Shown here: positions 1 through 64,000 of the stretch, in pieces
Layout: each line of letters starts with the position of its first letter
Numbering within the stretch: position 1 is the first letter of the stretch
Notes under the pieces: model-generated
What the model was told of the DNA's origin: nothing
The model's database searches: none
The model's input: only the letters and a program-made list of their open reading frames with translations
NCBI GenBank assembly: GCA_958009085.1
Contig: OY253690.1
Location: forward strand, 124,001-188,000
Direction: 5' to 3'
Source of the DNA: Protoeuglena noctilucae
Taxonomy: Eukaryota
Length of the DNA stretch: 64,000 nucleotides
Program-made: the position numbers and the translations under genes

Positions 1-3000
1 GCGGGACGGCGACGACGATAGCACAGACGACCACGACCCTTCCCCACGCAACGCCGACGGCCGCAGCAGCTCCGGGGCCAGCAAAAGGTCCGCCGGGTCG
101 CGGTACTCCGCCCCGGGATTCGATCCGCGACCGCTCGGGGTGCCGGGGGAAACGGGGGGAGGTGCACCAGCGGGTGCGCCGGAACGTGCTGTGGCTGCAC
201 CGGAACGTGCTGTGAGCGAGTGGGGGCGCGTGGGGGTGACACGTGCTTCGGAGGATCTCAGAGAGAGACTTTGCAGATCTGTGCGATGACGATCGCGGTC
301 GTTTGCGGTGGTCCGTCGCAGCTGCATGCGCGCTGCTTGCGCTTGGGCCGCGTAGGTGAGACGTCGGTACAGAGCCATTCCCCACGGCAGTCCGATCTCT
401 TTCATCTGATTGAGGACTTGGCCGGTCAGGAGCAGGGAGATGATCTGGGTCTGTGGGGGAGGGGGAAGGGGGGGTGGGGGTTGAGTAGGTGGGGGGAGAG
501 TAACTGTGTAGTGAGGAGCAGGGAGATGATCATTGGCACCAGTCGATTATACAGTACTATTTACAGTGACCTAGTGCGCTACGCTCCACCACCAACACAG
601 CCACCCAACCCCCCGTCCCCACCCCCATCCCCCTCCCCCTCCCCAATGACCCTCTCTCGCCTGCAGCTGCGCCCAGTCCTTTCGTATGAACGCGATGTAG
701 AAGAGCGATATATTGGCGTTGAAGGTGAAGAACACGAACAGCCGCGTGGCCATGGCGTTGGTGAGGGAAGTGTCAGTGCGGTGCATCTCCCAGTCAGCAA
801 GGCGGGACGAGGCCCAGACGTACGCGGACTGCGATTGGAAATGGGTTACAAATCATGAATATATGTAATGTAATATATGATATTATAGTATTTATGATAT
901 GTTGCATCTCCCAGTCGGCAAGGCGGGACGAGGCCCAGACGTACGCGGACTGCGAGTTGTATGAAAAGAGGGATATGTTTTCAGTAAACATGTAGATATA
1001 GATATGTTATACATACAGACATATGCGATGGGACGAGGCCCAGACGTACGCCGACTGAGACGCAACAAGGTGACGGTGGACGAGATGCACCTGTACTACT
1101 ATCAGATACGAATCACATTGTCGTTATGAGTATTCTGAATCCAAAGCACATGTTCACCTGCGATACCGGGATGATAAGCCCGTTCAGCACCCCCGTCACG
1201 GTGCATGCGATGCAGCTATGCTACTGTTTCACCGATACTAATATTAAAACTACTATTGCTCAATATAAATCATATTCACCTGCGACACGGGTATGATGAG
1301 CCCGTTCAGCACCCCCGTGACCGTGGATGCGATGCGGGCGGCAGTGGCGGTGGTGACGGACCCGGGGGACCACAGAGTGGCGCCGAACAGGGAGCCGTCT
1401 CGCAAGTTGCTCTCGATCGTCTGCGTTGATTAGGGAGAGATAATGGTTAAGTGTTTGTTACTTTATCTATAAAGTTGCTCTCGATGGTCTGCGAATAGTT
1501 AGCCACGGCTGTTACCGCCGCCACTCAATCATTAACTCTGATCAAAGTACTTTAACTCAGTGTAACCACTATTCCTCGCCTGCAGCAGTATCATGATCCC
1601 CAGCGACGCGAGGCAGGACACGGCCAGCAGCGCCACGGATGCACTGGCACGCAATGTGCGCTGGAATGATGGGATGTAGTAGACGTCGCCATATGCGGCG
1701 AGGTCGGCCCTGCATGTGATAGGGGTGTGGTTATTAGTATTAATAGTGTGTTTTGTTAATATTGGCAGTCGTATACTAGTAATTAAAACGATAAACCCCA
1801 CTCCCACCAACAACCCCCCCTTCACTGGGGACTCCCCATACACACCTGATCTGCCTCTCCCTCGCCACCGCGTCCCTCCCCTTCATGTTCAGATTCAAAG
1901 CCTCGAACATCCACGCCATCACGCGGCGCTGCTTTCTGGCGTCCGCGCTGCTCAGCTGATCATCAATGCGAGCCACGAACTCTGGCCGCACCGATTGGGA
2001 GAGGGATTCCGAGGAGGGGCCCTGCTCCTGCGAGGATGGTAAGGGGGCAGGGGATATTGTTGGTATCTATAGTTTCACTGTTGATATGTATTATTGGGTT
2101 CTTGCTGTACCTCTTTCGAACATAGCAGTGGAGACGAACTGGGACCCTCATACATACCGAATAGCAATACTAACAATTATTGTTATAGTCATAATAACAA
2201 CAGTAAAAATAAACTCTTAACTCGCCTCCAGTCCGTTCTTCCATAAATATGCGTACCGCGCCTCCTGGGACCCCCACTGCGCCACCAGCCACACCGACCA
2301 CAGTGCCACGAACGCCGCAAATAATACCACCAAATACGTGTATCGGAAATCGAACCCCGATGATCCCCGCAAATCCACCACGTTCACCAGCACCGCCACC
2401 GCAAGGCCCAGCACTGTAGGGGAGGGAGTTGGGGAGTTAGTTGTTAGTAAATATGAATTGGTCATATGAATATGAATGCACTGCGGGGGTGTGTGTTAGG
2501 GGGGCTGATTGTCAGTAGTTAATATAAATGGATACCATGATATGATATGACTATACATTTACGTTTACCAGTATACTTCCATTCCACAAACAAGTACAGT
2601 ATCACTACACCCCCCCCCCCCTCCCAACACAACTATTACTCACCCGACGGCACAATGAGGCTCCTGGTTATAATAAATAATATAATTATATAATCATAAC
2701 CACAAACATCAACCCCCCAATCCACCCCTCACCCGAGGGCACGATGAGGCTACTAGCAAAACTATAACAATGCAGTAATCCTACTTAATTATCGAAAATA
2801 AGACTACAATTACTGATCGCTACTCACCCGAGGGCACGATGAGGCTCCTTGTGTAAGATTGCAGAAACGCAAAGTACAGCCCCCTCTCGTGCCCGAAATA
2901 GTCCATGACCTTCTGCAGAGGCTGACTTAACCATAAGTGGGGCTTGCACCAGAACCACGGGTCGTGGGTCCATGGGAAGGCCCATTCGCGGTTTAACTCG

Positions 3001-6000
3001 CTCAGTCCGGTGGGCTGAAGGGTGCGCACAACGTCCTTGGCCAGGCGGCCGGCCACCAGGGCTCTGAGTTACAAAAGGAGAGTCAGTGATTGCATTAAAG
3101 AATAATGGTTTTAAATTTTATCATGTGACTGTGTCTGTGTGTACCCCCAGTATTAATATGTCAGTAGCTCAATCATGCAGTGTGTCCCCTACCCCCAATC
3201 AACCCCCTCACCTCAAAAACACCTCCGCACCCCCATTCGCGTAGTCCACGCGGCCGTTGCGATCCATCGATTTCGCAGCTTTGGCCTCCAGCAGCGAATC
3301 CATGACTGCCAGCTTCTCGCTGTAACCGAAAGCGTCGTTGGGCTCCACCGACTGATACGGACCCACAAAGTACCTGGGGGGTGGGTAGAGTAGTATGTGG
3401 ATACTAGATGTAAGTATAGGGTTAGGTAAGTATAGCGAGAGGGTTTGTAACTTTTGATATCCACGATGTATAGAATATGGCTACACACATGTAAAGGACC
3501 GGTTATCGTTACTGCATCCGCGCACCACGCACAGTGCTATCCACTCTGATATGCGTTGTCGATAATAACATAATTGTATATCCTCCCACCCCATATCTCC
3601 CACACACCTCGGATACGGGTACGCCGTCCCCGCACACGCTTACCGTGCACATTGTTACATCACTAATTGTAATGTTATATGCTATATAACATTCCAACAT
3701 AACATCACAACATAACAACACATCCCTCCCATCCCCCATATCCCCCACACACCTCGGGTAAGGGTACGCCCTCCCCGGCCCGTCCACGTGGAACGCCAGC
3801 AGCGGGGCGTTTCTGACGAACTGCCCGCGCTTGAAACCGGCGGCGAAGGCCCCCTTGCGGGGATCGGGCCTTATCAGCGTGTGAAACCCCATCTTCTCTG
3901 CGTATAAGCCCAGTCTGTGTAATGGGCATCCGATGAACATCACGCGGCGGTGGAGGTGCGATAGGGGGACGCCGGCGAATGCCAAGAGGGGCTCGGGGAT
4001 GACTGGAGATCTGTGAAAGGGGAAGGGGTGGGGGGAGTTAGTGAATGGGTGAGAGGGGTAAGTGAGGGTGAGTGGGGTGGGGTGGGTGGGGTGAGAATGA
4101 GGGAGTATAAGTGAGTGGAGTGAGTATGGGCATCAGTTGGTGCTAAACCCATGCACACTACTAATGCAAATCCTACATTACATACTATTGATATACACCA
4201 TCCACCCACTCTCACCTCCTCTGCATGACCTGATCGGCGAACTCCCTCATCTCCCCCAAAACGGCGTCAAACGCACGCTCAAACTTCTCCACCACCGTGT
4301 AACCCATACCCACTCCGTAGGGCGAGTGGCGAGTGTCGTCATCGTTATCGTCGTTATCGCCATTATCATCGTTATTATAGCCCCTATCGCGACCTCGCTC
4401 CTTGCTGTTACCGCCCGCATTGCCACCCCCACCCGCACCCGCACCCTCATTGCCACCCGCCCCCGCACTTGCACTCCCACTGGCAGTTTCGCCGGCATCC
4501 CCGCCCGCATTGGCCGGCGCGACGCGGGGGTGGGGGCGGCGGCGGAGCTGCGGTGGTCAGCAAGGGGCGGGCAAGGTTAGTGCAGTCATCGCGTGAGAGA
4601 ATATTAATCGATGAATAAAATTGATCCAAATCTTGATGTCGGTATCGTTGGATTGATCGAATGTGATGAAAGACATAAACATGTACCAACATCGCCCCTC
4701 GCCTTGATCCCCCACCCCTCCTCCTGGGAGGCCTGCGCCTGCCGGGGCGCCAGTGCCTGAAACGGGGAACAAGGAATGGTAATATTATATTACGACTGCG
4801 ATCCCAGGGCGCTCAGCAGTCAGCGAACCTCAACAACCGTTTTTATAATATCATATATCATATAAAACATATACATTCGACTACACTCGCCTTGCTGACG
4901 GCCTCCCGCGCCCTCGCATCCATCATCGGCCTCTCCACCCTCTCCACCGCCACCATCCCCGCCCTCTGCAGCGAGTGCTTTAACGCGGCACGGGCGTGGG
5001 TGAGCAGACCGTAGCCCAGGAAGCACAGCCAGTCGTCGAGGATGAGAGCTTGGGAGGGAAGAAGGAGACGGGATAATAATTATAGTACTAATAGTGATAA
5101 TGATAACACAGCACGGGCGTGGGTCATCATCCCATTGCCCAGGAAACACAGCCAGTCGTCCAATATTAGAGCTGGGGGTGGGGGGAGGGAGGGGAGAACT
5201 GTAATAATCAGATAATATCGCGGATGGTCCAGCACCTCCGCTGCTGCGCGAGTGGAGAGAGCAATAGTGCTATTTGGTTGGTTTAAGTAAATAAGTAATA
5301 AATCAATAAATCAACACTGACCTGGTTTGATCCCGAACCCCCACGCCTCCCTCCTGACCTCCTTGTCGTCATAATCACCCATCTATCATAGTAGTATACA
5401 TATATACATACATACACAACCCACCTGGTTTGATCCCGAACCCCAACGCCTCCCTCCGCACTTCCTTGTCATCGTAGCCACACCCATCTTACATAGAAAT
5501 AAACGCATATCCATGTACCCAACCCAACACTGCTCACCTGGCTTGATCCCGAACCCCCATGCTTCTCTTCTGACCTCCTTGTCGTCATAAAACTCCTTCA
5601 CCGTGGCCAAATCCCCGTGAAGCACGTGGACCAGATGGGAGAGGCGGCTGGCGTACGCCTGGGGAGGTGGGTTAATGCTCGTTATCATTACAATCATAAT
5701 CAACAGTTAAAGTCCTCACCCTCGCTGTTTCTGTTATTATCACCTCATACTCCATCCACATCTCAAATGCAAATCATAGACTTACATAGTACTAGTAACA
5801 TAGTATAAGTAACACAGATGGCATTGGTGCTATAAGCATAACCACTCGCCTTGTTCTGCATCGGCAGCGCCGTTATCGTCGCCACGCACACCCCCCCTCC
5901 CTCGTCACCCCCCTCCCCCCCCTTAATCGCTCGTTTCTCGATCTCGCTGCATGGCGCTGGTATGTGCAATACCACCAACATGTCCGATGGCTCATTGGGG

Positions 6001-9000
6001 TCTCCCGTGTCGCTCGTGTACCCCATCCCGTTGCCCACCAGGCGCTCGCTGAACTCGTGCTCCAGCGTGCGCATCTGCGATTGGTATTACCTCCAAATCT
6101 GTACATGTATGGATCAATATGCAATATACAACTGTTGGTATCTCTACTACTTAACTCAACCTTCCCATCCAACACAACACCCCCGCTTACCACCCCATCA
6201 TCTTCCCGTATGTTCTCTATAAGTCACAATTACCATTAATAACACCCTCACAACAACACTCAATTATACGTTATACTTAAAGTCACTCGCCTTGTACGGG
6301 TCCCCCCCCCTCTTGATCTCCCCGTCCCCCCACCCCATCGCTGGCAATGTCGTCTCCATTACCACATCTGGATTGGTATCGGTCGAAAAAAGACGAGACG
6401 AATGCATAGAGTCGGTGTCGGGTGCATGGCTGGGGTGGCGGGCGGAGTGGGGGTGGCGGCGGGGGTGGGCTGGGGGTGGGGGAGGGAGAGTGCGGGGTGA
6501 GGAATGGTGGAGTGGGTATACATGCAAAGTATACTGGTTTGTATGTCAATCTGTTTATTTGTACTTATGTACACACATGTATAATTGTATAATGATACAA
6601 ATAGTGTTTGTGACACTAGTAATACAAATATATGTAAGACAGTCTCGCCTTGCTTGGTCCTCCTCTCCTCGATGCGGATGCGGACCAGCAGCACGATGTC
6701 CTCCTCGGCTATCTGAGAATGGATAGAGTGACATAGAATTTGAATAGGGAATAAAGCGTGAATGGATGACAGTAATTAGTTTATTGTAAAGTAGTTTATT
6801 GTAAACATGGCAAGTACGCTACACCACCCCATAATAAGCAACAACATACGCCCCCCCGCTCATCCGATTCAAACTCACCAGCCCCCCGTGCCCCTCCTCA
6901 AACAGCGGCAGGTTGAGCCAGGCCGGGTGTGTTTCGTAATCCATCACCGTCGCACGCACACGCAACAACCTCCCCGTATCCTCCGGACCACTCGCGCTCC
7001 CCGCGTGATCCACAGCTCCCTTCTTATGACTAGTAGTAGTATTGCCAGTTTTCGTCCCTTTGTTGCCGGCCCTGGGCTTGGCCCCGCCCAGCCCCCACGC
7101 CCCGACCGCCCCCCTCCGCTCCCCCGCTCCCCGCCCCACCGCCCCCGGCCCCAGCCACTCCGCCGGGAGCTTCTCCGGCGCTTCGTGCGCCAGCCACGCC
7201 ATCTCGCGCTCAATTGCGTGCGCCGCCGCGTTCAGCAGCTGTGGCACGCATCCGGGCCGCAGGTCCCAGGCGGCCCGGCGGGGGGGCGTGGGGTCGCGGG
7301 TTCGAACCCCGCCCGCGTCTCCCGGCGCCTTTGCGCCCCCCACGTCCCCCGGGACGTTGCGGGAGGCGAGGTTGGCCTCGTATCGCAACGCCTGCAGACG
7401 GGCGAAGTAGTCCAACAACACGCGCCGGTCCTTGAAGTAGCGGGGACTGAGGGAATGAAAGGGGAATCAATGTTAAAATAATGGTGAGAGAGGGGTGAGT
7501 GGGTGCATAGTATGCGTGCATGCATGCACGCTTTGATTGTGCAGTGAGCAATCGCCTGTATGACGGCTGACAATAACTAGTGAAATCAAACAAACATGCA
7601 AAGATGCGCATTAGTCACTTATTATTGCAATGATATGACTTCCTCTCTCACCTGTAGGGCCCCCACGGCTCGTCCCCCATCGCCGCCCCCCCACCCTCGC
7701 CCCCGCCCGCATCGGCATCCGATCCGCCGTCGTCATCCTCATAGAGCCGACTGACTGCGGGAAGAGGGAGAATGGAAGTATGTGTAAACAACAGCTCGCA
7801 CATCACCATCGACACTTACTCGTCGTGACGTCGATCGCCGTGCACACCGCCACCGGTACCCACACATCACCATCTACGCCCACACATCACCCTCTATAGT
7901 ATACTACCGTATATCACCCATAACTCACGTCTCCTCGCTCTCGACAGGTCCGCCCTGTCCGGATCGGTCACAAGCGGCGTGACGTCGATCGCCGTGCACA
8001 CCGCCAGCCCCGTCGGCTGCGGGGGCAGCACCTCTGCCAGAAACGACTTGGCCGGGTCTTTCCGTCTGTCTGACATGCGGGGGCTCAGGAAGTGAGCGGC
8101 GGAGGTGAGCCAGGTACGGGTGGTGCGAGTGGCTGCGGCGGTGGTGGTGGTGGTGGTGGCGGTGTTGGATCGCCAGGCTTTGTCGAAGCCACGGGGGAGG
8201 CTGGGGGTGGAAGGGGGAGAGGGGAGCTGGTGTTGTGAATGCATCACATTAGTCATATGTGCATGCTAGGTACTGGAACTACTAATTGTTGGTAGTTCCA
8301 AGCAACACCATCGACATGCTCAAGGGAACGCGTAGGGCATGCTATATATTAGTAACTATCATTAATACCAAACTTCTCACCGGTACGCGTAGAGCATGCT
8401 GTACACTTTGGCGAAGGCGATGCTCAGCGCCACGCGTGCGCAGGTGAGGGGGCGGGCCAGGCCCCTGGGGGGGGAGGGAAGGGGAGAGGGAGTGAGCGAG
8501 TAAGAGGGCAATGAAGTGAGTGAGGGAATGAGTGAGTGAGTGAGTGACAGAAACTTACACAGAGAATTAGTGTAAGTCGTGAGTAACGCTGTCCCCTCAT
8601 CACCTGACGGTGCCGGGCGCGTCTGATAGCTAGTAACTATGATAACAATCTAAACCGGTAACTAGTTAACGATCATTACATATGCTCTGATCATCATAAT
8701 TCGCCCATTGTCACCTGACCGTGCCGGGCGCGTCGTCTGGGAACATCCCCATCAAGCACGCCAGGCGAGCCATCTCCCTGTGAATAAGAGTCAGGGAGTG
8801 AGTGAGAGTAAGAGATAAAAGAGCGAGAGAGAGGAGAGAGGCAGGCGAGAGCGAATGCACCCCTGTTACCCCTCACTGCTACCACCACCCCACACACCTC
8901 ACTGCTACATCACCACCCCACCCCACCCCTCACTCGCACCACCAACCCCATTCAAATCACCCCCCAGCCTCACCACCCCACCCTCACCTGGGGCTCCTCG

Positions 9001-10515
9001 GCACCGGGATCGTATCGGGATGCGGCCTTGTTCGAAAATACACCGTGTAAGGATATGTCGACACCCTCGCAGCACGAATCTCCTCACCCACCCTCCCACC
9101 CACGCCCAGGCCCACGCCACTCACCCCACCCACGCCCACACCACCCATGCCGCCCACGCTTGCACCCACCCCCGCCCCCGCCTGTCCCGCCGCACCGGCA
9201 CCCGACCCCCCCATCCGATACAGCACGATTTGCACTTGGAATATGACACGTGGATTGGAAGTCTTGTTGCGTTGGGATCCCCTGTGTAGGACCAGCTCTA
9301 GCAATGCCTGGGTGTCGAGGTCGAGCTCGTTGTCAGTACCCGAGTCCCCTGTGCCGTAGGGGGTGTGGCTGCGGGCGAAGGGGTGGGATGGGGTCAGAGT
9401 TATTCAAGTGGGTGAAAGAGATGTGCGCGATGGGATACCATGCAGTCTGTGCCGTACGGGGTGTGGCTGCGGATGGGGGGTGGGGGGGTTGCAAGTGGTA
9501 ATCAGGAGACGGTGGCATTGAGTGAGCGATGCGTGCATCCTGCTTACTGTACCACTGTGATTAACTCACCGCACGAGGTCCGCCACCAAAGGATCTGCCG
9601 TGACGTCGACCTCTGCCGTGACCATGCACTGCTGCCCCATAGACACCAAATCGTCGTCCGTCAGCTCGCCCAGGCGGTCGCCCAGCAAGAGGCAGTCCAT
9701 GGACGTGCGCTGGGGGGAGAAAAGGGGGAGAGGGTAAGGGTTCGAGTCTTGCCCTGTATGTCACTCTTGCGGACCATCACACTCCCACCGCCCTCCCATC
9801 CCCAGGCAACCACCCCACCCCATGCAGCAACCACCCCACCCTACCCATCCATCCTCGCCTGTATGTCCTTCAACCGCCTCTCGAGCAGCCCATGGGCGTC
9901 GCTCCGAATCTTGACCAGCTCAGGGTCGTGGGCCGACCCCACGCCGCGCCTCCGCATCCGCTCGGCTGCCCGGTGCAGCGCGCCGTACCACTGCCCCGCC
10001 ATCTCCCGCTGCAGGCTCCGCGGCACGAGCTTGGGGAGCTGTCCCTCGAACCACGCCCTCTCCATCTCACATCGCGCGTCACGCCAGGCCTGCTGGATAC
10101 GGCGACGCACGCCGTCCGCGGAGGGACGCGGCGAGACCCCGCGGACGCACGAGTCCTCGGAAGCCAGGACGTCGAGGCCGAACCGGAAGATGTGAGGGAT
10201 GTGGCCGTCCTTGATCCTCACCACGCGCGTGCCGCTGCAGGAGCTTGGGGAGGAGATTCACGCGCGCAGGAGTTGTGCAGTCGCGGCGCGACGGCATACT
10301 ACCGCGCTCCTCCGCCACTCATATCCGAGCGCGGGACCAATCGCATCGCGACGCGAGCAAACAGCGTCGCTTCATGCGCAGGTCGAAGCACACGACCTCT
10401 CGCATCGCGACGCGAGGTCGGAGAGTCACCGCGTGAGGCGCCGGAACTGCGTATGATTCCTCACGCACCCGCGGTGGGAGCTGCTGCTGCTCCCGTCGTC
10501 CTGGGGCTTCGTCAT
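1..10515 (-). CDS. Anoctamin/TMEM16-like (Ca2+-activated channel/scramblase) multi-exon gene with a long N-terminal region; 3' end lies beyond the window
   Basis: Spliced exons encode anoctamin-type motifs: SQPLQKVMDYFGHERGLYFAFLQSYT (~2850-2930), WEMHRTDTSLTNAMATRLFVFFTFNANISLFYIAF (~685-795) and TQIISLLLTGQVLNQMKEIGLPW (~380-450), plus hydrophobic TM exons. Upstream exons (3200-10500) are on the same strand and linked by splice sites. The start at 10515 (MTKPQDDG) and the single-gene interpretation are tentative. Confidence 0.8.
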
Positions 10516-10949
10516 GGCGTCGACCTGCCCGCATGCGCCTCCACACGGGCCATGGGCGGGGTATCGGCGGGCCGGGATGCACTAGAAGGCACGCGCGGAA
10601 TAGAATAAAAACCAGCTAGTACCGCAAAAGCTCTTTCCTAGCTCCCCTCAAGCACCAGCGCAGGGGGAGGGATGTGCACGTGTCCCGAGAGCTCTAAAAC
10701 CTCCCTAAGCCCTTCTGCCCAGCAGCTACAGCCGGTTTTCTATCGCGCCAGCATTGCGACGCCCCCATCTGCGCGCCCGTGCCACCGCAAGCCCCTGAGC
10801 TCGCCGCCAGTCAGAGTGCCACTTCGGGCTCTCCGCGCCCAAAGCGCGAGTTCGTCCACGGCGTCCCGCATCGCTCGCATCTTGCGTACAACTCCCGATC
10901 GGTACCGCTGCGCGACGCTCATCCGCCTCCCCTAGGTCGCGAGGGCTCC

Positions 10950-11566
10950 ATGAACGCCACCGCGAGGCCGGCCTGCGCCCCGGTGCGCGCGAGCTCGGCG
11001 GTGCTGCCGAGGAGGGGTCCAGTGGCGCGGAGGCTCGTTCTCGCGCGGAGCAGCGACCGCGGCCCGGGTTTCACGACCGGCTTCGTCATCGGAGGCATCC
11101 TCTTTGGGGCCATCGGGGTGATCTTCGCGCCGCAGGTGACGCTCCGCTGGCGCGCCGACCTCGCTTCTGACGCTTGCCTGCTCGCGGATGCAAGCGCGCA
11201 CGCGGGAAGACGCCCGCGGCGCAGGCATCGCGTCCGACGCGCCGCCGTGGCTTCGCGCGCAGATTTCCAAGGCGATTCTCGGGGATGACGACCGTCTGCG
11301 GCTTCCGCGCTTCCTTGACGACGAGAACAACAGGGATCTCGAGGTGACGGGCCGGGGACGCGTCCTGCCCGGCGTTTGGCCCCTGCTTTGACGCGCTCCT
11401 GCTTTCCGGGGACCCAGCGCGCCCGCCCCGCCTCCCCCCTTCGCAGGTGACCCGGGAATCGCTCACGTCCAAGATTTCCCAGCTGAACGCCGCGATTGAC
11501 GACGTCTCGAGCCAGCTGCGCGCCAGCCAGAAGGCCGCCGAGGACATGCGCCAGTCCCAGGCCTAA
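10950..11566 (+). CDS. Small plastid-targeted membrane protein, LCI2/At1g42960 (YtxH-like) type
   Basis: Exons 10950-11135, 11263-11343 and 11447-11566 with GT-AG introns. The product has an Arg/Ala/Ser-rich transit-like N-terminus, GFTTGFVIGGILFGAIGVIFAPQIS, and a C-terminal LTSKISQLNAAIDDVSSQL coiled coil. Confidence 0.8.
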
Positions 11567-11764
11567 TGCTTCGCGTGTCTTCGTGCGACCGCCTGTTCCG
11601 GCACCGCTGCGGGCCCTGACGCTGCGCCGCCTTGCGACGGTAGCATCGCGGCCCGGCACGCGCGCGCCGCCGGCCCGGCAGCTCGCATTCCCTTGCTTGC
11701 CTCGTCCACACACACACCCGCTTCAAATCCGCCTCGAACGGCGGCGTCCAAGCCCATCAACTTG

Positions 11765-13972
11765 CTAGCCCGCGAAGAGCCGCTTTGCCACGCGCTCCTG
11801 CCCCGCGTCCGCCTCCAGCCTCGATCGCGTGCCCCCCTCCTCCGCCATCACCCCCCATGCCCGCTCACCCCCTCCCTCTTCCCTCTTCCTCTTACCGCCC
11901 ACCTCCCCGCCGCCCCCGCCGCACTCGCCATGCCCGACGTCGCCGCCCCGCTCGCCCCCCGCCGCGCCCTGCACCCCTCGCCCCTCGGCATACCCCACCA
12001 CCGCCGGACCTGGCGAAAGCACCTCCTCTCCCGCCATCTCCCGGGCACCCGCGCCGCTCGACCGGCCCTCGGTCGTCCCCTCCCCCGTCAGCGTCTCGCT
12101 CCCGCCCACCCCGGCTCCGTTGCCCTTGTCAGCGCCGCCCTTGGTGGCTGCCTTCGGTGCGCCCCTCGGCAGGGCATCCGGACCTGTCATGGGCACACCG
12201 CTCGTGAAGAAAGGGTGGGAGAGCGCCTCGTCGATGGTGATGCGCTCGCATGGAACGTACGTCTGAAGCGTGACAAGGAAGGACATGGGTGAAAGACAAG
12301 GGGCCAAGCAGGGTTAGGGAGGGCGGGTGTGGCCAGGGGTGAGGGGCATCCCGGAACCTCAGCGCAGGAGAGAGCATCGAGGCATGCGCGGGCGAGCGCG
12401 GTGTAACGCCCGTACGCTAGCGAGCCACTAACGGCACTGCGCCCCGCTGACCGCCGCAACCCTGCGCTCGTCTGTCACCAGCATGCGTCTGATGAGGTCG
12501 AGGGCGTCGTCGGAGGCGTTTGGGACCAGGGACCGCAGGGGCACGCCTTTCTTAGATTTGGAGAGGAGCATCATGGAGGTGTGGGGCAGGAAGGCGATCT
12601 TCCGGAGGTCGTCCGCGCTGGGGGACCCCAGCGTATCGTGAATGACGGCCAGCTGCGCGATCTCGCTGTCCCTGCGGGCGAGAGGCCGGGCGGGGCGTCG
12701 AGAAGCAGAGGTCACGCACGCTCAATACATGCTTCGTGCCCAGACAACGGCAACGGGATCCAGCTGGCACCACATGCGCGGGGCAAGCGCGGGGCGAGAC
12801 CCGTTCGACGGACACGCCCATCGTAGCCAGTCACCTGTCCGCGCGGAAGAGCGGGCTTCCCCGGAAGAGCTCGGCAAACACGCACCCTGCCGCCCACACG
12901 TCCACCGCGAACCCGTACGAGCGCGAGCCCAGGAGCAGCTCCGGCGCTCTGCGGTGTCGCGTGATAACATGTGCGTTTCGATGAAAGGATCTCGGAGGTG
13001 CAGAGCCTGGCCTCCAGCTGCACAGACCGCAGCTGCACTCGAGGCACCTGTACCAGAGCTGGAAGACGCGGGGAGTGCACTTGGCCCCGGGACTGGCGTA
13101 CGTCCTCGAGAGTCCGAAATCGATGAGCTTCAGGCAGCCGTCCGCGCCGAACATGATGTTGTTGGGCTTGATGTCCCTGCGCCCGCCCCGAGGCCCGTGA
13201 TCCAGGACCGCAGCCGCCCCGTGCGCGCGGCGGAGACCTGCGAAACGCTTCACCTGTGCAACACTTGGAAGAACTGCAGGTGCTGCAGGCCCCGCAGGAT
13301 CTGCGCCATATAGCTCTTGATGTCCGCCTCCCCGTACGAAAGCAAGCCCCGCTGCCTCGCTGCGGAAGCAAGCGGGGCGCGAACGCTCGCGAAACCATAG
13401 CGCCATGCTGCAATCAAACGCGGAGAAGCCCCACTCGCCTAGGATGACGCCCTCCAAGTCGCCCGTGCAGTACTCCATGGCGACCCACACGTTCGATTTG
13501 TGGACAAACACGTCGAAGAGCCGGACCACGAAGGGGCTCAAGACCTCCTTGAGGATCTGAGATGAGTGGGGCCGCTACCGGGGCGTCCAGTGCTGCCCTA
13601 TCAGTCGCAGAAGTGCCAAGGAGCTCGAGGCCAGCCCCCTCGCATCACCCCTGACCCTAGCCCAGCGCTGCCCCTCGCCTTGATTTCTCGGAAGGCGGAC
13701 CTGCTGATTCCCTCCTCCCGCTTCGCATCTCCCAGCCGCACCTTCTTGAGGGCCACGACGCGGCCCGTGGCCTTCTCTGCGCGCGCGCGAGGCAACGAGA
13801 GATTCCTTTGGGCCAGCAGCACATGCATCGATGCGGAGTTCGTTCAATTGGATCCTCTCATTCGCAGAAGGACCAAACTGTCGCCAGCACGCCGCCCAAG
13901 CGCACCGAGTCCCTTGTAGACCACACCATACGTCCCGGCGCCCAGCTGCGAGACCTTCTGGTACTTTTCCAT
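11765..13972 (-). CDS. CDKD: Cyclin-dependent kinase, CDK7/CDKD (CAK)-like, multi-exon
   Basis: Motifs GAGTYGVVYK, VALKKVRLG, SAFREIK, HRDIKPNN, DFGLSRTYASP, WYRAPELLLGSRSYG and DVWAAGCVFAEL across ~8 exons. KPNN and the T-loop SP are CDK7-type. Confidence 0.85.
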
Positions 13973-14388
13973 CCACGACTGATCACAGTCTCTCTCTGCC
14001 TCAACGCAGGCCAGCCCCAGCGGCCACCAACGCGTCTTTGGACACAAGCACGCGCCGTGCAGCAATGATTCACCCACGCGCGTCGCGAATTCCGAGCACG
14101 TAAAGGCCAGTCTTCAGAATTCCTACCTTCCTCGCCACGACAGGTTCAATCAAGGGAGTCTGGAAGTCTGAGAGGAGGGTGATGACCCTAGGGGTCTTAC
14201 CCGCAAGGACAGACAAAGAAACAGCATCTTTGATGGTCCAGGTAACGTCCCGTCGCGACATGGTACGCTAGCGCGAGGGCTCATCCGGCCATCCATGCAA
14301 GTTCAGGGTAGAGGTAGTGGAACGCGCACAGATGTGGCGAAGGAAGCAGGATCACGCGTCACAGGTATGTGAACAAAACAGCAGCATC

Positions 14389-15908
14389 TCACATCTCCTC
14401 CCGCTCGCGGTACCCGAAGAGAGACAGCGCGTACCCAATGAGCCCGCGCACCACCGACCGCCGCGGGACCTTGCAGGCCCCATCTACGGACGTCGGTGTC
14501 GAGGCCATCTCCGGACTCTGGCGCCCCGTGACCAGGTCCGGGTGGAACGTCACCCCGCGACGGTTCGTCGACCGGCCCCGGCGGGGCTTGGAGACGCGAC
14601 CCTGCGATGGAAGGGTGGAGTGGGAGGGTCTATGTAACCAGCAGGGTCGCTTATAAGCAACGGGGGGCGGCGCATGGCTTGTATCAAGGGTGCTAGGAGG
14701 GCAGCTGGGTAGGAAGCTGTTACACCTGTCAGGGAAGGCCAGCTGCACGAAGTGAAGCTCCAGCAGCGCTGTCATGCCGGAATCAGAGCATCAAAGACAC
14801 CGCCAACCCCCCTGACCCAACGACCCTGGATGTCACCTTGCCGGTCTTGAGCACGGACGGCGTGGCAGGGAGGCGGTGGCGGCGGGTCCCGTCGATGGCC
14901 CGGGCGGGCGTGAGGCCGGCATGCATCACGTGGCGCAGCTCCACAATCTGGCAAGGCAGAACGAGAGACGCGAGTCTCAGTCCCATGCCCGCCAGGCATT
15001 CTACTGGGCCAGCGTGTGCGGGATGCTATGTACAGTACGCGACTGCACCTGTCTTGTGTGACAGCAAACCCCCCGGTCCTGCCACAAATGCCACAAGAGC
15101 CGCAACACCACAGCCTGGTGCACGTGGGCCCGCACCTGTGTGGTCCCTTGCCCAGCTCCCCTCTCCACGTGTATGTTCGTGTCCTACCCCTCACCTGACT
15201 CGGCGTGTCCGCATCAGATGCCGATGAGCCACCCATGTCTAGGCGCTGCGGCGCCAAATCCGGCGTCACGTCCGGCCCCGCCTGGCCCTGCGCCGCGCCG
15301 GGTGACGAGTTCGAGTCCCGCCGGCAATCGGACGTGACCCCCGGGGTGACGACGTCCTCCGCGGCGCCCACGAGCGCCGGCGCGGGGCTCACGGGGCCCG
15401 CGAGCGGCCGCGGGGTTGCGTGCGCGCTCAGCTCGTCTCCTGGCAAGGCCGCCGCGCCCGTCCACTGGCCGAAGGACAATCGTTCGGACGGCGAGCACTC
15501 GGGCGGGAGACATTCCGCAGCCGCGGAGTCCGCGGGCGGCGGGGACGGGGCTGGCGCCACGGCTGCCTGCTCCGTCGCCTCCGCTGCGCCAGGGCCCCTC
15601 GTTCCCGCGCCCGCTCGTCTCCTGGGCGTTTTCCTTCGCTCGCCTGCCACCTTCCGCGCCGATTCGCCGCGCGCGATCCGCGACGGCCGCGCTGACGCTG
15701 CGCCAACCGCGTCCGATTGCTGGTGAGTCGCGGCCCTCGCGGGGTACTCGCGGTCCCTTCGACTCGTCCTTTCCGATTCTCTGGCGGCCGGCTGCGAGTC
15801 GGGGAGGCGAGGATGACGTCGCGGATGCGCCGAACAAAGATGTTTTCCAAACTAGCCTTGCTCGATCATGTGCGGAGTCCTCGCCTTCTCCGCCGATGCC
15901 TCGGACAT
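14389..15908 (-). CDS. Hypothetical low-complexity S/P/R-rich protein, multi-exon
   Basis: Long GC-rich frame ~15195-15790 ends at a GTGAG donor. Further probable exons lie at ~14830-14948 and ~14389-14603. No recognisable domain; the start (MSEASAEK) is tentative. Confidence 0.4.
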
Positions 15909-16716
15909 GCGACGTTGCAGAGTCGCCTCATGCGCATCTCCCGCCAGGGAAAGCACCCCCCTGCGGCGCCGGACGGGGTGGCGTTGTTAGCCGCCTCGCT
16001 GAGCGCCTGGATGGATCGTAATACACACGTTCCGCACTCACCCCTCGCCCCTCATCGACATCCTCCTCGTCGTTACCATGGCGAGGCCTCCAGTATCCGC
16101 AGAATAGGGCTGAATAGGAAGGCGTGATTATTTCAGCCAGGATCTCCGCCCTCGACGGTTCTCCACAATGCCAGCGTCACTCCACGATCCCGGGGACAGC
16201 AGCCGGACAAGCACTTAAGCAACTTGAGCAAAGCGGCGCCGGGCCACTGACGCAGGATCGGCGTGTCGCTGGCGCGCTTAGTCGCCACGTGAATCGCGGA
16301 CGCGTCTTTGCCGTCCGCGTCTATCGCGTTCAAGCGTCCGTCGTGTCACTCTTTGCTCCCTCGGCTTCAAAGGACAGCTGCCGGCGCCGAGATTCCCCGC
16401 CGCAGTGCTCCGGCACCATCCCTGATCCAGCCCTTCCGTCAACCCCCCCGCTTTGCCCTGCTCGCTGCTCCACTCCGTGAGCGTCATCCCTTGTCAGGGC
16501 CTGGGGCGAGAGGGCAGGCCCGGCGACCCGGCGAGCAAGTTCCGCGGCCGCTTGGGTGCAGAAGCGCTGCCGTGTCACTGGCTTGATTGACCTAGGACTC
16601 TGGTGAGAATCGTACGCCGCACAGGAGGCCCAGAGGCCGGCGAGCGCGCCCGTGAGCCGTGCGCGAGCCCGGCCCTCCATCGACGGCCCCAGGGCAGGCG
16701 GTGGGGCGGTGCGACC

Positions 16717-18614
16717 ATGGGGCTGACATCCTCGAAGATGGAGAAGGCCCTCCAGGACGTGCCGGAGGAGGAGCGGTTCTTCGGGCTCGAGAACTTCTCC
16801 AACACGTGCTACGCCAACTCGGTCATCCAGCTCCTGTACTGGTGAGTCGATTGCCCGCGTGTTCTGCGCGCTCTCCCGTCTTATTGCGATGTTGGCATGA
16901 GTGGGTGGCGAGTCTCCCGTCGGATCGGTCGCCGTGCGCGAGCGTAGCGACGGTGCGCTCCGCTGCTCCGCGCAGGTGCGAGCCATTCCGCCGGGCGCTG
17001 CTGGCTTACTACGCCGAGGTGAAGGACACGATGGAGGAGAACTTACTGATGTGTCTCGCGGAGCTGTTTGAGCAAATCAGCACGAGCAAGAAGCGGACGG
17101 GCGTCATCGCACCCAGGCGAGTTCCCCGTGCGGCCCCGCGCGCGATGGACCGGGCCGCGAGTGGCGTGCGAACGACGCATCTCGATTCATCGGAACGGGG
17201 CGGGCCGCGCGCAGGAAGCTCGTGTCGCGGGTTCGCCAGGAGAACGCGATGTTCAGCAACAACGACCACCAGGATGCGCACGAGTTCTTGAATTACGTGC
17301 TGAACGAGGTGTGCGATGCGGTGGACAAGCATAAGGCGAGCAAGCGGGGGCAGGACCGGGGACTCCCCAACGGCTGCCACGCCAACGGAGTCGACGGAGG
17401 TGAGCGGCGTTTCTGCATTCCCGCAGCCCCGCAGCCCGCCCGGAGCGCCCGCGATCGCCCCTGCGCACCTCGCCGCAGAGGACGAGAACGCGCCGTCGAC
17501 CTCCGGGCAGGGTGGCACCCAGGCGGGCAAGGGTGGTGTCCCAAGTTTGTCGTGGGTCCGCCGTATCTTCCAGGGCCGGCTGGTCACGGAGACGCAGTGC
17601 CTGCGATGTGAGACGACCACGTCCCGGGAAGAAGACTTCCTGGACCTGTCCCTGGTGAGTGGGTTGGATGAGTGATATGGCGGGGTGGGTGAGGGGGCGG
17701 GTGAGGCACTGCCTGCCTCGCTGTCTGCCTCCATGCCTGTCCTGCTGCCTCGCTTTTCGCAGGAAATCACGCAGAACTGCAGCCTGTCCGCGTGTCTCCG
17801 TCAGTTTAGCGACACGGAGCTCCTCAACATGAGGGACAAGTTCTTCTGTGACCAGTGCTGCTCCCTGCAGGCGAGAGATGAGATGCTCTTGCTGGGATTG
17901 GGGTCTGTCACTCGGTCTTTTGGTTGGGGTAGGCCACATTGACGGATGTTTCGATGACCAGCGTCTCGATGTTGCTATCATGTTCCGACGATTTCGCGTG
18001 TCGATTTACTTCCCGCAACTGCAGGAGGCCCAGAAGCGCATGGTCATCAAGCGGCCCCCGAACGTGCTGCTCCTGCACCTCAAGAGATTCAAATACACGG
18101 AGCACCTGGGGCGCATCAAGAAGCTGCCGTATCGGTGAGTGGGGACGCGGAGGTGCGGTGGTGCGGTGCTGTCAAGGTCATGCCGACGGATGCCGACCAT
18201 ACCATACAGGGTGGCCCGCGTACGGTACAACGTCGTCTGACTTGTCACCTGGTATTAATGGCGCGGCGTGCTGGTATATGTGACAAGCCATTCCCCCACT
18301 CGGTCGTGGGCCGCAGGGTGGCGTTCCCGATGCAGCTGCGGCTGAGCCACGTGGTGGGGAGCGAGGCGGGCGCGGACGCCCTGTACGACTTGACGGGCGT
18401 GGTGGTGCACGTGGGGAGCGGGCCGTACCACGGGCACTACGTGGCCTTGGCCAAGTCGCACGGGCAGTGGCTGAACTTCGATGACGAGGGCGTGGAGCCG
18501 GTGCCGGAGTCGGCGGTGCTGGCGACGTTCGGGAGCAGCACGGAGATGATGGCGACGATGGACCACTGCTTTCTGCTCATGTACATCCGCAAGCCGGAGG
18601 ACTGGGGCTGCTGA
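16717..18614 (+). CDS. UBP3: Ubiquitin-specific protease USP12/USP46 (plant UBP3/UBP4) orthologue
   Basis: N-terminus [12 protein letters not shown] (myristoylation-like), Cys box [48 protein letters not shown], and His box [15 protein letters not shown]...FDD. Multi-exon. Confidence 0.93.
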
Positions 18615-18837
18615 GAGCATGCAGTGGGGGAGCTGGGGACGTAGAGGTCCGGGGAGCGGAGCGTGCGGGTGCAGCTGGAAGCAGGGCGTGTAGAACAGAG
18701 GGATGGGGAGGCCCGATCCGGCGGGGAGCGGCTGCGGATGCGCGGGGCGAGAGCGTGCTTTGAATGCGTTGTCCATCTGCTGCTCTGCATGTCGCTGCGG
18801 GCGCGCTTGAAGGGCGGCGGAAGAGGCCGGGGGGCTG

Positions 18838-19273
18838 TGTACGGGACCAGCAGCGACTCGGCAGGCGCACCGGGCGCGGCGGATCGCCGTGATGCGGATG
18901 CAGGGCCCTGGGCGTCAGGCGCGGACTGGCGCAGGTGTGCCGGAGCCGCGGCTCGTTGCTGCAGTCGCGGAGGGTGGCCGTGCTGGTGACAATTGCGTAC
19001 TAGAGGTCCTGAAGTGTGTACAAAGGCGCTGCGCACGCTGAAGTCGGCGTCGGCGGGGCTAAGCATTGACGCTGCTGGTGCTTCGGGAGCCGGAGGGGCT
19101 GAGCGGACCCGATCGGGGCCGACGACCACGCGGTAGGTGAGGTGGAAGTGCGTTTAGTGCGCGGCGTTGCAAATGTGTCGAGTAGCTAGATGCACCAGCC
19201 CCCGGGCATAGAGCACGGTAAATGATGTGTCGCGTTCGACGCAGTGAGGGGTCGGGAGGGCCTTTCGGTGGCC
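18838..19273 (+). repeat. Upstream non-coding segment shared by F-box-ANK copies A and C (inverted homologue at ~58743-59172)
   Basis: The stretch cagcgactcggcaggcgca...atgcagggcc.tgggcgtcaggcg.ggactggcgcaggtgtgcc.gagccgcggctcgt...ggaggggctgagcggacccgatcggggccgac matches the reverse complement of the 58743-59172 region. Confidence 0.85.
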
Positions 19274-20905
19274 ATGTCGGCGACTGTGAGTGCGAAGACG
19301 TCGTCGGAGGGGGCGAGCGTTGGTGAGGCATGCGCAGGAGGGCTGCACCCCTTCGTTGGAGAGCGCAACCTTGCAGCGACATTTGGCGCGTCCCGCTGGC
19401 GCGCGCAGGGTGGGGCGACCTGACCGGGGAACTGCATCGCGAGATCCTGCGGCTGGTGCCCCTGCGCGACGCCACGGCGGCGCGGGGGGTGTCACCGCAG
19501 ATGCGCGACGAGGTGGACGAGGCGTGGAGGGCGTGGGGCATCCGGGCCACGGCGGAGGACAAGCGGGAGGACATCCGCGGACGCTTTCGTAATCACCCAT
19601 CTTTCGCGGAGCTCGACTTCAGTCCGCTGATGGTCTACGCGTTCCAGGGGTCCCACGTGCACCACCTGGCGAGCCTGGGGCTGTGGCGGCTGGCCCTGCT
19701 GGTGGCGATGGGGGCGGATGTGAACCGACGACTGAAGAGATCGTGGCCGGCGATGTCGTACTGCGCGGGGCGGGGGTGCGTGGAGGCGGTCAAGGCGTGC
19801 CTGGCGGTGGGGGCAGAGGTGGACGCGCCTGACAACGATGATTTTGGCTGGTGGACGGCGCTGGTGCATGCCGCATGGGGGGGGTCACGAGGCGGTGGTG
19901 GAGGCGCTGCTGGAGGCGGGGGCGTCGGCCCCGGTGTGGTTTTATGGCCAGGATCAAACGTTGGCAGCGGTGTGCGAGGGTCATCCGACGGCGGGCATCG
20001 TGCGGCGGCTGGTGGACGCGGGGGCGGACGTCGAATCTCGTTGTTACGGTCGTCCTGCCCTCTGCAATGCCGCGCGTCTCGGCAACGTGGCCGTGATGGT
20101 GGCCCTGGTGGACTTGGGGGTTGACGTGGCTGCGACTGATTTAATGGGGTGGACCGCGATGCACTGGGCAGCAAACGGAGAGGTTATGGGGTGGCTGGCG
20201 GCGCGGGGGTTGAGCGTCCATGGCAATAGTGGGGAGGACTCTCCGCTCCACTGCGCTTGCCGTCATGGCCGCCTTAACGCCGTACGCGCCCTGATCGAGC
20301 TTGGTGTGGACTTTAATCACAAGGACGGAGATGGTAAAACGCCTCTCCATCATGCGGTGTGCTTCCATAAAGAGCCAGAGGCCATGGAGATGACGCTGGT
20401 GCTGCTGGCGGCGGGGGCGGACATCAACGCTGTTGATGGGCGCGGCAGCACACCCCTGCACTGCGTCGGGCACGCTACGTGCGCGGACGTGCTGGTGGAC
20501 ACCGGGGCGGACCTGGAGGCGCGGGACCGGCAGCGCCAGACGCCTCTTTATCACGCGTTGTGCTTATATCCGGAACAAGAGGCCGTGGAGTTAACGCGGG
20601 CTTTGCTGGCGGCGGGGGCGGACATCAACGCTGTTGATGGGCGCGGCAGCACACCCCTGCACTGCGTCGGGCACGCTATGTGTGCGGACGTGCTGGTAGA
20701 GGCGGGGGCGGACCTGGAGGTACGAGACACAGAGGGCAAGACGGCCATCTATGCAGCCGCAACTTCCACGCGCAACAGGTCCGAGGTCGTGCTGCGACTG
20801 GCTGACCGTGGCGCAGATCTGGTCAACACGGGCGGGGAGCCGGGGCTTTTGATGCGCAAGGTAGAAGAGCTCCGGGCCGAGCGCAGCCCCAACCATGCCG
20901 ACTGA
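19274..20905 (+). CDS. F-box-like + ankyrin repeat protein, copy A (one apparent +1 frameshift at the G-run ~19877-19884)
   Basis: Exon 1 is 19274-19322 (MSATVSAKTSSEGASVG), intron 19323-19408, then WGDLTGELHREILRLVPLRDATAARGVS (F-box pattern) and many GAD...TPLH ankyrin repeats. The frame switch sits at T-G8-T, where copy C has a G7 run and reads ..GGHEA in frame. Confidence 0.8.
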
Positions 20906-21314
20906 CCTGGCTGATCATGAGGATGTCGGCTGTGCATTGCGCAGGTGAGCGGCTGGCCAGGCCCGACGCAGCTGCAGAGCTGCCTTAGCCTGTGTACACG
21001 AGCGCTTGCCCCGCACCCGCAGGCGGTGGGCATGCGGACGGTGGAGGCACGGGTGGCGTGGGCAGGGCAGCGCAGAACAGTGGGGTTCTTCTCAACCGCG
21101 GGCAGTGCTTGCGTGGGCAGCATAGGTGTGCGTGGCGACACGCAGTCGGGGCTGGCTGTGGGGTCTAACACAGCAAGCGGAGGGTGGTGTGATTAAGCTG
21201 GTCGACGCAGTCGCTCATGTGCCATGAATGGTGCTCCGTGCCTTTTGAACAGCTGGCGCAGCCGTGCGGGTTACAGAGGGACGAGACGAGCGGAACAGGG
21301 CATGGCGTGTCACG

Positions 21315-22571
21315 CTACCACTTGCCCAGCATCCGCAGCGCCGAGGCCACCACCAGGAACACCGACGTCATCATGCCCACGAACCACTTGATCATGTCGT
21401 TCTTGGAAGCCTCGAGCTGGGTCCTGCAGGCAGCGGGGGCGAATGGACTACTAGCACAGGACGGGTGGCGTGCATGGCGTGGCGTGACTGGCATGGGACG
21501 GGTGGCATGCCAAAATTCCCTGCTCCCCGACCTCGCCTCCCTTGCTCACCTCAGCGCGTTGAGCTCCCTCTCGAACTTCTGGTCCTGCTCGTGCACCTGC
21601 TCCATCATCTTCCGCAGCTCCTCGCGCGTGTTGCCCCTCTCCAGGTTGATGTCCAGGCGCTGCGTGCTCTGCAGCTTGTCGACCTCGTGCTTGAACTCCA
21701 CCCGCAGCGTCTTGATGTCCTGCCCCAGCTGGCTCTGCCCGCTCTGCACCTGGCCCAGGCTCATCTCCTGCGCCTTGAGCACCTCGGCGCGCGCCGACGC
21801 GATGCGGCCCTCCAGGTCGATCAGAGCCCGCTGCAGCGATGCCTTCTCCACGTACGTCTCCGAAAGACGCTCCTTGTGCTCGCACAGCAGCTGGGTCAGG
21901 TAGGTGGCCAATCGGTCGGCCTCGTGTCGCGGCATGCCCACCTCCGTTGAGAACTTGTGCGACATCTCGAGCGTGTTCACGAACAGGTTCTGCGCGAAAC
22001 CAGACAGCGCATAGTAATCTAAGAAGAAACGCGATGTCGCGGGGCGGCTGCGGGGCGCGCCAGCGCAAACGCCCAGGGATTGCTGCCCGCGTGCCCGGGA
22101 GCCGCGCTGCGCCGCCCTCACCTTGCGCATGGCGGCTTCGGGCGACATGGGAATGGACGCGGCGCTCCCGCCGATGCCGCCGACTAAGTTGGCGCCCGGG
22201 GAGGGCCCCGAGCGTTCGCTCCCCGTCCGGGCCTGCGCGGCCGTCCCGAAGAACGACTGGTCCCCCTGAGGCGTTCCCGCGATACCCTCGAGCGTCATCG
22301 ACGTCTTGGGCTTGAGTGCCGGGGCGCTCGCGTGGCCCCGCGACGAGTCGCGGAGAACGTCAAGCGACGTTCCTTGCGAGGGAGCCCCCGCGGCGCTCAC
22401 GGCCGACGAAAGGCATCTGGCCGCCGTCGACGATGCGAACACCTGCAGGAGATCACGGACGAGCTGCGTCGGGCGTCTGCGGGGCCGGAAAGGGGCGCGT
22501 CCATTGCTCCCAGCTACCGCCGCACCTCGCCGCCCCAGCGCCACCGATAGCGGTCCACGTGCCCTGCCCAT
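21315..22571 (-). CDS. DUF1640 / FMP32 / CCDC90-MCUR1 family mitochondrial coiled-coil protein
   Basis: FVNTLEMSHKF...QRLDINLERG...ELNALR|TQLEASKNDMIKWFVGMMTSVFLVVASALRML: coiled coil plus C-terminal TM, typical of DUF1640. Basic, presequence-like N-terminus. Confidence 0.85.
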
Positions 22572-23212
22572 GGTGCTGGCGATCGTTTCCAAGCGTCCCG
22601 AGCCAGCGGAGTGCGGCTCGCGTCGCGGGACGCCGCGAACGCGCGCCAGCCCGGAAACAGAGTGGAGCGCCCCAGCCCGGCCATGCTGCGGTGCCAGTGC
22701 CGCGAAGTGCCGAGTTCCGCGGTCTTCGAGAGACAAGGGGTCAAACAGGCCCCGGAATAGGAGGCGAGCGCGTGCATGGTCCTCCGCAGGAGGACCTCTG
22801 CTGGGGAAGTGGGCATGGCCCTCACGCTGCGTCGCGGCTCAGTCACGGCAAGCACTAACGAACTACGTCTGAGGACAGCGAGGGCACGCACGCGCGCCCG
22901 AGGCGTCGCTCGCGCTGGTCAGACCAGGTGTTGCCCCAGCCGTGCTGGTCTCACGCGCTTTCTGCCTGCACCCAGGCTCCTCCGCGGACACATTTGGTGG
23001 CACATCGTCTCTGCGGCACAGGGACGAGAGAGCTAGCTTTGTCCACACCCCGAGCGCAGCATCGCAAACCAGCGTGCTTCTGCACGCCATCCCCTGCCTC
23101 CCTGGGCTCTAGCGCCAGAGCTGACGAACGTTCGTTTGCTTCCCAGTCACATCCTGCGTCGGGGCGACCAGGAGGCGGCTAGGTCTCGCGTTCAGCCAGT
23201 GGGGCAACACAA

Positions 23213-26200
23213 ATGGGGGACTCCAGGTCCCGCTCCCGCTCCCGCGACCGCTACGGCCGGTCGGATAGCAGGTGCGAGTGTATATCGTGCCGCGACGGCG
23301 CGAAGCCATCGCATCGGGTGCCGCGGCGCCGCTCACGGTCCTCAACCGGCGCTGTGGGCGTCGAAGCCCGCCCCGGCGCTTTTGAGCCACCTCCCGCCCG
23401 CGCGAGCGCCGCGTCGTCATCATAATCACCCACTGCGTCTTTTGCAGGGACCGCCGCGAGCGTCGCGACGAGGACGCGTCGCGCCATCGCGACCGGGACC
23501 GCCGCGACCGCGACCGCGATGGTCGTCGCGACCGGGAGGCGGAGAGGGGCCGGGATAGGGACAGGGACGCGCATCGTGGCCGCGACTATCTTTGGGAGAG
23601 AGACGACCGCGAGAGAGATCGCCGGTCGGACCGGGAGAGGGAGCGGGAGCGGGAGCGGGAGAGGGATCGCCGCCCCATCGGCCGCGACCCGGGGTCTGCG
23701 AGAGCCGAGGGCGGGGCGGGGACGAAGGCCGCTTTGCCGGAACGGCGGGGTGACGAGGGCCGGCGAGGGGCGGACTCGGGGGGTCCGTTGCCCCATGGCA
23801 GGTGAGGCGGGTGGGTGGGTGTTGGGCTGTGAGCAAAGCATTGTGGGTGCAGGAGCGAGGTGTCGTTTCGTGTGGCGTGGTTAAAGGCTCTATATCCCTG
23901 CGATGCGTGCAGGGGCAACGGTGCTGCTGGGAGGGAGGGGTCGCGAGACCGGGGCGGGGAGGCGGGGACGGCAGGGGCGGTGGAGAGCGAGAACGGGGAG
24001 GGGCGCAAGGAGCCCATTTCTCTGGAGGAGCTGCTGAAGGTGAGCTGGGGTGATTGGGGTGATGTGATGAGAGTTGCTGTCATTGGGGTGATGGGAGCTG
24101 CTGAAGGAGAGAAGTGGTGATGGTTGGGTAGCATGAAGTGGTTCCGGCATGGAATAGGTCGACAGGTAGTACCTGCTTTGTACGCTGGTACAAAGCAGTG
24201 CATCTGCTGAGTTTGCCTAATTCACTCACCCCTCACCTCCCCTTTCATTCCTTCCCTCTCACCCCTCCCATCACATCCCTCATCCCTCTTATCCCCCTCA
24301 CCTCCCCTTCACCTCATCGCAGCGGAAGCAGGAGGAGGCAGTCGCGGCGGCCCGGCCGGTGTTTCTGACGAAGCAGCAGCGCCAGGAACAGGCGTTGCGG
24401 GCGCTGGAGGAGAGGCGGAGGGCCCGGGAGACGGAGCTGGAGGCCATGCGGTGAGGAATAAGTATGGATGGGGAGCGATTGGTACTAATTGTGTGTGTAT
24501 GAAAGGGTGTCGGTGCGGTGGGGGACAGGAGATGGAGCTGGAGGCCATGCGGTGAGGCACTGTGCATGGGGAGCATGGGGAGAGATGGGAAGAGAGGGTG
24601 GCGATGCGGTGAGGGATTAAAGGGGAACTGCCACCATGCAGTGTTGGCATGGTCGTCCTCATGTCACTCGCAGCCACCAGCACGCGTCGGTGCTAGATGC
24701 ACTCTTGTCCTGCACTATAACTGGTACTGCCAATTCTAGTAAGATTATGACAACTGATGTCCTATTATCCACTCGCAGCCACCCGCACGTGTCGGTGCTG
24801 GACGCCGAGATGCACAATCCCTTGTACTTCACAAGCATTGATAGCAAGACTAACATGTCCATTATTTGATATCTTTGCCTGCAGCCACCAGCACGCGTCG
24901 GTGCTGGACGCCGAGTTGCAGGAGGCCCGTCAGCGCGAGGCGCGTCTTCAGGAGGCCCAGGCATTGAGGGACCCCAGGGAGAGGGAGAAGCTACTGCAGA
25001 ACATACGGAGGACGTACCTGGGGGGAGGGCCGGTCAAGAAACGCAAGGCGAGTGATAAGCATGGGTGGTGAAATATGATGAATGATGCGGGTGTGATGGT
25101 GTGTAACAAAGGGGAGGGCCTGTCAAGAAACGCGAGTGCTATGAGGGGGGTGTTATGGGTGATGAGGGTAGGTTGGTATCTTGTACCTGGGGGGGATGGC
25201 CGGCCGAGAAACGGAAGGCGAGTGTAGATGGGGATGTGTTGTGAGAGGGTGGTGAGGGTGTGTTGGTAGTGAGGGTGTAGGCGCAAAGCTGTATGTGACT
25301 CCAACTCCACTCCCCTCATCCATGGCCCTCATCTTCACTCCTCCCTCTGCAGGTCACGGCGGGCCCCGAGCGCGACCGATTCAAATTCGAATGGGGAGCG
25401 GAGGAGGACACTCTCCGCGAGGCCAATCCTTTGTTGTCGCACGCCATAAACGGCGTGGGTGACGCTCCGCTGTTGTTCGGTCGCGGGACGAGGGGTGGGG
25501 TGGACCGGGAGCTGCAGATGAGGGAGAACGTGGCGAAATCAGCGGAGGCGAGTGGTGGATGAGAATGTATACGGTGATAGTAGTTATAGTAAATATAGTA
25601 ATATAGTGATAGTAATACAGTGATAGTGACCGGGAGCTGCAGATGAGTCAATGAGTGGTGATGGTGGATGCAGTGACGGTAATAGTTATAGTGACGGTGA
25701 CATTAAGAGAGCGTCCCTTCGTTCTCCCCAGACCCTCAAGCGTTATCGCACGGAGGAGGAGATCAAGTCATTGGCGGAGATCGGGAGCAAGGACCACTGG
25801 TGAGAGCCAATTATAGGCGATGGATAATATATAGATGATTTATACATATACACATATATACATATGGTGAGGGTGGGGGAGATCAAGACGCTGGCGGAGA
25901 TCGGGAGCAAGGACCACTGGTGAGAGGTGGATGTAATTTATGTATCGCGATGTCATTACGGGTATCGGTATTTTCGTCGTCATCTTCATCCTCACATCAT
26001 TTCGACAATTTAACATGATATTAATATTATTATAATAGTTTTTTGATAAAATGATAATATTATGATAAAATATATTATGGGTATTTGTGGTGTTGCAGGG
26101 ACAAGCGCGAGAAGGGCAGCCTGGCCAAGATCAAGCATTGGTCGGAGAAGAAACTCGAGGACATGGACCAGAGGGACTGGAGGATCTTCTTCGAGGACTT

Positions 26201-29200
26201 CTCCATCTCGTACAAGGCGAGTGTCATGTGCTATGGATTGACTGTTTGCTTTCAGTCATGCCACCCAACCCCTTGGCACTCCACTCTCCACCACACCCCA
26301 CCCAGCCCACCCAACACCCCACGCCCTCACACCCCCCCACACCCTCACCCTCACCCCACACATCCCCCCACACCTTCCCCCCCCCCAGGGCTCCCACGCC
26401 GACAAGCCCCTGCGTTTCTGGCACGAGATGCGCGTGCCCAAGGCAGTCCTCAAAGCCATCGACCGATTGGGCTGGAAGGACCCCTCCCCCATCCAGCGCG
26501 CCGCCATACCCCTCGGCCTATCCATGCGCGACGTGATCGGTATTGCCGAAACGGGTTCTGGCAAGACGTGCGCGTTCGTGGTCCCCATGATTGCGTTCAT
26601 CGCCAAGCTGCCCAAGATGACCGACGAGGTCGCGGCCAATGGGCCGTACGCCATCATCATGGCGCCGACGCGGTGAGGGATGATTGGTGGTGGGTGATGG
26701 TTGTATTTATAAGTGAGAATGGGTGGTGGGGTGGTGATGAGTGGTGTGGGTGAGGGTGACGGTGATGAGTCAGGGTGGGTGATGGATGGCAGTCACCCTA
26801 ACTGCTAAACAGTGAGCTGGCCCATCAGTTGTGATAGGCTCTCTTAGTATAAGCTAATCATAACTTCCCCCCTCTATCTCCCCCTCAGTAAGCTGGCCCA
26901 GCAGATATCAAATATAGATAGTGAGTAGCCTCTACTTAAATTACCCAATCCTCTGTTCTTCCCAGTGAGCTGGCCCAGCAGATTGAGGAGGAGACGCGCA
27001 AGCTGATGCACTACTCCGAGTACCGATGTCTGTCGGTGGTGGGGGGGGAGTCCCTGGACGTGCAGGCGTCCGCGCTGAGGAGGGGGGCGGGTGAGCGGTG
27101 ATGTCAAAGACCACAGCATTGAGATGGCACAACACGTGTCTGTGTGGGTGTGTAGGTGTGTGTGCGTGTGGGTGGGTGAGTGTGTGGGTGTGTGTGTGCG
27201 TGTGGGTGGGTTAGTGTGTGTGTTTGGGTGGGTGGGTGGTGATTGGCAGATGGGCAGGCGTCCGCGCTGAGGAGGGGGGCAGGTGAGCGGTGGGTGGGTG
27301 TTGGTGGGTGCAGGTGGTGGGTCACAGACTGTAAAATGCAGGGATTTGCGCAGTGCTAAAAAGCGTAGACACCTCTCCTAGTATCGTCTTACCAATTACC
27401 ATCTACTTAAATCCCATCCGCAGAGGTGGTGATTGCCACGCCCGGCCGCGTGTGTGACCACATCGAGCGGCAGTACCTGGTGCTGAGTCAGTGCAACTAC
27501 ATTGTGCTGGATGAGGCGGATCGGATGATCGACCTGGGATTGGAGCTGCAGGCGAGATGATGGGGTGGGGTGGTGCGGGCGGGTAGGGATGGTGTGGAGT
27601 GGTGAGGGGTGATGTGGTGCAGGTGAGGTGAGCTAAAACAGTCTATGTTGTTTTTGTCACTATTGCTAATAGTAAGATTCTTTGTGCGCCCCTGAGGCAA
27701 TCGCAGGTCAACCAGGTGATGGACGCGATGCCCAAGGGAAAGCTGAAGCCCGAGGCAGAAAATGCCGAGCTGGACCCCACGGCCATCTACCGCATCACCT
27801 ACATGTTCAGGTGAGATTGACAATAGAGCATGTGCCAAGTCACCTACATGTTCAGGTGAGATGATGGGATGTTTAGATGGGGTGGACGGGGCATCTGCCG
27901 AAGAGTACGCTTGACTTGCACCCACAACGACGGATAAAAACACTTACTTCCGCACCCGGAGACACACACCCACACCCACACCCACACCCACACCTACACC
28001 CACCCATACACACTGTCTGCTCTCTCCCCTCAGTGCCACGATGCCCCCCACGGTGGAGCGCATCGCCAAGAAGTACATGCAAACACACACATACACATCA
28101 CAAAAGAAAGATATAGATACACCAACTCTCTCTCTTTTCCTGTTCTTTCAGTGCCACGATGCCCCCCACCGTGGAGCGCATCGCGAAAAAGTACATGCGC
28201 AATCCGGTGGTGGTGACGATCGGGGTTGCGGGCGACGCAGGGGCCAACATCACGCAGCGCATCGTCATGGTCAGCCCAAGCGAGAAGGACCCCACGCTGT
28301 TCCGGTGAGTGAAGCATAGAGTATGGTAAATGTTTTATCATCTGTGTTCGTGAGAGGGACGTTACGCTGCGCCAGTGAGAATGGTGCTTACTATGCGGTC
28401 GCAAGATACGACATTGTACTCAACACGTTGCAACTCGACCATTTCCCCTCATCGCCCCCTTTGCATCCTTGTCCTCTTCCTTAGGTTCCTGCGAGAGCTT
28501 CTTGCAGACACGGCAGACAACAACTAGGTCCTTGTCATTGTTATTGTCGTTGTGTGTAATAGTAATTAGTAACTATACTTGTGCATCTCCTCTCCCCCAG
28601 GTTCCTGCAAGAGTTCTGGAACACGGCGGACGACAAGAAGGTCATTGTGTTTGCCAACACCAAGGCCACCTGCGACATCGTGCAGAGGTCGCTCGAGAGG
28701 CAGGGATACTCGGTGTCGGTGCTGCACTCGGGGAAGGCGAGTGGGGTTATGGCAATATCAATGGTGATAATGTCATTGTTAATGATGTTATATTATCACT
28801 GTGATTGTCAATACCTATAAGATGGCGCTCGAGAGGCAGGAGTACTCGGTGTCCGTGCTGCACTCGGGCAAGGCGAGTGGTTATATATGATCGATGTCAG
28901 TGTTATTATATGTCATTGTATGTCAATATGAATACCCATCTCATAATATGGCGTGGGAGAGGCAGGGGTACTCGGTGCCGGTGCTGCACTCGGGGAAGGC
29001 GAGTGGTAAGTGTTCGCGGCAATGCCTGTGTGTGTAATTGGCAATGCCCACCACCCTCTGCCTTGTGTCTCGTGTCACCCCATCCCACTCCCTGCCTCTG
29101 GTCAGCATCCATGTCCCACTCTCTGTTCCCCACCACCCCTATGCAGACCCAGGAGGCCCGCGAGCACGCCATCCGCTCCTTCCGGGAGGGCGCCAACAAC

Positions 29201-30292
29201 GTGCTATTGGCCACGGACATCGCCGGGCGGGGCATCGACGTGCCGGACGTGTCGCTGGTCGTCAACTACGAGATGCCGCAGAAGGTGAGGGGGAATCGAT
29301 AAACAGTTATCTGATAATAATGGATGATGCCGCAGAAGGTGAGGGTGGATGAGATGCTGGTGATGGACTCGCAATTGAGTAGGAGAAGCCGCAGAAATTG
29401 GCAGTGTGGCGGCAGTCATACACGCGCCCCGTGGTGCCATTGCCAGCACCCTGACGGGACTTCCCCAATGCCCTGCCATGCATTAAGTGATTGCGTGCTG
29501 CCGTCACCATGCACCCCACGCCCCTCTGCCCCCCCATGCCCCTCCCCCACCCTGCGTACTCTTGACTGCCTGCCGCCGTCAGGCACCCCACGCCCCTCTG
29601 CTCACCCCCTCTGCCCACCCCAACCACCCCACGCCCCTCTGCCAACCCCAAGCATCCCACGCCCCTCTGCCAACTCCAAGCACCCCACGCTCCTCTGCTC
29701 ACCCCACCCCGTGCGCAGATCGAGCCATACACACACCGCATCGGGCGCACGGGACGCGCGGGCAAGAAGGGGACGGCCGTGTCCCTGGTCACTGCGGGGG
29801 ACTCTGTCATCTTCTACGACCTCAAGAAGCTGCTGGAGGTGAGGGGTAGCATGCATGGTGTGAGGTCATCTAATGTGACCTGAGGAGGCTGCTGGAGGGG
29901 TGAGGGGGCGTGAAGGAGCATGCATGGTGCGAGGGCTGTGGTGCTTGGGTAGTGGCTGCGACCTCGTGAGAGGCGCAGGGTGGGTGGGTGGAGGTGCAGG
30001 GTAGGGTGGGTGCGGGCATGCAGTGCGTGTGTTGTGCGCGATGCATTGTGCAGCAACATGCAGCTCTCCGCACTCCCCCGCACACATGCGCTGAGCGGGA
30101 CCTGGCATGGTCGACCTGTGCTCGTTTTTAAATGTGGCACAAGTACTGCGCCCCTGGATATCGAGGGGTGTGTGTTGTCGTGATCGGCTTGCATACCTGT
30201 GCTGTCCATGTGCACCGCAGAAGGCCAAGCAGCACATCCTACCCGAGCTCGCACGCCACGAGGCGGCACAGAGGCCAGGCGGGGGCATGTGA
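23213..30292 (+). CDS. PRP28: DEAD-box RNA helicase PRP28/DDX23 (U5-100K), ~17 exons
   Basis: RS/RD-rich N-terminus, [92 protein letters not shown] and [13 protein letters not shown]. Confidence 0.95.
29511..29705 (+). repeat. Intronic minisatellite, ~5 copies of CACCCCACGCCCCTCTGC with variable spacers
   Basis: Copies at ~29512, 29584, 29625, 29653 and 29681 inside a PRP28 intron. Confidence 0.8.
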
Positions 30293-30718
30293 GGGGCGCG
30301 GGAGTGAGGGCCAGAGAGGGCCATGCGGAGAAGCACACGAGGCCCAGGCAGCGATGCGCAGAGCGCACGTGCCGATGGCATGCCGCATGGAGCCGGAGAC
30401 AGCGCCGGGAGAGCCCGCGGGGCTCGCGAGGAGCGTGGGCAAGGACCGACCGAGGAGCACGGGGGAGAGGAGCTATGCACAATGCTGCGGCAGGTGCCCC
30501 TCCGGGTGTCATGTAGGATGCACGACGAAATGTAGAAAGCGCAGCCACGCAACGACACGGCTCCGCGGGCCGGCTAGGGCGGTGCTGGCTGTGGGGCGGC
30601 CTTGTGACATCGCTCCTCGTCCGTAGCGCTCCATGTCGATGGCTGAGTCGCGTGTGAAGTGCATGTGTACCTCGGCGGTCTTCTGGGCTGACCCGTGCGG
30701 AGCATCGGCGCAAGCATT

Positions 30719-31093
30719 GGCGCAGCCAGCCACAGCACGCAAGCCGGGGTCTCCCCTGCCAGGCTGGCAGGTGGGCTTCGACGGTGGGGCCCGAGACCGG
30801 CGCAGGGCACTTCGCGCCAACAGCCGAGCAAGTGCGAGAGTGAGGTGCGAGCCGCGAGCGTGCGATCGGACAGGGAAGCGCTGGTTAGAACTCACATCAG
30901 CCAGCCTGCGGTCCGGTGGGCGTCTGCGCCGCGTGCGAGGCCGGTCTCTGCTGCAGGTGAGGGGAGAGGTGGTTGCGGAGAAGGACACTGCGGGCGTCGG
31001 GGCTTCAGGCGCGGCGCCTGCGGGTGCTGAAAGGACCGTGCACTCGGGCAGGGTGGACGGCGCGCGGGGCCCGTGTCCGCCGGTCGGCGTGCG
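30719..31093 (+). repeat. Upstream non-coding segment shared by F-box-ANK copies B and D (inverted homologue at ~61263-61657)
   Basis: The stretch ggcgcagccagccacagcacgcaagc...ccctgccaggctggcagg.gggcttcgacggtgggg...gggcacttcgcgccaacagccgagca matches the reverse complement of 61520-61657. Confidence 0.85.
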
Positions 31094-32612
31094 ATGGCGG
31101 GCGGACGTAAGGCTAAGCGGTCGTCGGCGACCAAGAGCGCGGCTCCGCAAGTCGGTGAGGCGCGCAGAGGAAGGGCTTTGCTTGTTTGAGCAGCGGTTGC
31201 CTCGTTGCAGCATCCGGCCAAGTCTGTTGGCTCGCGCAGGGTGGGGCGACCTGCCCGGGGAGCTGCATCGCGAGATCCTGCGGCTGGTGCCCCTGTGCGA
31301 CGCCACGGCGGCGCGGGGGGTGTCGCGGGAGATGCGCGACGAGGTGGACGATGTGTGGGGGGCGTGGGGCATCCGGGCCACGGTGGAGGACGAGCGGCGT
31401 AAACTTCGCCAGGCCCTTGATCAAGATCCGTTTGAGGTCGGCTTCGGTCCGCTGCTGGTGTTGGCGTTCGAGGGATCCCACGCGCACCACCTGGCGAGCC
31501 TGGGGCTGTGGTGGCTGGCCCTGCTGGTGGCGGAGGGGCCGGACATTAACGGTATCTCATGGCAGAAGTTTGAGGGGTATCCGAGCCAGTCCCCGCTTAT
31601 GGTGGCGGTGCGGGCGTGGCGGCCGGTGGGGCGCGGGGCGGATGGGAAGGTGGAGTGGGCGTATGCGCTGGGGGACGAGGAGGTGGCGCGGGCGGTGCGG
31701 GCGGCGGTGGCGATGGGGGCGGACGTCAATCGGCGGCTTTTCCAAGCCTGGCCGCTGATGACGTATTGTGCGTGGAGGGGGTGCGCAGAGGCGGTCAAGG
31801 CGTGCCTGGCAGCGGGGGCGGAGGTGGACGCGCCTGGTGGCGATATCGATGGCTGGGAGACGGCGCTGGTGCACGCGGGACGGGAAGGTCACGAGGCGGT
31901 GGTGGAGGCGCTGCTGGAGGCCGGGGCGTCGGCCGAGGTTGGGGAAGATGACGAGGATGAGACGTTGCCAGCGGTGTGTGACGGTCATCCGACGCCGGGC
32001 ATCGTGCGGCGGCTGGTGGAAGCGGGGGCGGACGTCAACGCTCGTTGTTACGGTCATCCGGCCCTCAATAATGCCGCAAAGTTTGGCAATATGGCGGTGA
32101 TGGAGGCGCTGGTGGAGCTTGGAGCCGACGTGGATGGCACCGACGTACTGGGGCGGACTGCGATGCACTGGGCAGCGAGTGGGGAGGTGGTGCGGTGGCT
32201 GGTGGCGCTGGGGTTGAGCGTCCAGGGCGATGGGGGCTACGAGTCCCCACTTTACAGGGCTTGCTACGATGGTCGGGTCGATGCCGTCCGCACCCTGATC
32301 GAGCTGGGTGCGGACGTCGACGTCAACTGCCCGAGCATGCATGGCAGTGCTCCCATTAATGTTGCGGTGGGCTTCGCAACGAAGCAAGTTGCCGTGGAGA
32401 TGACGCGGCTGCTGCTGGCGGCGGGGGCTGACGCCAACGCTGCTGATAAGCACGGATACGCGCCCCTCGATAACGCCACCCACAAGGCATGCAGGGCCCT
32501 GCTGATTGACGCTGGGGCGCGCCCGAGGACGAGGGGCCAAGACATCGACAGTGACGTGTCGATCCCTAGCTACGGATCGTCCTTCAGCGAGGGCCCCTGG
32601 GGGTGGTTCTAG
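31094..32612 (+). CDS. F-box-like + ankyrin repeat protein, copy B (apparently intact)
   Basis: Exon 1 is 31094-31154 (MAGGRKAKRSSATKSAAPQVG), intron 31155-31239, and exon 2 is open to TAG 32612. It carries the F-box motif WGDLPGELHREILRLVPL and ankyrin repeats. Confidence 0.85.
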
Positions 32613-33242
32613 CGAGCTAGCAGACGGAGGAGGGCTGCTGGAGGGCCGCGGGCGATAGTAGCAAGAGATAGGTCTGCGACCTTGGGCTCTGTTGAATGGC
32701 AGTCAGTGAGTCATGCTTAGTTGTGGTGGTACCATGGGGTAGCGTCGTTTGCATGTGGCTCAGGCAAGGCAGTGTGGGGTTGGATGGTTGACTGGGCGAT
32801 GCGTCTGTGCTAGGAGGGCGTGGGACATGAGCGAGCGGTGGGCGTGACTGCTGATGCCTTTGAAATGCAATGCAGCTTTCCATAGAACGCCACCAGCGTG
32901 TGAATAGGCCATGCCATCATCTTCGGCCTTGCGCCCGGGCAGCAGGGCAGAGGGTTTTCAATCATTGTCTGCACGCGCACAGTTGACGCAACAACACGTG
33001 CACGAACCCATCTGCATCTTCAAAGCATGACAGCGGCCCGCGGTGGGCCGCATCATGATAGCCGTGCGGTGGGTCTAGGGTCGCAGCACGTCACAACGAC
33101 AGCATGCCGTCAGCACAGGAGCGTGGCGCGGCACCGGGCCCCGCAAACTCGCTATCGCTGCGCGTCTTCCTTGCACATCATTTCTTCAGCGCAGCGCGTC
33201 TTCTTTGCACACCAGTGCACATCAGCTCCTTATCGCTGTGCG

Positions 33243-36200
33243 TCACTCCTGGTCCAGCACAGCCCGCAGCGACGTGAGGAATCCGCGGTTGGCCAGCAGC
33301 ACCACCACGGCCTCCACCCACGCCCTCTTGTCCTCCTCACTTGGGAAGCCCAGCCGATGCTCCTTGGCCCCCTTGGCACGCACCACCAGGGAGTGGGGGA
33401 GCTCGTCAGCCGCACCACCGCTGGCCTGAGGAGAGAGGAAGTGAGAGACGTCAGTTCAGTGACTGACTGACCAGGAAGGGCGGGGCGGGATCTCTGCACA
33501 GGGATTGATGTCAAGAGGGGGAGGTATGTGTTTGTAGATGGGACAGGAGGGGTCATTGAGAGGGGAGAGCAGAGTCAGCAGCGTAACATGGTCGCGGCGC
33601 CTCTAAAACGCAACCCATGGCCCATGCACCTCCCCACCTCGCACCCTCCACCCCTCACCTGCAATCCATACCCCATACCCCTACCCACCTCACGCCACCC
33701 ACCCACCCCTCACCTGTGATCGGTCGGAGGGCGTGGGGTGCCTGGCAGCCTTCATTGGCAAGTCCTCGACTTCGGTGATGTCCACCACTCGTATGAAGGA
33801 GCTCAGCTTGGCGCCGGGGGCCTTGAAGGAGAGGCGGGAGAGGTCCCGGGAGACCTGGAGAAGCACGGGCTGGGGCGACAGGGGCTTGGGCTTGGACTGC
33901 GGGGGTTGGGAGGGGTGGCAGGGGTTGTGATAGGGAGATGAGATATGGAGACAATGCCTTGGGCTTGGACTGCGAGGGGTGGGGGGGATACAGCAGTGAT
34001 GGGGTACAGAGAGGTTTGGACTGCAGGGGTGGCCCTTTCAACTATACACCACACTGCCGGCCCTTCAGCCACCCCTGTCCCTCCCAGCTCGCCCCAGCTC
34101 GCTTCCGCCACAGCCACGTCCCACCACACCACCCCGTGTCCCTCCCCTGTCCCTCTCAACCCACCCCGGCTTACTCTCACAACAGCCACCTCCCATCACA
34201 CCACCCCCCGTCCCTACCCCATCCCTCTCAGCTCACCCCGGGTGCCTGGAACCCCGGCTTGGCCCCCGCCCCCTCCACCACCGTGGCGCTCGTGCCCGCG
34301 ATGCACCGCGCCATCACGGCCCTCACGCGCGCCACATCATTGTCAGGAATGAGGACCCCGGCCATCGTGCCGCGACTGGGCACTCGCACCACCTCGCCAC
34401 GCCCGCTGGCAGCCGCGGTGGCGCTGCCACCGACACCGTTTGCGGTGGGGTTGACACCGGCACTGGAACTGGCGCCGTCCTTGCGACGCGTCAAGCTCCG
34501 GGTGGCGACGAGGGCGGGGCCGGCGCCGTCGGAGCGGAGGGAGGGCTGCTTGAGGAGGGAGGGGGCGTCGGGGGGGGTGCTGGGGGTGGGGCAGGAGATG
34601 GCGGCAGTGAGGGTGGTGGGTCGTGGGGATGGGTGGGTCGAGTCCCGTGGAAGTGAAAGTGGCAGTCTGGCAAATTGATGGGATAGTTTGTTAAATACAA
34701 CATCAGCCGGGCCATCCTGTGTTATTGAGCAGCCATCGCGACATGTTGTCCTGACTTCTACTCACCTCTCCCCTCCACCCCTCGCCCCTCACCTGATCCC
34801 CCTCGCCCCTCACCTCTCTACCCCTGACCTCTCGCCCCTCTCCACTCTACCCCTCACCTACCCCTCGCCCCCTCACCTGATCCCCGGCAGCCCCTCGTCC
34901 CTCTCCCCCGCCAGCCCCTTGGCGGTGTAGCTGTGCTGACGGAGCAACTGGCGCTTGGCTGCCTCACTCGCCCCGCCCACGCCACCCGCCCCACCACCCA
35001 CGCCTCCCTGTCCCACCCCACCGGTCCCACCGCCCACACCGCGCGTTGGGGTGCGGGCCCGCCCCTCCCCTCCCCCACGCTGGCCCTCCTGCCCCACCCC
35101 TGCCGCACCCTTCTGAGACGGTGATTTGCTCAGCAACAACGAACCGCCATCCACGCCCTTTCCTTTCTGAGACGGCGACTTGCTCAACAGCAATGACCCT
35201 CCATCCGCACCCTTCCCATCCGCACCCTTCCCTTTCTGGGACGGCGATTTGGCCAGCGTTGCACCGGCCCCACCAGCCACCCCCCTCGGTCCCTTTTGCG
35301 ACGGCACCCGCTGCACCGCCACCCCCGCTCCCGTCCCAGCCCCCGCCGCATCCATTCTCGCTTTCTGCGACGGGACCCTCTGCACCGCCGCCCCGCCCTG
35401 GCCGCGCCCACCCGCCCCCACATCTCCTGCCGCCGCCAGACCCCGCCCACTCGCGCCCTTGCGCGGCATCGCACCCGCAGTGCCGCTTGCGACGCCACCC
35501 TGGGCGCCACTTGCGATGAAACTCGCTCCCTTGCGTGGGATGGGCCCAGCAGCTGTAGCAGTAGCACCACCACCACCCGCACCACCACCACCACCACCCG
35601 CACCCACCCCCGTGCTCCCCTTCTTGGCTCGGTTGTTCTCCTCGTGTTGCCTGGCGAGGACGGCACGGAGGTCCAGGCGCACCTGGCTGCGGACGTCGGG
35701 GCTGCGTGGGGGGAGAGAGATGAAAGTGATACTAAGCAGTGATAGTGAGCAGTGATAGTGAGCAGTGACAGGAAGCAGTGATATGAAGCATCCCACTCCC
35801 CCCTCACCTGAGCCTGGCCCTGCTTGCGGCCAGCCCCTCGGCGTGCCTGGGCGACGGCTCAGCCTCGGGATCTATGGAGCTGTCCCAATCACTGGTCTGC
35901 CCCATCGACGATTCCACACGCAATGACAGCCGGGAGTGGCTGGGAGCACCTGCGCTGAGGGCGTTGAGCGACGCGAGAGAGTCACGCAACTCATCGACAG
36001 AGGGGTTAGTAGAGGGGAGGTCCAAAGGGCGGACGGCAGGGGCACGGGGGTGGGCTGGCTTGGTAATAGTAACTGCTGTGGTTGGTGAGGCTGTGGTTGA
36101 CACGGCAGCTGGGTCAGCATTGACGGTTGCTGTTGAAGCGTGTTGTGCTGCTGATGATGGTAGCGTCTCTCTCATCGTCGATAAGAGAGCTGCCGTGGGC

Positions 36201-39200
36201 CCGGAGGGTTCTTGGCTGCCCAGTCGGCCCTTAGCAGAGTCGACAGAAGGGCGGCTGGCGGGGTGGGGTGCGCCGGGGGAGGCCAGGCCCAGCCCCTGTT
36301 GGTCAGCGACGCTCCCCACAGCACTGGATGCGTTACCGGCGTTACCGACACCGATAGATTTGTTACCGGCGTTATCAGCATCGATGAATGCGTCACTAAC
36401 ACCAATGGATGCATCACCGGCATCGATAGATGCATGGAGAGGGTCGATGTAGCTGAGGGGGTCGCGTGCGGTGGGCCCGGCGAGGGAGGGGGAGTCTTGG
36501 AAATAAGAAGACCCCAGGCCAAGGGCACTGCGGAGCTGCGGATGGGGCGGGAGGTGGGGAGATGTGTAAGTGGTGTGGTGCCCGGGCTGCGGGGCTGCGG
36601 ACGGTGGGGGGAGAGATAGGAAGAGGTATGGGAGGTATATATGAGAAATATCAGGACCCGTCCCACCGCCCAACCATTTAGAAATCTACTAACAACCCTG
36701 CCCTCGTCGCACCGCCCGCCGCTTCTCTCACCACCCCTTCACTGCCCCTCACCTCGTCATAGAGAGATAGATACCCCCCACTCCCACCACCCACCCCCGC
36801 CCCTTGTCACACCGCGACCTGGCCAGGAACCCCTCACCTCATTATAAGCCAATCCCCACCACCCACTCCACCCCCTCACCTTGTCGTACCTCGTCCTCGC
36901 CAGAACCCCCCTCACCTCACCTTATCATAAACCCCTATTCCCACCACCCATCATGAAAAGATACCCCCCACCCCCTCACCTTGTCATATCTTATCCTCGC
37001 CAAAAAACCCCTCGCGTGCCGCTGCAGTGTCACCACCGCCCGCCACCTCTCCCGCGCCCGCCGCCTCGCCACCGCCCCCCGCCACGCCGCTTGCACCTTC
37101 ACCGCCTTCGATTGCAACAGCGCTGCGTATTTCTCTTTTAGATACCGTTCCCGCACGACCCTCGCCCGCCACGCCTTTTGGATGGCGAGCACGGCGCGGA
37201 TGCGCGACGCCACTTGTCGCCTATCCCGCCACCCCCGCACGGCCGCTTGGATAACCACGGTGGCTCGGTCTAATGCGGTGTCCTCGGGGCGGCGCAGAGA
37301 GTCGGGGGTGGAGAAGGAGAGGGGGCCCAGGCCGGACGTGGAGGGCTGGCTGCTGAGGGACCTGGGCGGGTGTGGGGGTGCCTATATTTGTGAATTACTT
37401 GCATGTTGGACAGTACTACTTAGTGAAGCTTGGCTGTTAAGGAAATCCCACCTCACCTGCCACCGCACAGCGCTCTCTGCCATCAACCCCCCCCCAAACA
37501 CAACTCCTCCACCCATCACCACCCCCTCTCTTCCCCACCCATCACCACACCAATCCCCACCCCATCTCCTCCCTCATTACAATCACCATCCCATTTCTTG
37601 TCACCTCGCCTCGTCCGCCACTGCCGAGTCCCCCCCACATCTCCATCACCCATCACCACCCCCTCTCCCTCTCACCTCGCCTCGTCCGCCGCTGCAGAAT
37701 CCCTGCGCCCGATTGCCACACCCCCACGCCTCCCCCCCCGCCCCTCCACGTCGCGACTCACTGCCTGGGCCACTGCTTGGGATACAGAGGGAGATAAGGG
37801 TTACAAGGTGTGAGAGTTAAGAGGGGTGATTGATAGGGGATATGCACATGCGAGCAAACAGCACTGCGCCACTGCTTAAAATGGGGAGGGAGATGAGGGT
37901 CACAGAATGCGAGTGTTAAGGTGGGTGACTGATGGGGGATACAGACACGCGAGGGCACAGCACTGGGCATGTTAGATTGCATTTTGACTCTTGCACTCAA
38001 CATTGAAACCCCGCACTGTCGCACCCCCTCTCACACACACCCCCCGTCACCCCATGTTGCACCCTACACCACCCCACTCATGTCTCAACACCTCATGTTG
38101 CAATCTACAGTCATTATCAATAACACCCCCTCCCAACCCCTCACCCCTCTTCCCCAGGCTGCTGCTGGAGGCCGTCCTCGCCACGGCCCTCCGCCCCGTC
38201 GTCAGCTCGTGCACCCTCGCCCAGAACATCTCCCTGATTGCTTGGTACTCCGCCGATGCCTCTTTCAGCTCCGCCCATCGCTGATCTAATAGCTCGCGGA
38301 GATACAGCGAGCCGCTCTCGCTCTCCACCAATTCCTGAGGCAGGTGCATGAGGGGGTTCACGGTAATAATGTTTGCTTATCAAGTTTTGCTTACTGTCAA
38401 TCTTTATACTGTCTCCATACATGTAGCCACTATTGGTGTCATGTTATGGCAAACCATGGTACCTCATTCCGTGTATGGCTGTATTGTTATCCAACCATCA
38501 TCCACACACTCGCCTTGGATATGTCGCTGTACCGCACTTCGATGTCAGTGCACAGCCCCTCCCACTCGCTGTTGGCGTCGCTGGCCCGGGCGCGCCTCTC
38601 GCGCTCCTTGTCCGCCGCCTGGCGCTCCTCCAGCTGCGGGGAATGGGATATGTATGCGATTATATTATATTATATTATATTATATTATATTATATAATAT
38701 TATATGAGAGAGATGACGATGCATGAGTCTGGCGGTGGAATTGCCTTTGTACCTTTGGACCTCTTTGTACCACTTTAGTCGCATCGGGCTCTTAAGACGA
38801 AAATGAGAGATACCGTAGAGAGACTGGGCCATGCGCTACACCAAGCCTGTTTTTCACTATGGTGCCGACCCATGCACACCACCCCACCCCCACCTGCACC
38901 ACCCATGCACCCCACTTCACTCTCACCTGCACCTCCCCCTCCTCCCTCCCCTCCCCCTCTACTTGCGCCTGCAGCACATCCAGGTCTGCCTCGGCTGCAC
39001 GGCGACGGCGGTCGATGGCCATCCTGCGATCATGTTGGGAGAGAGTGGTATCATACCATTTATCAATGGCCATGCTGCGATCGATAAAAGAGAGCGGTAT
39101 CGGTGTTCACTTGATACTATCAGGTGTTGCCAACACCATTCCCGTCTCTCGCAGCCTCTTGCAGGAGATGGCTTCCCTCGGTTGGCAGAGTGTTGCATGT

Positions 39201-41688
39201 ACGCCCCCGCAGCCTCAGTCGTCCTCTACATGACCTCAGGCAGCTGCAAGCTCTCACCCCGTCCCCGCTAGGCACCTCCATAGGCTCAGGCAGTCGCCTC
39301 CACCACCTCCCGCAATCACATACAAGCTCGCACCCCATCTCCCCTCACCGCACCGCCTCCGCCATCCCATCCACCACCTCACACAAACACTTGAACAACA
39401 GCTTACTACACTCCATCTCCCTCCACCGCATGGCCTCTCCATAACATAGACAACCCCACACAAACACGCTCGCACCCCATCCCCCCTCACCGCACAGCTT
39501 CGGCCGTCCCCTCCATGGCCTCTGCCCTGGCCAGGTTGATGTTGAGGTGCGTGATGCGAAGTCGTATGCGCTTAAGAGATTCGTTCAATAAACCCACCAC
39601 GTCCTCACAGGACTTGCGCAGACCCATCGAGTCGAAGGAGATGTGGCGCTGGGCGCCGGGGGCCGACTGCACCTCCCTGGGAGTGCGGGGGGGGGGGGGG
39701 GGGAGCGGGGGTGGAGGTGAGATAGGGGGTGGGGGTGACGGTGAGGCGGGGGTGACGTGAGGTGCGGGGGTTACGCGAGGTGCGGGGGTAACTTGGGGTG
39801 CAGGGGTGACATGGGGTGCGGTGTTGGCTACAGTTGCGCCTTGCTGCCAATGGGCGTGGAGGGGGCCTGGGATGTCAGGGAACGGGATGTGGAGGTGCTC
39901 CGTAACACAGCAACTGCCATCTAAACTCCGCCTCTGCTGCTTAGTGACTAAGTTACTCACTTGATCATCTACTCCCCATATACCAAATAACTCACTTGAT
40001 GACCTGCCCCAGCGGCAGCATGTCCAGCCACTGCTGCGCCTCCCCGTGCCCCGCTTGCCCCAGCGCGATCGCCTGCTCCTCCAGGCGGGGGGCGATGGCG
40101 CTAATCGTGTCCGCGATCCGCGCCATCTCCAATTGCAGCGATCGCAAGTGCCTCTCCAGTTTCTGATACTCATCCCCCACCGCGTGGGCGGTGGTGACGG
40201 AATCGCGGACTGATGGCGACCGGGGGGGCGGCGAGCGCGGCTGGGGCGACAGGCCCGACCCGGACCCAGGCCTTCCGGCGCCCGAGGGCTCGTCTGGGTC
40301 TAAGAGATCTTTTACTTCCGGGTTCATCGCCGCCAAACGCATACTGGCGCGGGTCAGGGGCTCCTTCATCTCTCCCCAGGCGCTGCGGAGGGGGAGAGGA
40401 GGTGCGATATATATATGACACGAGGGCGATCAGGTGCGTGTTCTGAGCCGACGTGTTTGCGTTCGCTCACAGCACGAAACTAACACGGGCACAATTGCTG
40501 ACACACAGAACAGCGCAGCATCACGGTCCGGACCCAGCATCCCTTGCGTATCTGATACATTGGTCACATCTCATATACCCCTCGCCTGTACGACTCGGAC
40601 AGCTCAAACACCGAGTCGCGAAACTCGAGCAGCAGCTTGTGGGCCCCCTTGGCGCGGCTGAGGGCGTCTGCGGCCGCCCGGACCTTGTCGCGCTGTGCCG
40701 CACCGATCTCCAAGCACTTATCGTACTCGTCCCTCGCGGCCTCGAGCGTCGCGCGGGCCTGCTGCAGCCGCAGCGCGACGCTGGTGCGCTCGGCGCGCAG
40801 CATCTCCATGGCTTGCTTGCGGACCTGGGACGCGAACCGTGCGCCGATCTGTGCTGCAGTATATGCGATCTCCGCCTGCGCTTGCTCCGCGGCCATCGCG
40901 GCCATCGCGCTGATGCTGCTCTGGACCTGCAGGTCACAGAAGGGGATACCGGGCGGGGTTATATCACATGCGCGACGTCTGTGGTTGCTGTATGGTGTAC
41001 GGTATGGTTGCGGTACGCAGGCGTCTGCAGCTCCGCGCACCTGCGCCTGCCAGCCCTCCCACTGCGTGGCCTGCTCGATGAGGCGCTGGTGATGGTGTCG
41101 GGAGATCTCCAATACCCCCTTGCATGCGACCCGGAGACGCTCAGCAGCCGCCTCCGCACGGTGCGACCACTCCAGCAGCGCGATCTGCACCATCCTGCGT
41201 CGGATGACGCGCCGGACGCGGCTTTTTTCCTCACGACACGCGCCGAGGGTTGTGCACAGATCCTGTAACCACACAGCGCCCGCAGAAACCCACACGTGAG
41301 CCCCGTCACCTGGGCAGCGCACGCCTCAGCTCCTGCAGCTTGTCCTCCATGTGCTCCCGGTCCTGCTCCACGCGGCTGACAGTCTCGAATACCCCGGCCT
41401 CCCATTTCGAGAACTCGGCGTCGCCGCGGCCGGGCAGGCCACCGGGAAGGGCCTTGCGGACGCTGCTGTTGCTACGCAGGAGGGGGCTGCGACGTGACGG
41501 GACAGTCGGGTGGTCCGCGCTCGCTTGCCGCGGTAAGAGGAAAGCTTTGTAAACAATCCTGTCCCGCGTAGCCGGCCCTCGCGACGTGGGCATGCTCGGG
41601 CGGGACGCGCAGCTAATCAATCAGCTCACCCGCGCTTGGGCAAGCCCGCTCCGGCACCGGGAGGGTCGTCATGCCCGGAACCAGTCAT
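33243..41688 (-). CDS. Large coiled-coil + IQ-motif + C-terminal PH-like domain protein, multi-exon
   Basis: Four IQ motifs at 36980-37260 (IQAAVRGW, IQKAWRAR, VQAAWRGA, LQRHARGF) and N-terminal coiled-coil exons. The last exons read LLQVSRDLSRLSFK...IRVVDITEV...HSLVVRAKG...HRLGFPSEEDKRAWVEAV, resembling a PH fold. The start at 41688 (MTGSGHDD) is tentative. Confidence 0.7.
38660..38706. repeat. (TATAT)n AT-only microsatellite in an intron
   Basis: The run tatattatattatattatattatattatattatataatattatat stands out in a GC-rich context. Confidence 0.85.
39748..39820. repeat. 18-bp tandem repeat x4 in an intron of the IQ/PH gene
   Basis: Units ggggtgacgtgaggtgcg / ggggttacgcgaggtgcg / ggggtaacttggggtgca / ggggtgacatggggtgcg. 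Confidence 0.75.
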
Positions 41689-42300
41689 GTTGACTCTCAA
41701 ATATGACGTGCGACCCGACTCAACGCGTCCCTCTATCGTCTCAGCCCTTCCTGCAGGAATGAAGATGCGACGTGGGGAAACGGAGCGCGTGAGGCGCAAG
41801 CAAGGACGCTTCCCGTTGCTGAAGGCTTTAAAAGACGTGAGTGTCCTTGCCGGAAAGCGCGGCGACCTATCGCTGCACCAGGCGGGCGAACGAGCCTGTC
41901 GCGTCGCGTGCGGCGCACGAGCCTAACAACGCGGCGCTCCAGCTACCGAAACCCACCGCGTCGCTCACCGTCCACCGTCGGAGCTCATCGTCGTCTGTGC
42001 GATCCGCGGGTCTCCAGTGACACGCTCGGCGGCGCGCGCGGGCAGGCTGGGTCGCAGATCCAGACTTCAGCACTCGGCGATTGCAGCGATGAGCGCGGGG
42101 CCCTTTCCCCCGAGTCAGAGCGATGTTGATGACTAGCGGACGAGCCTAGGGCGGCGGGGTTTTTCCAACCATTTTGTTGGCAGACTGGGTATGGCCCTCG
42201 GCCGGGTGTGAAACATTAGTTGCTTCCCTGTAAAGATCTGTCGCCGTACCAATCTGCCGCCGACGCGCTCGCAGCGTAGCGTGGACAGCACCCGTGGCAA

Positions 42301-43417
42301 ATGGCGCCGTTCCCTGCCAAGGTCGCGGTGGTCGGCTCCGGCAACGTGGGCCTGACCCTGGCCAAGGGCTTCAGGCAGCACGGTAAGCAAGACATGTGGC
42401 ATGCACATCGATCTGCGTGCCGTGCTCCCCCGGCCGCTGGGCCCCGCGCAACCTCCAACTGCCTTGCTGCAAACGCAGGGGCCGCAGTGTTCGTCGGGAC
42501 GAGGAACCCGGGTAAGTGGCACCGTGCGATCATTCCGTGTCACAAACAGATGCCGATGCGATAGGGGAGGACTCGGATACTCTTGCGATAGCGGAGAAAT
42601 CGGACATTGCAAGCGCTAGCGTAATACCCCCGCGCACATGGCGACGCAATAACGAATATCCCCGCGCACATGGCGACGCGTGCACGCAACTAGCCACGGC
42701 GCCGTGCCATCCCAGAGAAGCTCGGCGAGTTTGCGTCCAAGCACCCGGACATCACCATCGGGGCCCCCGCGGACGCCTGCGCGTTCGGCGATGTGGTCGT
42801 TTTGGCCGTCCCCGGCCACGCGGCCAAGAGCGTAGCTCAGGACGTGAGGACGCAACTGCAGGGCAAGATCGTTATGGACACCAACAACCCGATTAGCGGC
42901 GTGGGTCCGGGCGGCGTGTTCAAGTGAGTTTCCCCGTTCTCGATTCTCGCTTTCCACTCCCCAAAGCACAGCTGCATCCGCAATGTATCCCTGCGCCTCC
43001 ATCCCTTGCCATTCTCGCATTCCATTGCCCAAATGCAGCAGCACCCGCAGTGTGTATCCCTGCGCCCCCATCCCCCTCCGCAGCTACTTCACGGATCGCA
43101 ACAGCAGCCTGCTGGAGATCCTGCAAGCGGAGGTGCCGGGCGCGCGCTGGGTCAAGGCGTTCAACAGCGTGGGCGCGGAGATGATGGTCAACCCTGCCCT
43201 CCCGGGCGGGCCCCCGACGATGTTCATTTGCGGCGACGACACCGAAGCCAAAGCCGTCATCGCGGCCATCTGCGTGGCGTTCGGGTGGGACCCTCTTGAC
43301 ATGGGCGTGGCTGCGGCTGCTCGCGCCATCGAGCCTCTCTGCCAGCTCTGGTGCATCCCCGCAATGACCAAGGGCGAGCGGACCTGGGGGGCGTTCAAAT
43401 TCCTCAAGTCGGCGTAA
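42301..43417 (+). CDS. NADPH-dependent F420 reductase-like / COG2085 dinucleotide-binding oxidoreductase
   Basis: Exons 42301-42382, 42479-42511, 42716-42923 and 43084-43417. Motifs KVAVVGSGNVG (Rossmann), DVVVLAVP, GKIVMDTNNP, VKAFNSV, ICGDDTEAK and GWDPLDMG...ARAIEPL. Confidence 0.9.
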
Positions 43418-43726
43418 GGGCACTCGCCAGGGTGATTTACAAGCAGTTTTGCAGGCAGTTTGCAGGACAGGGATGATAGGGATGCACTTGTACAGCGTGC
43501 TGTGTCAGTCGACCTGGGTCGTGCGTATGCTTGAAACGCGACATTGGGCACAGCATTCGATCATACGTCGCGCATCACACAGACAGTCTAGAAGTACTAA
43601 CCATCGCATGCCCGGCCCTGGTCCAGTGGTCGACCCAACGTGGGTTACCCTACCCAGTGCATGCCTGGCCCTGGTCCCTATGTCCCTACTTGCAAATAGC
43701 CATCGCCTCGAGTTACATGGGTTACC

Positions 43727-46700
43727 CTACTTGCAAGCAGCGATCGCCTCCGCGAGCCTCGCCGCGACCGCCCCGTGCACGTGCGCCCCCTCGGCCGCCA
43801 CCCTCGCCTCGCACACCGCCAGCGCCGCCCGTATCCCCTGCCTGTCCCCGATTGCGGCCATCGGCGCAAACACCCTCACGACCAGCAGCGTCCGCGTCAG
43901 GTCGGTGAACGGCCCCGCTGCGTGGGTGAAGCGCGGGCCGCCCCCGCCCGCATGCCCACCGCACGCCTGTGCGGACAGCTGCTCCTCCGGCGACGCCCAC
44001 GCCTCCAGCACCTCCCTCAATGCCGCTGCAGCTGCCGGGGCTATGCGCGACGCCCAGGGTAGGTGGGCTAAGGTGCTGATGCGGCTGCGTACCCAATCGG
44101 CCACCAGGGCGTGTAGCGTCGAGTCCTCCCGGTGCTGGTTGTCTGGACGATGGACAGGGTTGGCAGAGTAGCTAGTAGCATAAGTAGTAGCAAGGGGTTT
44201 GGGGTTTGCATGGCAAAACTATATTCTATACATTATATACCTCTCACCGGCCTCCCGATCGAAGATCTTCTTGGCGTGCCGGTCGACCTTGGCCCTCACG
44301 TGCAGGGGGATGTCGTGAGCAGAGACGCCTGATGTGACGACCGAGGGGGGGCAGCCCAGGAGCCAAGAGACCACCACGTGAGGCCTGAGAGACAGAGATA
44401 GTAGCAGAGCGTGCTTGTTGCAGTGCATGTTTGTTTGAGTTGTAGCTTGGCTAGTGCTACTGCATGTGACGGTGGCCGTCGGCGTGCGGCATATGGCCCT
44501 GCTGCTGACGTTAACAATCATATTTACCATAAATGAGTATGCAAGTGACACTAACACTGACACCAATGAGTTTCTTAATATGCCTCACCGGCACCCCATG
44601 AGTGCTTTGGCCGCCTCCCCCATGGCTCCCCTGAGCACGGCGTCGGGCGTCTCATAACGCGACCCCTCGCGCCCCACCGCCAGCGCCACCGTCTGCGAAG
44701 GAAGGGCAAGGAGGGCTTAAGATGAGATATATCTAAATTATGTGCAGGTGTGCCAAGAGACACGTTGCTGCCATGGATTGACCCATTGTTGTTTTGCCAC
44801 TGGCTACATGCTTCCACCCCAGCTGTGGCTCACATGGCAGGCTATGCATCCATCGAACTATACAACACAACTATCATTCACTTAATGTCCCAATCTTTCA
44901 GTCACCTCCGCCGCATGTCTCCTGACGGCCGGCTCCTCATCCTCCAGCAGATCGAGCGCCAGTGACCAACACCGTGCCGACCAATCCACAGTTACATCGT
45001 CACCCACAGTAGCACTACCAACGCTGACCTCGCTCCCCACGCCACCCCCACCCCCACCACCCCCACCAGCTCCACCACTCCCACCACTCCCACCAGCTCC
45101 ACCACCCCCACCCGCCAAACCACTCCCATACTGTCCCCCGCCGTCGCCACCGCCCCGCTTGCCACCCCCCAGTGCATGCGGAAGCAGCCCCAAGGCTCTC
45201 AGCGCCATCGCCGCCCCCAAGCGCATCTCCTCCACCTCCCCAGGCGCACCCATCGACTCCACACGAGACAAGAAGCCCTCAATCACTCGACTGAGCTCAG
45301 GAGATACATTGGCAACACTGGTACCCGTCGCTGCACCCGTCACTGCACCCGTGCCCACACCTACCCCCACTCCCGCCCCAGCCCCAGCCAATGCCGATGC
45401 CAGTGCCCGGCCCAGCGCAGCCGCCAGGCACCGCGCCCCCTCCCGCGCCACCCTGGGATTGCCCTCCCCGTCCAAAACGCCAGAAAGCACCCCCCACGCC
45501 TGGGGCCCAGGCGCAGCCGCCCCCGCATCCATCACCGCCGCCATCACCCGCAACAACCGCCGACGCGCCTTGTAGCTCCCCTCCTTGCCCACGTGCGACT
45601 CCAACAGCCTCATTACAGCGTCGGGATCCTCCAAATAACCCCGCAACCGATCCGCGGGGCCCGGCGACGGCCCCGGGGTTTCCGACGCCGTCGCCGGCGT
45701 TTCTGGCGCGACAGCGAGGGCGGCGAGCGTCCCGTCCTGCAAACCCTTGAGCCCCGCCGCTCGGACGTCCTCGTCGCCACTGGACAGCAGCAATCGCACG
45801 TCCGCCAGCGTCACACGAGGGCCGAGAGTGGTGGCCACAGCGACCAGCGCTAGCAGCAGCATCACTGGTACCAACGCCGTCGCTGTGAGTGATGTCCCTG
45901 TGAGTGCTGTGACTAGCCCGTGGGGCAAAGCGAGGATCGAAGTGGGCCCTCGCCGCGCGGGCACGGAAGCTCGAACCCCCCACGTCGCACGCATCCGGGC
46001 AGGTGGTGCGTTGTGCGGATGATGTGAGGACTTCCGCAGTGATGGCGCGGATGGCGATGGCCACTTGCTCGCGGAGAGAGCGTGCCGATGCGGCTACGGT
46101 GGTGGTGGTGGTGGTGGTGGTGGCAGTGGCAGTGGTAGTGGTGGTGGCAGTGGCAACCACTGAGCCATCGCTGTGTGACTCGGCACCCGCAGTTGATGCC
46201 ACAGCGTTGGCAGTCTCAGCTGGGCTGTCTGTGTCTGGGGCAGAGTCGGCCCCACGGGCGATGTCCTCCAAGGCATCGTGGCACAGGAGGAGCACCTGAG
46301 TGGAGATAAGAATGGAGACAAGTGAGAGTGAAGACCATCGACAGTATTTGATGTAATCAGATACTCTAGTTACTCCATGGTTACTCCACAGCAGAGTCGT
46401 GATGAGCAGCGACATGGCCGTGCAATCAAAAAAACCGCCAAACGCAAACAATCCATCTCGTCATTCATCATTACCCCAACCCCAACCACCCACTCGCAAA
46501 CTCGCCTCCAGCACCGCCTCCGCCACCGGGCCCGGCGCACTGCCCCCTCGCGCCAAATGCAGCGCCGGCTTGAGCCCCTCAAATACCCTCCCACACAGCG
46601 CCACCGCCACGCTTGGTGTCGCCCCCCCCGCCACCCCCTCCATCAGACCCCCCAGCACCAGCAGCGCCCCGTGAGCCTCGTTCCAGGGCAGTGCTCCCGA

Positions 46701-49700
46701 TGTTAATCGCGACGTAAGGGTGGTGATGAGGTCTAAGGCGTCTGCGACGGTGACGAGCGATGCCAAAGCGCGGGTGGCCAGGCGACGCACGGCGATGTGG
46801 CGGGAGCGGGTGCATGCTGGGGGGGGTAGCGAGATGGGGGTGGGGTGAGTGGAGTTGAGTTGATTTGCGTGGGGGTGAGGTGAGAGGGGTGGGGGGATGG
46901 TGTGAGGGTGAGGAATACTGTCGCATATTGCCAGCGCAAATGCGTGTAAGCAGCAGTCGCTTGCTATCACGACCACAACACCACTCGCCTGCCACCAATC
47001 CCACTCCGCACCATTATTATCAACTCTCATCCATCACCACCCCCCCCACCCCACTCACCCGCCACCATCCCCACGAACGCGGCGGGCGACGGCCCCCCCC
47101 GGTCCCTGGCCCGGAACGACGGCTGCAGCCTGGCCAGCAGCACCAGCACGGGATACAAACAAGGGTGGATGGACGACCCGGGTGGAGCGACGCGTGGGAA
47201 GGGGCGCCGGTTTCTGTTTCTGACACCGACTGGGGGGGACCCTGCGTGCCAAAATCCCCAACGCCGCCGCCGCCGCCCCTCTGCGCATCGCCCGACCCGT
47301 TTTCCGTTCTTCCAGAGTTGCTTGAAATTGCTCCAGCGTTGATCACTCCCTGCTTTGCCCCCTCAGCGCCCCCCTCTTGCTTTGCTGACTCGTCCCCATC
47401 AGTCACCCCGACAGTCGCCTCCCCCTCCCCCCCCAACTGGGCCACGGCCTCGGCCAGCTTCGTTAGCAGGCTGGGGTGCAGGGTTCGATTCCTGAGGAAG
47501 AACTCCCCGCCCGTCACCGACTGCACCGTGCTGCTCCCCCGCCCCTTGTTGCGGTGGCCCACGGCCTTGGCAAGCAGCGCCACGTAACACATGCTGGCGG
47601 CGCTGCGGACCTGGGGGGGTGAGGGTATGGAGAGATATATATAGATATATAGATGTATGGATAAGTGCGTAACACATGCTCGCGGCGTTGCGGACCTGGG
47701 GGTGAGGTAGTGGCTGATGAGAGTAAGAGGGGTTCGTAGAATTGACCTGGGCACCTCTCTCGGTTACTGCAATCCCACTTTGTAAGCTTCCACTGCAATG
47801 CATCCTCCGCGATATCCATTGCCTCTCTCACCCACCACCCACTACCACCCTCCCCCCCCTTCTCCCCTCACCTCCCACTGCGGCGCACTGAGCGCGTCGA
47901 TGGCCACGCGAATCGCCTCCTCGTGCCTCCCATAGGCATCGATCGCCAGGTGATGGGAGAATAGCAGAGCACGAATGGTGTGGAAGGCGTGCACGCGGGG
48001 CCAGGACTGGTCGTAGGTGAGACGGGACGCGTCGCCCGCTACCTGGGGGGGTGGTGGGTGTTATAAAGGTGATGTGAGGGGGGATGTGGGGGGCGGGGTT
48101 GTTATAGGGATGATTTGAGGGGTGGTGTGAGTGGTGATATGGAAGGTGATGTGAAATGCGTAACGGGTGAGAGAGTAAGGGTGCGGTATCACAACCGAGA
48201 GCAAATGACCAACTCACTGAATCTCTCTTACCCCATCACCCACCACATCTCTCACCCGCAGCACATCATCCAGTATCATCCCCATCAGCGGCTTGGCCCC
48301 CCTGGTTGCCACCGCCTCCCCCGCCGCCACCGCCAGCAATGCAGACGGCAGACCCGCAGACCGTCTTGTAATATCATCTCTGCACTGCCCCGGTCGCTGT
48401 AACCAGGTGAGTAGATCGGATGCCCAGGCGTGGGGGTGGGGGGAGAGGTCGGGGCGGCCGGTGGCAAGGAGGACCTGGGGGGGGGGGGTGGGGGGGGGTT
48501 GTGAGGGGTATGGGGTAATAAGAGGGGTGGGTGGTGGGGATGGGGGTGCGATGAGAGATGAGTGATGAAACATGGCTGTAAGGGGTGAGTCATGAGTGTC
48601 ACTGGTGAGCTATCATGGTTGTGACGTGACAAACTCATCTCATTGCATGTCCCACCGCCATCCCTCGCCTGCGTGAGCGTGGCATAGATGCAACACCCAC
48701 ACTCACACACACATCTCATCCCCCACCCCCTCGCCTGCGTGAGCGCGGCCAGGCTCAGCGCCGTGCGGTCCACCGCACCCCTGTGCTTGACGGCCTTCAT
48801 CGCAGCCACCATCGACGCGCCCATCTCGGCCATATCAGAGGCATGGAGCACGCCGTACCAGCGACGATTGGTGGGAGCGTCACTGGTGGTAGTAGCGCTG
48901 TCGTGTTGCGCATTGCTCTCCTCTTGTGCATTGCCAGCATGTGTACTGCCACTGCTCACAGCACCACTGGTCATGGTAGCGCTGTCGTGTTGCGCATCGC
49001 CCTTCGCTTGCGCATCACCCCCATGTTGTGTGCCGCCACTGCTTACAGCACCACTCTCTGTTTGTGCATAGCCCGCCTGTGAATGACCACTTCTCTTAGC
49101 AGCGCCCTTCCCTCGCACATCGCCACCCTCCCCCTCCCCCACCCCTCCCCCTGCCACCCCCACCCCCCCCTCTGCATTCCCCACCCCCACCACTCCATCC
49201 TTTGCCTTATCCCATTCTCCCTCCACGTTTTCTGGCACCAGGGGCACTTTGGATGCAATCTCCGCATACAAGGCATGCACCTCGCGCAGCGTCAGCCACG
49301 TGCCCGTCACCAGCACCTGGGGTTCGGCAGAATGGGGGGAGGAGGATTTTGTGAATGGCTGGAAAAGGCAGTATTATTGTTTCGGATGTTTACTTAGTTG
49401 TTTGGTTAGCAAAGCTGACAGCAACGTGGGTACTTGCCCCTCACATGCCCCTCTCGCTCTCACCACCCCTCGCATTGCCACCCTCCCCTCACCTGCACAT
49501 CTCTATCATACAATATATACACCCCTATCATCCACTCCCACCACCGCCACATCCCCCTCCCCTCACCTGCGCCTCCGACCCCAGCACCCCCTCCCCTCAC
49601 CTACACCTACATCTACACTTATCCATCACACACCCCAATCATCCACTCATCTGCACTTATCTACCACAAATGCCCATCCTCTCACAACCTTTTAATACGA

Positions 49701-52700
49701 CCCTCCCCTCACCTGCGCTTCCGACCCCAGCACCCCCTCCCCCTCCCCCTCCCCCTCCTCTCCCCCCTCATCCCCCTCCTCCACCTCTCCCGCATCCGTG
49801 TTGAGTCGATACTGGCCCAGCACGGGCACACAGAGGGACGAGGCGCGGCGGCACTGGGAGAGCAATGCGGAGAGGGCTGAGCCGAACTGGGGGGGAAGGG
49901 AGGAGGGGGGTTGGGGGTTAGAGTAGGAGAGGTGGTGAATTGTCGAGGGTTGATGGTGGCAAGTGTTGTAGTCTTACTACAACACTTAACCCATTCCTCC
50001 CCCCCCCCTCACCTCCCTCACCCATCGCTCACTCTTAACCACATCACCCACTCCCCCCCTCAATGCACCCACCCCCTCACCTCCCTCCCCCACCTCCCGC
50101 TCCTCGCCACCGCCCCCCACTCCACATCCCCCACGCACGCCCTCGCCATGCACAGCGTCCCATGCGCCAATGCACCCCGGCAAGCGGTTAGCAAATCCAT
50201 ACACCCCGCATCCACGTCACTTGATAGGCGGGCCACCACCGATCGAAGCGTCGCCAGGTGACCCGACAGGTCGAGGTCTTGTGTTGATAGAGGCGAGTTT
50301 CTATTGGCAGTGATGGTTGCGTCGGTATCGTCAGCGATCAGCGACACAGGCGATCTCTTGGCAGTAGTAGTGGTTGGGTCAGTACCACTGTCAACCATCG
50401 ACACAGGCGACGACATCTTAGCAGACGCTTGCTTAGCACTGTTAGTGTTACTCGACTTGGTGGTATCGTCACTGATCGACACAGATGCCATCTTAGCAGT
50501 GATGGTTGGCTCGGTATCGACACTGATCGATGCAGTGCCAGTTGCCCCCTCATCTCTCCCAGCAGCAGCTCTTGGGCTTGTGCATATGCTTGTGTCTGGC
50601 ACCGCGGTGATGGCGATGGCGGGGTGTGCCGTGATCTGCCACCCCCCGCTCCGTGTGTAGGTGCGGAAGAGGAGACTCCACACGCGAGCACCCGCGTCGC
50701 TCTCTGCGTGTCGGGTGGAGGGGGGAGAATCAATGATATTGCAGGTCGAAGTATGATGTTATAGCGCCAGCCTACATCGCCAGTGCAAATTAAGAGAAAA
50801 AGATAATACATAGTACGAACAGATATACACACACCCACAACGACCATCCACTCACCCCTCGCCCTCGGCGACCGCACCAGCCCCACGACCCACACCACCC
50901 GTACTATCAACAGCAATAATAATAATACACAATAATCACAATTTCAAACACCCCAGCTCACCCCTCGCCCTGGGCGACCGCACCAGCCCCTCCACCCACG
51001 GCGCCAGCACCGCCAGTTCCCCCTCGCTCCCCAGCCCCGGCAGTGGCCGTGGCATTTTCATCAAAGCAGCCTCGCAAGACGCCCGCAATCGCACCCACGG
51101 ATCGACCAATCCCTGCACCAGCGCCCAGCACAGGCGGGGCCAGAAGGTGGGCGTGGGGGGTAGGGGTCGATGGGACGAGCGATGTCGACGGCAGTGGGGG
51201 TGGGGGTGGGGGTGGTAGTGCCACTAGTAGCAGTAGCAGTAGCACCGATTGTAGCAGTAACTGTACCACTAGTAGTAGCAGTAGCAGTGGTAGTGGTAGT
51301 GGCAGTGGTAGTACCCGCACTATCACCACCCCCACCCTCACGCCCGCCAATCGTAGCACCGCCCACACCACTGCCATCTCCAATCTGATGCGCCCCTCCA
51401 CCCGCCCCTTCGCCTGCGCTAGTAACTGCGCCCGCATTGCCACCTGCGCCTGCATTGCCCGCTGCTTGGCTGGTCACTGCTTGGCTGTGTATGGTGGGGG
51501 GCCACAGGGTGAGCATGGCGACGAGCGTCTCCGTGGCCATGAACCTGGTCGCGAAGGAGTTAGACGGGAGTATTCCGTTGTTGACAGCGTCGATGACGGA
51601 TTGGAGGAAAGACTCCAAGCGGCGGAGGGTGGTGGGGTCGGCGGGGTGGGGGGGGTGGTTGGCAGAGAGGGACTTGGCGATGCTGGGGGGGGAGTGAGTG
51701 GGAGAGGGGATGAAGGAGTGGGCTTGGGTGGTTAGCAGAGCAAGACATAGAGATGGTGGGAGGGAGTGAGGAAGTGTGTGGGGGTGGCTAACAGAGCGTG
51801 ACTTGGTGAAGAGAGAAGGGAGTGGGGGGGAGTGTGAGGTGAGAGGGGTCGCTAGGGCAAACAGGACTTGAATATTCGAATTTGCAAGTAGTGCAGAGAC
51901 ATGGCAACGGCCTCAGTCCAGCTCCCCCACTCCACGCTCACCGCATCGCCGCCCTCCTCCCCACCGCGTGCACCCTTTCCAGGAACTTGCGTATGGCCGT
52001 CACCCACCGCGACCGCTGCCCCAGGGACGTGCAGCGCAGGGAGTGGGGGAGGAAGCCGGACATGAGGCTGAGCTCTGTATGAAGGGAGAGGAGCGGATAG
52101 ATAAATGAACGAAACGTCGATTGTATTACACATATAATCCCACTCCATCCCATACCTGCCAGTCTCCCCCCCCATTCCCCCCCACCCCCCCTCACCCAGG
52201 TTGTCCAGCGACGCCGTGGGCCTGACCTCTCAAATCTCTCTTTATCCCCTTACACCATCCCTCACGCAACTCTCACCCAATCATCTACCCAACCCATCTC
52301 AGTACCCCATTCTTACACCCCCCTCACCCAATCATATCATACCATCCCCGCCCTCATCCCCACCCCTCACCCAGGTCGTCCAGTGGCGCCGTGGGCCTGA
52401 CCTCTTAAGTCTCTCAATCCCCATCCCAATCATCTCCCTACCCAATCATCTACCCATCTCAATCCCCCTCCATACCACCCCCCCTCACCCAGGTCGTCCA
52501 GTGGTGCCGTGGCCCTGGGCTGCTCGCACACCAGCGCCAGCGCCGCGTTCTGAAGGGCCTCGGATCGGTGGTACAACGCCGCTTTCAAAATCGAGGGGTC
52601 CAGGCCGTGGCGGTCGCAGGCGGCAGCGAGGGAGTCCAGGCGACACTCGCGGCGGGCGGCGCGAAGGAGGCAGACTGAAGAGGGGGGGGAAGATATATAG

Positions 52701-55700
52701 TAAGGGTATCAATATTGTTATATACTACAATTATTAACCGACTGTATAACAGTTGAAGACATGCACTGTGTTGGGTGTGGTTCACGGCAGCACGAAAGAG
52801 GCAGACCGGGGGGGTAAGGGAGAGAGAGGGCAGTGTGTGTGAGATGTGCATGGTGTTGTGTTCACAGTCATCTCCCTTGCTACATAACAGACAACTGCTC
52901 CACAATCCCTCTTGTTCCCGTGAAAAGGAAACAACACCCCACTCACTGGCTGCCCCCGCCTTGCCCCCCCCCCCCCTCGGTCGCGCTCGGCACATCGCTT
53001 GCCACCGCCAGCCTCTCCAGCAGCTCCCCCAGCGCGTCCTCATGCGTGGCGAATATCACGGGTAGGGCAAAGGCGGCCACGTGATCTCGGATCCGATCGT
53101 CGTCACCCGCCAAAGCGGAGAGCAGGGGGGGTGCCCAGGCGTCTGCCCAGCTGGGGGGGGGAAGGAGTGAGGGGGGAGAGATGGGTGTGTGTGGGGTTAA
53201 AACTGAGGTGCAGATGAGCTGATGAAGCTGAGTGAGGGTTGCGGCTGTCTCACTTCGCCCTCATTGTCACTCCCAGATAGGTGAACCTATCTGTGGCCAG
53301 TTCTCGCCCTCACACTCTCCCTCACCTCTCCCCTTGCCTCTGCGGCTCCCCCACTCTCCCTCTCTCCTCTCCCTCCCCCCCTCCCCCCCCCCCCCCGTCA
53401 ATCACCCCTCCCTCACCCACTCCCCCTCCCTCACCTCTCCCCCTCCCCCATCGCCTCCCTCGCCATCGCGGGCACGAGCGCCTTCAGGAACCCGGCAATG
53501 GCGCTGCACAGCACCTCATCCCGCATCGCAGTAAAACACTGGGTGACCAAGTCGGGCTGCATGGCCAGCAGTCGGCGGGGGCCCAGCCGGGGGACCAGGA
53601 GGGCCAGGGGGGCGTACTTGCCCTTGCGCGACCAGCTGGGGGGGGCGAAGGGAGGGGTAGATAAGATAGATAGATAGGGAGGGAGGGAGGGGATGGATGG
53701 ATGGATGGAAAGGGAGGGATGGAAACATGCACAGTTTGGATGGAAGCGGATGCATCGATGTGAAGGGCATTGATGAACATTGCATAACTGTAACAGACAA
53801 GCGTTGAAGAACACAACATAGTGCATATAGTCACTCCCATCCCACGCATCCACTCTCACCTCGTGGCCAGCACGTCCCTCGCCACCGCATCCACGCTCAT
53901 GGCTGGGCCCGCTGTTGGTCCCCTCGGTGCCTCGCCCGACCCTTGATCGTCTTCCATCTGCGCGTTGTAACACAGGGCGACACTCAAGTGCAGTCCAAAG
54001 CACGTTGCGTGTAGCACGTCGCACATCGCGCGCGGCACGTTCCCTCCCGGCGCCGGGGAGGCCGCGCCCGGGACGCCGCAATCATATTACCCGATGTTTT
54101 GACTTATCTTTTTAGATGGTTATCAAACAGTTTCCATACCCGTCACCTCTGCCAGCTCCAGCATTTCCTGGAATGCCTCGTGCGCCTTCCCCACCGCGCA
54201 CACCAGTGGGTCCTCCCAGCTGGACCACAGGGCCCGGAACACGCGGCGCCTGCGATACAGAGACAAAGAGAGACTGTCGACATATGGGTAGCCACGACAT
54301 GATAGTAAGTACTACTTACTACCACAGACAGGCAGGTCAACCCAGGTCCAGTCGTGCAGCAGTGGACCACGGAGCAGCTGAGCCGACCATCAATCTAACC
54401 CAGCAAATAGTAATCACGCGTGTCATTGCTCCGCCTGACCTGAGCTCCAGGCCCATGGGAGGCACGTGCACAGCTGCCGCGTCCCCGCCCTCCTCGCCCC
54501 CACACGCAGCATCGCCACTATCGCTACTGCCGCCGCCCTCCTCCACGCCCGCTCCACGCGAGCCCCTCGCTTCCGCCCTCCGCGCCGCCCGCGCAGCATG
54601 CAGGCTCGCGCAGAGCGCCGCCATGGTGTGCGCACGGCCTTGCGCATCCCTCGCCCCCTCCGCCGCAGCCAGGGCCGCCAGCGCCGCGGCCCACGCCCCC
54701 AGCGACACCCCCGACTCCCCCGCGCCGGGCAGGGGCGCGAACAGCACGCGCGGTGGCAGGCCCTGGCACGCCGCACGCAGGCATGCCATGCGCGCCCCTT
54801 CCCCCCACGCCCGGCCTTCCGCCCCCAGGCCCCTGCCCTGCGCCGCCAGCGCCGCCGCCACCGGCACATCATCCAGCGCTATATCCTGTGCGGGAATTGC
54901 CGCAACGGCGTCGGGCGGGAGGGCCATAGAGGCCAGGACGGCCGCCAGGGACGCGGGGTCCTTGGCCTGGTGGCTGAGCGCCAGGCATAGCGCTCCGCCC
55001 GCCGCCACCGCCGTCTCGCGCGGGGTGTTCTCCTTCCGGAGCACCGCCAGGGCCCCGGCGGCGGCAATGGCGGCGGTGGCGACGGCCTCGGGTCCGTGCA
55101 TGTGTGGGGCGGAGGCGGAGAGCAGCAGGTGCGTGGCAGAGAGAGCCTCCTGGAGTGGCTCCGTGGGTGCGGCGCCGGGCTCCGTGGTCGCCGTGTCGGC
55201 GGCTGATGGAAGGTGGGAGCCGAGGAGGCGGAGGGCGGAGGCGGCAGCTGAGGGGTCGAGGCAGGTGCGGAGGGCCGGGTGCGAGGAGGAGAGGGACGTG
55301 AGGGCCTGGGCGATGCGGCGGGCGGCGGAGGGGGCCGCGTCGGCGCACGCCACGGTGCGGGACAGGGCGGAGCTCAGGGCATGGGGCACGGGCCGGTCGA
55401 CGCTGCCCCCCGGCACGTCCAGCCGGGCTAGCGCCTCGAGCACGGCGCGGTGGAGGGGACGACTGTTATCCTCAAATAGAATGGCGGCCTGCAGAGGGGC
55501 GGAGGGGGACGGCGGGGGTCGCCGGCAGCGCGGGTCGCGAGGGAGCAGCAAAGTCGCGCTGCGGCCCACTCGCCAGGACCGCCGCAGCCCAACCGCGCTC
55601 CGCGTCGCGCTTTTCCGAGCCTTGACATCTCGCGAGCGCCGTGGCTGCGGCAGTGACGGCCTTCAGGCGCTCGAGCTCCGCAAACGTGTTGCCCTGGCTG

Positions 55701-55853
55701 GCCAGCTGATAAAGCGCCTCCGCAAGCGCCGCCGACTCCGCGGAGGATCCATCGGAGACGTCATGCGCTCCCAAAAGCTCCTGCGCCACGCAAGAGCCAC
55801 GCGCGCGCCTCTCGAGGCGAGCGCAGCAACTCCCCCGAGCCGCCGCCTGCCAT
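43727..55853 (-). CDS. THADA: THADA / Trm732 (DUF2428) armadillo-like protein, multi-exon
   Basis: Hallmark TRRSAGLP (~48350), KHRGAV, PRVHAFHTIRALLFS, W-x-VRSAASMCYVALL, WSRKGKY, IRKFLERV and LLEDEEPAVR. The start codon is uncertain. Confidence 0.88.
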
Positions 55854-56486
55854 GGCGCCTCCCGTCACGCTGCAGCGGTGCAAAGAACCCAGCGCCGTCG
55901 TTTTGCTCACACGAAAGTGTTCGCTCCATCGCACGCCCCCCTCCGCCCACCGTCGCCGCCTCTCCCCGGTCCTAAACGCGCGCGCCGCCATCCCACCCCC
56001 ACGCGCCAAGAGCAAGTCGTCGAAAGGCAGTAAATCCCCGATTCACATCACACGCAGGGCAGAGACAGTCCGTAGTTGCATCAGGTATTACTTTCAACCC
56101 TAAGTACTACCAGGTTGATGGGAAAAACCCTGTGTCAGGCAGTGTGCCGTCTGCACAACACGGAGCAGTTCACACTGGCACAAACACTGCCCCGCCATGC
56201 CCAATGCTGTACAAGCACGGCCATCCTAGCTGCCGAGAAAGCCCCTCGTCCATTTGAAGAACTCGCGATCGTTCACCCTTGGCCACCTGCACGCATGCAG
56301 TGGCGTTGTTGTCACCACTGACGCCCCTGTCTAGTCAAGCACAGTCCCGACGACGGCCCTTTCTCCAGCCGCCTGCTGCAGCCAACAGATATCCACCCCG
56401 CAGCCCATGGCCCGTGCCTCGGGCTCCCTCAGCGGTGCATAATGCGCGCGCTTGCCACCGCCGCCGCCCTCACCCGGGTCAGTCGG

Positions 56487-58742
56487 CTAGTCGAGGCCCC
56501 ACTCGGCCCGCAGCTCCTCCACCTTGCGCCTCACCAGCCCCGGCCGCCCGCCCGTGTTGACCAGGTCCGCACCCAGGTCGGCCATCCGCAGCACGACGTC
56601 GGTCAGGATCTCTGGCCCGTAATCCTCGTCAATCACAACCGGTGTGGTGACAGCCGTGTAAATTGGGGTACAACCATCCCCATCCCGCGCCTCCAGGTCT
56701 GCCCCCGCCTCCACCAGCACGTCCACGCACGTGGCGAGTTGGACGCAGTGCAGGGGCATCTTACCGCCCCCGTCGGCAGCGTTGACGTTCGCCCCCGCAG
56801 CCAGCAGAGCCCGTGCACGTGTCCCATCTAACGCTATGCCCCGGTACGGGATTCGCACCGCATGATGGAGAGGCGTCTTGCCCCACCTGTCCCGTGCCTC
56901 CAGGTCTGCGCCGGCCTCGACCAACACGTCTACGCAAGCCGCGTGCATGATGTGGTGCAGGGGCGTCCTGCCGTCCTTGTCGACAGCTTTGGCGTCCGCC
57001 CCCGCCGCCAGCAATGCCCGCGTCACATCTACTACTCCCGGAAAGTCTGTATCTTGCACAGCCAAATGGAGAGGCGCCGCTCCCCACTTGTCACGCATGT
57101 CCAAGTCTGCCCCGGCCTCCACCAGCAGGTCCACGCACCCGCACGCACTATGTCTGACGAAATGGAGTGGCGTCCTGCCAAACCTGTTAGCAGCGTTGGG
57201 ATCTGCCCCTGCCGCCAGCAGAGCACGCGTCACCGCCAGTGCCATCTGCTGTTTCTCGAGTACCATCGCTTTCTTCAGAGGTGTCCTCTCCATGAAATCC
57301 CGCGCTTCCAGGCGCGCCCCAGCATTCACCAGCAGGTCCACGCACCCCGCGTGCTTGACAAAGTGCAGGGGTGTGATGCGCATTCGATTGACGGCCTTGG
57401 CAACTGCCGTTGGCGTCCGCCCCCGCCCCCAAGAGCAGCCGCGTCATCTCCACGGCCACTGGCTCTGGAAAAAGGGACACTGCTTCGTAAAGAGGTGGGT
57501 CGCCATTCCTGTCTCCGCAGTTGACGCCCGAACCCAGCTCGATCAGAGCGCGGACGGCATCAACCCGACCATCTTTGCAAGCGCAGTGGAGCGGAGAGTC
57601 CTCCCCACTGTTGCCATGGATGCTCAACCCACGCGCCGCCAGCCATTGCACCACCTCCCCGTTCGCCGCCCAGTGAATCGCGGTCCGCCCCGTTTCGTCA
57701 GTGGCAGTTACGTCAGCCCCCAGCTCCACCAGCACCTCCATCACGGCCACATTGCCGTGATGCGCGGCATGATTGAGGGCAGGACGACCGTAACAACGAG
57801 AGTCTACGTCCGCCCCCGCCTCCACCAGCCGCCGCACGATGCCCGGCGTCGGATGACCCTCGCACACCGTGGCCAACGTCAGATCCTCGCCATCAGGACC
57901 GACCTTGGCCGACGCCCCCGCCTCCAGCAGCGCCTCCACCACCGCCTCATGACCCCCCCGTGCCGCGTGCACCAGCGCCGTCCACCAGCCACCGTGAACG
58001 CCACCCGGCGCATCCACCTCCGCCCCCGCTTCCAGGCACGCCTTGACCGCTTCCAAGCAGCCCCGCCTCGCGCAGTGCGTCATCAGGGGCCATGCTTCAA
58101 AGAGCTGCCGATTGACGTCTGCCCCCATCGCCACCGCCACCCGCACCGCCCACGCCACCTCCTCGTCCCCCAGCGCGTACGCCCACTCCACCTTCCCATC
58201 CGCCCCGCGCCCCACTGGCCGCCGCGCCCGCACCGCCACCATCAGCGGTGACTGGTCCGGAGACTCGTCATGCTCCTGCCATGAGATACCGTTGAGGTCC
58301 GGCTCCACCGCCACCAGCAGGGCCAGCCACCACAACCCCAGGCTCGCCAGGTGGTGCGCGTGGGACCCCTCGAACGCCCACACCGCCAGCGGGGCAAAGT
58401 CGAGCTCCGTTAAATATACGTAGCGAAACTGGTCGCGGATAGCGTCCATCTGGTCCTCCGCCGTGGCCCGGATGCCCCATGCCCTCCACACCTCGTCTAC
58501 CTCGTCGCGCATCTGCGGCGACACCCACCGCGCCGCCGTGGCGTCTCGCAGGGGCACCAGCCGCAGGATCTCGCGATGCAGCTCCCCGGGCAGGTCGCCC
58601 CACCCTGCGCGAGCCACCGGGACGCGCCAAATGTCGCTGCAAGGCACGCACACATCCAGCGCAACACCGCAGGTCCTTCTGTGCGCGCCTCACCAACGAT
58701 CACCCTCCTCGACGACGCCTCCGTGTCCACGTCCGCCGACAT
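56487..58742 (-). CDS. F-box-like + ankyrin repeat protein, copy C (frameshift at ~57400-57415; possible pseudogene)
   Basis: Exon 1 MSADVDTEASSRRVIVG, an intron, then WGDLPGELHREILRLVPLRD and the longest ankyrin array of the four copies. The coding frame moves from ORF 57187-58653 to ORF 56487-57383. Confidence 0.8.
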
Positions 58743-59766
58743 GGCCACCGACAGCCCCTTCCGACACCCCGCTGCATCGAACGGCACACAATTGATGGTC
58801 GCTATTCGTTGCCAAGGCTGCACCCATCTTTGCGGATCGTCTCCTGCGCTGCGTACTCACATCACTTTCGCCTCACCTACCGCGTCGCTGTCGGCCCCGA
58901 TCGGGTCCGCTCAGCCCCTCCGGCCTCCAAAACACCAGCAGCGTCGATCCTTTGCTGCGCCGACGCCGACTCCAGCGTGCGCAGTGCCCGTGTACACACT
59001 CCTGGACCTCTACTACGCCACTGCCACCACCACGGCGACCCTCCGCGACCGCAGCGACGAGCCGCGGCTCTGGCACACCTGCGCCAGTCCACGCCTGACG
59101 CCCAAGGCCCTGCATCTGCCTCGTGGCGACCCGCTGCGCCCGCTGCGCCTGCCGAGTCGCTGATGGTCTCACACGCTAGCTCCCTTTGCCGAACAATCCT
59201 TCAAGATGCTGCTCCACATAGCACAGCCAAACAAGCAATAGCCCCTCCCGCTTCGCAGGTCAGCTGCAGCTGCCTGCGAATCGACCCCTGCACCGTTCCC
59301 GCACGCCAGCTACACCCACGCACTCCGCCTGCCTCAGTCTTCAACTCCACAGCCGCTCTCAGCAGCCCCAGTCCTCCGGCTAGTGGAAGCAGATGGGGCG
59401 GCTCGGTGCTACACAGCACTGATAGCACTGGTGGCACGACCCGCGCCCTTGATTCACCACCGTTCCTGTTACGCTGCACAGCGCATCTGCATCCACCTCA
59501 GTCCCCACCGCGCTGCTCGGGCGCAGCTGCATCGCAAACACCACCCTGCGCCCACAACCGGGCAGGGGAGTGCCTTCCACAAACGCCGGCCTGCTGCATT
59601 CACCATATGCACGTAACCAGCAAGCCCATGGCCTATCTACCTGGCCGCCAGTCACTGGACGCTACAGCCATACCACGGCTGCAGCACAGGCAACCTGCCC
59701 AAGGACCATCGTCCATGCAGCCCGCTCCCTCACTTGTGTTCCCCGCTGCCGCCGTCCCCACCTTGC

Positions 59767-61262
59767 TCAGTCAGCCTGGCCACGGCTGCGCTCGGCCCGC
59801 AGCGCCTCCACCCTGCGCATCACCAGCCCCGGCTCCCCGCCCATGTTCACCAGATCGGCGCCGCGGTGGGCCATCCGCAGCACTACCAAGGCCAACCGCC
59901 GAATGACGTCAGTCTGTTATCCTTGCGAATCGCGATGCAGTAAATCGGCGTCCTGCCCTCCCCGTCCCGACCCTCCAGGTCCGCCCCGGCGTCCAGCAGC
60001 ATATCTACACACACGGCGTGCCAGGCGTAGTGCAGGGGCGTCTCGCCGTTGTCACCGACAGCGTGGACGTCCGCCCCCGCCGCCAGCAGCAGCCGCGTCA
60101 TCTCCACAGCCACTCTGGTGTCGACGCGACTGAATCCGCATGCAGAGAACAGCGGGGACGCGTTGTTTCCGTCGCCCTCAACGCTCATCCCCCGTGCTGC
60201 CAGCCACCGCACCACCTCCCCTGTCCCAGCATGTGACATCGCGGTCCCTCCATAGTCGTCAATTACTGCGACGTCGGCTCCCAGCTCCTCCAGGGTTTCC
60301 ATGACGGCCACGTTGCCAAAGCGTGCGGCAGAAAAGATGGCCGGCCAGGCGCGTGAGCCACAAGCGCTGATGTCCGGCCCCGCCTCCACCAGCCGCCTCG
60401 TGACCCCCCGGGCAGCAAGTACCAGCGCCGTTTCCCAGCCCAAAAAGCCACCAACCGCATCCACCCGTGCCCCCGCTGCCAGGCACGCCTTGGACGCCTC
60501 TGAGCACCCCCGCATGGCGCAGTACGATCAGTGGCAGTGCTCCACACAGCCGCCGGTTGACGTTCGCCCCCATTACAACCGCCGCCCGCACCGCGCGCGC
60601 CGCCTCCTCGTCCCCCAGCGCGTACGCCCACTCCGTCTCGCCCTCCGCCGTGCGTCCCACCGGCCGGCGCGCCTGCGCCACCACCATCAGCGGTGACTGG
60701 TCCGGGAGCTCGTGGTCTGCCTCGTGGTCCTCCAAGTCGTAATACGAGTCATCTGACGTCCAGTCCTCGCTGTCTTCATCCTCGCTCCAGGCCATGGCGT
60801 TGAAGTCCGGCTCCTCCGCCACCAGCAGGGCCAACCACCACAGCCCCAGGCTCGCCAGGTGATGCGCGTGGGACCCCTCGAACACCCACACCAGCAGCGG
60901 ACCGAAGTTGAACTCCGCCGCACTCCTGAAACGGCGAAGACGCTTGCGAACCTCTACCCGCTGGTCTTTCGCCGTGGCCCGGATGCCCCATGCCCTCCAC
61001 ACCTCGTCCACCTCGTCGCGCATCTCCCGCGACACCGCCCGCGCCGCCGTCGCGTCGCGCAGGGGCACCAGCCGCAGGATCTCGCGATGCAGCTCCCCGG
61101 GCAGGTCACCCCACCCTGCGCAAGCCAGCGGGACGCGCGGAATGTCACTAGGCGAGCCAACTGTAAACGCAGCAAGCGCGCCCCTCCATTTCGCGCCTTA
61201 CCGACTTGCGGAGCCGTGCTCTTCGTCGCCGACGACCGCCTGGCCTTAAGTTCGCCCGCCAT
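59767..61262 (-). pseudogene. F-box-like + ankyrin repeat gene, copy D, with multiple frameshifts and deletions
   Basis: Exon 1 is 61262-61202 (MAGELKARRSSATKSTAPQVG) and exon 2 starts at 61115. The frame is lost near 60525 and again near 59900, with internal deletions relative to copies B and C. It ends with MRRVEALRAERSRGQAD*. Confidence 0.8.
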
Positions 61263-62293
61263 CGCCCGCCGACTTGCGGAAACGGCCCCCGCGCGCCGTC
61301 CACACTGCCCCTGCGCACGTGGTTTTCACGACCGCAGGCGCCGCGCCTGAAGCCCCCGACGCCTGTAGTGCCCATTCCTGCAGCTGCCTCTCCGCTCACC
61401 CGCTGCAGAGACCGGCCTCGAACGCGGCGTAGAACGCCCACCGGACCGCGGGCTGGCCTCGTGTTCCAAGCAGCGCCTCGCTCTCCGATCGCACGCGCGC
61501 GGTCCGCGGCTCGCACTCGCAACTGCTCGGCTGTTGGCGCGAAGTGCCCGGCGAAGTGCCCTACCCAAACCCGGCGCCGGTCCCGAGCCCCACCGTCGAA
61601 GCCCGCCTGCCAGCCTGGCAGGGCAGACCCAGCTTGCGTGCTGTGGCTGGCTGCGCCGTTGTTCCGTGCGTGGCAGCCAACGTGATAGCCACGGTGAGCA
61701 TGCACGGCATTGTCGGGCTCGACGACCCGACCATCGCGCAGTCAGCGGCCCAGGAGCCCCGGGAGCATCTCCCGCAGGGCAAGGCTCGCCAGGCTCTCAG
61801 CTCCTCGGCAGGTCGATGCCCTCCTCGGCGCTTCAAGGACGGCACCCGCGCAAGCTGTTCCTTGTCAGGCAGCCCAAGCTCAGCTTCTCGCAACCCTGCT
61901 ACCGCCAACGCCTCCGCCTTTAAGCAAGCAATGCAGGGTGTGGTCACGTGGCAGGTGCCCACTACGTGTGCTGCCTCAGCTGTGGCCGACGCCTGCCATA
62001 GAGTCCCCGCCCCGCATATCTACGCTGTCTCCGCCTGCTGTCGCTTTGGCGTCGTCGGATGACCCCACGACGACTGTGGGCGGCACGACATCCTGCGACC
62101 AGGGGTGGCTCAGGCACTATGCGACAACGGCACCTTGCGTACACTCTCGCGACGCCAATTACGCCCGCGATGCATCGACCCACACACCGTTGCCAGCCAC
62201 ACCCACGCCCAGTGCCCGTGGCAGTCACAACCTGTCGTTTCATGCACCACGCCCCAGTCACGGACGGTACAATCGCACCCTGCCGTTCCTGGC

Positions 62294-64000
62294 TTACACT
62301 ACTACTCTATCTCGCCCCACGCCCGTCCTCACCACGCTCTCCACGCCCTCCGCCCCCAGCTGCGCCAGGACCTGCGCCTTGACAAAGTCTAGAATGGCCG
62401 GGTCCAGCACCACAGCAGCGCCCGTGCAGCTGACGGCCGAGATGGTCACGCTGCGGCTCGCCACGTTGTGGTGCACCTGCGCCTCGCACGCGACCACGCA
62501 GGCTCGGTCAAGTGCAGGGGATACATGCGCGCACTGAGCATCGGCAACAGCACCGGCACAGCAACAGCCGAGCGGCAACAGAGCTCACAACAGGCCGCGA
62601 ACAGACGCAGGATACGTGCCTGGATGCTCACGCCGTTCGCCACCCCGGAACCCGCGCCAGGGGCCGCTACGCCTGCTACGGGGATGCCTGTCAATGGCAC
62701 GCCCCCACCGCCGAGCGGCCGCCCCTCTGTGTCCCCGCCTTCCGCCTCCACGTGCTCCGTCGGGACGACCACGGCCCACGGGGAAGCGCTGAAGGTGCCG
62801 GGGAACACCCCGGTCGCGTGGGCTTCCCTGGTGGCCGCGTCAGCCCACGCCAGCGCGTGCTCCAGCGTCGGGATGTCCAGCGTCTGCGGGTGATGGGTCA
62901 GCAGCGGCTCGCATGATCGCCAACAGCGATGCATTATATAGTGGGGGACGACGTCAGCAGTGACGTCGGCAGGCCTCGGAATGGGCTGCCTGCTGCCGGA
63001 CCGCATGGCAGCAACGACCACCCTGCACGCAGTAAGCCACAGCACAACATGCCACGGCGCCCAGCTCACCTGCAGGAACCCTAACGACAGTTTCTGCGGC
63101 TTGGCCGGCGGTGGCCGTGCCGGCGCGGCAGGCGGGGCCTGCGCCGCTGCTGGCAAGGGCGGCTCGGCTGCCACCATGACCGCCGCCTGGACGGCTGTGG
63201 CGGGCTGCACTGCCGGCGATGCTTGTGCAGGCGCAGCGGACGTAGATGGCGCAGACGGCGCCGAAGCGATCACATGCGCGGGGGCTGCCGGGGCACTGGC
63301 CAGCGCAGCTGCTGGCTGCGACGCCGCTGCCTGTGGCATGGCTGCCGGCTGGGCTGGGGCTCCCGCAGATGCCAATCCCGGAGCCGCTGCCAGCGCGCCC
63401 TGCCCCTGCGTGGCTGTCGCAGCCTGGGCTGTGATCCCCGGCGGCAAGGGAGTCGTCTTTGCCGTCGGCGGTTGGGGTGCGACCGGGGCTGCAGGCGTTG
63501 GCGCCATAGACACCGGTGTGGCTCCGGTCAGTGCTGGGGGATGCGGGGGGTGCAGGAAGGCGGGGTTCACGGCCTGGTGCATGGGCATGGCCAGGAAGCG
63601 GGACGCGTGGAGGGCCGGCTGGGCCAGGAAGGGGCTGAGTGCTGCAGGGACGGCAGGGAGGGGTGCGAGTGAGTGGAGGCGGGACAGCCGCAGCAGGAGG
63701 CGCACGCGATGCATGTGATCCGACATAACGAGCGCCTCTTGCGCCGTGGGTGGTGGCCGTGAGCCTGGCAGCGTCTCACCCGGTGCCGCCATGGAGTGCG
63801 AGGCCATTGCCATGGGGAAGGGCATCATGGCCACACGGCCATCGGGCAACTGCACGGGGTGGTGGAAGACGCCCGGAGGAGGGGCCACGGACCGAGCCAC
63901 GCGCGTCTCGGCTGCGAGAAAGAAAGCCACAGGGGTCGCACGGCCGTCCTCAGGTGGCCGACAGCGCACCCACGTCGTGCCTCACAGGTTTATAGTCGAC
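62294..64000 (-). CDS. Hypothetical Pro/Ala-rich protein, multi-exon; 5' end uncertain or beyond the window
   Basis: Long open GC-rich frame 62446-63969 with internal donor and acceptor sites (GFLQ|gtgagc at ~63070; cag|TLDIPTLEHAL at ~62885). The probable last exon ends at 62294. No domain recognised. Confidence 0.5.

Follow-up and report, generated by a model that had tools for sequence, protein, structure and literature searches.

Short copies of exon ends and splice signals in the introns of Protoeuglena noctilucae and their bias towards silent differences

Most long introns in the genes studied here contain short copies of their own exon ends together with the splice signals; these copies are called echoes below. 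The genes lie in a 64,000-nucleotide window of the Protoeuglena noctilucae genome (GenBank assembly GCA_958009085.1, contig OY253690.1, positions 124,001 to 188,000), and coordinates refer to this window. The echoes are very probably real and non-coding. Differences between echo and exon carry a coding-type signature that would not be expected if a duplicate simply decayed neutrally, and the codon counts support this; the silent-position bias hints at how these introns grow. Literature text searches found no paper describing pervasive intronic echoes.

Repeats were located by blastn of the window against itself on the plus strand, keeping pairs within 3 kb. This gave 42 local direct pairs, 34 of them inside 400-52520; one of the 34 is an ankyrin coding tandem at 20339. 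On reading the alignments, 29 of the remaining 33 repeats could be placed at a junction (exon end plus donor, or exon start plus acceptor) or on a piece of an exon; the four outside this junction-placed set are at 34072, 42623, 42943 and 48881. The first-pass annotation of this DNA had described exon-end echoes in introns, and these are present. Spacing is 45-293 nt, and 100-125 nt for most. No inverted partners or dispersed copies of echoes were found in the window; the echoes are thus local and direct, and are not a mobile family. The DNA between copies had been called unrelated, which is true of roughly half of the families. When 60 nt of intron past each block were aligned and compared with shuffles, flanks were related (z > 2) in 11 of 21 echo families, which indicates that whole-unit duplication happens too.

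The most complete gene model is that of a PRP28/DDX23 helicase (24323-29838, plus strand; the homologue name comes from one source). Its curated exons are 24323-24450, 24885-25047, 25353-25547, 25732-25799, 26099-26216, 26389-26672, 26966-27090, 27424-27551, 27707-27810, 28152-28304, 28601-28736, 29147-29284 and 29719-29838. Joined without any echo, these 13 exons give an open frame of 620 amino acids with the helicase motifs, and homologue tblastn queries match the real exon copies only. Queries made from exon ends and exon starts were scored on their own intron, with 264 non-adjacent introns as controls. The top true control score was 12; a lone control score of 25 is the same echo viewed from a 68-nt exon. 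Donor echoes were found in eight of the 12 introns (scores 20-44) and acceptor echoes in four (scores 17-42), so that ten introns have at least one echo above every true control. The two echo-free introns are the two shortest (155 and 172 nt).

Intron 1 of PRP28 holds a stack (24528-24814; self-blastn and control scoring) of one donor echo (24528-24557) and two acceptor echoes (24670-24694 and 24775-24814). Two donor echoes of exon end 25014-25047 were aligned within 25111-25224, and a copy of exon piece 25503-25522 is joined to a decayed donor at 25628-25647 (alignment). The donor echo at 25878-25926 matches exon end 25758-25799 over 49 nt with 94% identity; a Logan contig is interrupted at this place, as the exact repeat is longer than 31 nt. 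Exon start 26966 has two aligned acceptor echoes (26810-26828 and 26886-26906), and exon end 27062-27090 has a donor echo at 27254-27292 (self-blastn). An exact donor echo (23/23) lies at 27840-27862, 45 nt past the real donor at 27810. Acceptor echoes precede exon start 28152 (28030-28080; 94% identity over 51 nt, three synonymous and no nonsynonymous codons) and exon start 28601 (28472-28535; gapped, 78% identity). Exon end 28690-28736 is followed by two donor echoes (28826-28880 and 28957-29006) with a related flank (z 3.1); the three units of this family are each 131-136 nt long. An exact 20-nt donor echo of exon end 29272-29284 is seen in the alignment at 29326-29345.

PRP28 echoes are not coding and are not needed for the reading frame; their non-use in RNA was shown at one junction only. 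Mapping RNA junctions to echo sites had been proposed as a check in the first-pass annotation. It gave a single legible joint, since the table of joints is swamped by the ankyrin repeat: an RNA contig links 26669 directly to 26965, bypassing the two echoes at 26810-26906. It is very improbable that echoes are functional now, either as alternative mini-exons adding peptide repeats or as decoy sites regulating splicing or mRNA decay. Their splice dinucleotides are intact (38/38 letters in donors, 22/22 in acceptors), and in a naive gene prediction four PRP28 echoes (25872-25919, 28034-28078, 28822-28872 and 28960-29005) could be included in frame. However, homologues have no such peptide repeats, use of a later donor leads to an immediate stop at 27811, and unit lengths are divisible by three in 7 of 29 cases, which is chance level (hand tally from spacings). 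The RNA joint also counts against such a role, and decoy sites would give no silent-site bias.

The other three echo-bearing genes are on the minus strand. The anoctamin-like gene is partial (1-9700) and its model is rough, with frames and peptides inferred from GC3; its exon 2829-3062 has a fragment match to Pfam Anoctamin at 27.6 bits, where the cutoff is 28. At least ten of its junctions have echoes. Acceptor echoes at 903-955 (52/53 match; flank unrelated to the real intron, z 1.0) and 1030-1057 copy exon start 782-828 with one synonymous difference each; others copy exon starts 1404-1420 (1472-1493; alignment), 4981-5048 (5104-5177; 81% identity over 74 nt, six synonymous and four nonsynonymous codons) and 9349-9368 (9447-9472; self-blastn). 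Donor echoes copy exon ends 1280-1335 (1149-1213; 88% identity over 65 nt), 2828-2849 (2637-2665, and 2728-2751 with 24/24 identical), 3753-3777 (3589-3632; self-blastn), 5538-5590 (5320-5374 and 5422-5470; flank z 6.3, the two units being tandem copies of each other) and 8715-8734 (8600-8623; alignment). A 29-nt exact copy of 7978-8006, a stretch from the middle of an exon, was found by self-blastn at 7824-7852, with a donor-like motif after the copy. In the gene which the first-pass annotation named IQ/PH, a putative assignment, self-blastn gave a donor echo of 37672-37703 at 37601-37632. It also gave one of 39459-39515 at 39317-39373, with an unusually long intron part (32 nt). The THADA/TRM732-like gene (rough limits 40586-53481, rough model) has Pfam DUF2428 and TPR_Trm732_C matches. 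Self-blastn hits in this gene are an acceptor echo of 47583-47610 at 47668-47702, a donor-type echo of 50957-50999 at 50851-50893 whose splice point is ambiguous, and two donor echoes (52182-52240 and 52363-52415) of exon end 52489-52517; a donor echo of 48728-48749 was aligned at 48662-48683.

An assembly artefact, in which two haplotypes or strains are merged in one contig, is extremely improbable and was rejected. The assembly may derive from a metagenome sample, and culture depth is uneven: contig depth in the culture of organism A is about 180-200 over 24-31 kb versus 84-124 over 32.4-40 kb. However, all 576 sampled 31-mers, including those across joints between filler and echo, are present in each of four runs of cultured organism A, and 98% and 96% of them in two metagenome runs (two samples, one study). 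Independently built contigs of 1.2-3.2 kb (24000-25801, 25897-27134 and 28013-31257) are identical to the window, and each runs through several exons, filler and echoes; the window contains no N. These contigs show exon and echoes on one molecule, a point for which the first-pass annotation had proposed long reads, and so exclude the haplotype mixing it had offered as an alternative.

Similarity around the junction is lopsided. Among 30 echo-exon pairs compared without gaps, it covers 20-60 nt on the exon side and only 6-10 nt on the intron side. On the exon side, identities for the 1-10 nt and 11-20 nt intervals are 94% and 87% in donor echoes, and 92% and 88% in acceptor echoes. On the intron side of donor echoes, identity is 100% at +1/+2, so that the GT or GC of the echo always equals that of the real site; it falls to 87% at +3 to +6, 54% at +7 to +10, and then 32-38%. 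In acceptor echoes the AG always matches, followed by 68% and then 41% or lower. This profile supports the view that similarity extends over the letters under selection in a functional junction (the codons and the splice consensus) and goes no further.

Codon counts come from 29 curated blocks with small numbers, in frames taken from GC3 rather than transcripts. There are 50 synonymous and 25 nonsynonymous codons over all blocks; unique differences number 49 at the third codon position versus 25 at the first and second. The first-pass annotation had called the differences mostly synonymous; the excess holds, at 2:1 over all blocks instead of the 13:1 of its cited cases, which were the best ones. 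Recounting gave the same six synonymous and one nonsynonymous codons for 1149-1213 versus 1271-1335, and again 5/0 for 5320-5374 versus 5536-5590 and 3/0 for 28030-28080 versus 28148-28198. The 9/1 reported for 5422-5470 was recovered as 7/1 in a 46-nt block plus two synonymous codons just outside. For 2637-2665 versus 2821-2849, the absence of nonsynonymous codons was reproduced, with two synonymous codons in the recounted block and not three. Of the earlier interpretation as a whole, real DNA, dispensability for the frame and coding-type differences stand; the signature is weaker than had been claimed.

Plain local duplication followed by neutral decay, with a third-position excess arising from base composition and silent exon change, is quite improbable. 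Third positions are 86% G/C. In its favour, strong-to-weak changes are about equally frequent per site at positions 1 and 2 of the echo (15/275) and, in either direction, at third positions (15 and 17 among some 210-240 sites). The fairest null lets the echo decay freely and the exon change only silently, with base-class rates and both lineages free at position 3. The third-position excess speaks against this conservative null only at p 0.02-0.05, with 0.023 as the value under base-class rates; an equal-time model predicts about six non-silent third-position changes where two were seen (p about 0.05). Against neutral decay, 47 of the 49 third-position differences are silent versus 36.5 expected (p 9e-5), and all 17 G<->C changes fall in fourfold codons, which account for no more than 116 of the 211 third-position G/C sites. 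The first and second positions differ at just 5% (25/486), while intron past +10 is at random identity. In addition, the least related flanks belong to the least diverged blocks. At positions 1 and 2 the echoes have moved towards A/T (15 versus 4), whereas position 3 shows no such trend (15 versus 17).

The coding-type signature and the constraint-shaped profile would also fit capture of alleles, the model of the first-pass annotation. To repair a break in an exon, one broken end would invade an allele of high divergence and copy its exon end and some intron, and end joining would follow; the old exon end would be retired into the intron, and echoes would be former functional exon ends. A diverged allele may be present in the same culture as the window haplotype, as the half-depth region at 32.4-40 kb suggests, and a metatranscriptome variant has a silent difference at the PRP28 exon 6/7 joint. 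This origin nevertheless seems rather unlikely. Exact or near-exact blocks at 27840-27862, 2728-2751 and 903-955 have unrelated flanks; for the latter two and 25878-25926 (z 0.3-1.0 against the real intron), the alleles would need to be almost equal in exons yet unalignable in introns. Private changes give the predicted order, outer echoes being older, in one of three three-copy families (52182/52363, and not 5320/5422 or 28826/28957). Moreover, the window haplotype is near-identical in culture and metagenome runs, the latter being two samples from one study.

Concerted evolution in cis is likewise a doubtful explanation. Through gene conversion or unequal crossover, old tandem duplicates spanning the junction would go on trading sequence with the working one; letters would stay alike only where selection pins them in the working copy, and nonsynonymous echo variants would be purged once copied into the exon, which is feasible given a very large population. 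Sharp-edged identical blocks within diverged flanks, similarity that mirrors functional constraint, the broad range of divergence among blocks (from none to about 50% of third positions) and the lack of an A/T shift at third positions are consistent with it. However, it depends on postulated indirect selection, and under simple two-way conversion the per-site ratio of differences at third to those at first and second positions should not exceed about 2, where about 3-4 is seen (p 0.023). Differences within blocks show no mosaic clustering (summed longest identical runs 252 versus 261 under the null) and become neither denser nor sparser away from the junction (mean relative position 0.52); hence nothing points directly to partial conversion tracts, which also counts against the preferred reading below.

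The best reading is that echoes are repair copies primed by microhomology at splice motifs, with added unit duplications, and made from or refreshed by functional copies. It is held tentatively, at somewhat below an even chance for the complete explanation, mechanism included. Echoes would be non-coding scars of DNA repair which accumulate in the introns and lengthen them by steps of about 100 nt. An intronic break or stalled fork would be repaired by a short template switch, primed by microhomology between an intronic splice-site-like motif and the nearby true splice site; donors here read G(T/C)GAG and acceptors end in CAG. Synthesis would run 15-70 nt into the adjacent exon and stop, leaving a direct copy of exon end and splice consensus with unrelated DNA on either side. 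Once two copies were present, unequal exchange could duplicate the whole unit further. The spliceosome would pair the donor that comes first with the acceptor that comes last, which keeps the echoes intronic. Functional but diverged sequence would often have served as the template or as a later gene-conversion donor; the simplest candidates are the homologous allele and the working exon. Alternatively, the short intron-side match could be the footprint of selection or conversion on constrained letters instead of repair priming.

Templated insertions, or filler DNA, arise at repaired breaks through polymerase-theta end joining and microhomology-mediated template switching. Like echoes, they are short local direct copies that lie beside unrelated filler and whose edges are defined by a few bases in common. 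To our knowledge, no description of them includes systematic priming at splice consensus motifs, occupation of most introns in one gene, or coding-type divergence. Intron gain and growth by internal tandem genomic duplication is reportedly treated in the Rogers model and by Gao and Lynch in 2009.

The same process is reported for potato RdRp (PMC4974935). As in echoes, the splice signal lies inside the duplicated segment and the intron becomes longer; such duplications are tolerated because the extra copy is spliced out. In such cases, whole segments with related flanks are duplicated, whereas half of the echo families lack related flanks and the intron match is 6-10 nt. Introners are intron-generating transposons, found for example in pelagophytes (10.1101/2021.10.25.465678); as with echoes, intron sequence is gained in a marine alga that uses GC donors often. 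They are dispersed multi-copy elements with terminal repeats; in contrast, echo filler has no other copy or inverted repeat in the window, and each echo matches its own adjacent exon only. In human F7 intron 7, the first unit of a 37-bp VNTR minisatellite spans the exon 7 donor (PMC1557585). Direct repeats thus bring the exon end and 5' splice site into the intron; these copies are reported to be silent pseudo-sites, with splicing from the donor furthest upstream, as in echoes. F7 is a single locus with uniform head-to-tail units, whereas echoes occur in most long introns of several genes and at both donors and acceptors. Echo units are unequal and their filler is often unrelated; only exon letters and splice consensus are alike, with a bias towards silent sites.

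Introns in the large genes of the window carry stacks of echoes, short direct copies of the neighbouring exon end with its donor or of the exon start with its acceptor. These stacks are a real and unusual intron architecture. The first-pass annotation, made by a model from the bare sequence, had reported such copies, and comparison of the window with itself (blastn) bears this out, with 34 local direct pairs in 400-52520. With one ankyrin coding tandem set aside, 29 of 33 pairs fall on an exon piece or on a junction (exon end plus donor, or exon start plus acceptor), and 4 are unclassified. Donor echoes lie downstream of the real donor and acceptor echoes upstream of the real acceptor; both types occur within some introns, such as intron 1 of the PRP28 gene. 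The direct copies hold 18-74 nt of exon-derived sequence and are spaced 45 to 293 nt apart, at no constant interval. Each echo has one splice site and ends abruptly within exon sequence. All 19 donor echoes share the GT or GC of the real site and all 11 acceptor echoes retain AG; at the far edge, reading of the alignments reveals no consistent AG or G[T/C]. The four unclassified repeats (34072-34241, 42623-42679, 42943-43074 and 48881-49055) may be intronic or coding tandem repeats.

The window is eukaryotic DNA with G+C-rich exons (about 86% G/C at third codon positions) and A+T-richer introns. The donor consensus is G[T/C]GAG, and 5 of 13 donors in PRP28 are GC. In this abundance of GC donors the window resembles what has been reported for Emiliania huxleyi (55-61%; PMC7779022 and PMC4028052), and it does not fit the intron-poor pelagophytes (10.1101/2024.10.30.620910); both comparisons are leads only. 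Among the gene names of the first-pass annotation, THADA (roughly 40586..53481, minus strand) has Pfam support, and PRP28/DDX23 (24323..29838, plus strand) agrees with homologues and with the naming of those homologues in one source. The name anoctamin (1..9700, minus strand) draws a weak Pfam match, with 27.6 bits against a cutoff of 28 in a single exon fragment.

PRP28 served as the main test gene. Its model was assembled from the copies that touch exon bodies, and consists of 13 exons in a single open frame of 620 amino acids with helicase motifs present; this reading frame is complete without any echo. The best long protein hits are 59-70% identical to it, so none offers a transcript-based model of this organism; tblastn with homologues gives matches in the model copies only. 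ORF length does not work for choosing frames in such G+C-rich DNA; the stop-free frame with the highest GC3 was used instead. A simple GC3-based gene finder absorbs four PRP28 echoes as in-frame mini-exons (25872-25919, 28034-28078, 28822-28872 and 28960-29005), which produce tandem peptide repeats absent from homologues; automatic gene finder output was kept out of all counts. Intact pseudo splice sites with exon-like codon usage mislead gene finders, and these four echoes are an annotation trap; spliced-read aligners are probably misled as well.

Each PRP28 intron was searched for copies of the exon ends on either side of it; 264 comparisons against other introns served as control, and the top true control score was 12. 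Donor echoes are found in 8 of the 12 introns, acceptor echoes in 4, and at least one echo in 10. Echoes are missing from the two shortest introns only (155 and 172 nt); the introns that have them measure 184-434 nt. Transposons and slippage are the usual explanation for intron lengthening; in these intron-rich genes, a single and simple local process seems to be responsible for most of the added length.

Mixing of haplotypes during assembly is rejected as an explanation: junction words occur in independent reads, and identical contigs cross the echoes. All 576 sampled 31-mers of 24300-29900 are present in each of four sequencing runs of the cultured organism (organism A). The same words are found at 98% and 96% in two marine metagenome runs, which are two samples of one study, one of which may be the source. 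Independent contigs from one culture run, built from short rather than long reads, show no difference from the window in 24000-25801, 25897-27134, 28013-31257 and three more pieces; they are interrupted only where an exact echo repeat exceeds 31 nt. Since the joints between filler and echo are present in reads, the arrays were not stitched from two haplotypes. Culture contigs identical to the window have a depth of 84-124 over 32399-40000, against 178-199 over 24000-31257. The halved depth at 32.4-40 kb hints at diverged haplotypes in the culture; the second haplotype may be diverged or missing there. In a run labelled as a different organism (organism B), contigs of low depth match the window exactly or almost exactly at 25588-25837 and 26524-26834, introns included. 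Given this match, organism B is rejected as a diverged relative; its culture seems to hold the same genome at a low level. A search of metagenome contigs with an anoctamin exon gave 599 pattern matches, of which none was confirmed as a relative.

The shape of the similarity is more telling than the silent-site bias of the echoes. On the exon side, identity in donor echoes is 94% over the first 10 nt and 87% at 11-20 nt; in acceptor echoes it is 92% and 88%. On the intron side of donor echoes it is 100% at +1/+2, 87% at +3 to +6 and 54% at +7 to +10, and is random further in; acceptor echoes follow a similar pattern. The intron-side match stops at +6 to +10 for donors, or at -3 to -7 for acceptors. 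Exact and near-exact blocks (23/23, 24/24 and 52/53) have unrelated flanks; among the most diverged blocks, a clear relationship of the flanks is seen in some (5422-5470, z 6.3; 5104-5177, z 3.4, where z scores the intron-flank alignment against shuffles). The earlier description of unrelated DNA between copies holds for some families and fails in 11 of 21, in which related flanks extend beyond the block. The appearance of a whole-unit array is limited to 28690-29007 and 5320-5590. Two kinds of event seem to be involved: the copying of a short patch edged at the splice consensus, and the duplication of whole units in an existing array.

Mobile elements are an unlikely source, as nothing inverted or dispersed is associated with the echoes. 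There are no local inverted repeats at them and no terminal inverted repeats with a short target-site duplication; far plus-strand matches of echo or filler are absent from the 64-kb window except between ankyrin paralogues. An introner or other transposon-derived intron is likewise unlikely, with no dispersed family in the 64-kb window and no terminal inverted repeats. Duplicated alternative exons, mutually exclusive or cassette, do not fit the structure of the echoes, which are partial exon copies with a single splice site.

The short patches may have arisen by template switching in the course of repair. The handful of bases common to an intronic splice-like motif and the true site would act as primer, and synthesis would then continue into the exon. 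Switching and copying of this kind would give a lopsided match with an abrupt far edge, in direct orientation and at short distance. Templated insertions at repaired breaks are a related phenomenon. As is characteristic of these, echoes are short direct copies of nearby sequence, one edge lies where a few bases are shared, and the exact blocks have unrelated flanks. Intron growth by tandem duplication (PMC4974935 and older work) is another related process. The closest single known case is the minisatellite in intron 7 of human F7 (PMC1557585), whose first unit spans the donor. Like the echoes, arrays of this IVS7 type have a first unit over the exon-intron boundary and later units with pseudo splice sites; unlike the echoes, their units are head-to-tail, have a constant period and are alike throughout. 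What sets the window apart from known cases is that the copies are pervasive and affect donors and acceptors alike, that their edge is limited to the splice consensus, and that their differences favour silent sites. Full-text searching of a limited literature collection turned up no account of introns pervaded by exon-end copies.

Divergence was assessed in 29 ungapped exon/echo blocks, each read in the frame of its real exon alone (stop-free, highest GC3). The 925 exon-derived letters contain 82 differences, of which 15 are at codon position 1, 11 at position 2 and 56 at position 3. Echo differences had been described as mostly synonymous; the quoted ratio of 26:2 comes from the best cases, and all blocks together give 50 synonymous and 25 nonsynonymous codon differences. 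With shared changes counted once, 49 fall at third positions and 25 at first or second positions, over 727 sites. The third-position excess has p 8e-9 against an even spread and p 0.023 against the fairest decay null, in which base-class rates come from positions 1 and 2 and both lineages are free at position 3. A cleaner test keeps codon position and base constant: of the 49 changes at third positions it expects 36.5 to be silent, and 47 are (p 9e-5). If half of these third-position changes arose in a freely decaying echo, hand arithmetic gives about 6 non-silent changes; 2 are seen (p ~0.05). All 17 G<->C changes fall in fourfold codons, though these hold only 116 of 211 G/C third positions. 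Echoes drift towards A/T at positions 1 and 2 (15 vs 4); this drift is absent at position 3 (15 vs 17). The first-pass inference that echoes were functional coding sequence until recently thus has real but moderate support. If the bias extends genome-wide, intronic copies still trade sequence with working exons, or derive from diverged alleles.

Divergence of a coding type would imply that the sequence was copied, at the outset or in later conversion, from a functional version with silent differences, be it the homologous allele or the working exon. The first-pass annotation proposed allele capture as a candidate model for the silent differences, whereby an exon end copied from a diverged allele displaces the old one into the intron. 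Capture is a possible source of echoes, though two observations sit badly with it: near-identical echoes have unrelated flanks, and private changes follow the predicted order in one of three families. Testing revealed neither conversion mosaics nor a gradient from the junction; partial conversion tracts are not visible. It is conceivable, though rather unlikely, that the introns preserve former functional exon ends in layers. Each echo would then have come from, or once been, a working diverged allele; introns would have grown as strongly diverged homologues were used in repair; and the stacks would be a record of past alleles. Such layering would represent an undescribed mode of intron growth and an undescribed form of exon-intron exchange.

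Echoes appear to lie outside the mature message; low-level use of their splice sites is possible. Among the RNA joints listed, one in a metatranscriptome contig leads from 26669 straight to 26965, past both acceptor echoes of that intron. A metatranscriptome contig over this exon 6/7 joint (26669-26966) has two differing letters, which amount to one silent codon change. Its depth of 25.5 is higher than that of most RNA contigs listed (3.65-33.6), so a close relative or another allele is expressed in that sample.

Two paralogous ankyrin-repeat genes, at 19397-20902 and 30627-32609, are 78-84% alike across ~900 nt, and the second has an additional weak F-box match. Contigs of these genes reach depths in the thousands, which indicates very many copies of the family in the culture and ocean samples. 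A further ankyrin-repeat region at 56500-61150 (minus strand) has coding tandem units of 201-207 nt and contains an internal duplication of ~2.5 kb (57931-58635 vs 60381-61146, 80-85% identity). Between the first ankyrin gene and PRP28, an open frame at 21549-22838 (minus strand) encodes a CCDC90-like domain (65.5 bits).

Follow-up and report, generated by a model that had tools for sequence, protein, structure and literature searches.

Why does an intron carry copies of the exon borders that flank it? The question is raised by a 451 nt intron (1279→829; GT..AG, acceptor TCGCAG) of a minus-strand ion-channel gene in the window, i.e., the whole 64 kb stretch of DNA that was analysed, where segments straddling the upstream and the downstream splice junction reappear within the intron as 'echoes'.

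The sequence-only reading had taken the host gene for an anoctamin (TMEM16), and this identity, together with the strand and frame first given, was borne out by a Pfam profile search and by collinearity with relatives. Successive parts of the PF04547 profile were matched at 574–852 (E 3.7e-11), 2220–2495 (E 9.9e-6) and 2823–3068 (E 1.5e-6), the last two of which, taken singly, score slightly below the curated cut-off. Exon a (1420→1280; 47 codons, both ends in phase 0, terminating ...IASTVTGVLNGLIIPVSQ) was delimited by its ORF and sequence and is collinear with P0002 and P0005, two relatives that were found for exon b by an exhaustive protein search. Exon b (828→661; 56 codons, with a GC donor next to it at 660) aligns to positions 177–231 of the profile (E 3.7e-11). 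A word-index protein search gave no relatives of exon b, nor were any found in the metagenome contigs scanned. The frame was verified in two ways: exon b matches the Anoctamin profile, and P0002 and P0005 run collinear across the a/b junction. In the region 669–2338, RNA reads gave a single joint, at the intron 2028–2225, which has GC..AG ends, and none over the intron 1279→829.

Within the 451 nt intron, AT-rich spacers alternate with GC-rich echoes: one donor-side copy, made of the end of the upstream exon together with the donor, and two acceptor-side copies, made of the acceptor together with the start of the downstream exon, all on the minus strand, as are the other features listed here. 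The real donor block (1271–1335; family D3 of the repeat search) consists of the final 56 exon bases and the initial 9 intron bases, and its echo at 1149–1213 is identical at 57 of 65 positions and retains CAG/GTGAAC. Seven of the eight differences fall in the 56 exonic bases and the eighth is intronic; as first reported, six of the seven are synonymous third-position changes, and the remaining one is at a second position (Ser>Cys). Between block and echo lies a 57 nt AT-rich spacer (1214–1270, GC 0.28), which does not align to the stretch beyond the echo (z 1.5). The inner stretch from the echo donor GTGAAC to the innermost echo acceptor TCTCAG (1058–1157) is 100 nt long. Its size corresponds to that of a 102 nt echo-free insert in P0002, and the two may be linked.

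The second acceptor echo (1030–1057) matches 804–831 at 27 of 28 positions and has TCTCAG in place of the intronic TCGCAG; its sole exonic difference, TCC>TCG, is synonymous. It is parted by an AT-rich spacer (956–1029) from the first acceptor echo (903–955), which is identical to the real acceptor block at 52 of 53 positions, retains TCGCAG, and differs only by GCT>GCC, again synonymous; both changes had been described so at the outset. A further AT-rich spacer (835–902; 68 nt, GC 0.21, pyrimidine-rich at its 3′ end) lies directly upstream of the real acceptor block (782–834; family D1), which comprises the final 6 intron bases and the initial 47 exon bases. The spacers of this intron (57–77 nt) align neither with each other nor with the stretch that follows them (z ≤ 1.6).

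Echoes also occur in the flanking introns. The neighbouring intron (1585→1421; 165 nt, GC donor) was said to carry an acceptor echo, and indeed the block 1404–1425 is repeated at 1472–1493 (21 of 22 positions, ACG>ACC). The next intron downstream (451–660; 210 nt, GC donor), which is absent from P0002, holds a copy of exon bases 425–445 at 511–531, as well as G-rich and C-rich complementary arms. An Rfam scan of 1–10000 gave only hairpin-like matches, far below threshold, over this intron.

The copies first noticed in the anoctamin intron are thus real, but not peculiar to it: counting only echo pairs inside 22 curated introns of two genes in the window, 24 echoes are spread over 16 of the 22. 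The 64 kb contain 77 local direct repeat pairs of at least 20 nt, against 0–1 per block-shuffle (n = 20), which excludes chance, and only 5 local inverted pairs. Duplicated blocks are 20–74 nt long and the spacers between copies 22–153 nt. The polarity suggested by the sequence-only reading holds in the curated introns: of 15 donor echoes, 12 fall in the 5′ half, and every one of the 9 acceptor echoes falls in the 3′ half. Where both kinds occur together (three introns), donor echoes always come first. Median intron length in the same set is 163.5, 294.5, 375.5 and 442.5 nt for introns with 0, 1, 2 and 3 echoes, respectively. Subtraction of the three unit lengths (122 + 105 + 121) from the 451 nt of the anoctamin intron leaves 103 nt.

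Collapsed or mis-joined haplotypes could in general produce false local duplications. However, short-read contigs from another study's marine metagenome match 805–955 and 926–2610 with 0 differing letters, and a third contig matches 2661–5660 with 1. The unchanged presence of the echoes in independent contigs rules out an assembly artefact, to which we give practically no credence, and the regular, strand-aware, junction-tied pattern in several genes argues the same way.

Are the echoes part of any mRNA? When the outermost sites of 13 introns of the helicase gene are used, the resulting protein runs collinear with L001, whose ORF is uninterrupted, and the a/b and 3753/3373 junctions are collinear with P0005, P0002 and P0001. 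The relatives retrieved lack these introns or have a 102 nt echo-free one; at the position of the anoctamin intron, P0002 has a 34-codon (102 nt) insert that reads through and contains no repeated peptide. Such collinearity indicates that joining the outermost splice sites yields the mRNA, and hence that the echoes are intronic. For the intron 1279→829, use of the outermost sites is predicted from homology only. Alternative or mutually exclusive exons were rejected: each echo is a single exon edge that has either a donor or an acceptor signal but not both, and the frames are incompatible. Inclusion of echoes in mRNA would also add residues missing from the relatives and break collinearity.

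Echoes could nonetheless act in splicing, as recursive (ratchet) donors, as decoys or enhancers that define the true borders, or as alternative exon ends. Splice dinucleotides are intact in 18 of 21 donor echoes and 12 of 12 acceptor echoes (30/33), AG precedes the aligned donor position in 16 of the 21 donor echoes, 14 of which then have an intact GT or GC in the form of a recursive site, and the lengths of the spacers between echoes would also suit such a role. Retention of the dinucleotides is consistent with young neutral copies and equally with selection, and a neutral divergence of about 5% already predicts 30 of 33. The AG before the donor is also the ordinary exon-end consensus, and is missing in 5 of 21 donor echoes, while acceptor echoes are unable to regenerate a donor. 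No echo amounts to a whole exon flanked by an acceptor and a donor in a compatible frame, and inclusion would disturb the collinearity described above. In the relatives retrieved, the corresponding sites are either missing or spliced with no echo present. A function in splicing therefore seems very improbable.

A plain tandem duplication spanning the border, of the kind found in intron 7 of human F7, would be followed by neutral decay of the copies and unusually fast divergence of the spacers. Head-to-tail order and polarity agree with this, and Tandem Repeats Finder calls an array at 5320–5526 (period 103, 79% matches). Within three-copy arrays the spacers can be aligned, and the pair 39317/39459 retains 34 intron bases. 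Nevertheless, in 19 of 23 comparisons the spacer could not be aligned to the following stretch or to the neighbouring spacer (z ≤ 2.4), even where the flanking copies were 94–100% identical. Three of the four successful alignments were spacer-to-spacer, inside three-copy arrays in which the stretch past the last copy was unalignable, and the fourth was a partial match of a spacer (24457–24527) to the sequence following it (24558–24640). Copies parted by unique, unalignable spacers fit poorly with plain tandem duplication. The alignable spacers have diverged by about 20%, no more than third codon positions, so the spacers are not hypermutable, and the arrays show n copies with n − 1 spacers rather than n with n. 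Tandem Repeats Finder made no call at 780–1500, which covers the anoctamin intron. On this evidence, plain tandem duplication is improbable.

A search with 35 spacers against the window found neither a source nor a family, only short GT-rich matches of low complexity. Complementarity between intron ends exceeded z 3.5 in one of 22 introns, and in the other 21 there was none beyond that expected from composition. A mobile-element origin was rejected, given spacers with no family or source in the window and a terminal-inverted-repeat test that was negative in 21 of 22 introns. The spacers beside echoes do show an intron-like polarity, being G/T-rich past donors and pyrimidine-rich ahead of acceptors.

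The explanation we favour, with slightly better than even confidence, takes each echo to be a non-coding partial duplicate, inside the intron, of one of the intron's own two borders, produced by junction-anchored duplication with filler and multiplied by unequal exchange. A short segment straddling a splice junction (13–68 exon bases, the splice signal, and usually 4–12 intron bases) would be laid down again 45–260 nt deeper in the intron, with unrelated, intron-like filler (22–153 nt) separating the two copies. The simplest source of such an event would be the repair of a DNA break at the intron border. Unequal exchange between two existing copies could then add units, giving n border copies and n − 1 spacer copies. 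The structure of the echoes, their frequency, their polarity, their exclusion from the coding sequence and their absence from the relatives retrieved are observed, whereas break repair, unequal exchange and the sequence in which these took place are inferred. If the spliceosome pairs the outermost donor with the outermost acceptor, everything between them would be excised as one long intron; the protein would be unaltered by the echoes, and introns would lengthen from about 150–200 nt to 300–450 nt. The intron-side edge of the copies sits very near the splice site, for which this explanation gives no reason.

The codon positions of the differences between copies introduce a complication. In the helicase gene, differences at positions 1, 2 and 3 number 7, 8 and 12 (12/27 at the third), which is what neutral copy decay predicts, and the amino-acid changes, judged by eye with L001 as comparison, are mostly on the echo side. 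The region 1–9600 has a different split (Fisher p 0.004), with counts of 5, 4 and 35 (35/44 at the third), or 0.033, 0.027 and 0.240 differences per site, and 33 synonymous against 7 non-synonymous codons. The third-position share exceeds the expected 0.47–0.55 (p 1e-5 to 6e-4, ignoring that real copies are shared between pairs). This excess is beyond neutral decay; dead copies should behave otherwise, and no simple model fits. The two echoes at 5320–5470 likewise diverge from one another chiefly at third positions. The changes called synonymous by the sequence-only reading are of that nature, yet by themselves they do not prove selection on the copies, because the real exon is free to change only at synonymous sites. 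Gene conversion was considered as a process keeping the copies alike and was rejected, as the third-position ratio could not exceed about 2 under conversion, and a third-position divergence of 24% implies that conversion is rare.

A different source for the echoes, at least in 1–9600, would be a diverged functional version of the gene (haplotype, allele or paralogue) copied during break repair, with repair synthesis running past that version's exon border before it was rejoined out of register. Echo and resident exon would then differ as two working genes do, and the adjoining intron would be unrelated, in agreement with the concentration of per-site differences at position 3 and with spacers that are intron-like in polarity yet unalignable. 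By eye, C<->G exchanges make up 11 of the 35 third-position changes, typical of filtered substitutions in GC3-rich coding sequence. Distances in the array 5320–5590 are additive (real to distal 5, copy to copy 6, real to proximal 11, with two further codons included). The echo at 7824–7852, again by eye, resembles the exon end minus an in-frame 45 nt, with the donor phase preserved. Against this, no second gene copy was seen, the metagenome scan giving no relative of exon b. The pairs 782/903 and 27795/27840 are near-identical at third positions while their spacers are still unalignable, which a recently diverged source copy would not explain. The third-position bias is missing from the helicase-gene echoes, and the counts are small and partly non-independent. 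Repair from a diverged copy is, on balance, unlikely.

A wider reading, offered tentatively and as rather doubtful, is that the echoes are footprints of an active, junction-anchored mechanism that re-copies borders with new filler, enlarging and perhaps seeding introns, with the borders in the low-GC region taken from a diverged working gene copy. Introns of the low-GC region would in that case preserve, like a row of fossils, past or foreign forms of the exons on either side of them.

Junction-anchored duplication with filler, our preferred explanation, bears on the old question of how introns are gained and grow. Introner transposition, AGGT tandem duplication and filler insertion at breaks, the mechanisms documented so far, can each be recognised by the scar left behind. 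The scar in about three quarters of the introns examined is of another, very regular type, and the relatives of the genes concerned lack these introns or have short, plain ones. No account of exon-border copies inside introns was found in a non-exhaustive search of the literature, and the presence of echoes in most introns nearby points to an undescribed route of intron growth. If the pattern is genome-wide, it would offer a datable series of events, since units can be aged by their differences, and a natural experiment on how splice sites are chosen, since a single transcript would hold dozens of duplicate donors and acceptors that are still intact. It would also call for caution in gene prediction, because echoes resemble exons. 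The synonymous excess in one gene region can be tested directly by strain comparison.

Among known systems, recursive splice sites have the form AG/GT, a 3′ splice signal with a 5′ splice signal directly after it, can regenerate a 5′ splice site, and are not known to duplicate the upstream exon. That form is shared by the donor echoes with AG at the end of their exon part. Donor echoes do copy the upstream exon, however, and those without AG depart from the form itself; any recursive role is putative.

Introns of the BOC1 region of Mamiellophyceae, defined as shorter than 75 nt (PMC3879977), and the low-GC, intron-rich centromere regions of Pelagomonas calceolata (PMC9481584) have, like this window, GC-rich exons, AT-rich unique introns and frequent GC donors, and many-intron genes in stretches of 50–57% GC beside intron-poor genes of 65–70% GC; the available parts of these two papers do not mention exon-border copies. 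Introners are multi-copy families that duplicate 3–9 bp of their target and in many cases have terminal inverted repeats (PMC9860276, PMC3879977, available parts). The setting is shared, i.e., lineage-specific, intron-rich genes of marine picoplankton with GC and GT donors and short border duplications. In contrast to the copies of an introner family, however, the 35 spacers searched within the window are unique, the duplicated blocks are 20–74 nt, and end complementarity occurs in only 1 of 22 introns.

In the closest single-locus parallel, intron 7 of human F7, the first unit of a 37 bp minisatellite spans the donor of exon 7 (PMC1557585, available part). There, as here, each unit bears a copy of the end of the exon and of the 5′ splice site, and the copies are intronic and downstream of the authentic site; in F7 the 5′-most site gives the normal mRNA. 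The F7 repeat is confined in that account to one locus and the donor side, and runs head to tail with no unrelated spacers. The echoes differ in occupying most introns of several genes, on both donor and acceptor sides, and in being separated by unique spacers rather than placed directly head to tail.

In the model of Rogers, introns reportedly arise when a stretch of exon with an AGGT in it is duplicated in tandem. Creation of introns by AGGT duplication has been described by Hellsten et al. 2011 (PMC3265369) and for a potato RdRp gene (PMC4974935), in the parts of these sources available. Both there and here a local duplication doubles the splice signals, and the intervening material is spliced out with the mRNA unchanged. 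The AGGT model predicts, however, that the 5′ end of the intron resembles the start of the downstream exon and its 3′ end the end of the upstream exon. In the 22 curated introns, every one of the 24 echoes has the opposite polarity. Since each copy already holds an intron-side splice signal, the duplications struck introns that existed before them.

The scan for local direct pairs (at least 20 nt long and 25–800 nt apart) covered the whole 64 kb and returned 77 pairs, where 20 block-shuffles gave 0 or 1 each. Only five local inverted pairs were found. Some of the 77 are low-complexity tracts or ordinary protein repeats, namely the ankyrin repeats at 20.0–20.7 kb and 31.9 kb and a 207-nt coding repeat at 56.7–58.0 kb. 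The remaining direct pairs are located at exon-intron borders, on both strands. The echoes, i.e., copies of an exon border inside its own intron, are real and statistically overwhelming, and the anoctamin intron at 1279 to 829 is one case of a pervasive pattern in which splice junctions are copied within the introns they border. The tandem repeats in coding sequence occupy 56682–58042 (period about 207 nt) and 20008–20720 (about 201 nt, within an ankyrin-repeat ORF), and near-exact short direct repeats at 33156–33211, 42623–42679 and 43684–43750 (periods 34, 32 and 41 nt) lie away from obvious exon borders and are possibly intergenic or untranslated. The window is a mosaic, with intron-rich genes in stretches of 50–57% GC (1–9600, 24000–30000) and no AT-rich islands in stretches of 63–71% GC.

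The left 4.5 kb carries the 3′ portion of a gene on the minus strand, in which exons are GC-rich (third-position GC about 0.7–0.9) and introns AT-rich, and in a profile search three of its exon pieces matched successive parts of the Pfam Anoctamin profile. Exon a (1420 to 1280, minus strand, 47 codons) is followed by the 451 nt intron (1279 to 829, minus strand, GTGAAT...TCGCAG), then by exon b (828 to 661, minus strand, 56 codons) and a GC donor. The junction is confirmed by homology, since conserved motifs across it are spaced by 11 residues both in the relative's protein P0005 and in the spliced window gene, and a second relative's protein, P0002, aligns with exon a, then has 34 additional residues, then aligns with exon b. 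The intron at 451–660 is absent from P0002; it carries a G-rich and a C-rich arm (455–477, 617–639; 87% complementary), which draw weak microRNA-precursor-like Rfam matches at 446–654, far under threshold.

Two acceptor-side copies and one donor-side copy had been proposed within the 451 nt intron by the sequence-only reading, and all were recovered both by a repeat search and by the separate scan for direct pairs. The acceptor echoes at 903–955 (52/53 identical) and 1030–1057 (27/28) copy the authentic block at 782–834, while the donor echo at 1149–1213 copies the block at 1271–1335 (57/65). The acceptor echo that had also been proposed in the next intron (1585 to 1421) is present at 1472–1493, with 21/22 identity to block 1404–1425. 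All are on the minus strand, and their splice signals (CAG|GTGAAC, TCGCAG, TCTCAG, TCGCAG) are retained. The frame on which the claimed synonymy hinged was verified, giving the same exon-part differences in the acceptor copies (GCT>GCC, TCC>TCG and ACG>ACC) and, in the donor copy, six synonymous changes at third positions and a single Ser>Cys. Marine metagenome contigs, from a run belonging to a separate study, span 805–955 and 926–2610 without a differing letter, so the structure is real DNA and assembly error is ruled out as the source of the copies.

A curated set of 22 introns was drawn from two genes, anoctamin (nine in the window, of which the GC..AG intron 2028–2225 is confirmed by an RNA contig) and a DDX23/PRP28-like spliceosomal DEAD-box helicase (23900–30200, plus strand, at least 13 introns). 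Sixteen of the 22 bear echoes, 24 in total; the 5′ half of the intron holds 12 of the 15 donor echoes, and the 3′ half all nine acceptor echoes. The proposed polarity holds in the three introns having both kinds, with donor echoes preceding acceptor echoes in each. Median intron length is 163.5, 294.5, 375.5 and 442.5 nt at zero, one, two and three echoes, respectively.

The 13 helicase introns, five with GC donors, were fixed by demanding collinearity with the protein of L001, a metagenome locus; use of the outermost sites at all 13 junctions gives a collinear protein without gap or insertion. The same holds at the anoctamin junctions covered by relatives' proteins P0001, P0002 and P0005. Helicase echoes appear only as additional, weaker tblastn matches, and no echo examined was flanked on each side by a splice signal in a usable frame. 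From these alignments the echoes are predicted to be excluded from the mRNA. A metagenome search with one helicase exon returned 80 loci, of which L001 is closest (83% identity over 82 residues). In L001 and four further examined loci (about 70% identity) the exon pieces all lie in one frame, as one uninterrupted ORF, so the 13 introns would have been either gained in this lineage or lost from each of the five relatives. Most of the 80 loci have 0–0.5 local repeats per kb, compared with about 4 in the window helicase gene, and no exon-border copies were found among the repeats of seven inspected relative loci. On two contigs of GC-rich relatives (L022 2210–2357, L024 2830–2895) the end of a neighbouring gene, comprising its last codons and the stop, is duplicated in tandem, with periods of 81 and 37 nt, respectively.

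A copy takes in 13–68 bases of exon together with the splice signal and, as a rule, 4–12 bases of intron, with longer intron parts at 3589/3734 (19 bases) and 39317/39459 (34 bases). Spacers between copies are 22–153 nt of unique sequence (GC 0.21–0.64), G/T-rich following donors and pyrimidine-rich preceding acceptors; no source or family for them was found within the window, and the intron-end test detected no terminal inverted repeats beyond a G-rich 5′ and C-rich 3′ composition in 21 of 22 introns. Of 23 gapped comparisons, each setting a spacer against the spacer after it or the stretch that follows, 19 did not align (z at or below 2.4), despite flanking copies up to 100% identical. The four that aligned are one partial spacer-to-following match (24457–24527 with 24558–24640) and three spacer-spacer pairs within three-copy arrays (5320–5590, 28690–29007 and 52182–52517). 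In these arrays the stretch past the last copy does not align, leaving n border copies with n-1 spacer copies, the residue that a copy-filler-copy event followed by unequal exchange would leave. Tandem Repeats Finder reports only the array at 5320–5526. The three-copy donor array at 5320–5590 (minus strand) has five changes between its distal copy and the real exon end, all third-position synonymous, and both echoes have G where the real exon's codons end in A. At 7824–7852 (minus strand) an exact 29-nt copy of an exon-internal stretch (7978–8006) precedes a strong GTAAGT donor, and the whole resembles the exon end after an in-frame loss of 45 nt that left the donor phase unchanged.

The 34 additional residues of P0002 begin with Val-Thr, end with Thr-Gln and show no peptide repetition, as expected if an ORF caller had read through a 102-nt phase-0 GT..AG intron. 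Subtracting three unit lengths (122, 105 and 121) from 451 nt leaves 103 nt, which, with these protein-level data, suggests that the intron between exons a and b is a short ancestral intron grown by three units.

GT or GC stands at the aligned place in 18 of 21 donor echoes and AG is retained in 12 of 12 acceptor echoes, which argues neither for nor against function, since about 5% neutral divergence predicts roughly the same. Codon positions were compared in 34 real-echo comparisons drawn from the direct pairs (six real copies used twice each), after leaving out protein repeats, low-complexity tracts, short intergenic tandems, a few unclassified pairs and pairs whose frame could not be fixed (37601, 52182/52363). 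Within the exon parts, 15 differences fall at codon position 1, 15 at position 2 and 56 at position 3. Some third-position excess is expected because the real exon is free to change only synonymously, and the expected share was estimated at about 0.47–0.55. The helicase gene agrees with this neutral expectation (7, 8 and 12 differences; 0.049, 0.056 and 0.081 per site; 11 synonymous and 14 non-synonymous codons). Judged by eye from a comparison with L001, most of its amino-acid changes fall in the echo (E>K at 26886, K>R twice at 29877, G>E at 28826), and in one case the echo agrees with L001. Region 1–9600, which includes the 451 nt intron, departs from it (5, 4 and 35; 0.033, 0.027 and 0.240; 33 and 7), with a split unlike that of the helicase gene (Fisher p 0.004) and above the expected share (p 1e-5 to 6e-4, without correction for shared real copies). 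At face value, echoes in this region changed several-fold slower than the real exons did at synonymous sites. Gene conversion was rejected as the cause, as it cannot produce such slow echo change; either a diverged but working version of the gene was the template for these echoes, or they are constrained.

The best-supported account, towards which we lean somewhat, is that a border is duplicated with filler in a copy-filler-copy event anchored at the splice junction, that unequal exchange between existing copies would then add units, and that splicing would join the outermost donor to the outermost acceptor. A full-text literature search found no published account of exon-border copies inside introns. 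The intron-rich low-GC regions of Mamiellophyceae (PMC3879977) and Pelagomonas (PMC9481584, Supplementary Notes 3–4) resemble the setting here, but the descriptions consulted do not mention border copies. Introners are described as families with 3–9 bp target duplications (PMC9860276), and the model of intron gain by tandem duplication predicts a polarity opposite to that of the echoes. The nearest single case is the minisatellite in intron 7 of human F7, where the donor is spanned by the first repeat unit (PMC1557585).

Follow-up and report, generated by a model that had tools for sequence, protein, structure and literature searches.

Why should an intron hold two further versions of the exon end that precedes it, and why should these versions differ from that exon almost solely at silent positions? 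The question is raised by a minus-strand gene of the window (the whole stretch of 64,000 nucleotides that was analysed), where YDDKEVRREAWGFGIKP followed by G/GT is present three times: as the real end of exon E (5539-5589) and as two copies in the next intron, echo 2 (5426-5476) and echo 3 (5323-5373). The initial annotation had reported three minus-strand copies of a 17-codon exon end, and all of them were found, at positions shifted by 1-2 nt. The open frame of exon E runs on from the exons upstream, as judged from sequence reading and translation. The features of the array are listed below, a slash marking a splice junction or its echo.

5538-5658, minus strand: exon E, 121 nt, whose 3' end is echoed; acceptor ccccag/GCG, donor CCAG/GTGAGC (sequence reading and translation).
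5539-5589, minus strand: functional copy of the 17 codons YDDKEVRREAWGFGIKP, then G/GTGAGC; donor GT at 5536-5537.
5488-5537, minus strand: spacer 1, 50 nt, GC 0.42, beginning with the real donor and ending in CTATGTAAG; homologous to spacer 2.
5425-5487, minus strand: echo 2 module, 63 nt, made of ATGGGTGTGGC, the 17 codons (W>L; 5476-5426) and G, then /GTGGGT; donor-like GT at 5423-5424.
5383-5424, minus strand: spacer 2, 42 nt, GC 0.31, ending in CTATGATAG.
5322-5382, minus strand: echo 3 module, 61 nt, made of ATGGGTGAT, the 17 codons (same in protein; 5373-5323) and G; donor-like GTCAGT at 5316-5321.
5049-5537, minus strand: composite intron from exon E to exon F, 489 nt, with two donor echoes and one acceptor echo.
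5104-5173, minus strand: acceptor echo of exon F, comprising the acceptor and the first 22 codons of that exon (cccccag/CTCTAATATTGGACGAC...).
4891-5048, minus strand: exon F (ALILDDWLCFLGYGLL...SK), with the GC donor AAG/GCGAGT.

The ATG of echo 3 is in frame with its 17 codons, and a natural variant (P0002) is without the G of the donor-like GT of echo 2. The acceptor echo differs from exon F by six synonymous and four non-synonymous codons among the 21 whole codons compared. The exons of this gene had no Pfam match, Rfam and tRNA scans found nothing, and a neighbouring ORF yielded the CCDC90-like family only (Atlas). In a metatranscriptome run, 30 contigs could be placed; they contained no splice joints and may derive from DNA or pre-mRNA. 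One was unspliced across the real donor (5495-5671) and one lay inside another intron (4540-4693), and they are uninformative on splicing.

The three-copy repeat is far past chance expectation. A repeat search returned three copies of 82 nt with spacings of 103 and 113 nt, TRF reported a period of 103 (79% matches, score 254), and ungapped BLAST of the array copies gave E = 3.6e-15, 5.7e-13 and 6.5e-07. The 54-nt block contains no indels in either echo, and the ~20 nt upstream of it show a C>T change, an additional G and a 7-nt deletion. Homology with exon E begins ~20 codons before the donor; further upstream, where the acceptor region of the exon would be expected, there is instead an AT-rich spacer with AG at its end. 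Both echoes share the 5' junction AGATGGGTG, as had been annotated, and the two spacers are homologous according to TRF and to local alignment (P=0.004). Because of this common junction and these homologous spacers, the array has very probably arisen by local tandem duplication, which the spacing of the units also supports. For the same reason, the copies were not imported one by one, and the earlier suggestion of diverged source sequences stands only in part: the differences are of a kind that a protein-coding filter lets through, and they are as numerous as between well-separated lineages, but the copies themselves did not come singly from outside. If a diverged source was involved, we infer that an overwritten working exon, with echoes preserving the resident version, fits the evidence better.

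Units of ~100 nt are close to short-read length, and 5392-5426 carries a flag in one isolate run because some contigs are cut there, so that an assembler might have stacked allelic versions in tandem. Against this, 926-10000 is matched without any difference by an 18-kb contig from an isolate run, and contigs from two marine metagenomes of another study cover 2661-5660 with 1 difference and 5162-6427 with 0. The array is thus spanned by contigs of three runs from two studies with 0-1 differences, so that, as far as contigs allow, the contiguity check that had been proposed is passed. Furthermore, an ORF leading from exon E through spacer 1 into echo 2 is present in protein collections on 18 contigs, unchanged in 16 and with one change in two. 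Since the array is contiguous in independent metagenomes, it is not an assembly artefact, and the probability we leave to stacked haplotypes is practically negligible.

As for the differences themselves, the functional copy and echo 2 are separated by 11 nt, that is nine synonymous codons (AGA>CGG among them) and W>L, and the functional copy and echo 3 by 5 nt, every one third-position and synonymous, both exactly as annotated. The two echoes had been described as differing synonymously from each other; this is true of five of their six nucleotide differences, the remaining one being non-synonymous. Over the 17 codons, the echo lineage departs from the real exon at 10 synonymous sites and at no shared non-synonymous site. 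When the same number of substitutions was placed at random and the non-synonymous counts were compared, a count as low as that between the functional copy and echo 2 was obtained in 0 of 20,000 trials (P=5e-5 for the functional copy and echo 3, P=0.0025 for the two echoes). Under a fairer null, in which the echo is neutral and the exon takes synonymous changes only, echo 2 reached P=5e-5 and echo 3 P=0.005. The synonymous bias in the array therefore exceeds chance. Transition or CpG bias was rejected as its cause: CpG is involved in only 3 of the 11 differences, and G<->C changes make up 15 of the 51 third-position differences window-wide.

Echoes of splice junctions were also present elsewhere in the window:

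1158-1333, minus strand: donor echo in the anoctamin-like part; exon end IASTVTGVLNGLIIPVSQ/GTGAAT at 1280-1333, echo at 1158-1211, with six synonymous and one non-synonymous codon differences.
784-1054, minus strand: acceptor and exon start SAYVWASSRLADWEM in three copies; functional 784-828, echoes 905-949 and 1031-1054, with one synonymous difference each.
24300-29900, plus strand: DEAD-box (PRP28-like) helicase gene, with junction echoes in 11 of the 13 introns traced.

The anoctamin-like assignment comes from a Pfam Anoctamin match for 2820-3068 in the minus-strand gene(s). Copies in the helicase introns represent either the flanking exon end and donor, for example the donor triplet 28686-28736 / 28822-28872 / 28948-28998, or the acceptor and exon start, for example the acceptor pair 28035-28079 / 28153-28197; five of the 13 helicase donors are GC. 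A search for related loci with a helicase exon returned 31 loci, the best of them 69% identical and too distant for echo comparison, and a protein search with this exon gave no match.

Window-wide, 93 of 113 local direct-repeat pairs were kept. In 25 comparisons, the differences by codon position were 13, 12 and 51 (51 of 76 in third position), and the codon differences comprised 47 synonymous and 23 non-synonymous ones, the synonymous fraction under the null being 0.34-0.40. This corresponds to P<2.5e-4 for all comparisons, to P=0.00025-0.00075 without the array described above and to P=0.001-0.0045 for an independent subset without it. The notion of a neutral copy next to a constrained exon is thus rejected window-wide. 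Ascertainment bias of BLAST was considered and dismissed, since BLAST takes no account of codon position when sequences are diverged to this degree.

The picture is nevertheless mixed. A synonymous excess is seen in other echoes too (6:1 for the anoctamin donor, 3:0 twice), whereas several echoes decay like junk, with synonymous to non-synonymous ratios of 0:3, 1:3, 1:3 and 2:3, and one carries a stop and indels. Four more junction echoes, counted by hand and outside the test, add five synonymous and six non-synonymous codons. One could therefore argue that all echoes are neutrally decaying tandem duplicates, with the array as a lucky extreme: it had been picked as the clearest case, and about 29 comparisons are available in this window alone. 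We consider this quite improbable, as echo 2 stays significant under the fairer null after correction for about 29 tests, the excess persists when the array is left out, and neutral decay would not leave blocks that are ~90% identical beside flanks at shuffled level.

This last contrast deserves attention. Donor blocks were identical at 455 of 508 positions and acceptor blocks at 276 of 303 (~90%), whereas the intron adjoining them was identical at only 289 of 553 (donor) and 205 of 392 (acceptor) positions in global alignment, which is the shuffled level. Global alignment would suggest wholly unrelated flanks, a reading softened by local alignment to weak residual homology (P<0.05 in 6 of 23 alignments). 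Accordingly, a contiguous tandem duplication of exon end and intron start, with homologous intron part, is found in the array and only weakly window-wide. Since blocks of such identity adjoin nearly randomised intron, patchwise re-copying or conversion can be assumed; blocks with 0-1 differences, synonymous sites included, beside unrelated flanks would require patch-limited copying to have been recent. Judging from block and flank identities, we regard such patch-limited exchange as probable, with less assurance than local duplication.

Alternatively, the echoes might be under purifying selection as splice-site recognition modules, that is pseudo-exons or decoy 5' splice sites with exonic enhancers. 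Nearly static echoes beside a working exon that drifts synonymously would leave only synonymous differences. The conserved block, which by sequence reading reaches from about -20..-65 on one side of the splice site to about +5..+14 on the other, has the extent of a natural recognition footprint and is conserved far above its flanks. The indel-free 54-nt blocks with their changed upstream ~20 nt, the GC3 of the echoes (0.892, equal to that of the exons), the symmetric GC<->AT changes (18:18) in AT-rich surroundings and the regular occurrence of echoes in the helicase introns would all be in line with this. On the other hand, the donor-like GT of echo 2 is destroyed in the natural variant, and many echoes contain non-synonymous changes, indels or a stop. 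Moreover, the spacers are still roughly 70% identical (an estimate) when 10 of ~15 synonymous sites have changed, which is more than exon drift alone should yield over such a span. We therefore rate constraint on the echoes as unlikely, though not as remote as neutral decay. Indirect selection through echo-to-exon conversion was discarded as well: by our estimate, a rate that selection could see would erase the synonymous differences too.

Protein-level selection would act directly if the copies were alternative exon ends or translated cassette exons. Together with its AG acceptor, echo 2 measures 63 nt, follows exon E in frame and would insert DGCG+YDDKEVRREALGFGIKP. Echo 3 has its in-frame ATG after TAG/ and could replace the exon end if an internal ACG/GTGAAG (about 5606) served as donor. 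In addition, the echoes differ mutually mostly synonymously (5:1). As a cassette of 61 nt, however, echo 3 stops immediately (G+AT GGG TGA), and only 6 of 12 donor echoes are in frame as cassettes by sequence reading. The synonymous bias is the same whether echoes are in frame (19:8) or out of frame (14:7), acceptor echoes come without donors, echo 2 has no donor in the natural variant, and a duplicated core segment would be intolerable in the helicase and in the anoctamin-like protein. Alternative exon ends are thus a poor candidate, and echoes as translated repeats of the main protein were rejected outright, since the reading frames are incompatible and a helicase with its core doubled is implausible.

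There remains the source of the silent differences. A foreign tract in the working exon is the likeliest of the causes considered, although still less probable than not. Three observations point to it. First, the working exon has third-position G>A in four consecutive codons (P=0.027). Second, the resulting AGA AGA GAA GCA are A-ending codons in a setting with GC3 of 0.89. Third, echo 3 has no private changes and combines functional-copy states at 6 of 11 variable sites, arranged as one run of five sites and one other site, with echo-2 states at the other 5. Against a foreign tract, a runs test on the mosaic of echo 3 was not significant (P=0.11), and over 1.3-3 kb the metagenome contigs match the window with 0-1 differences, so that no such diversity is visible today. 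The proposed search for the echo version as a working exon somewhere came back empty: genome, viral and metagenome contigs gave 0 matches to the degenerate pattern EA(W/L)GFGIKP + GGT, and among 5.8 billion proteins the only relative of exon E was the ORF of the same locus. Given the synonymous excess in other echoes, several foreign tracts would be needed, or a general constraint instead.

Taken together, we tentatively favour a model of old local duplications of junction modules, kept alike by patch-limited conversion, with a tract from a diverged allele in the exon. According to the model, the three-unit tandem array of 280 bp goes back to the local duplication of one splice-junction module, which comprised the final ~20 codons of exon E, its 5' splice site and an AT-rich intron stretch of ~45 nt. 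The most upstream copy is still the exon end, and the other two, together with the duplicated acceptor and start of exon F, are now part of the 489-nt intron and have to be skipped. Many introns of the window have probably been shaped by the same duplication process, with exon-derived blocks re-copied or gene-converted repeatedly in short patches, i.e. by concerted evolution. The working exon would then have been overwritten by a short tract of a diverged functional allele through recombination with another lineage, leaving the echoes as the older resident version. Finally, echo 3 would have been partly reconverted by the new exon, and echo 2 would have gained its private W>L.

The array and the many junction copies point to an undescribed way of intron growth and of sequence exchange between introns and exons. 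More generally, introns of this organism might systematically archive their own exon borders, in modules that are duplicated, kept exon-like by patchwise exchange or by selection, and diverge only at silent sites, a generalization we put forward as doubtful, somewhat more so than the model itself. Partial duplications of exon borders into the adjacent intron are known only as scattered single cases; here, within 64 kb of DNA from a wild marine eukaryote, they affect most of the introns traced in one gene and turn up again in the other genes with introns that were examined. Junction echoes would represent a concrete route to longer introns, they create many extra splice sites, which bears on splicing accuracy in such cells, and the internal copies provide a yardstick for change in the working exon. 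The silent excess would mean either that intronic DNA is under codon-like selection or that foreign alleles replace exons in stretches of tens of bases. Should selection act on the echoes, they would form a new class of intronic elements, namely pseudo-exons derived from the gene itself and needed to handle introns that are composite and AT-rich. Should they instead be frozen copies, they would be dated fossils, and working exons would have been repeatedly overwritten by tracts of deeply diverged lineages. Either outcome is relevant to intron evolution and to recombination in plankton populations.

No description of junction echoes of this kind was found in the open-access literature searched, and several known systems resemble them in part. 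Tandem exon duplication was reportedly treated in earlier work by Kondrashov and Koonin and by Letunic et al. As outlined in a review (PMC9013439), it gives rise to mutually exclusive or cassette exons and, as here, places a tandem copy of exon sequence in the neighbouring intron with splice sites and coding-like sequence kept. Whereas whole exons with both splice sites are duplicated in that case, only an exon end with donor, or an acceptor with exon start, is copied here. The lengths are generally not multiples of three (echo 2 is in frame, echo 3 only via the hypothetical internal donor), and the same peptide is encoded, so that no protein diversity is gained.

In the model of Rogers (PMC3265369 and PMC4974935), an intron is gained when an exon segment that contains AGGT is duplicated in tandem in the genome. 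Likewise, a short tandem duplication is tolerated here, splicing removing the extra copy and leaving the coding sequence unchanged. In an intron gained in that way, the 5' part resembles the start of the downstream exon and the 3' part the end of the upstream exon, whereas here a pre-existing junction was duplicated and the order within the intron is exon-E end, exon-E end and then exon-F start.

BOC1 introns of Mamiellophyceae are short, AT-rich and defined as <75 nt (PMC3879977). In both cases, GC-rich exons are cut by many short AT-rich intron stretches and GC falls sharply at the splice site; here, however, exon-derived blocks join AT-rich stretches, each 42-55 nt long, so that the introns reach 150-490 nt. 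The passages of PMC3879977 on duplication, repeats and tandem arrangement do not describe copies of flanking exons in these introns. Introner elements, one sequence family inserted in many genes (PMC3879977 and PMC9860276), similarly represent a genome-scale process reshaping introns, but each intron here carries copies of its own flanking exons. A self-BLAST of the window revealed no introner- or transposon-type recurrence of the spacers; its 30 long-range repeat pairs were nearly all ankyrin/F-box paralogues, the rest being low-complexity. Introner elements were reportedly also the subject of Huff et al. 2016.

In concerted evolution, gene conversion takes place between a gene and nearby pseudogene-like copies. 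As in that process, short patches here stay identical to the working sequence while their flanks diverge, and copies appear mosaic. Unlike concerted evolution elsewhere, the copies are fragments of ~60 nt that reside in the gene's own intron, ~100 nt from the donor sequence.

The window sequence is eukaryotic; its exons are rich in GC and its intron stretches short and AT-rich. On the minus strand, the last 17 codons of one exon (exon E; functional copy at 5589..5539) recur twice in the following intron. We call these copies echo 2 and echo 3, an echo being a copy of an exon end with its donor, or of an acceptor with its exon start, inside the adjacent intron. An echo module comprises a 5' junction, the 17 codons and G, and AT-rich spacers lie between modules.

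Layout of the array in minus-strand order (a slash marks the splice boundary)
5538-5658, minus: exon E, 3' end ...VKEF YDDKEVRREAWGFGIKP G/GTGAGC
50 nt, GC 0.42: spacer 1
63 nt: echo 2 module
5476..5426, minus: echo 2, same 17 codons plus G/GT, then /GTGGGT
42 nt, GC 0.31: spacer 2
61 nt: echo 3 module
5373..5323, minus: echo 3, same 17 codons plus G/GT, then /GTCAGT
148 nt: intervening sequence
5104-5173, minus: acceptor echo, copying the acceptor and first 22 codons of exon F, the following exon
55 nt: intervening sequence
4891-5048, minus: exon F

From this layout of modules, spacers and acceptor echo, it follows that the intron between exons E and F is a 489-nt composite. AGATGGGTG stands directly before both echo 2 and echo 3, and tblastn found no further copies of the exon E end peptide in the window. 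In unspliced RNA, the exon E frame ends with TGA TAG (5380-5388) immediately 5' of the in-frame ATG of echo 3, which lies exactly 216 nt (72 codons) past the functional copy.

The initial annotation had described an exon end in three copies with mostly synonymous differences, and this proved statistically solid. A repeat search of the window detected the three copies with spacing 103 and 113, TRF gave period 103 with 79% matches, and ungapped BLAST returned E values of 3.6e-15, 5.7e-13 and 6.5e-07. In the codon comparison, the functional copy differs from echo 2 at 11 bases (nine synonymous codons and W>L) and from echo 3 at five, all synonymous, and the two echoes differ from each other at six (five synonymous, one not). 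Contiguity was borne out as well, and an artefact is scarcely credible: one isolate contig spans 926-10000 with 0 differences, and marine metagenome contigs cover 2661-5660 with one difference and 5162-6427 with none. Sampled words of the stretch were all present in isolate runs and at 0.94-0.97 in marine metagenomes of another study. The ORF that links exon E, spacer 1 and echo 2 is unchanged on 16 contigs; on two others it carries a single change in 103 residues, V>L, and with it echo 2's GT (5423-5424) loses its G. The array exists in nature, where it is close to fixed. Metatranscriptome contigs were found at 4540-4693 (on intron sequence) and 5495-5671 (unspliced across the donor); these could represent pre-mRNA, retained introns or DNA carry-over. 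The echoes are unlikely to be translated alternative exon ends: echo 2 is in frame (63 nt), but echo 3 is out of frame (61 nt) and echoes show no general frame pattern.

When the window was compared with itself, 93 of 113 local direct-repeat pairs were kept, at distances of 40-450 nt. Read in the sequence, most such pairs in the intron-rich genes prove to be echoes: an exon end with donor, or an acceptor with exon start, copied inside the adjacent intron. In a PRP28-like DEAD-box helicase gene (24300-29900, plus strand), 11 of 13 traced introns contain at least one echo, and five of the 13 have GC donors of consensus AAG/GCGAGT, a type frequent also in the minus-strand gene at 4400-7500. The same echo pattern is present in the minus-strand gene(s) at 600-7500, which contain an anoctamin-like part (Pfam); examples are IASTVTGVLNGLIIPVSQ/GT in two copies and ag/SAYVWASSRLADWEM in three. 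Inside an intron, donor copies always come first and acceptor copies last. ATGG occurs at the 5' edge of 8/17 donor echoes, five times as AGATGG (sequence reading). Of 13 AGATGG occurrences on gene strands in 14.5 kb, five lie exactly at such edges and a sixth precedes a degenerate third copy; AGATGG/ATGG edge sites are 5384-5489, 24530, 24583, 27248 and 28820. In several cases the ATGG edge matches ACG of the working exon (CpG>TpG), and in 6-7 cases its ATG is in frame with the echoed codons.

The window also contains other tandemly duplicated stretches (54-99 nt, about two copies, 77-82% matches) at 35111-35214, 37787-37965, 42943-43074 and 48881-49055. Long C-rich low-complexity tracts (CCCCACC-like), some themselves tandemly repeated, lie in introns or before acceptors at 26260-26388, 29498-29705, 34765-34877 and 53346-53469. 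There are four ankyrin-repeat paralogues, one of them carrying an F-box (18845-20900, 30700-32450, 57400-59170 and 60380-61660), with 74-85% DNA identity; they lie on both strands and are GC-rich and apparently intron-poor.

Exon-derived blocks of echoes are identical to their functional counterparts at 455/508 positions on the donor side and 276/303 on the acceptor side. For the 40 nt of intron adjoining the splice-site consensus, global alignment gave 289/553 (donor) and 205/392 (acceptor), which is the level of shuffled sequence. Local alignment detected weak residual flank homology (P<0.05) in 6 of 23 comparisons, including spacer 1 against spacer 2 (P=0.004), and the units were therefore duplicated long ago together with intron sequence. 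Since blocks 93-100% identical, synonymous sites included, adjoin almost randomised flanks, recent copying or gene conversion confined to the block is needed.

Differences between functional copies and echoes were then counted in the exon-derived part only, in the gene's frame. The 25 comparisons gave 76 differences (13, 12 and 51 at codon positions 1, 2 and 3), with 47 synonymous and 23 non-synonymous codons. In a simulated null, run on the 22 comparisons that show a difference (the other three pairs are identical and were left out), a neutral echo and an exon taking synonymous changes only evolved at equal rates with kappa 1 or 3. The expected synonymous fraction was 0.34-0.40, and the observed value was reached in 0/4000 runs. 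Minus the two comparisons of this array, P was 0.00025-0.00075, or 0.001-0.0045 for the independent subset; echo 2 alone gave P = 5e-5 and echo 3 alone P = 0.005. Four later-seen junction echoes, outside this test, added five synonymous and six non-synonymous codons by hand count. The picture across the window is mixed: clean echoes have synonymous to non-synonymous ratios of 6:1, 3:0 and 3:0, and junk-like ones 0:3, 1:3, 1:3 and 2:3, one with a stop and indels. It is possible, though doubtful, that echoes are selected as splice-recognition modules: the footprint-like block limits and the absence of indels from the echo blocks of the array speak for it, and the numerous decayed echoes and the natural variant that has lost echo 2's GT speak against it. 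GC3 is 0.892 in echo blocks and exons alike, GC<->AT changes run equally in both directions (18:18), and G<->C accounts for 15/51 third-position differences. From the equal GC3 and this symmetry, it follows that echoes are not sliding toward the surrounding AT-rich composition.

The array itself clearly arose by local duplication. In both echoes, the exon's ACGGTGA became ATGGGTGA at the 5' edge, followed by deletions, and five codon states are common to both echoes against the exon. From this, we infer that echoes 2 and 3 descend from one first echo, duplicated again with a unit of 103 nt. None of the changes in echo 3 is its own: codons 1-7 (first base) and codon 11 read as in the exon and the remainder as in echo 2, a mosaic that would fit conversion by the exon over a short stretch (runs test not significant, P=0.11). 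The exon and the echo lineage differ by ten synonymous and no shared non-synonymous changes, W>L being private to echo 2. A run of four adjacent exon codons, AGA AGA GAA GCA, carries one private G>A change each (P=0.027); all four end in A where GC3 is 0.89. Exon and echoes disagree at about two thirds of synonymous sites; the spacer of one echo unit is roughly 70% identical to that of the other, as estimated from TRF. Over the time implied by the spacers, a neutral echo should have gained many non-synonymous-type changes, and drift of the exon alone should have altered it less.

We propose that junction modules were, very probably, tandemly duplicated locally, and that patch-wise exchange would rather probably keep blocks similar to the working junction. 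More tentatively, the working exon end of this array may have been replaced, the incoming tract deriving from a functional but diverged allele and the echoes retaining the resident version. The diverged source suggested in the initial annotation is thus kept but turned round, with the working exon overwritten rather than the echoes imported. A pattern search of genome, viral and metagenome contig collections gave 0 matches to such an allele, and present-day metagenome contigs differ hardly at all from the window, which counts against a diverged donor. Three explanations of the silent-only divergence are live; that the silent pattern is due to chance is improbable.

No description of junction echoes was found in the open-access literature searched, including the passages that term searches brought up in PMC3879977, PMC9481584, PMC13298755 and PMC6731263; 'duplicat' and 'tandem' are absent from the main text of PMC13298755. 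Among known systems, the closest are tandem exon duplication, Rogers-type intron gain, BOC1 introns (short and AT-rich in Mamiellophyceae), introners, and concerted evolution with pseudogene-like copies, and none of the five fits fully. Unlike in tandem exon duplication, exon borders alone are copied here, and any use of the copies in RNA would be conjectural. Compared with Rogers-type intron gain by tandem duplication, the order inside the intron is opposite, and in contrast to introners, the spacers are not a repeat family in the self-comparison of the window.

Follow-up and report, generated by a model that had tools for sequence, protein, structure and literature searches.

Most introns of a DDX23/PRP28-type DEAD-box helicase gene are found to carry echoes, by which we mean intronic copies of an adjacent exon end plus its splice signal, identified by cognate local alignment. 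The gene holds 19 of them, 13 of donor and 6 of acceptor junctions, in 12 of its 16 introns. We consider it probable that the echoes are remnants of short tandem duplications of DNA spanning an exon-intron junction, which were retained through use of the outermost splice sites and have since been decaying.

Junction copies in a PRP28 gene

The host gene (23213..30292, plus strand, in the 64-kb window, the whole stretch of DNA that was analysed) has 17 exons and 16 introns, five of them with GC donors, and its joined exons form an open frame from an ATG start to a TGA, encoding 823 aa. The product has an arginine/aspartate/serine-rich N-terminus, single exons match DEAD (PF00270), Helicase_C (PF00271) and the DDX23-like domain PF25430 in Pfam, and its three best PDB matches are DDX23, hPrp28 and Prp28, with human DDX23/hPrp28 as the closest relatives of solved structure. 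With DEAD, Helicase_C and DDX23-specific domains, and Prp28/DDX23 as nearest solved relatives, the host gene is a DDX23/PRP28 homologue. Intron 23802-23912 was placed by motif and frame only, and intron 24040-24322 by a 14-letter loose end. Neither Rfam nor tRNA scanning gave a match in the window. The many GC-AG introns and the high G+C content are reminiscent of haptophytes.

All echoes lie on the plus strand. From the 5′-end of the gene, the first is a donor echo at 24094..24111 in intron 24040-24322 (parent 24027-24044; score 15.5, 17 of 18 positions matching), in which GT has become GA. Intron 24451-24884 has copies from both sides: two donor echoes, 24528-24557 and 24597-24617 (parent 24427-24459), both with the donor motif GTGAGG and the nearer one matching its parent at 29 of 30 bases, and two acceptor echoes, 24670-24700 and 24775-24814 (parent 24881-24920), both with CAG and with units of 105 and 106 nt. 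Two donor echoes with the motif GCGAGT follow at 25111-25136 and 25183-25224 in intron 25048-25352 (parent 25014-25054). The copy at 25628..25647 in intron 25548-25731 matches an exon fragment (25503-25522) at 20 of 20 positions and is best read, from its letters, as a donor echo with a putative internal deletion and a lost GC; it is the one echo that does not contain the splice junction, which the other 18 do. The donor echo at 25872..25926 in intron 25800-26098 (parent 25752-25806; 50 of 55 matches) has its donor intact, as does that at 27254..27292 in intron 27091-27423 (parent 27062-27100; 38 of 39 matches), which lies 192 nt downstream of its parent, past a GT-rich microsatellite. Between them, intron 26673-26965 holds two acceptor echoes, 26810-26828 and 26886-26906 (parent 26963-26983).

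Further downstream, intron 27811-28151 has both a donor echo, 27840..27862 (parent 27795-27817; 23 of 23 matches), and an acceptor echo, 28030..28080 (parent 28148-28198; 48 of 51 matches), and intron 28305-28600 has a degenerate acceptor echo with a TAG acceptor at 28472..28535 (parent 28588-28648; 51 matches, 10 mismatches and 3 gap columns). Two donor echoes in intron 28737-29146, 28820-28880 and 28957-29006 (parent 28684-28744), share the donor motif GCGAGTGG. The last two introns concerned are 29285-29718, with a donor echo at 29326..29345 (parent 29272-29291; 20 of 20 matches), and 29839-30220, with a donor echo unit at 29865..29934 whose spacer is also homologous to that of the parent unit, 29806-29865.

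A first-pass annotation had placed echoes in nearly every internal intron of the gene, and the observation is confirmed, with 12 of the 16 introns of the whole gene affected. Cognate local alignments recovered all 16 coordinates that it named (nine donor and six acceptor echoes plus the fragment at 25628) and added three, at 24094, 24597 and 29865. As a control for chance, each junction's probes were compared with all 14 intron interiors, yielding 182 non-cognate scores per probe type, which averaged about 7 and never went above 12.5. The cognate probe scored higher than this ceiling in 10 of 14 introns on the donor side and in 4 of 14 on the acceptor side; longer probes gave the full 19 echoes in 12 of 14, with scores of 13.5-46. 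Two further introns upstream stayed below the threshold, with best scores of 11.5 (23272-23447) and 9.0 (23802-23912).

Assembly stutter or a collapsed-haplotype artefact, the former named in the first-pass annotation as what would overturn its reading, is scarcely credible as the source of the echoes, because substitutions and indels separate the copies from their parents and independent contigs contain them. A contig from a DNA run covers 22800-25801, including four echo-bearing introns, with 0 differences, and the echoes at 25111, 27840, 29326 and 29865 are present in RNA-library contigs of another study with 0-1 differences. In the DNA run, moreover, the De Bruijn contigs break at 25801/25897 and 27134/27246, as real repeats should make them do.

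The identity of the echoes to their parents ranges from 100% over 20-23 nt in the freshest to about 80% with indels in the oldest, and the age series proposed earlier is thus apparent. The synonymous changes that had been quoted for the echoes at 28031 and 24667 are correct (in 28030..28080 all three differences fall on synonymous third positions), but the description as clean synonymous variants applies to those two echoes only. Exon-part mismatches across all echoes number 47 and are split 12:14:21 over codon positions 1:2:3, which is not a significant bias (hand chi-square about 2.9, 2 df). Given this spread, the echoes look like unconstrained pseudo-copies, and they may be neutral.

Splice sites used in the mRNA

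Fourteen of the 16 PRP28 introns are spliced exactly at their outermost sites in contigs with 0 mismatches, within the tool's stated cut ambiguity. The evidence consists of assembled marine metatranscriptome contigs, in which rare isoforms are dropped by assembly and one joint is not displayed. Thirteen of the joints, covering the introns from 24451 to 30220, come from contig X1 record 2 (2320 nt, 0 mismatches) together with the X2 contigs, and a fourteenth removes intron 23272-23447. Introns 23802-23912 and 24040-24322 have no joints because the RNA contigs lack cover of 23856-24119. Among the joints listed for these assembled contigs, none uses a decoy site. The selection of the outermost donor and acceptor, which had been proposed from the genomic letters, is thus seen in RNA. 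Run X3 also yields low-depth unspliced pieces, which could be pre-mRNA or DNA carry-over and are uninformative on decoy use. A DNA-run joint from 28246 to 29821 (25-letter side) is not at splice sites and was therefore set aside as a repeat or graph artefact.

Most of the sites passed over look perfect, as the first-pass annotation had stated. Alignment finds GT or GC in 10 of 13 donor echoes, an eleventh is read directly at 25132 past a 5-nt deletion, the sites at 24094 and 25628 are lost, and AG is retained in all six acceptor echoes. Their use would be costly: each of the 11 intact decoy donors is predicted to lead to a premature stop, as are five of the six decoy acceptors, the sixth giving a frame shift.

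Retained motifs, and cores that outlast the spacers in identity, are what would be expected if the echoes were functional, either as U1/U2AF landing pads that aid weak sites (GC donors, for example) or as unproductive-splicing switches that tune expression. We regard such a function as quite improbable, since similar echoes are present in unrelated genes (see below), the copies form a decaying series with indels and two lost sites, and decoy joints are absent among those listed. Nor are echoes enriched at GC-donor introns of this gene, being found in three of five compared with 9 of 11 GT introns.

Alternative or constitutive micro-exons, or recursive sites for stepwise intron removal, are very improbable. 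AG|GT is found at the copied junction of some echoes (e.g., 27283 and 27856), usually without an upstream pyrimidine tract, and could be taken to favor them. However, each echo has one splice site only, a first recursive step at 27856 would require a 45-nt intron, and the introns are removed in one piece in the mRNA contigs, which cannot show intermediates. Constitutive micro-exons, the other observation named beforehand as fatal to the echo reading, are contradicted by these contigs, which join the outermost sites and skip the echoes.

We return to duplication as the probable source of the echoes. A tandem duplication with a unit of about 45-190 bp would span an exon-intron junction. After duplication of a donor junction, the authentic exon end would stay upstream and the second exon end with its donor would become intronic; for an acceptor junction the arrangement would be the mirror image. 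Duplication alleles would survive because the spliceosome, by joining the two outermost sites, excises the entire duplicate and leaves the mRNA unchanged, and use of an inner site would give an unproductive transcript. The outermost choice itself may come about through a first-site or exon-proximal preference combined with decay of mis-spliced RNA. Once intronic, the copies would be free to decay by substitutions and by frequent indels in the low-complexity spacers, producing the age series.

Tandem units and a proposed growth of introns

In four arrays (24665-24920, 25022-25268, 28684-29007 and 29806-29934), gapped alignments show significant tandem homology over whole units (E-values between 1e-5 and 6e-35). 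Units 24665-24814 and 24770-24920 are 70% identical over 158 columns (E 1e-12), units 25022-25178 and 25111-25268 are 68% identical over 172 columns with spacers alike, units 28684-28881 and 28820-29007 are 77% identical over 201 columns (E 6e-35), and the array 29806-29934 shows 73% over 70 columns. Spacer-to-spacer similarity in the four arrays agrees with tandem units. Spacer homology was not significant in introns 24040-24322, 25800-26098 and 29285-29718 or for the donor echo of 27811-28151, and the spacer similarity in intron 27091-27423 is driven by composition only; for this reason we infer a tandem origin in these five introns by analogy with the four arrays. Tandem Repeats Finder reported short-period repeats and none of the 45-190-nt units.

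Another mechanism at the DNA level deserves consideration here, namely templated junction patches copied into an intronic break by polymerase-theta-type repair, or foreign insertion with unusually long target-site duplications as by intron-generating transposons. In most donor echoes the similarity, by direct reading, stops sharply 6-10 nt past the donor, and fresh cores at 27254 (38/39), 27840 (23/23) and 29326 (20/20) are accompanied by unalignable spacers, both of which fit this alternative. It is at odds with the homology over entire units in the four arrays, and no exon-internal piece was found copied without a junction. We consider it unlikely, also because PRP28 introns and spacers have 0 matches elsewhere in the window, so that an introner-like multi-copy intron family was not encountered there. 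Introners, which occur in marine algae, can take a splice site from an exon-sequence repeat at the intron edge, and they form multi-copy intron families with target-site duplications of 3-9 bp at both intron ends (PMC9860276) and/or terminal inverted repeats, whereas the copies here are 18-61 nt long, direct and internal to the intron.

Tandem duplication as we favor it has to accommodate the observation that cores are 83-100% identical compared with 68-77% for whole units. Such preservation goes beyond what constraint on the parent alone would give, and needs either indel-prone spacers, which the sequences suggest, or gene conversion from the exon.

A role for short intragenic tandem duplications has been modeled by Rogers, with ATP2A1 as an example: duplication of an exon segment containing AGGT creates a new intron, and, as in our proposal, the redundant copy is made harmless by being spliced out (PMC3265369). 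In an intron of that type the 5′-end copies the start of the downstream exon and the 3′-end copies the end of the upstream exon. This pattern was above the non-cognate maximum in none of the 16 PRP28 introns in either direction (cognate scores at most 11.5 vs a maximum of 11.5). Unlike the new introns of the Rogers type, the duplications here would enlarge existing introns. The introns with echoes (12, of 184-434 nt) are all longer than the four without (111-176 nt; Mann-Whitney p = 0.002). Of 4608 intron nt, 1849 (about 40%) belong to echo units, and intron length minus echo units averages 179 nt, compared with 154 nt in the echo-free introns. Duplication could thus be a major source of intron length.

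Other genes, known systems and significance

The same layout is found in other genes of the window. Eight of the 16 non-PRP28 families examined have an edge that carries a donor motif, together with a long open frame extending from the outermost copy only; they are known from the sequence of this one 64-kb window. Four examples, all on the minus strand and of donor type, illustrate this. The three copies at 36791..37013 adjoin an IQ-motif gene, and a long minus-strand open frame extends only from the rightmost copy (138 stop-free codons vs 18 and 43). Two copies at 49555..49742, 98% identical and 146 nt apart, adjoin a THADA/Trm732-like region (91 vs 15). The three copies at 52185..52533 are spaced by 175 and 118 nt (77 vs 21 and 28), and the two at 2728..2846 are 24 nt long, 100% identical and 95 nt apart (82 vs 19). 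The trait is therefore not peculiar to PRP28, as at least eight other families, including those of the IQ-motif and THADA/Trm732-like genes, have the layout. Going by this one window, the process appears to touch many genes of the genome and to have no special link to PRP28. PRP28/DDX23 is a helicase that acts at the 5′ splice site, and since neighboring genes share the trait, we take its being the host gene as a coincidence.

The echo-rich layout is likewise not a general property of PRP28 genes, as the local repeat density at this locus is 7.5 per 10 kb compared with a median of 0 at 80 PRP28 loci found in a metagenome scan with the longest PRP28 exon. The nearest of these (L001), at 71% amino-acid identity, is uninterrupted by introns across residues 16-671 of the PRP28 model. 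Loci L049, L010, L041 and L003 each gave a single unbroken match over the part covered, with no orthologous intron to compare, and the scan returned no near-identical locus.

The closest known case is a minisatellite in intron 7 of human F7. According to PMC1557585, it is a 37-bp VNTR whose first unit lies across the exon 7-intron 7 boundary, creating several pseudo 5′ splice sites that are identical to the real one and proved functional when tested, yet splicing uses the most upstream site alone. The introns described here resemble it in three respects. A terminal unit containing the boundary is seen as whole-unit homology in four arrays, with the core alone alignable elsewhere; near-identical pseudo-sites are present, with a GT/GC motif in 11 of 13 donor and AG in all six acceptor echoes; and the exon-proximal site is used, with 14 outermost joints and no decoy joint listed in contigs that are blind to low-level use. 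F7 is one locus with short identical units on the donor side only, whereas the present duplications affect 12 of the 16 PRP28 introns and several neighboring genes, their units are diverged and 45-190 bp long, and acceptor junctions are duplicated as well, with the most downstream copy used. Engineered tandem duplications of globin splice sites (1983) have also been described, in which the duplicates compete and one fixed copy wins (as cited in PMC1557585). Those constructs were artificial and placed in mammalian cells, whereas the duplications here occur naturally, in large number, and have become fixed in a protist. Some of the globin experiments reportedly resulted in use of the outer pair.

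Full-text phrase searches of the open-access literature turned up no account of widespread junction echoes, nor any description of the scale of duplication-driven intron growth or of gene conversion of echoes, and their pervasiveness appears undescribed. We also put forward, tentatively and with less than even confidence, a wider proposal: junction-spanning duplication could be the chief driver of intron growth across the genome, contributing about 40% of intron length and setting up thousands of natural duplicated-site experiments that follow a strict outermost-wins rule at both 5′- and 3′-ends, the selected exon perhaps refreshing the cores through gene conversion of short tracts.

How one of several equally good splice sites is chosen is a long-standing question, and most work on it has used a handful of engineered constructs and a single human minisatellite. 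If most introns of this genome carry such duplications, they would provide a large natural data set with a known correct answer for each case, in which copies could be graded by distance, strength and age, and which would include the rarely studied case of the 3′ site. Gene predictors may be misled by perfect-looking inner sites, which warrants caution in annotation. The duplications would also point to a way for short introns to lengthen that is simple and can be measured.

The PRP28 gene and its junction echoes

The first-pass annotation had reported that introns of the PRP28 gene carry copies of their flanking exon ends together with the adjoining splice signals (echoes, of donor or acceptor type), and this observation is confirmed. 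The gene (23213-30292, + strand) has 17 exons and 16 introns, and its joined exons form an ATG-to-TGA open frame of 823 codons. Single exons match DEAD, Helicase_C and the DDX23-like PF25430 in Pfam, the best three solved relatives of the longest exon are human DDX23/hPrp28 and a Prp28 chain, and the product has an Arg/Asp/Ser-rich N-terminus. G+C is 66% in exons and 54% in introns. The RNA evidence consists of assembled contigs from two marine metatranscriptome runs, X1 and X2, in which spliced contigs align with 0 mismatches. Thirteen joints, from record 2 of X1 (2320 nt) and from X2 contigs, cover all introns from 24451-24884 to 29839-30220, and a further RNA contig supplies the joint of intron 23272-23447. 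Each joint corresponds to a predicted GT-AG or GC-AG boundary within the ambiguity that the tool gives for the cut position. RNA support for intron 24040-24322 is a 14-letter loose end only, and intron 23802-23912 was placed by motif and frame alone. Five of the 16 introns have GC donors of the form GCGAGT (25048, 25548, 26217, 27552 and 28737), all in agreement with RNA joints within the same ambiguity, and this GC-AG share is unusually high. The introns between 24040 and 30220 are also asymmetric between strands, with G/T-rich 5′ parts (GGTG-type repeats) and C-rich repeats in their 3′ parts, such as a 28-nt array at 29606-29706 and a C-rich tract at 26288-26387.

As a control for chance, probes made of a flanking exon end and a few intron bases were aligned to all intron interiors. 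Scores of non-cognate pairs averaged ~7 with a maximum of 12.5, a value exceeded by cognate donor probes in 10 of 14 introns and by cognate acceptor probes in 4 of 14; the two upstream introns gave no echo above threshold. The full catalogue, built with 60-nt probes and iterative masking, holds 19 echoes (13 donor-type, 6 acceptor-type) of 18–61 nt, with identity from 100% down to ~80% with indels. It includes all 16 copies of the first-pass annotation and adds those at 24094, 24597 and 29865. Echoes above the non-cognate maximum thus occur in 12 of the 16 introns. The splice dinucleotide is intact by alignment in 10 of 13 donor echoes, in an 11th by direct reading after a 5-nt deletion, and in all six acceptor echoes. 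All copies of exon sequence adjoin their own splice junction without a break; the one apparent exception, at 25628, looks like an echo that has lost an internal segment.

Probable tandem origin, decay and intron length

Assembly stutter, raised at the outset as a possible source of the echoes, is ruled out: the copies have diverged from their parents, a DNA-run contig spans 22800-25801 with 0 differences, and the echoes at 25111, 27840, 29326 and 29865 recur with 0–1 differences in low-depth unspliced contigs of an RNA library from a separate study. In RNA run X3, such contigs (25020-25177, 27747-27905, 29169-29366, 29702-29917) cross from an exon into an echo-bearing intron, and represent either pre-mRNA or intron retention, or else DNA carry-over. 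One contig of DNA run X8 joins the exonic points 28246 and 29821, skipping 1574 nt; one side of this joint has only 25 letters and it does not fall at splice sites. It is probably a graph artefact, with a processed or rearranged copy as a lesser alternative.

In four arrays, gapped BLAST recovers homology of the whole unit, spacer included (all + strand): 24665-24814 with 24770-24920 (70% over 158 columns), 25022-25178 with 25111-25268 (68% over 172), 28684-28881 with 28820-29007 (77% over 201, E 6e-35) and 29806-29865 with 29865-29934 (73% over 70). These units, ~59–136 nt, lie head-to-tail, and for the other echoes the distance from parent to echo is 45–192 nt. The spacers of the remaining arrays share no significant similarity with one another and include microsatellites, for example a GT-rich one at 27136-27239, as well as low-complexity sequence rich in A and T. 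No PRP28 intron matches elsewhere within the 64-kb window, and the pattern expected of introns born by exon duplication, with the intron start resembling the downstream exon and the intron end the upstream exon, is absent from all 16.

The first-pass annotation had pointed to clean synonymous variants. Two such echoes are real but unrepresentative, as all 47 exon-part mismatches split 12:14:21 over codon positions 1:2:3, a bias that is not significant (hand chi-square ~2.9, 2 df), and coding constraint is apparently absent from the echoes. The far acceptor echo differs at 24695, 24698 and 24701, successive third-codon positions, by changes that are all G/C to A/T; as neither the exon nor the middle echo shares them, they arose on the echo's own lineage, and their three-base spacing may be chance (~1 in 27). 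Conservation is higher in the echo cores than in the spacers. Indels make up most of the difference between alignable spacers, and indel-prone spacers explain part of this contrast, though not the whole; alternatively, the selected exon may have kept the cores intact through short-tract gene conversion.

The four echo-free introns measure 111–176 nt and the 12 echo-bearing introns 184–434 nt, without overlap (Mann-Whitney p = 0.002). Distances from parent to farthest echo total 1849 of 4608 intron bases (40%), and when they are subtracted the echo-bearing introns average 179 nt, near the 154 nt of echo-free introns.

Choice of the outer splice sites

Use of any of the 11 intact decoy donors is predicted to give a premature stop, as is use of five of the six decoy acceptors, while the sixth would shift the frame; such mis-spliced RNAs would be exposed to nonsense-mediated decay. 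The suggestion that the spliceosome selects the outermost sites holds for the assembled mRNAs, in which the RNA joints match the outermost donors and acceptors and no decoy product is found among the joints listed. Because assembly loses rare forms and the tool did not show one of the joints, low-level decoy use is possible. On the acceptor side it is the exon-proximal copy that wins; how the outer sites win is something we infer. On the donor side, the choice agrees with human F7 intron 7, where the most upstream of identical donor sites has been shown to be preferred (PMC1557585).

Other genes, other genomes and a proposed explanation

A window-wide scan for local direct repeats (non-low-complexity, at least 24 nt, 30–450 nt apart) found 48 pairs, 33 of them outside the PRP28 gene. 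Eight of 16 families examined there have a donor motif at their edge, on the minus strand (1149/1271, 2728/2823, 8600/8711, 36791-36968, 37601/37672, 49555/49701, 50851/50957 and 52185-52478), with a long stop-free frame only from the outermost copy (48–138 vs 15–43 codons). Some adjoin the IQ-motif gene (36938-37381, −) and some lie within or next to the THADA/Trm732-like gene (47023-49373, −), both identified by Pfam, as are a protein kinase gene (12834-13574, −) and a CCDC90-like gene (21549-22838, −). Judged from these motifs and frames, junction echoes are not specific to the PRP28 gene, and their link to an essential splicing gene is incidental. Ankyrin-repeat genes flank PRP28 (19736-20902 and 30627-32609, both +) and lie near the window end (56490-58689, −); their DNA is similar at the level of the repeats, and a 201-nt tandem duplication (84% identity) lies within one of them at 20339-20740.

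Repeat pairs number 7.5 per 10 kb here, against a median of 0 in 80 metagenome PRP28 loci of other eukaryotes under the same scan. The closest PRP28 relative found (L001, a 4831-nt metagenome contig matching at 2588-4546; 71% amino-acid identity, 72% G+C) has no intron across the region where the gene here has 14, and four further metagenome loci (L049, L010, L041 and L003) each give one uninterrupted match, free of introns over the part that they cover.

Among known cases the F7 minisatellite comes closest; in that account it is a single locus and involves the donor side only (PMC1557585). Target-site duplications of introners are given as 3–9 bp and terminal (PMC9860276), whereas the PRP28 echoes are 18–61 nt and lie inside introns. 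In the Rogers model, as presented in PMC3265369, introns are created, whereas the duplications here enlarge them. No report of pervasive junction echoes was found in open-access full text.

Short tandem duplications seem to arise readily in this genome. Those confined to exons would be purged by selection, whereas duplication from an exon into the adjoining intron, or the reverse, would alter neither the outermost splice sites nor the mRNA if the outer sites are chosen, and the intronic copies would then decay. With ancestral introns of ~150–180 nt and units of 45–190 nt, a tolerated duplication that touches an intron would in most cases have to span a junction, and we infer from these sizes that no junction-specific mechanism is required. 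Junction echoes are best regarded as a pervasive form of a known kind of element, the tandem repeat that spans a junction and carries pseudo splice sites, and it is this pervasiveness that appears to be new.
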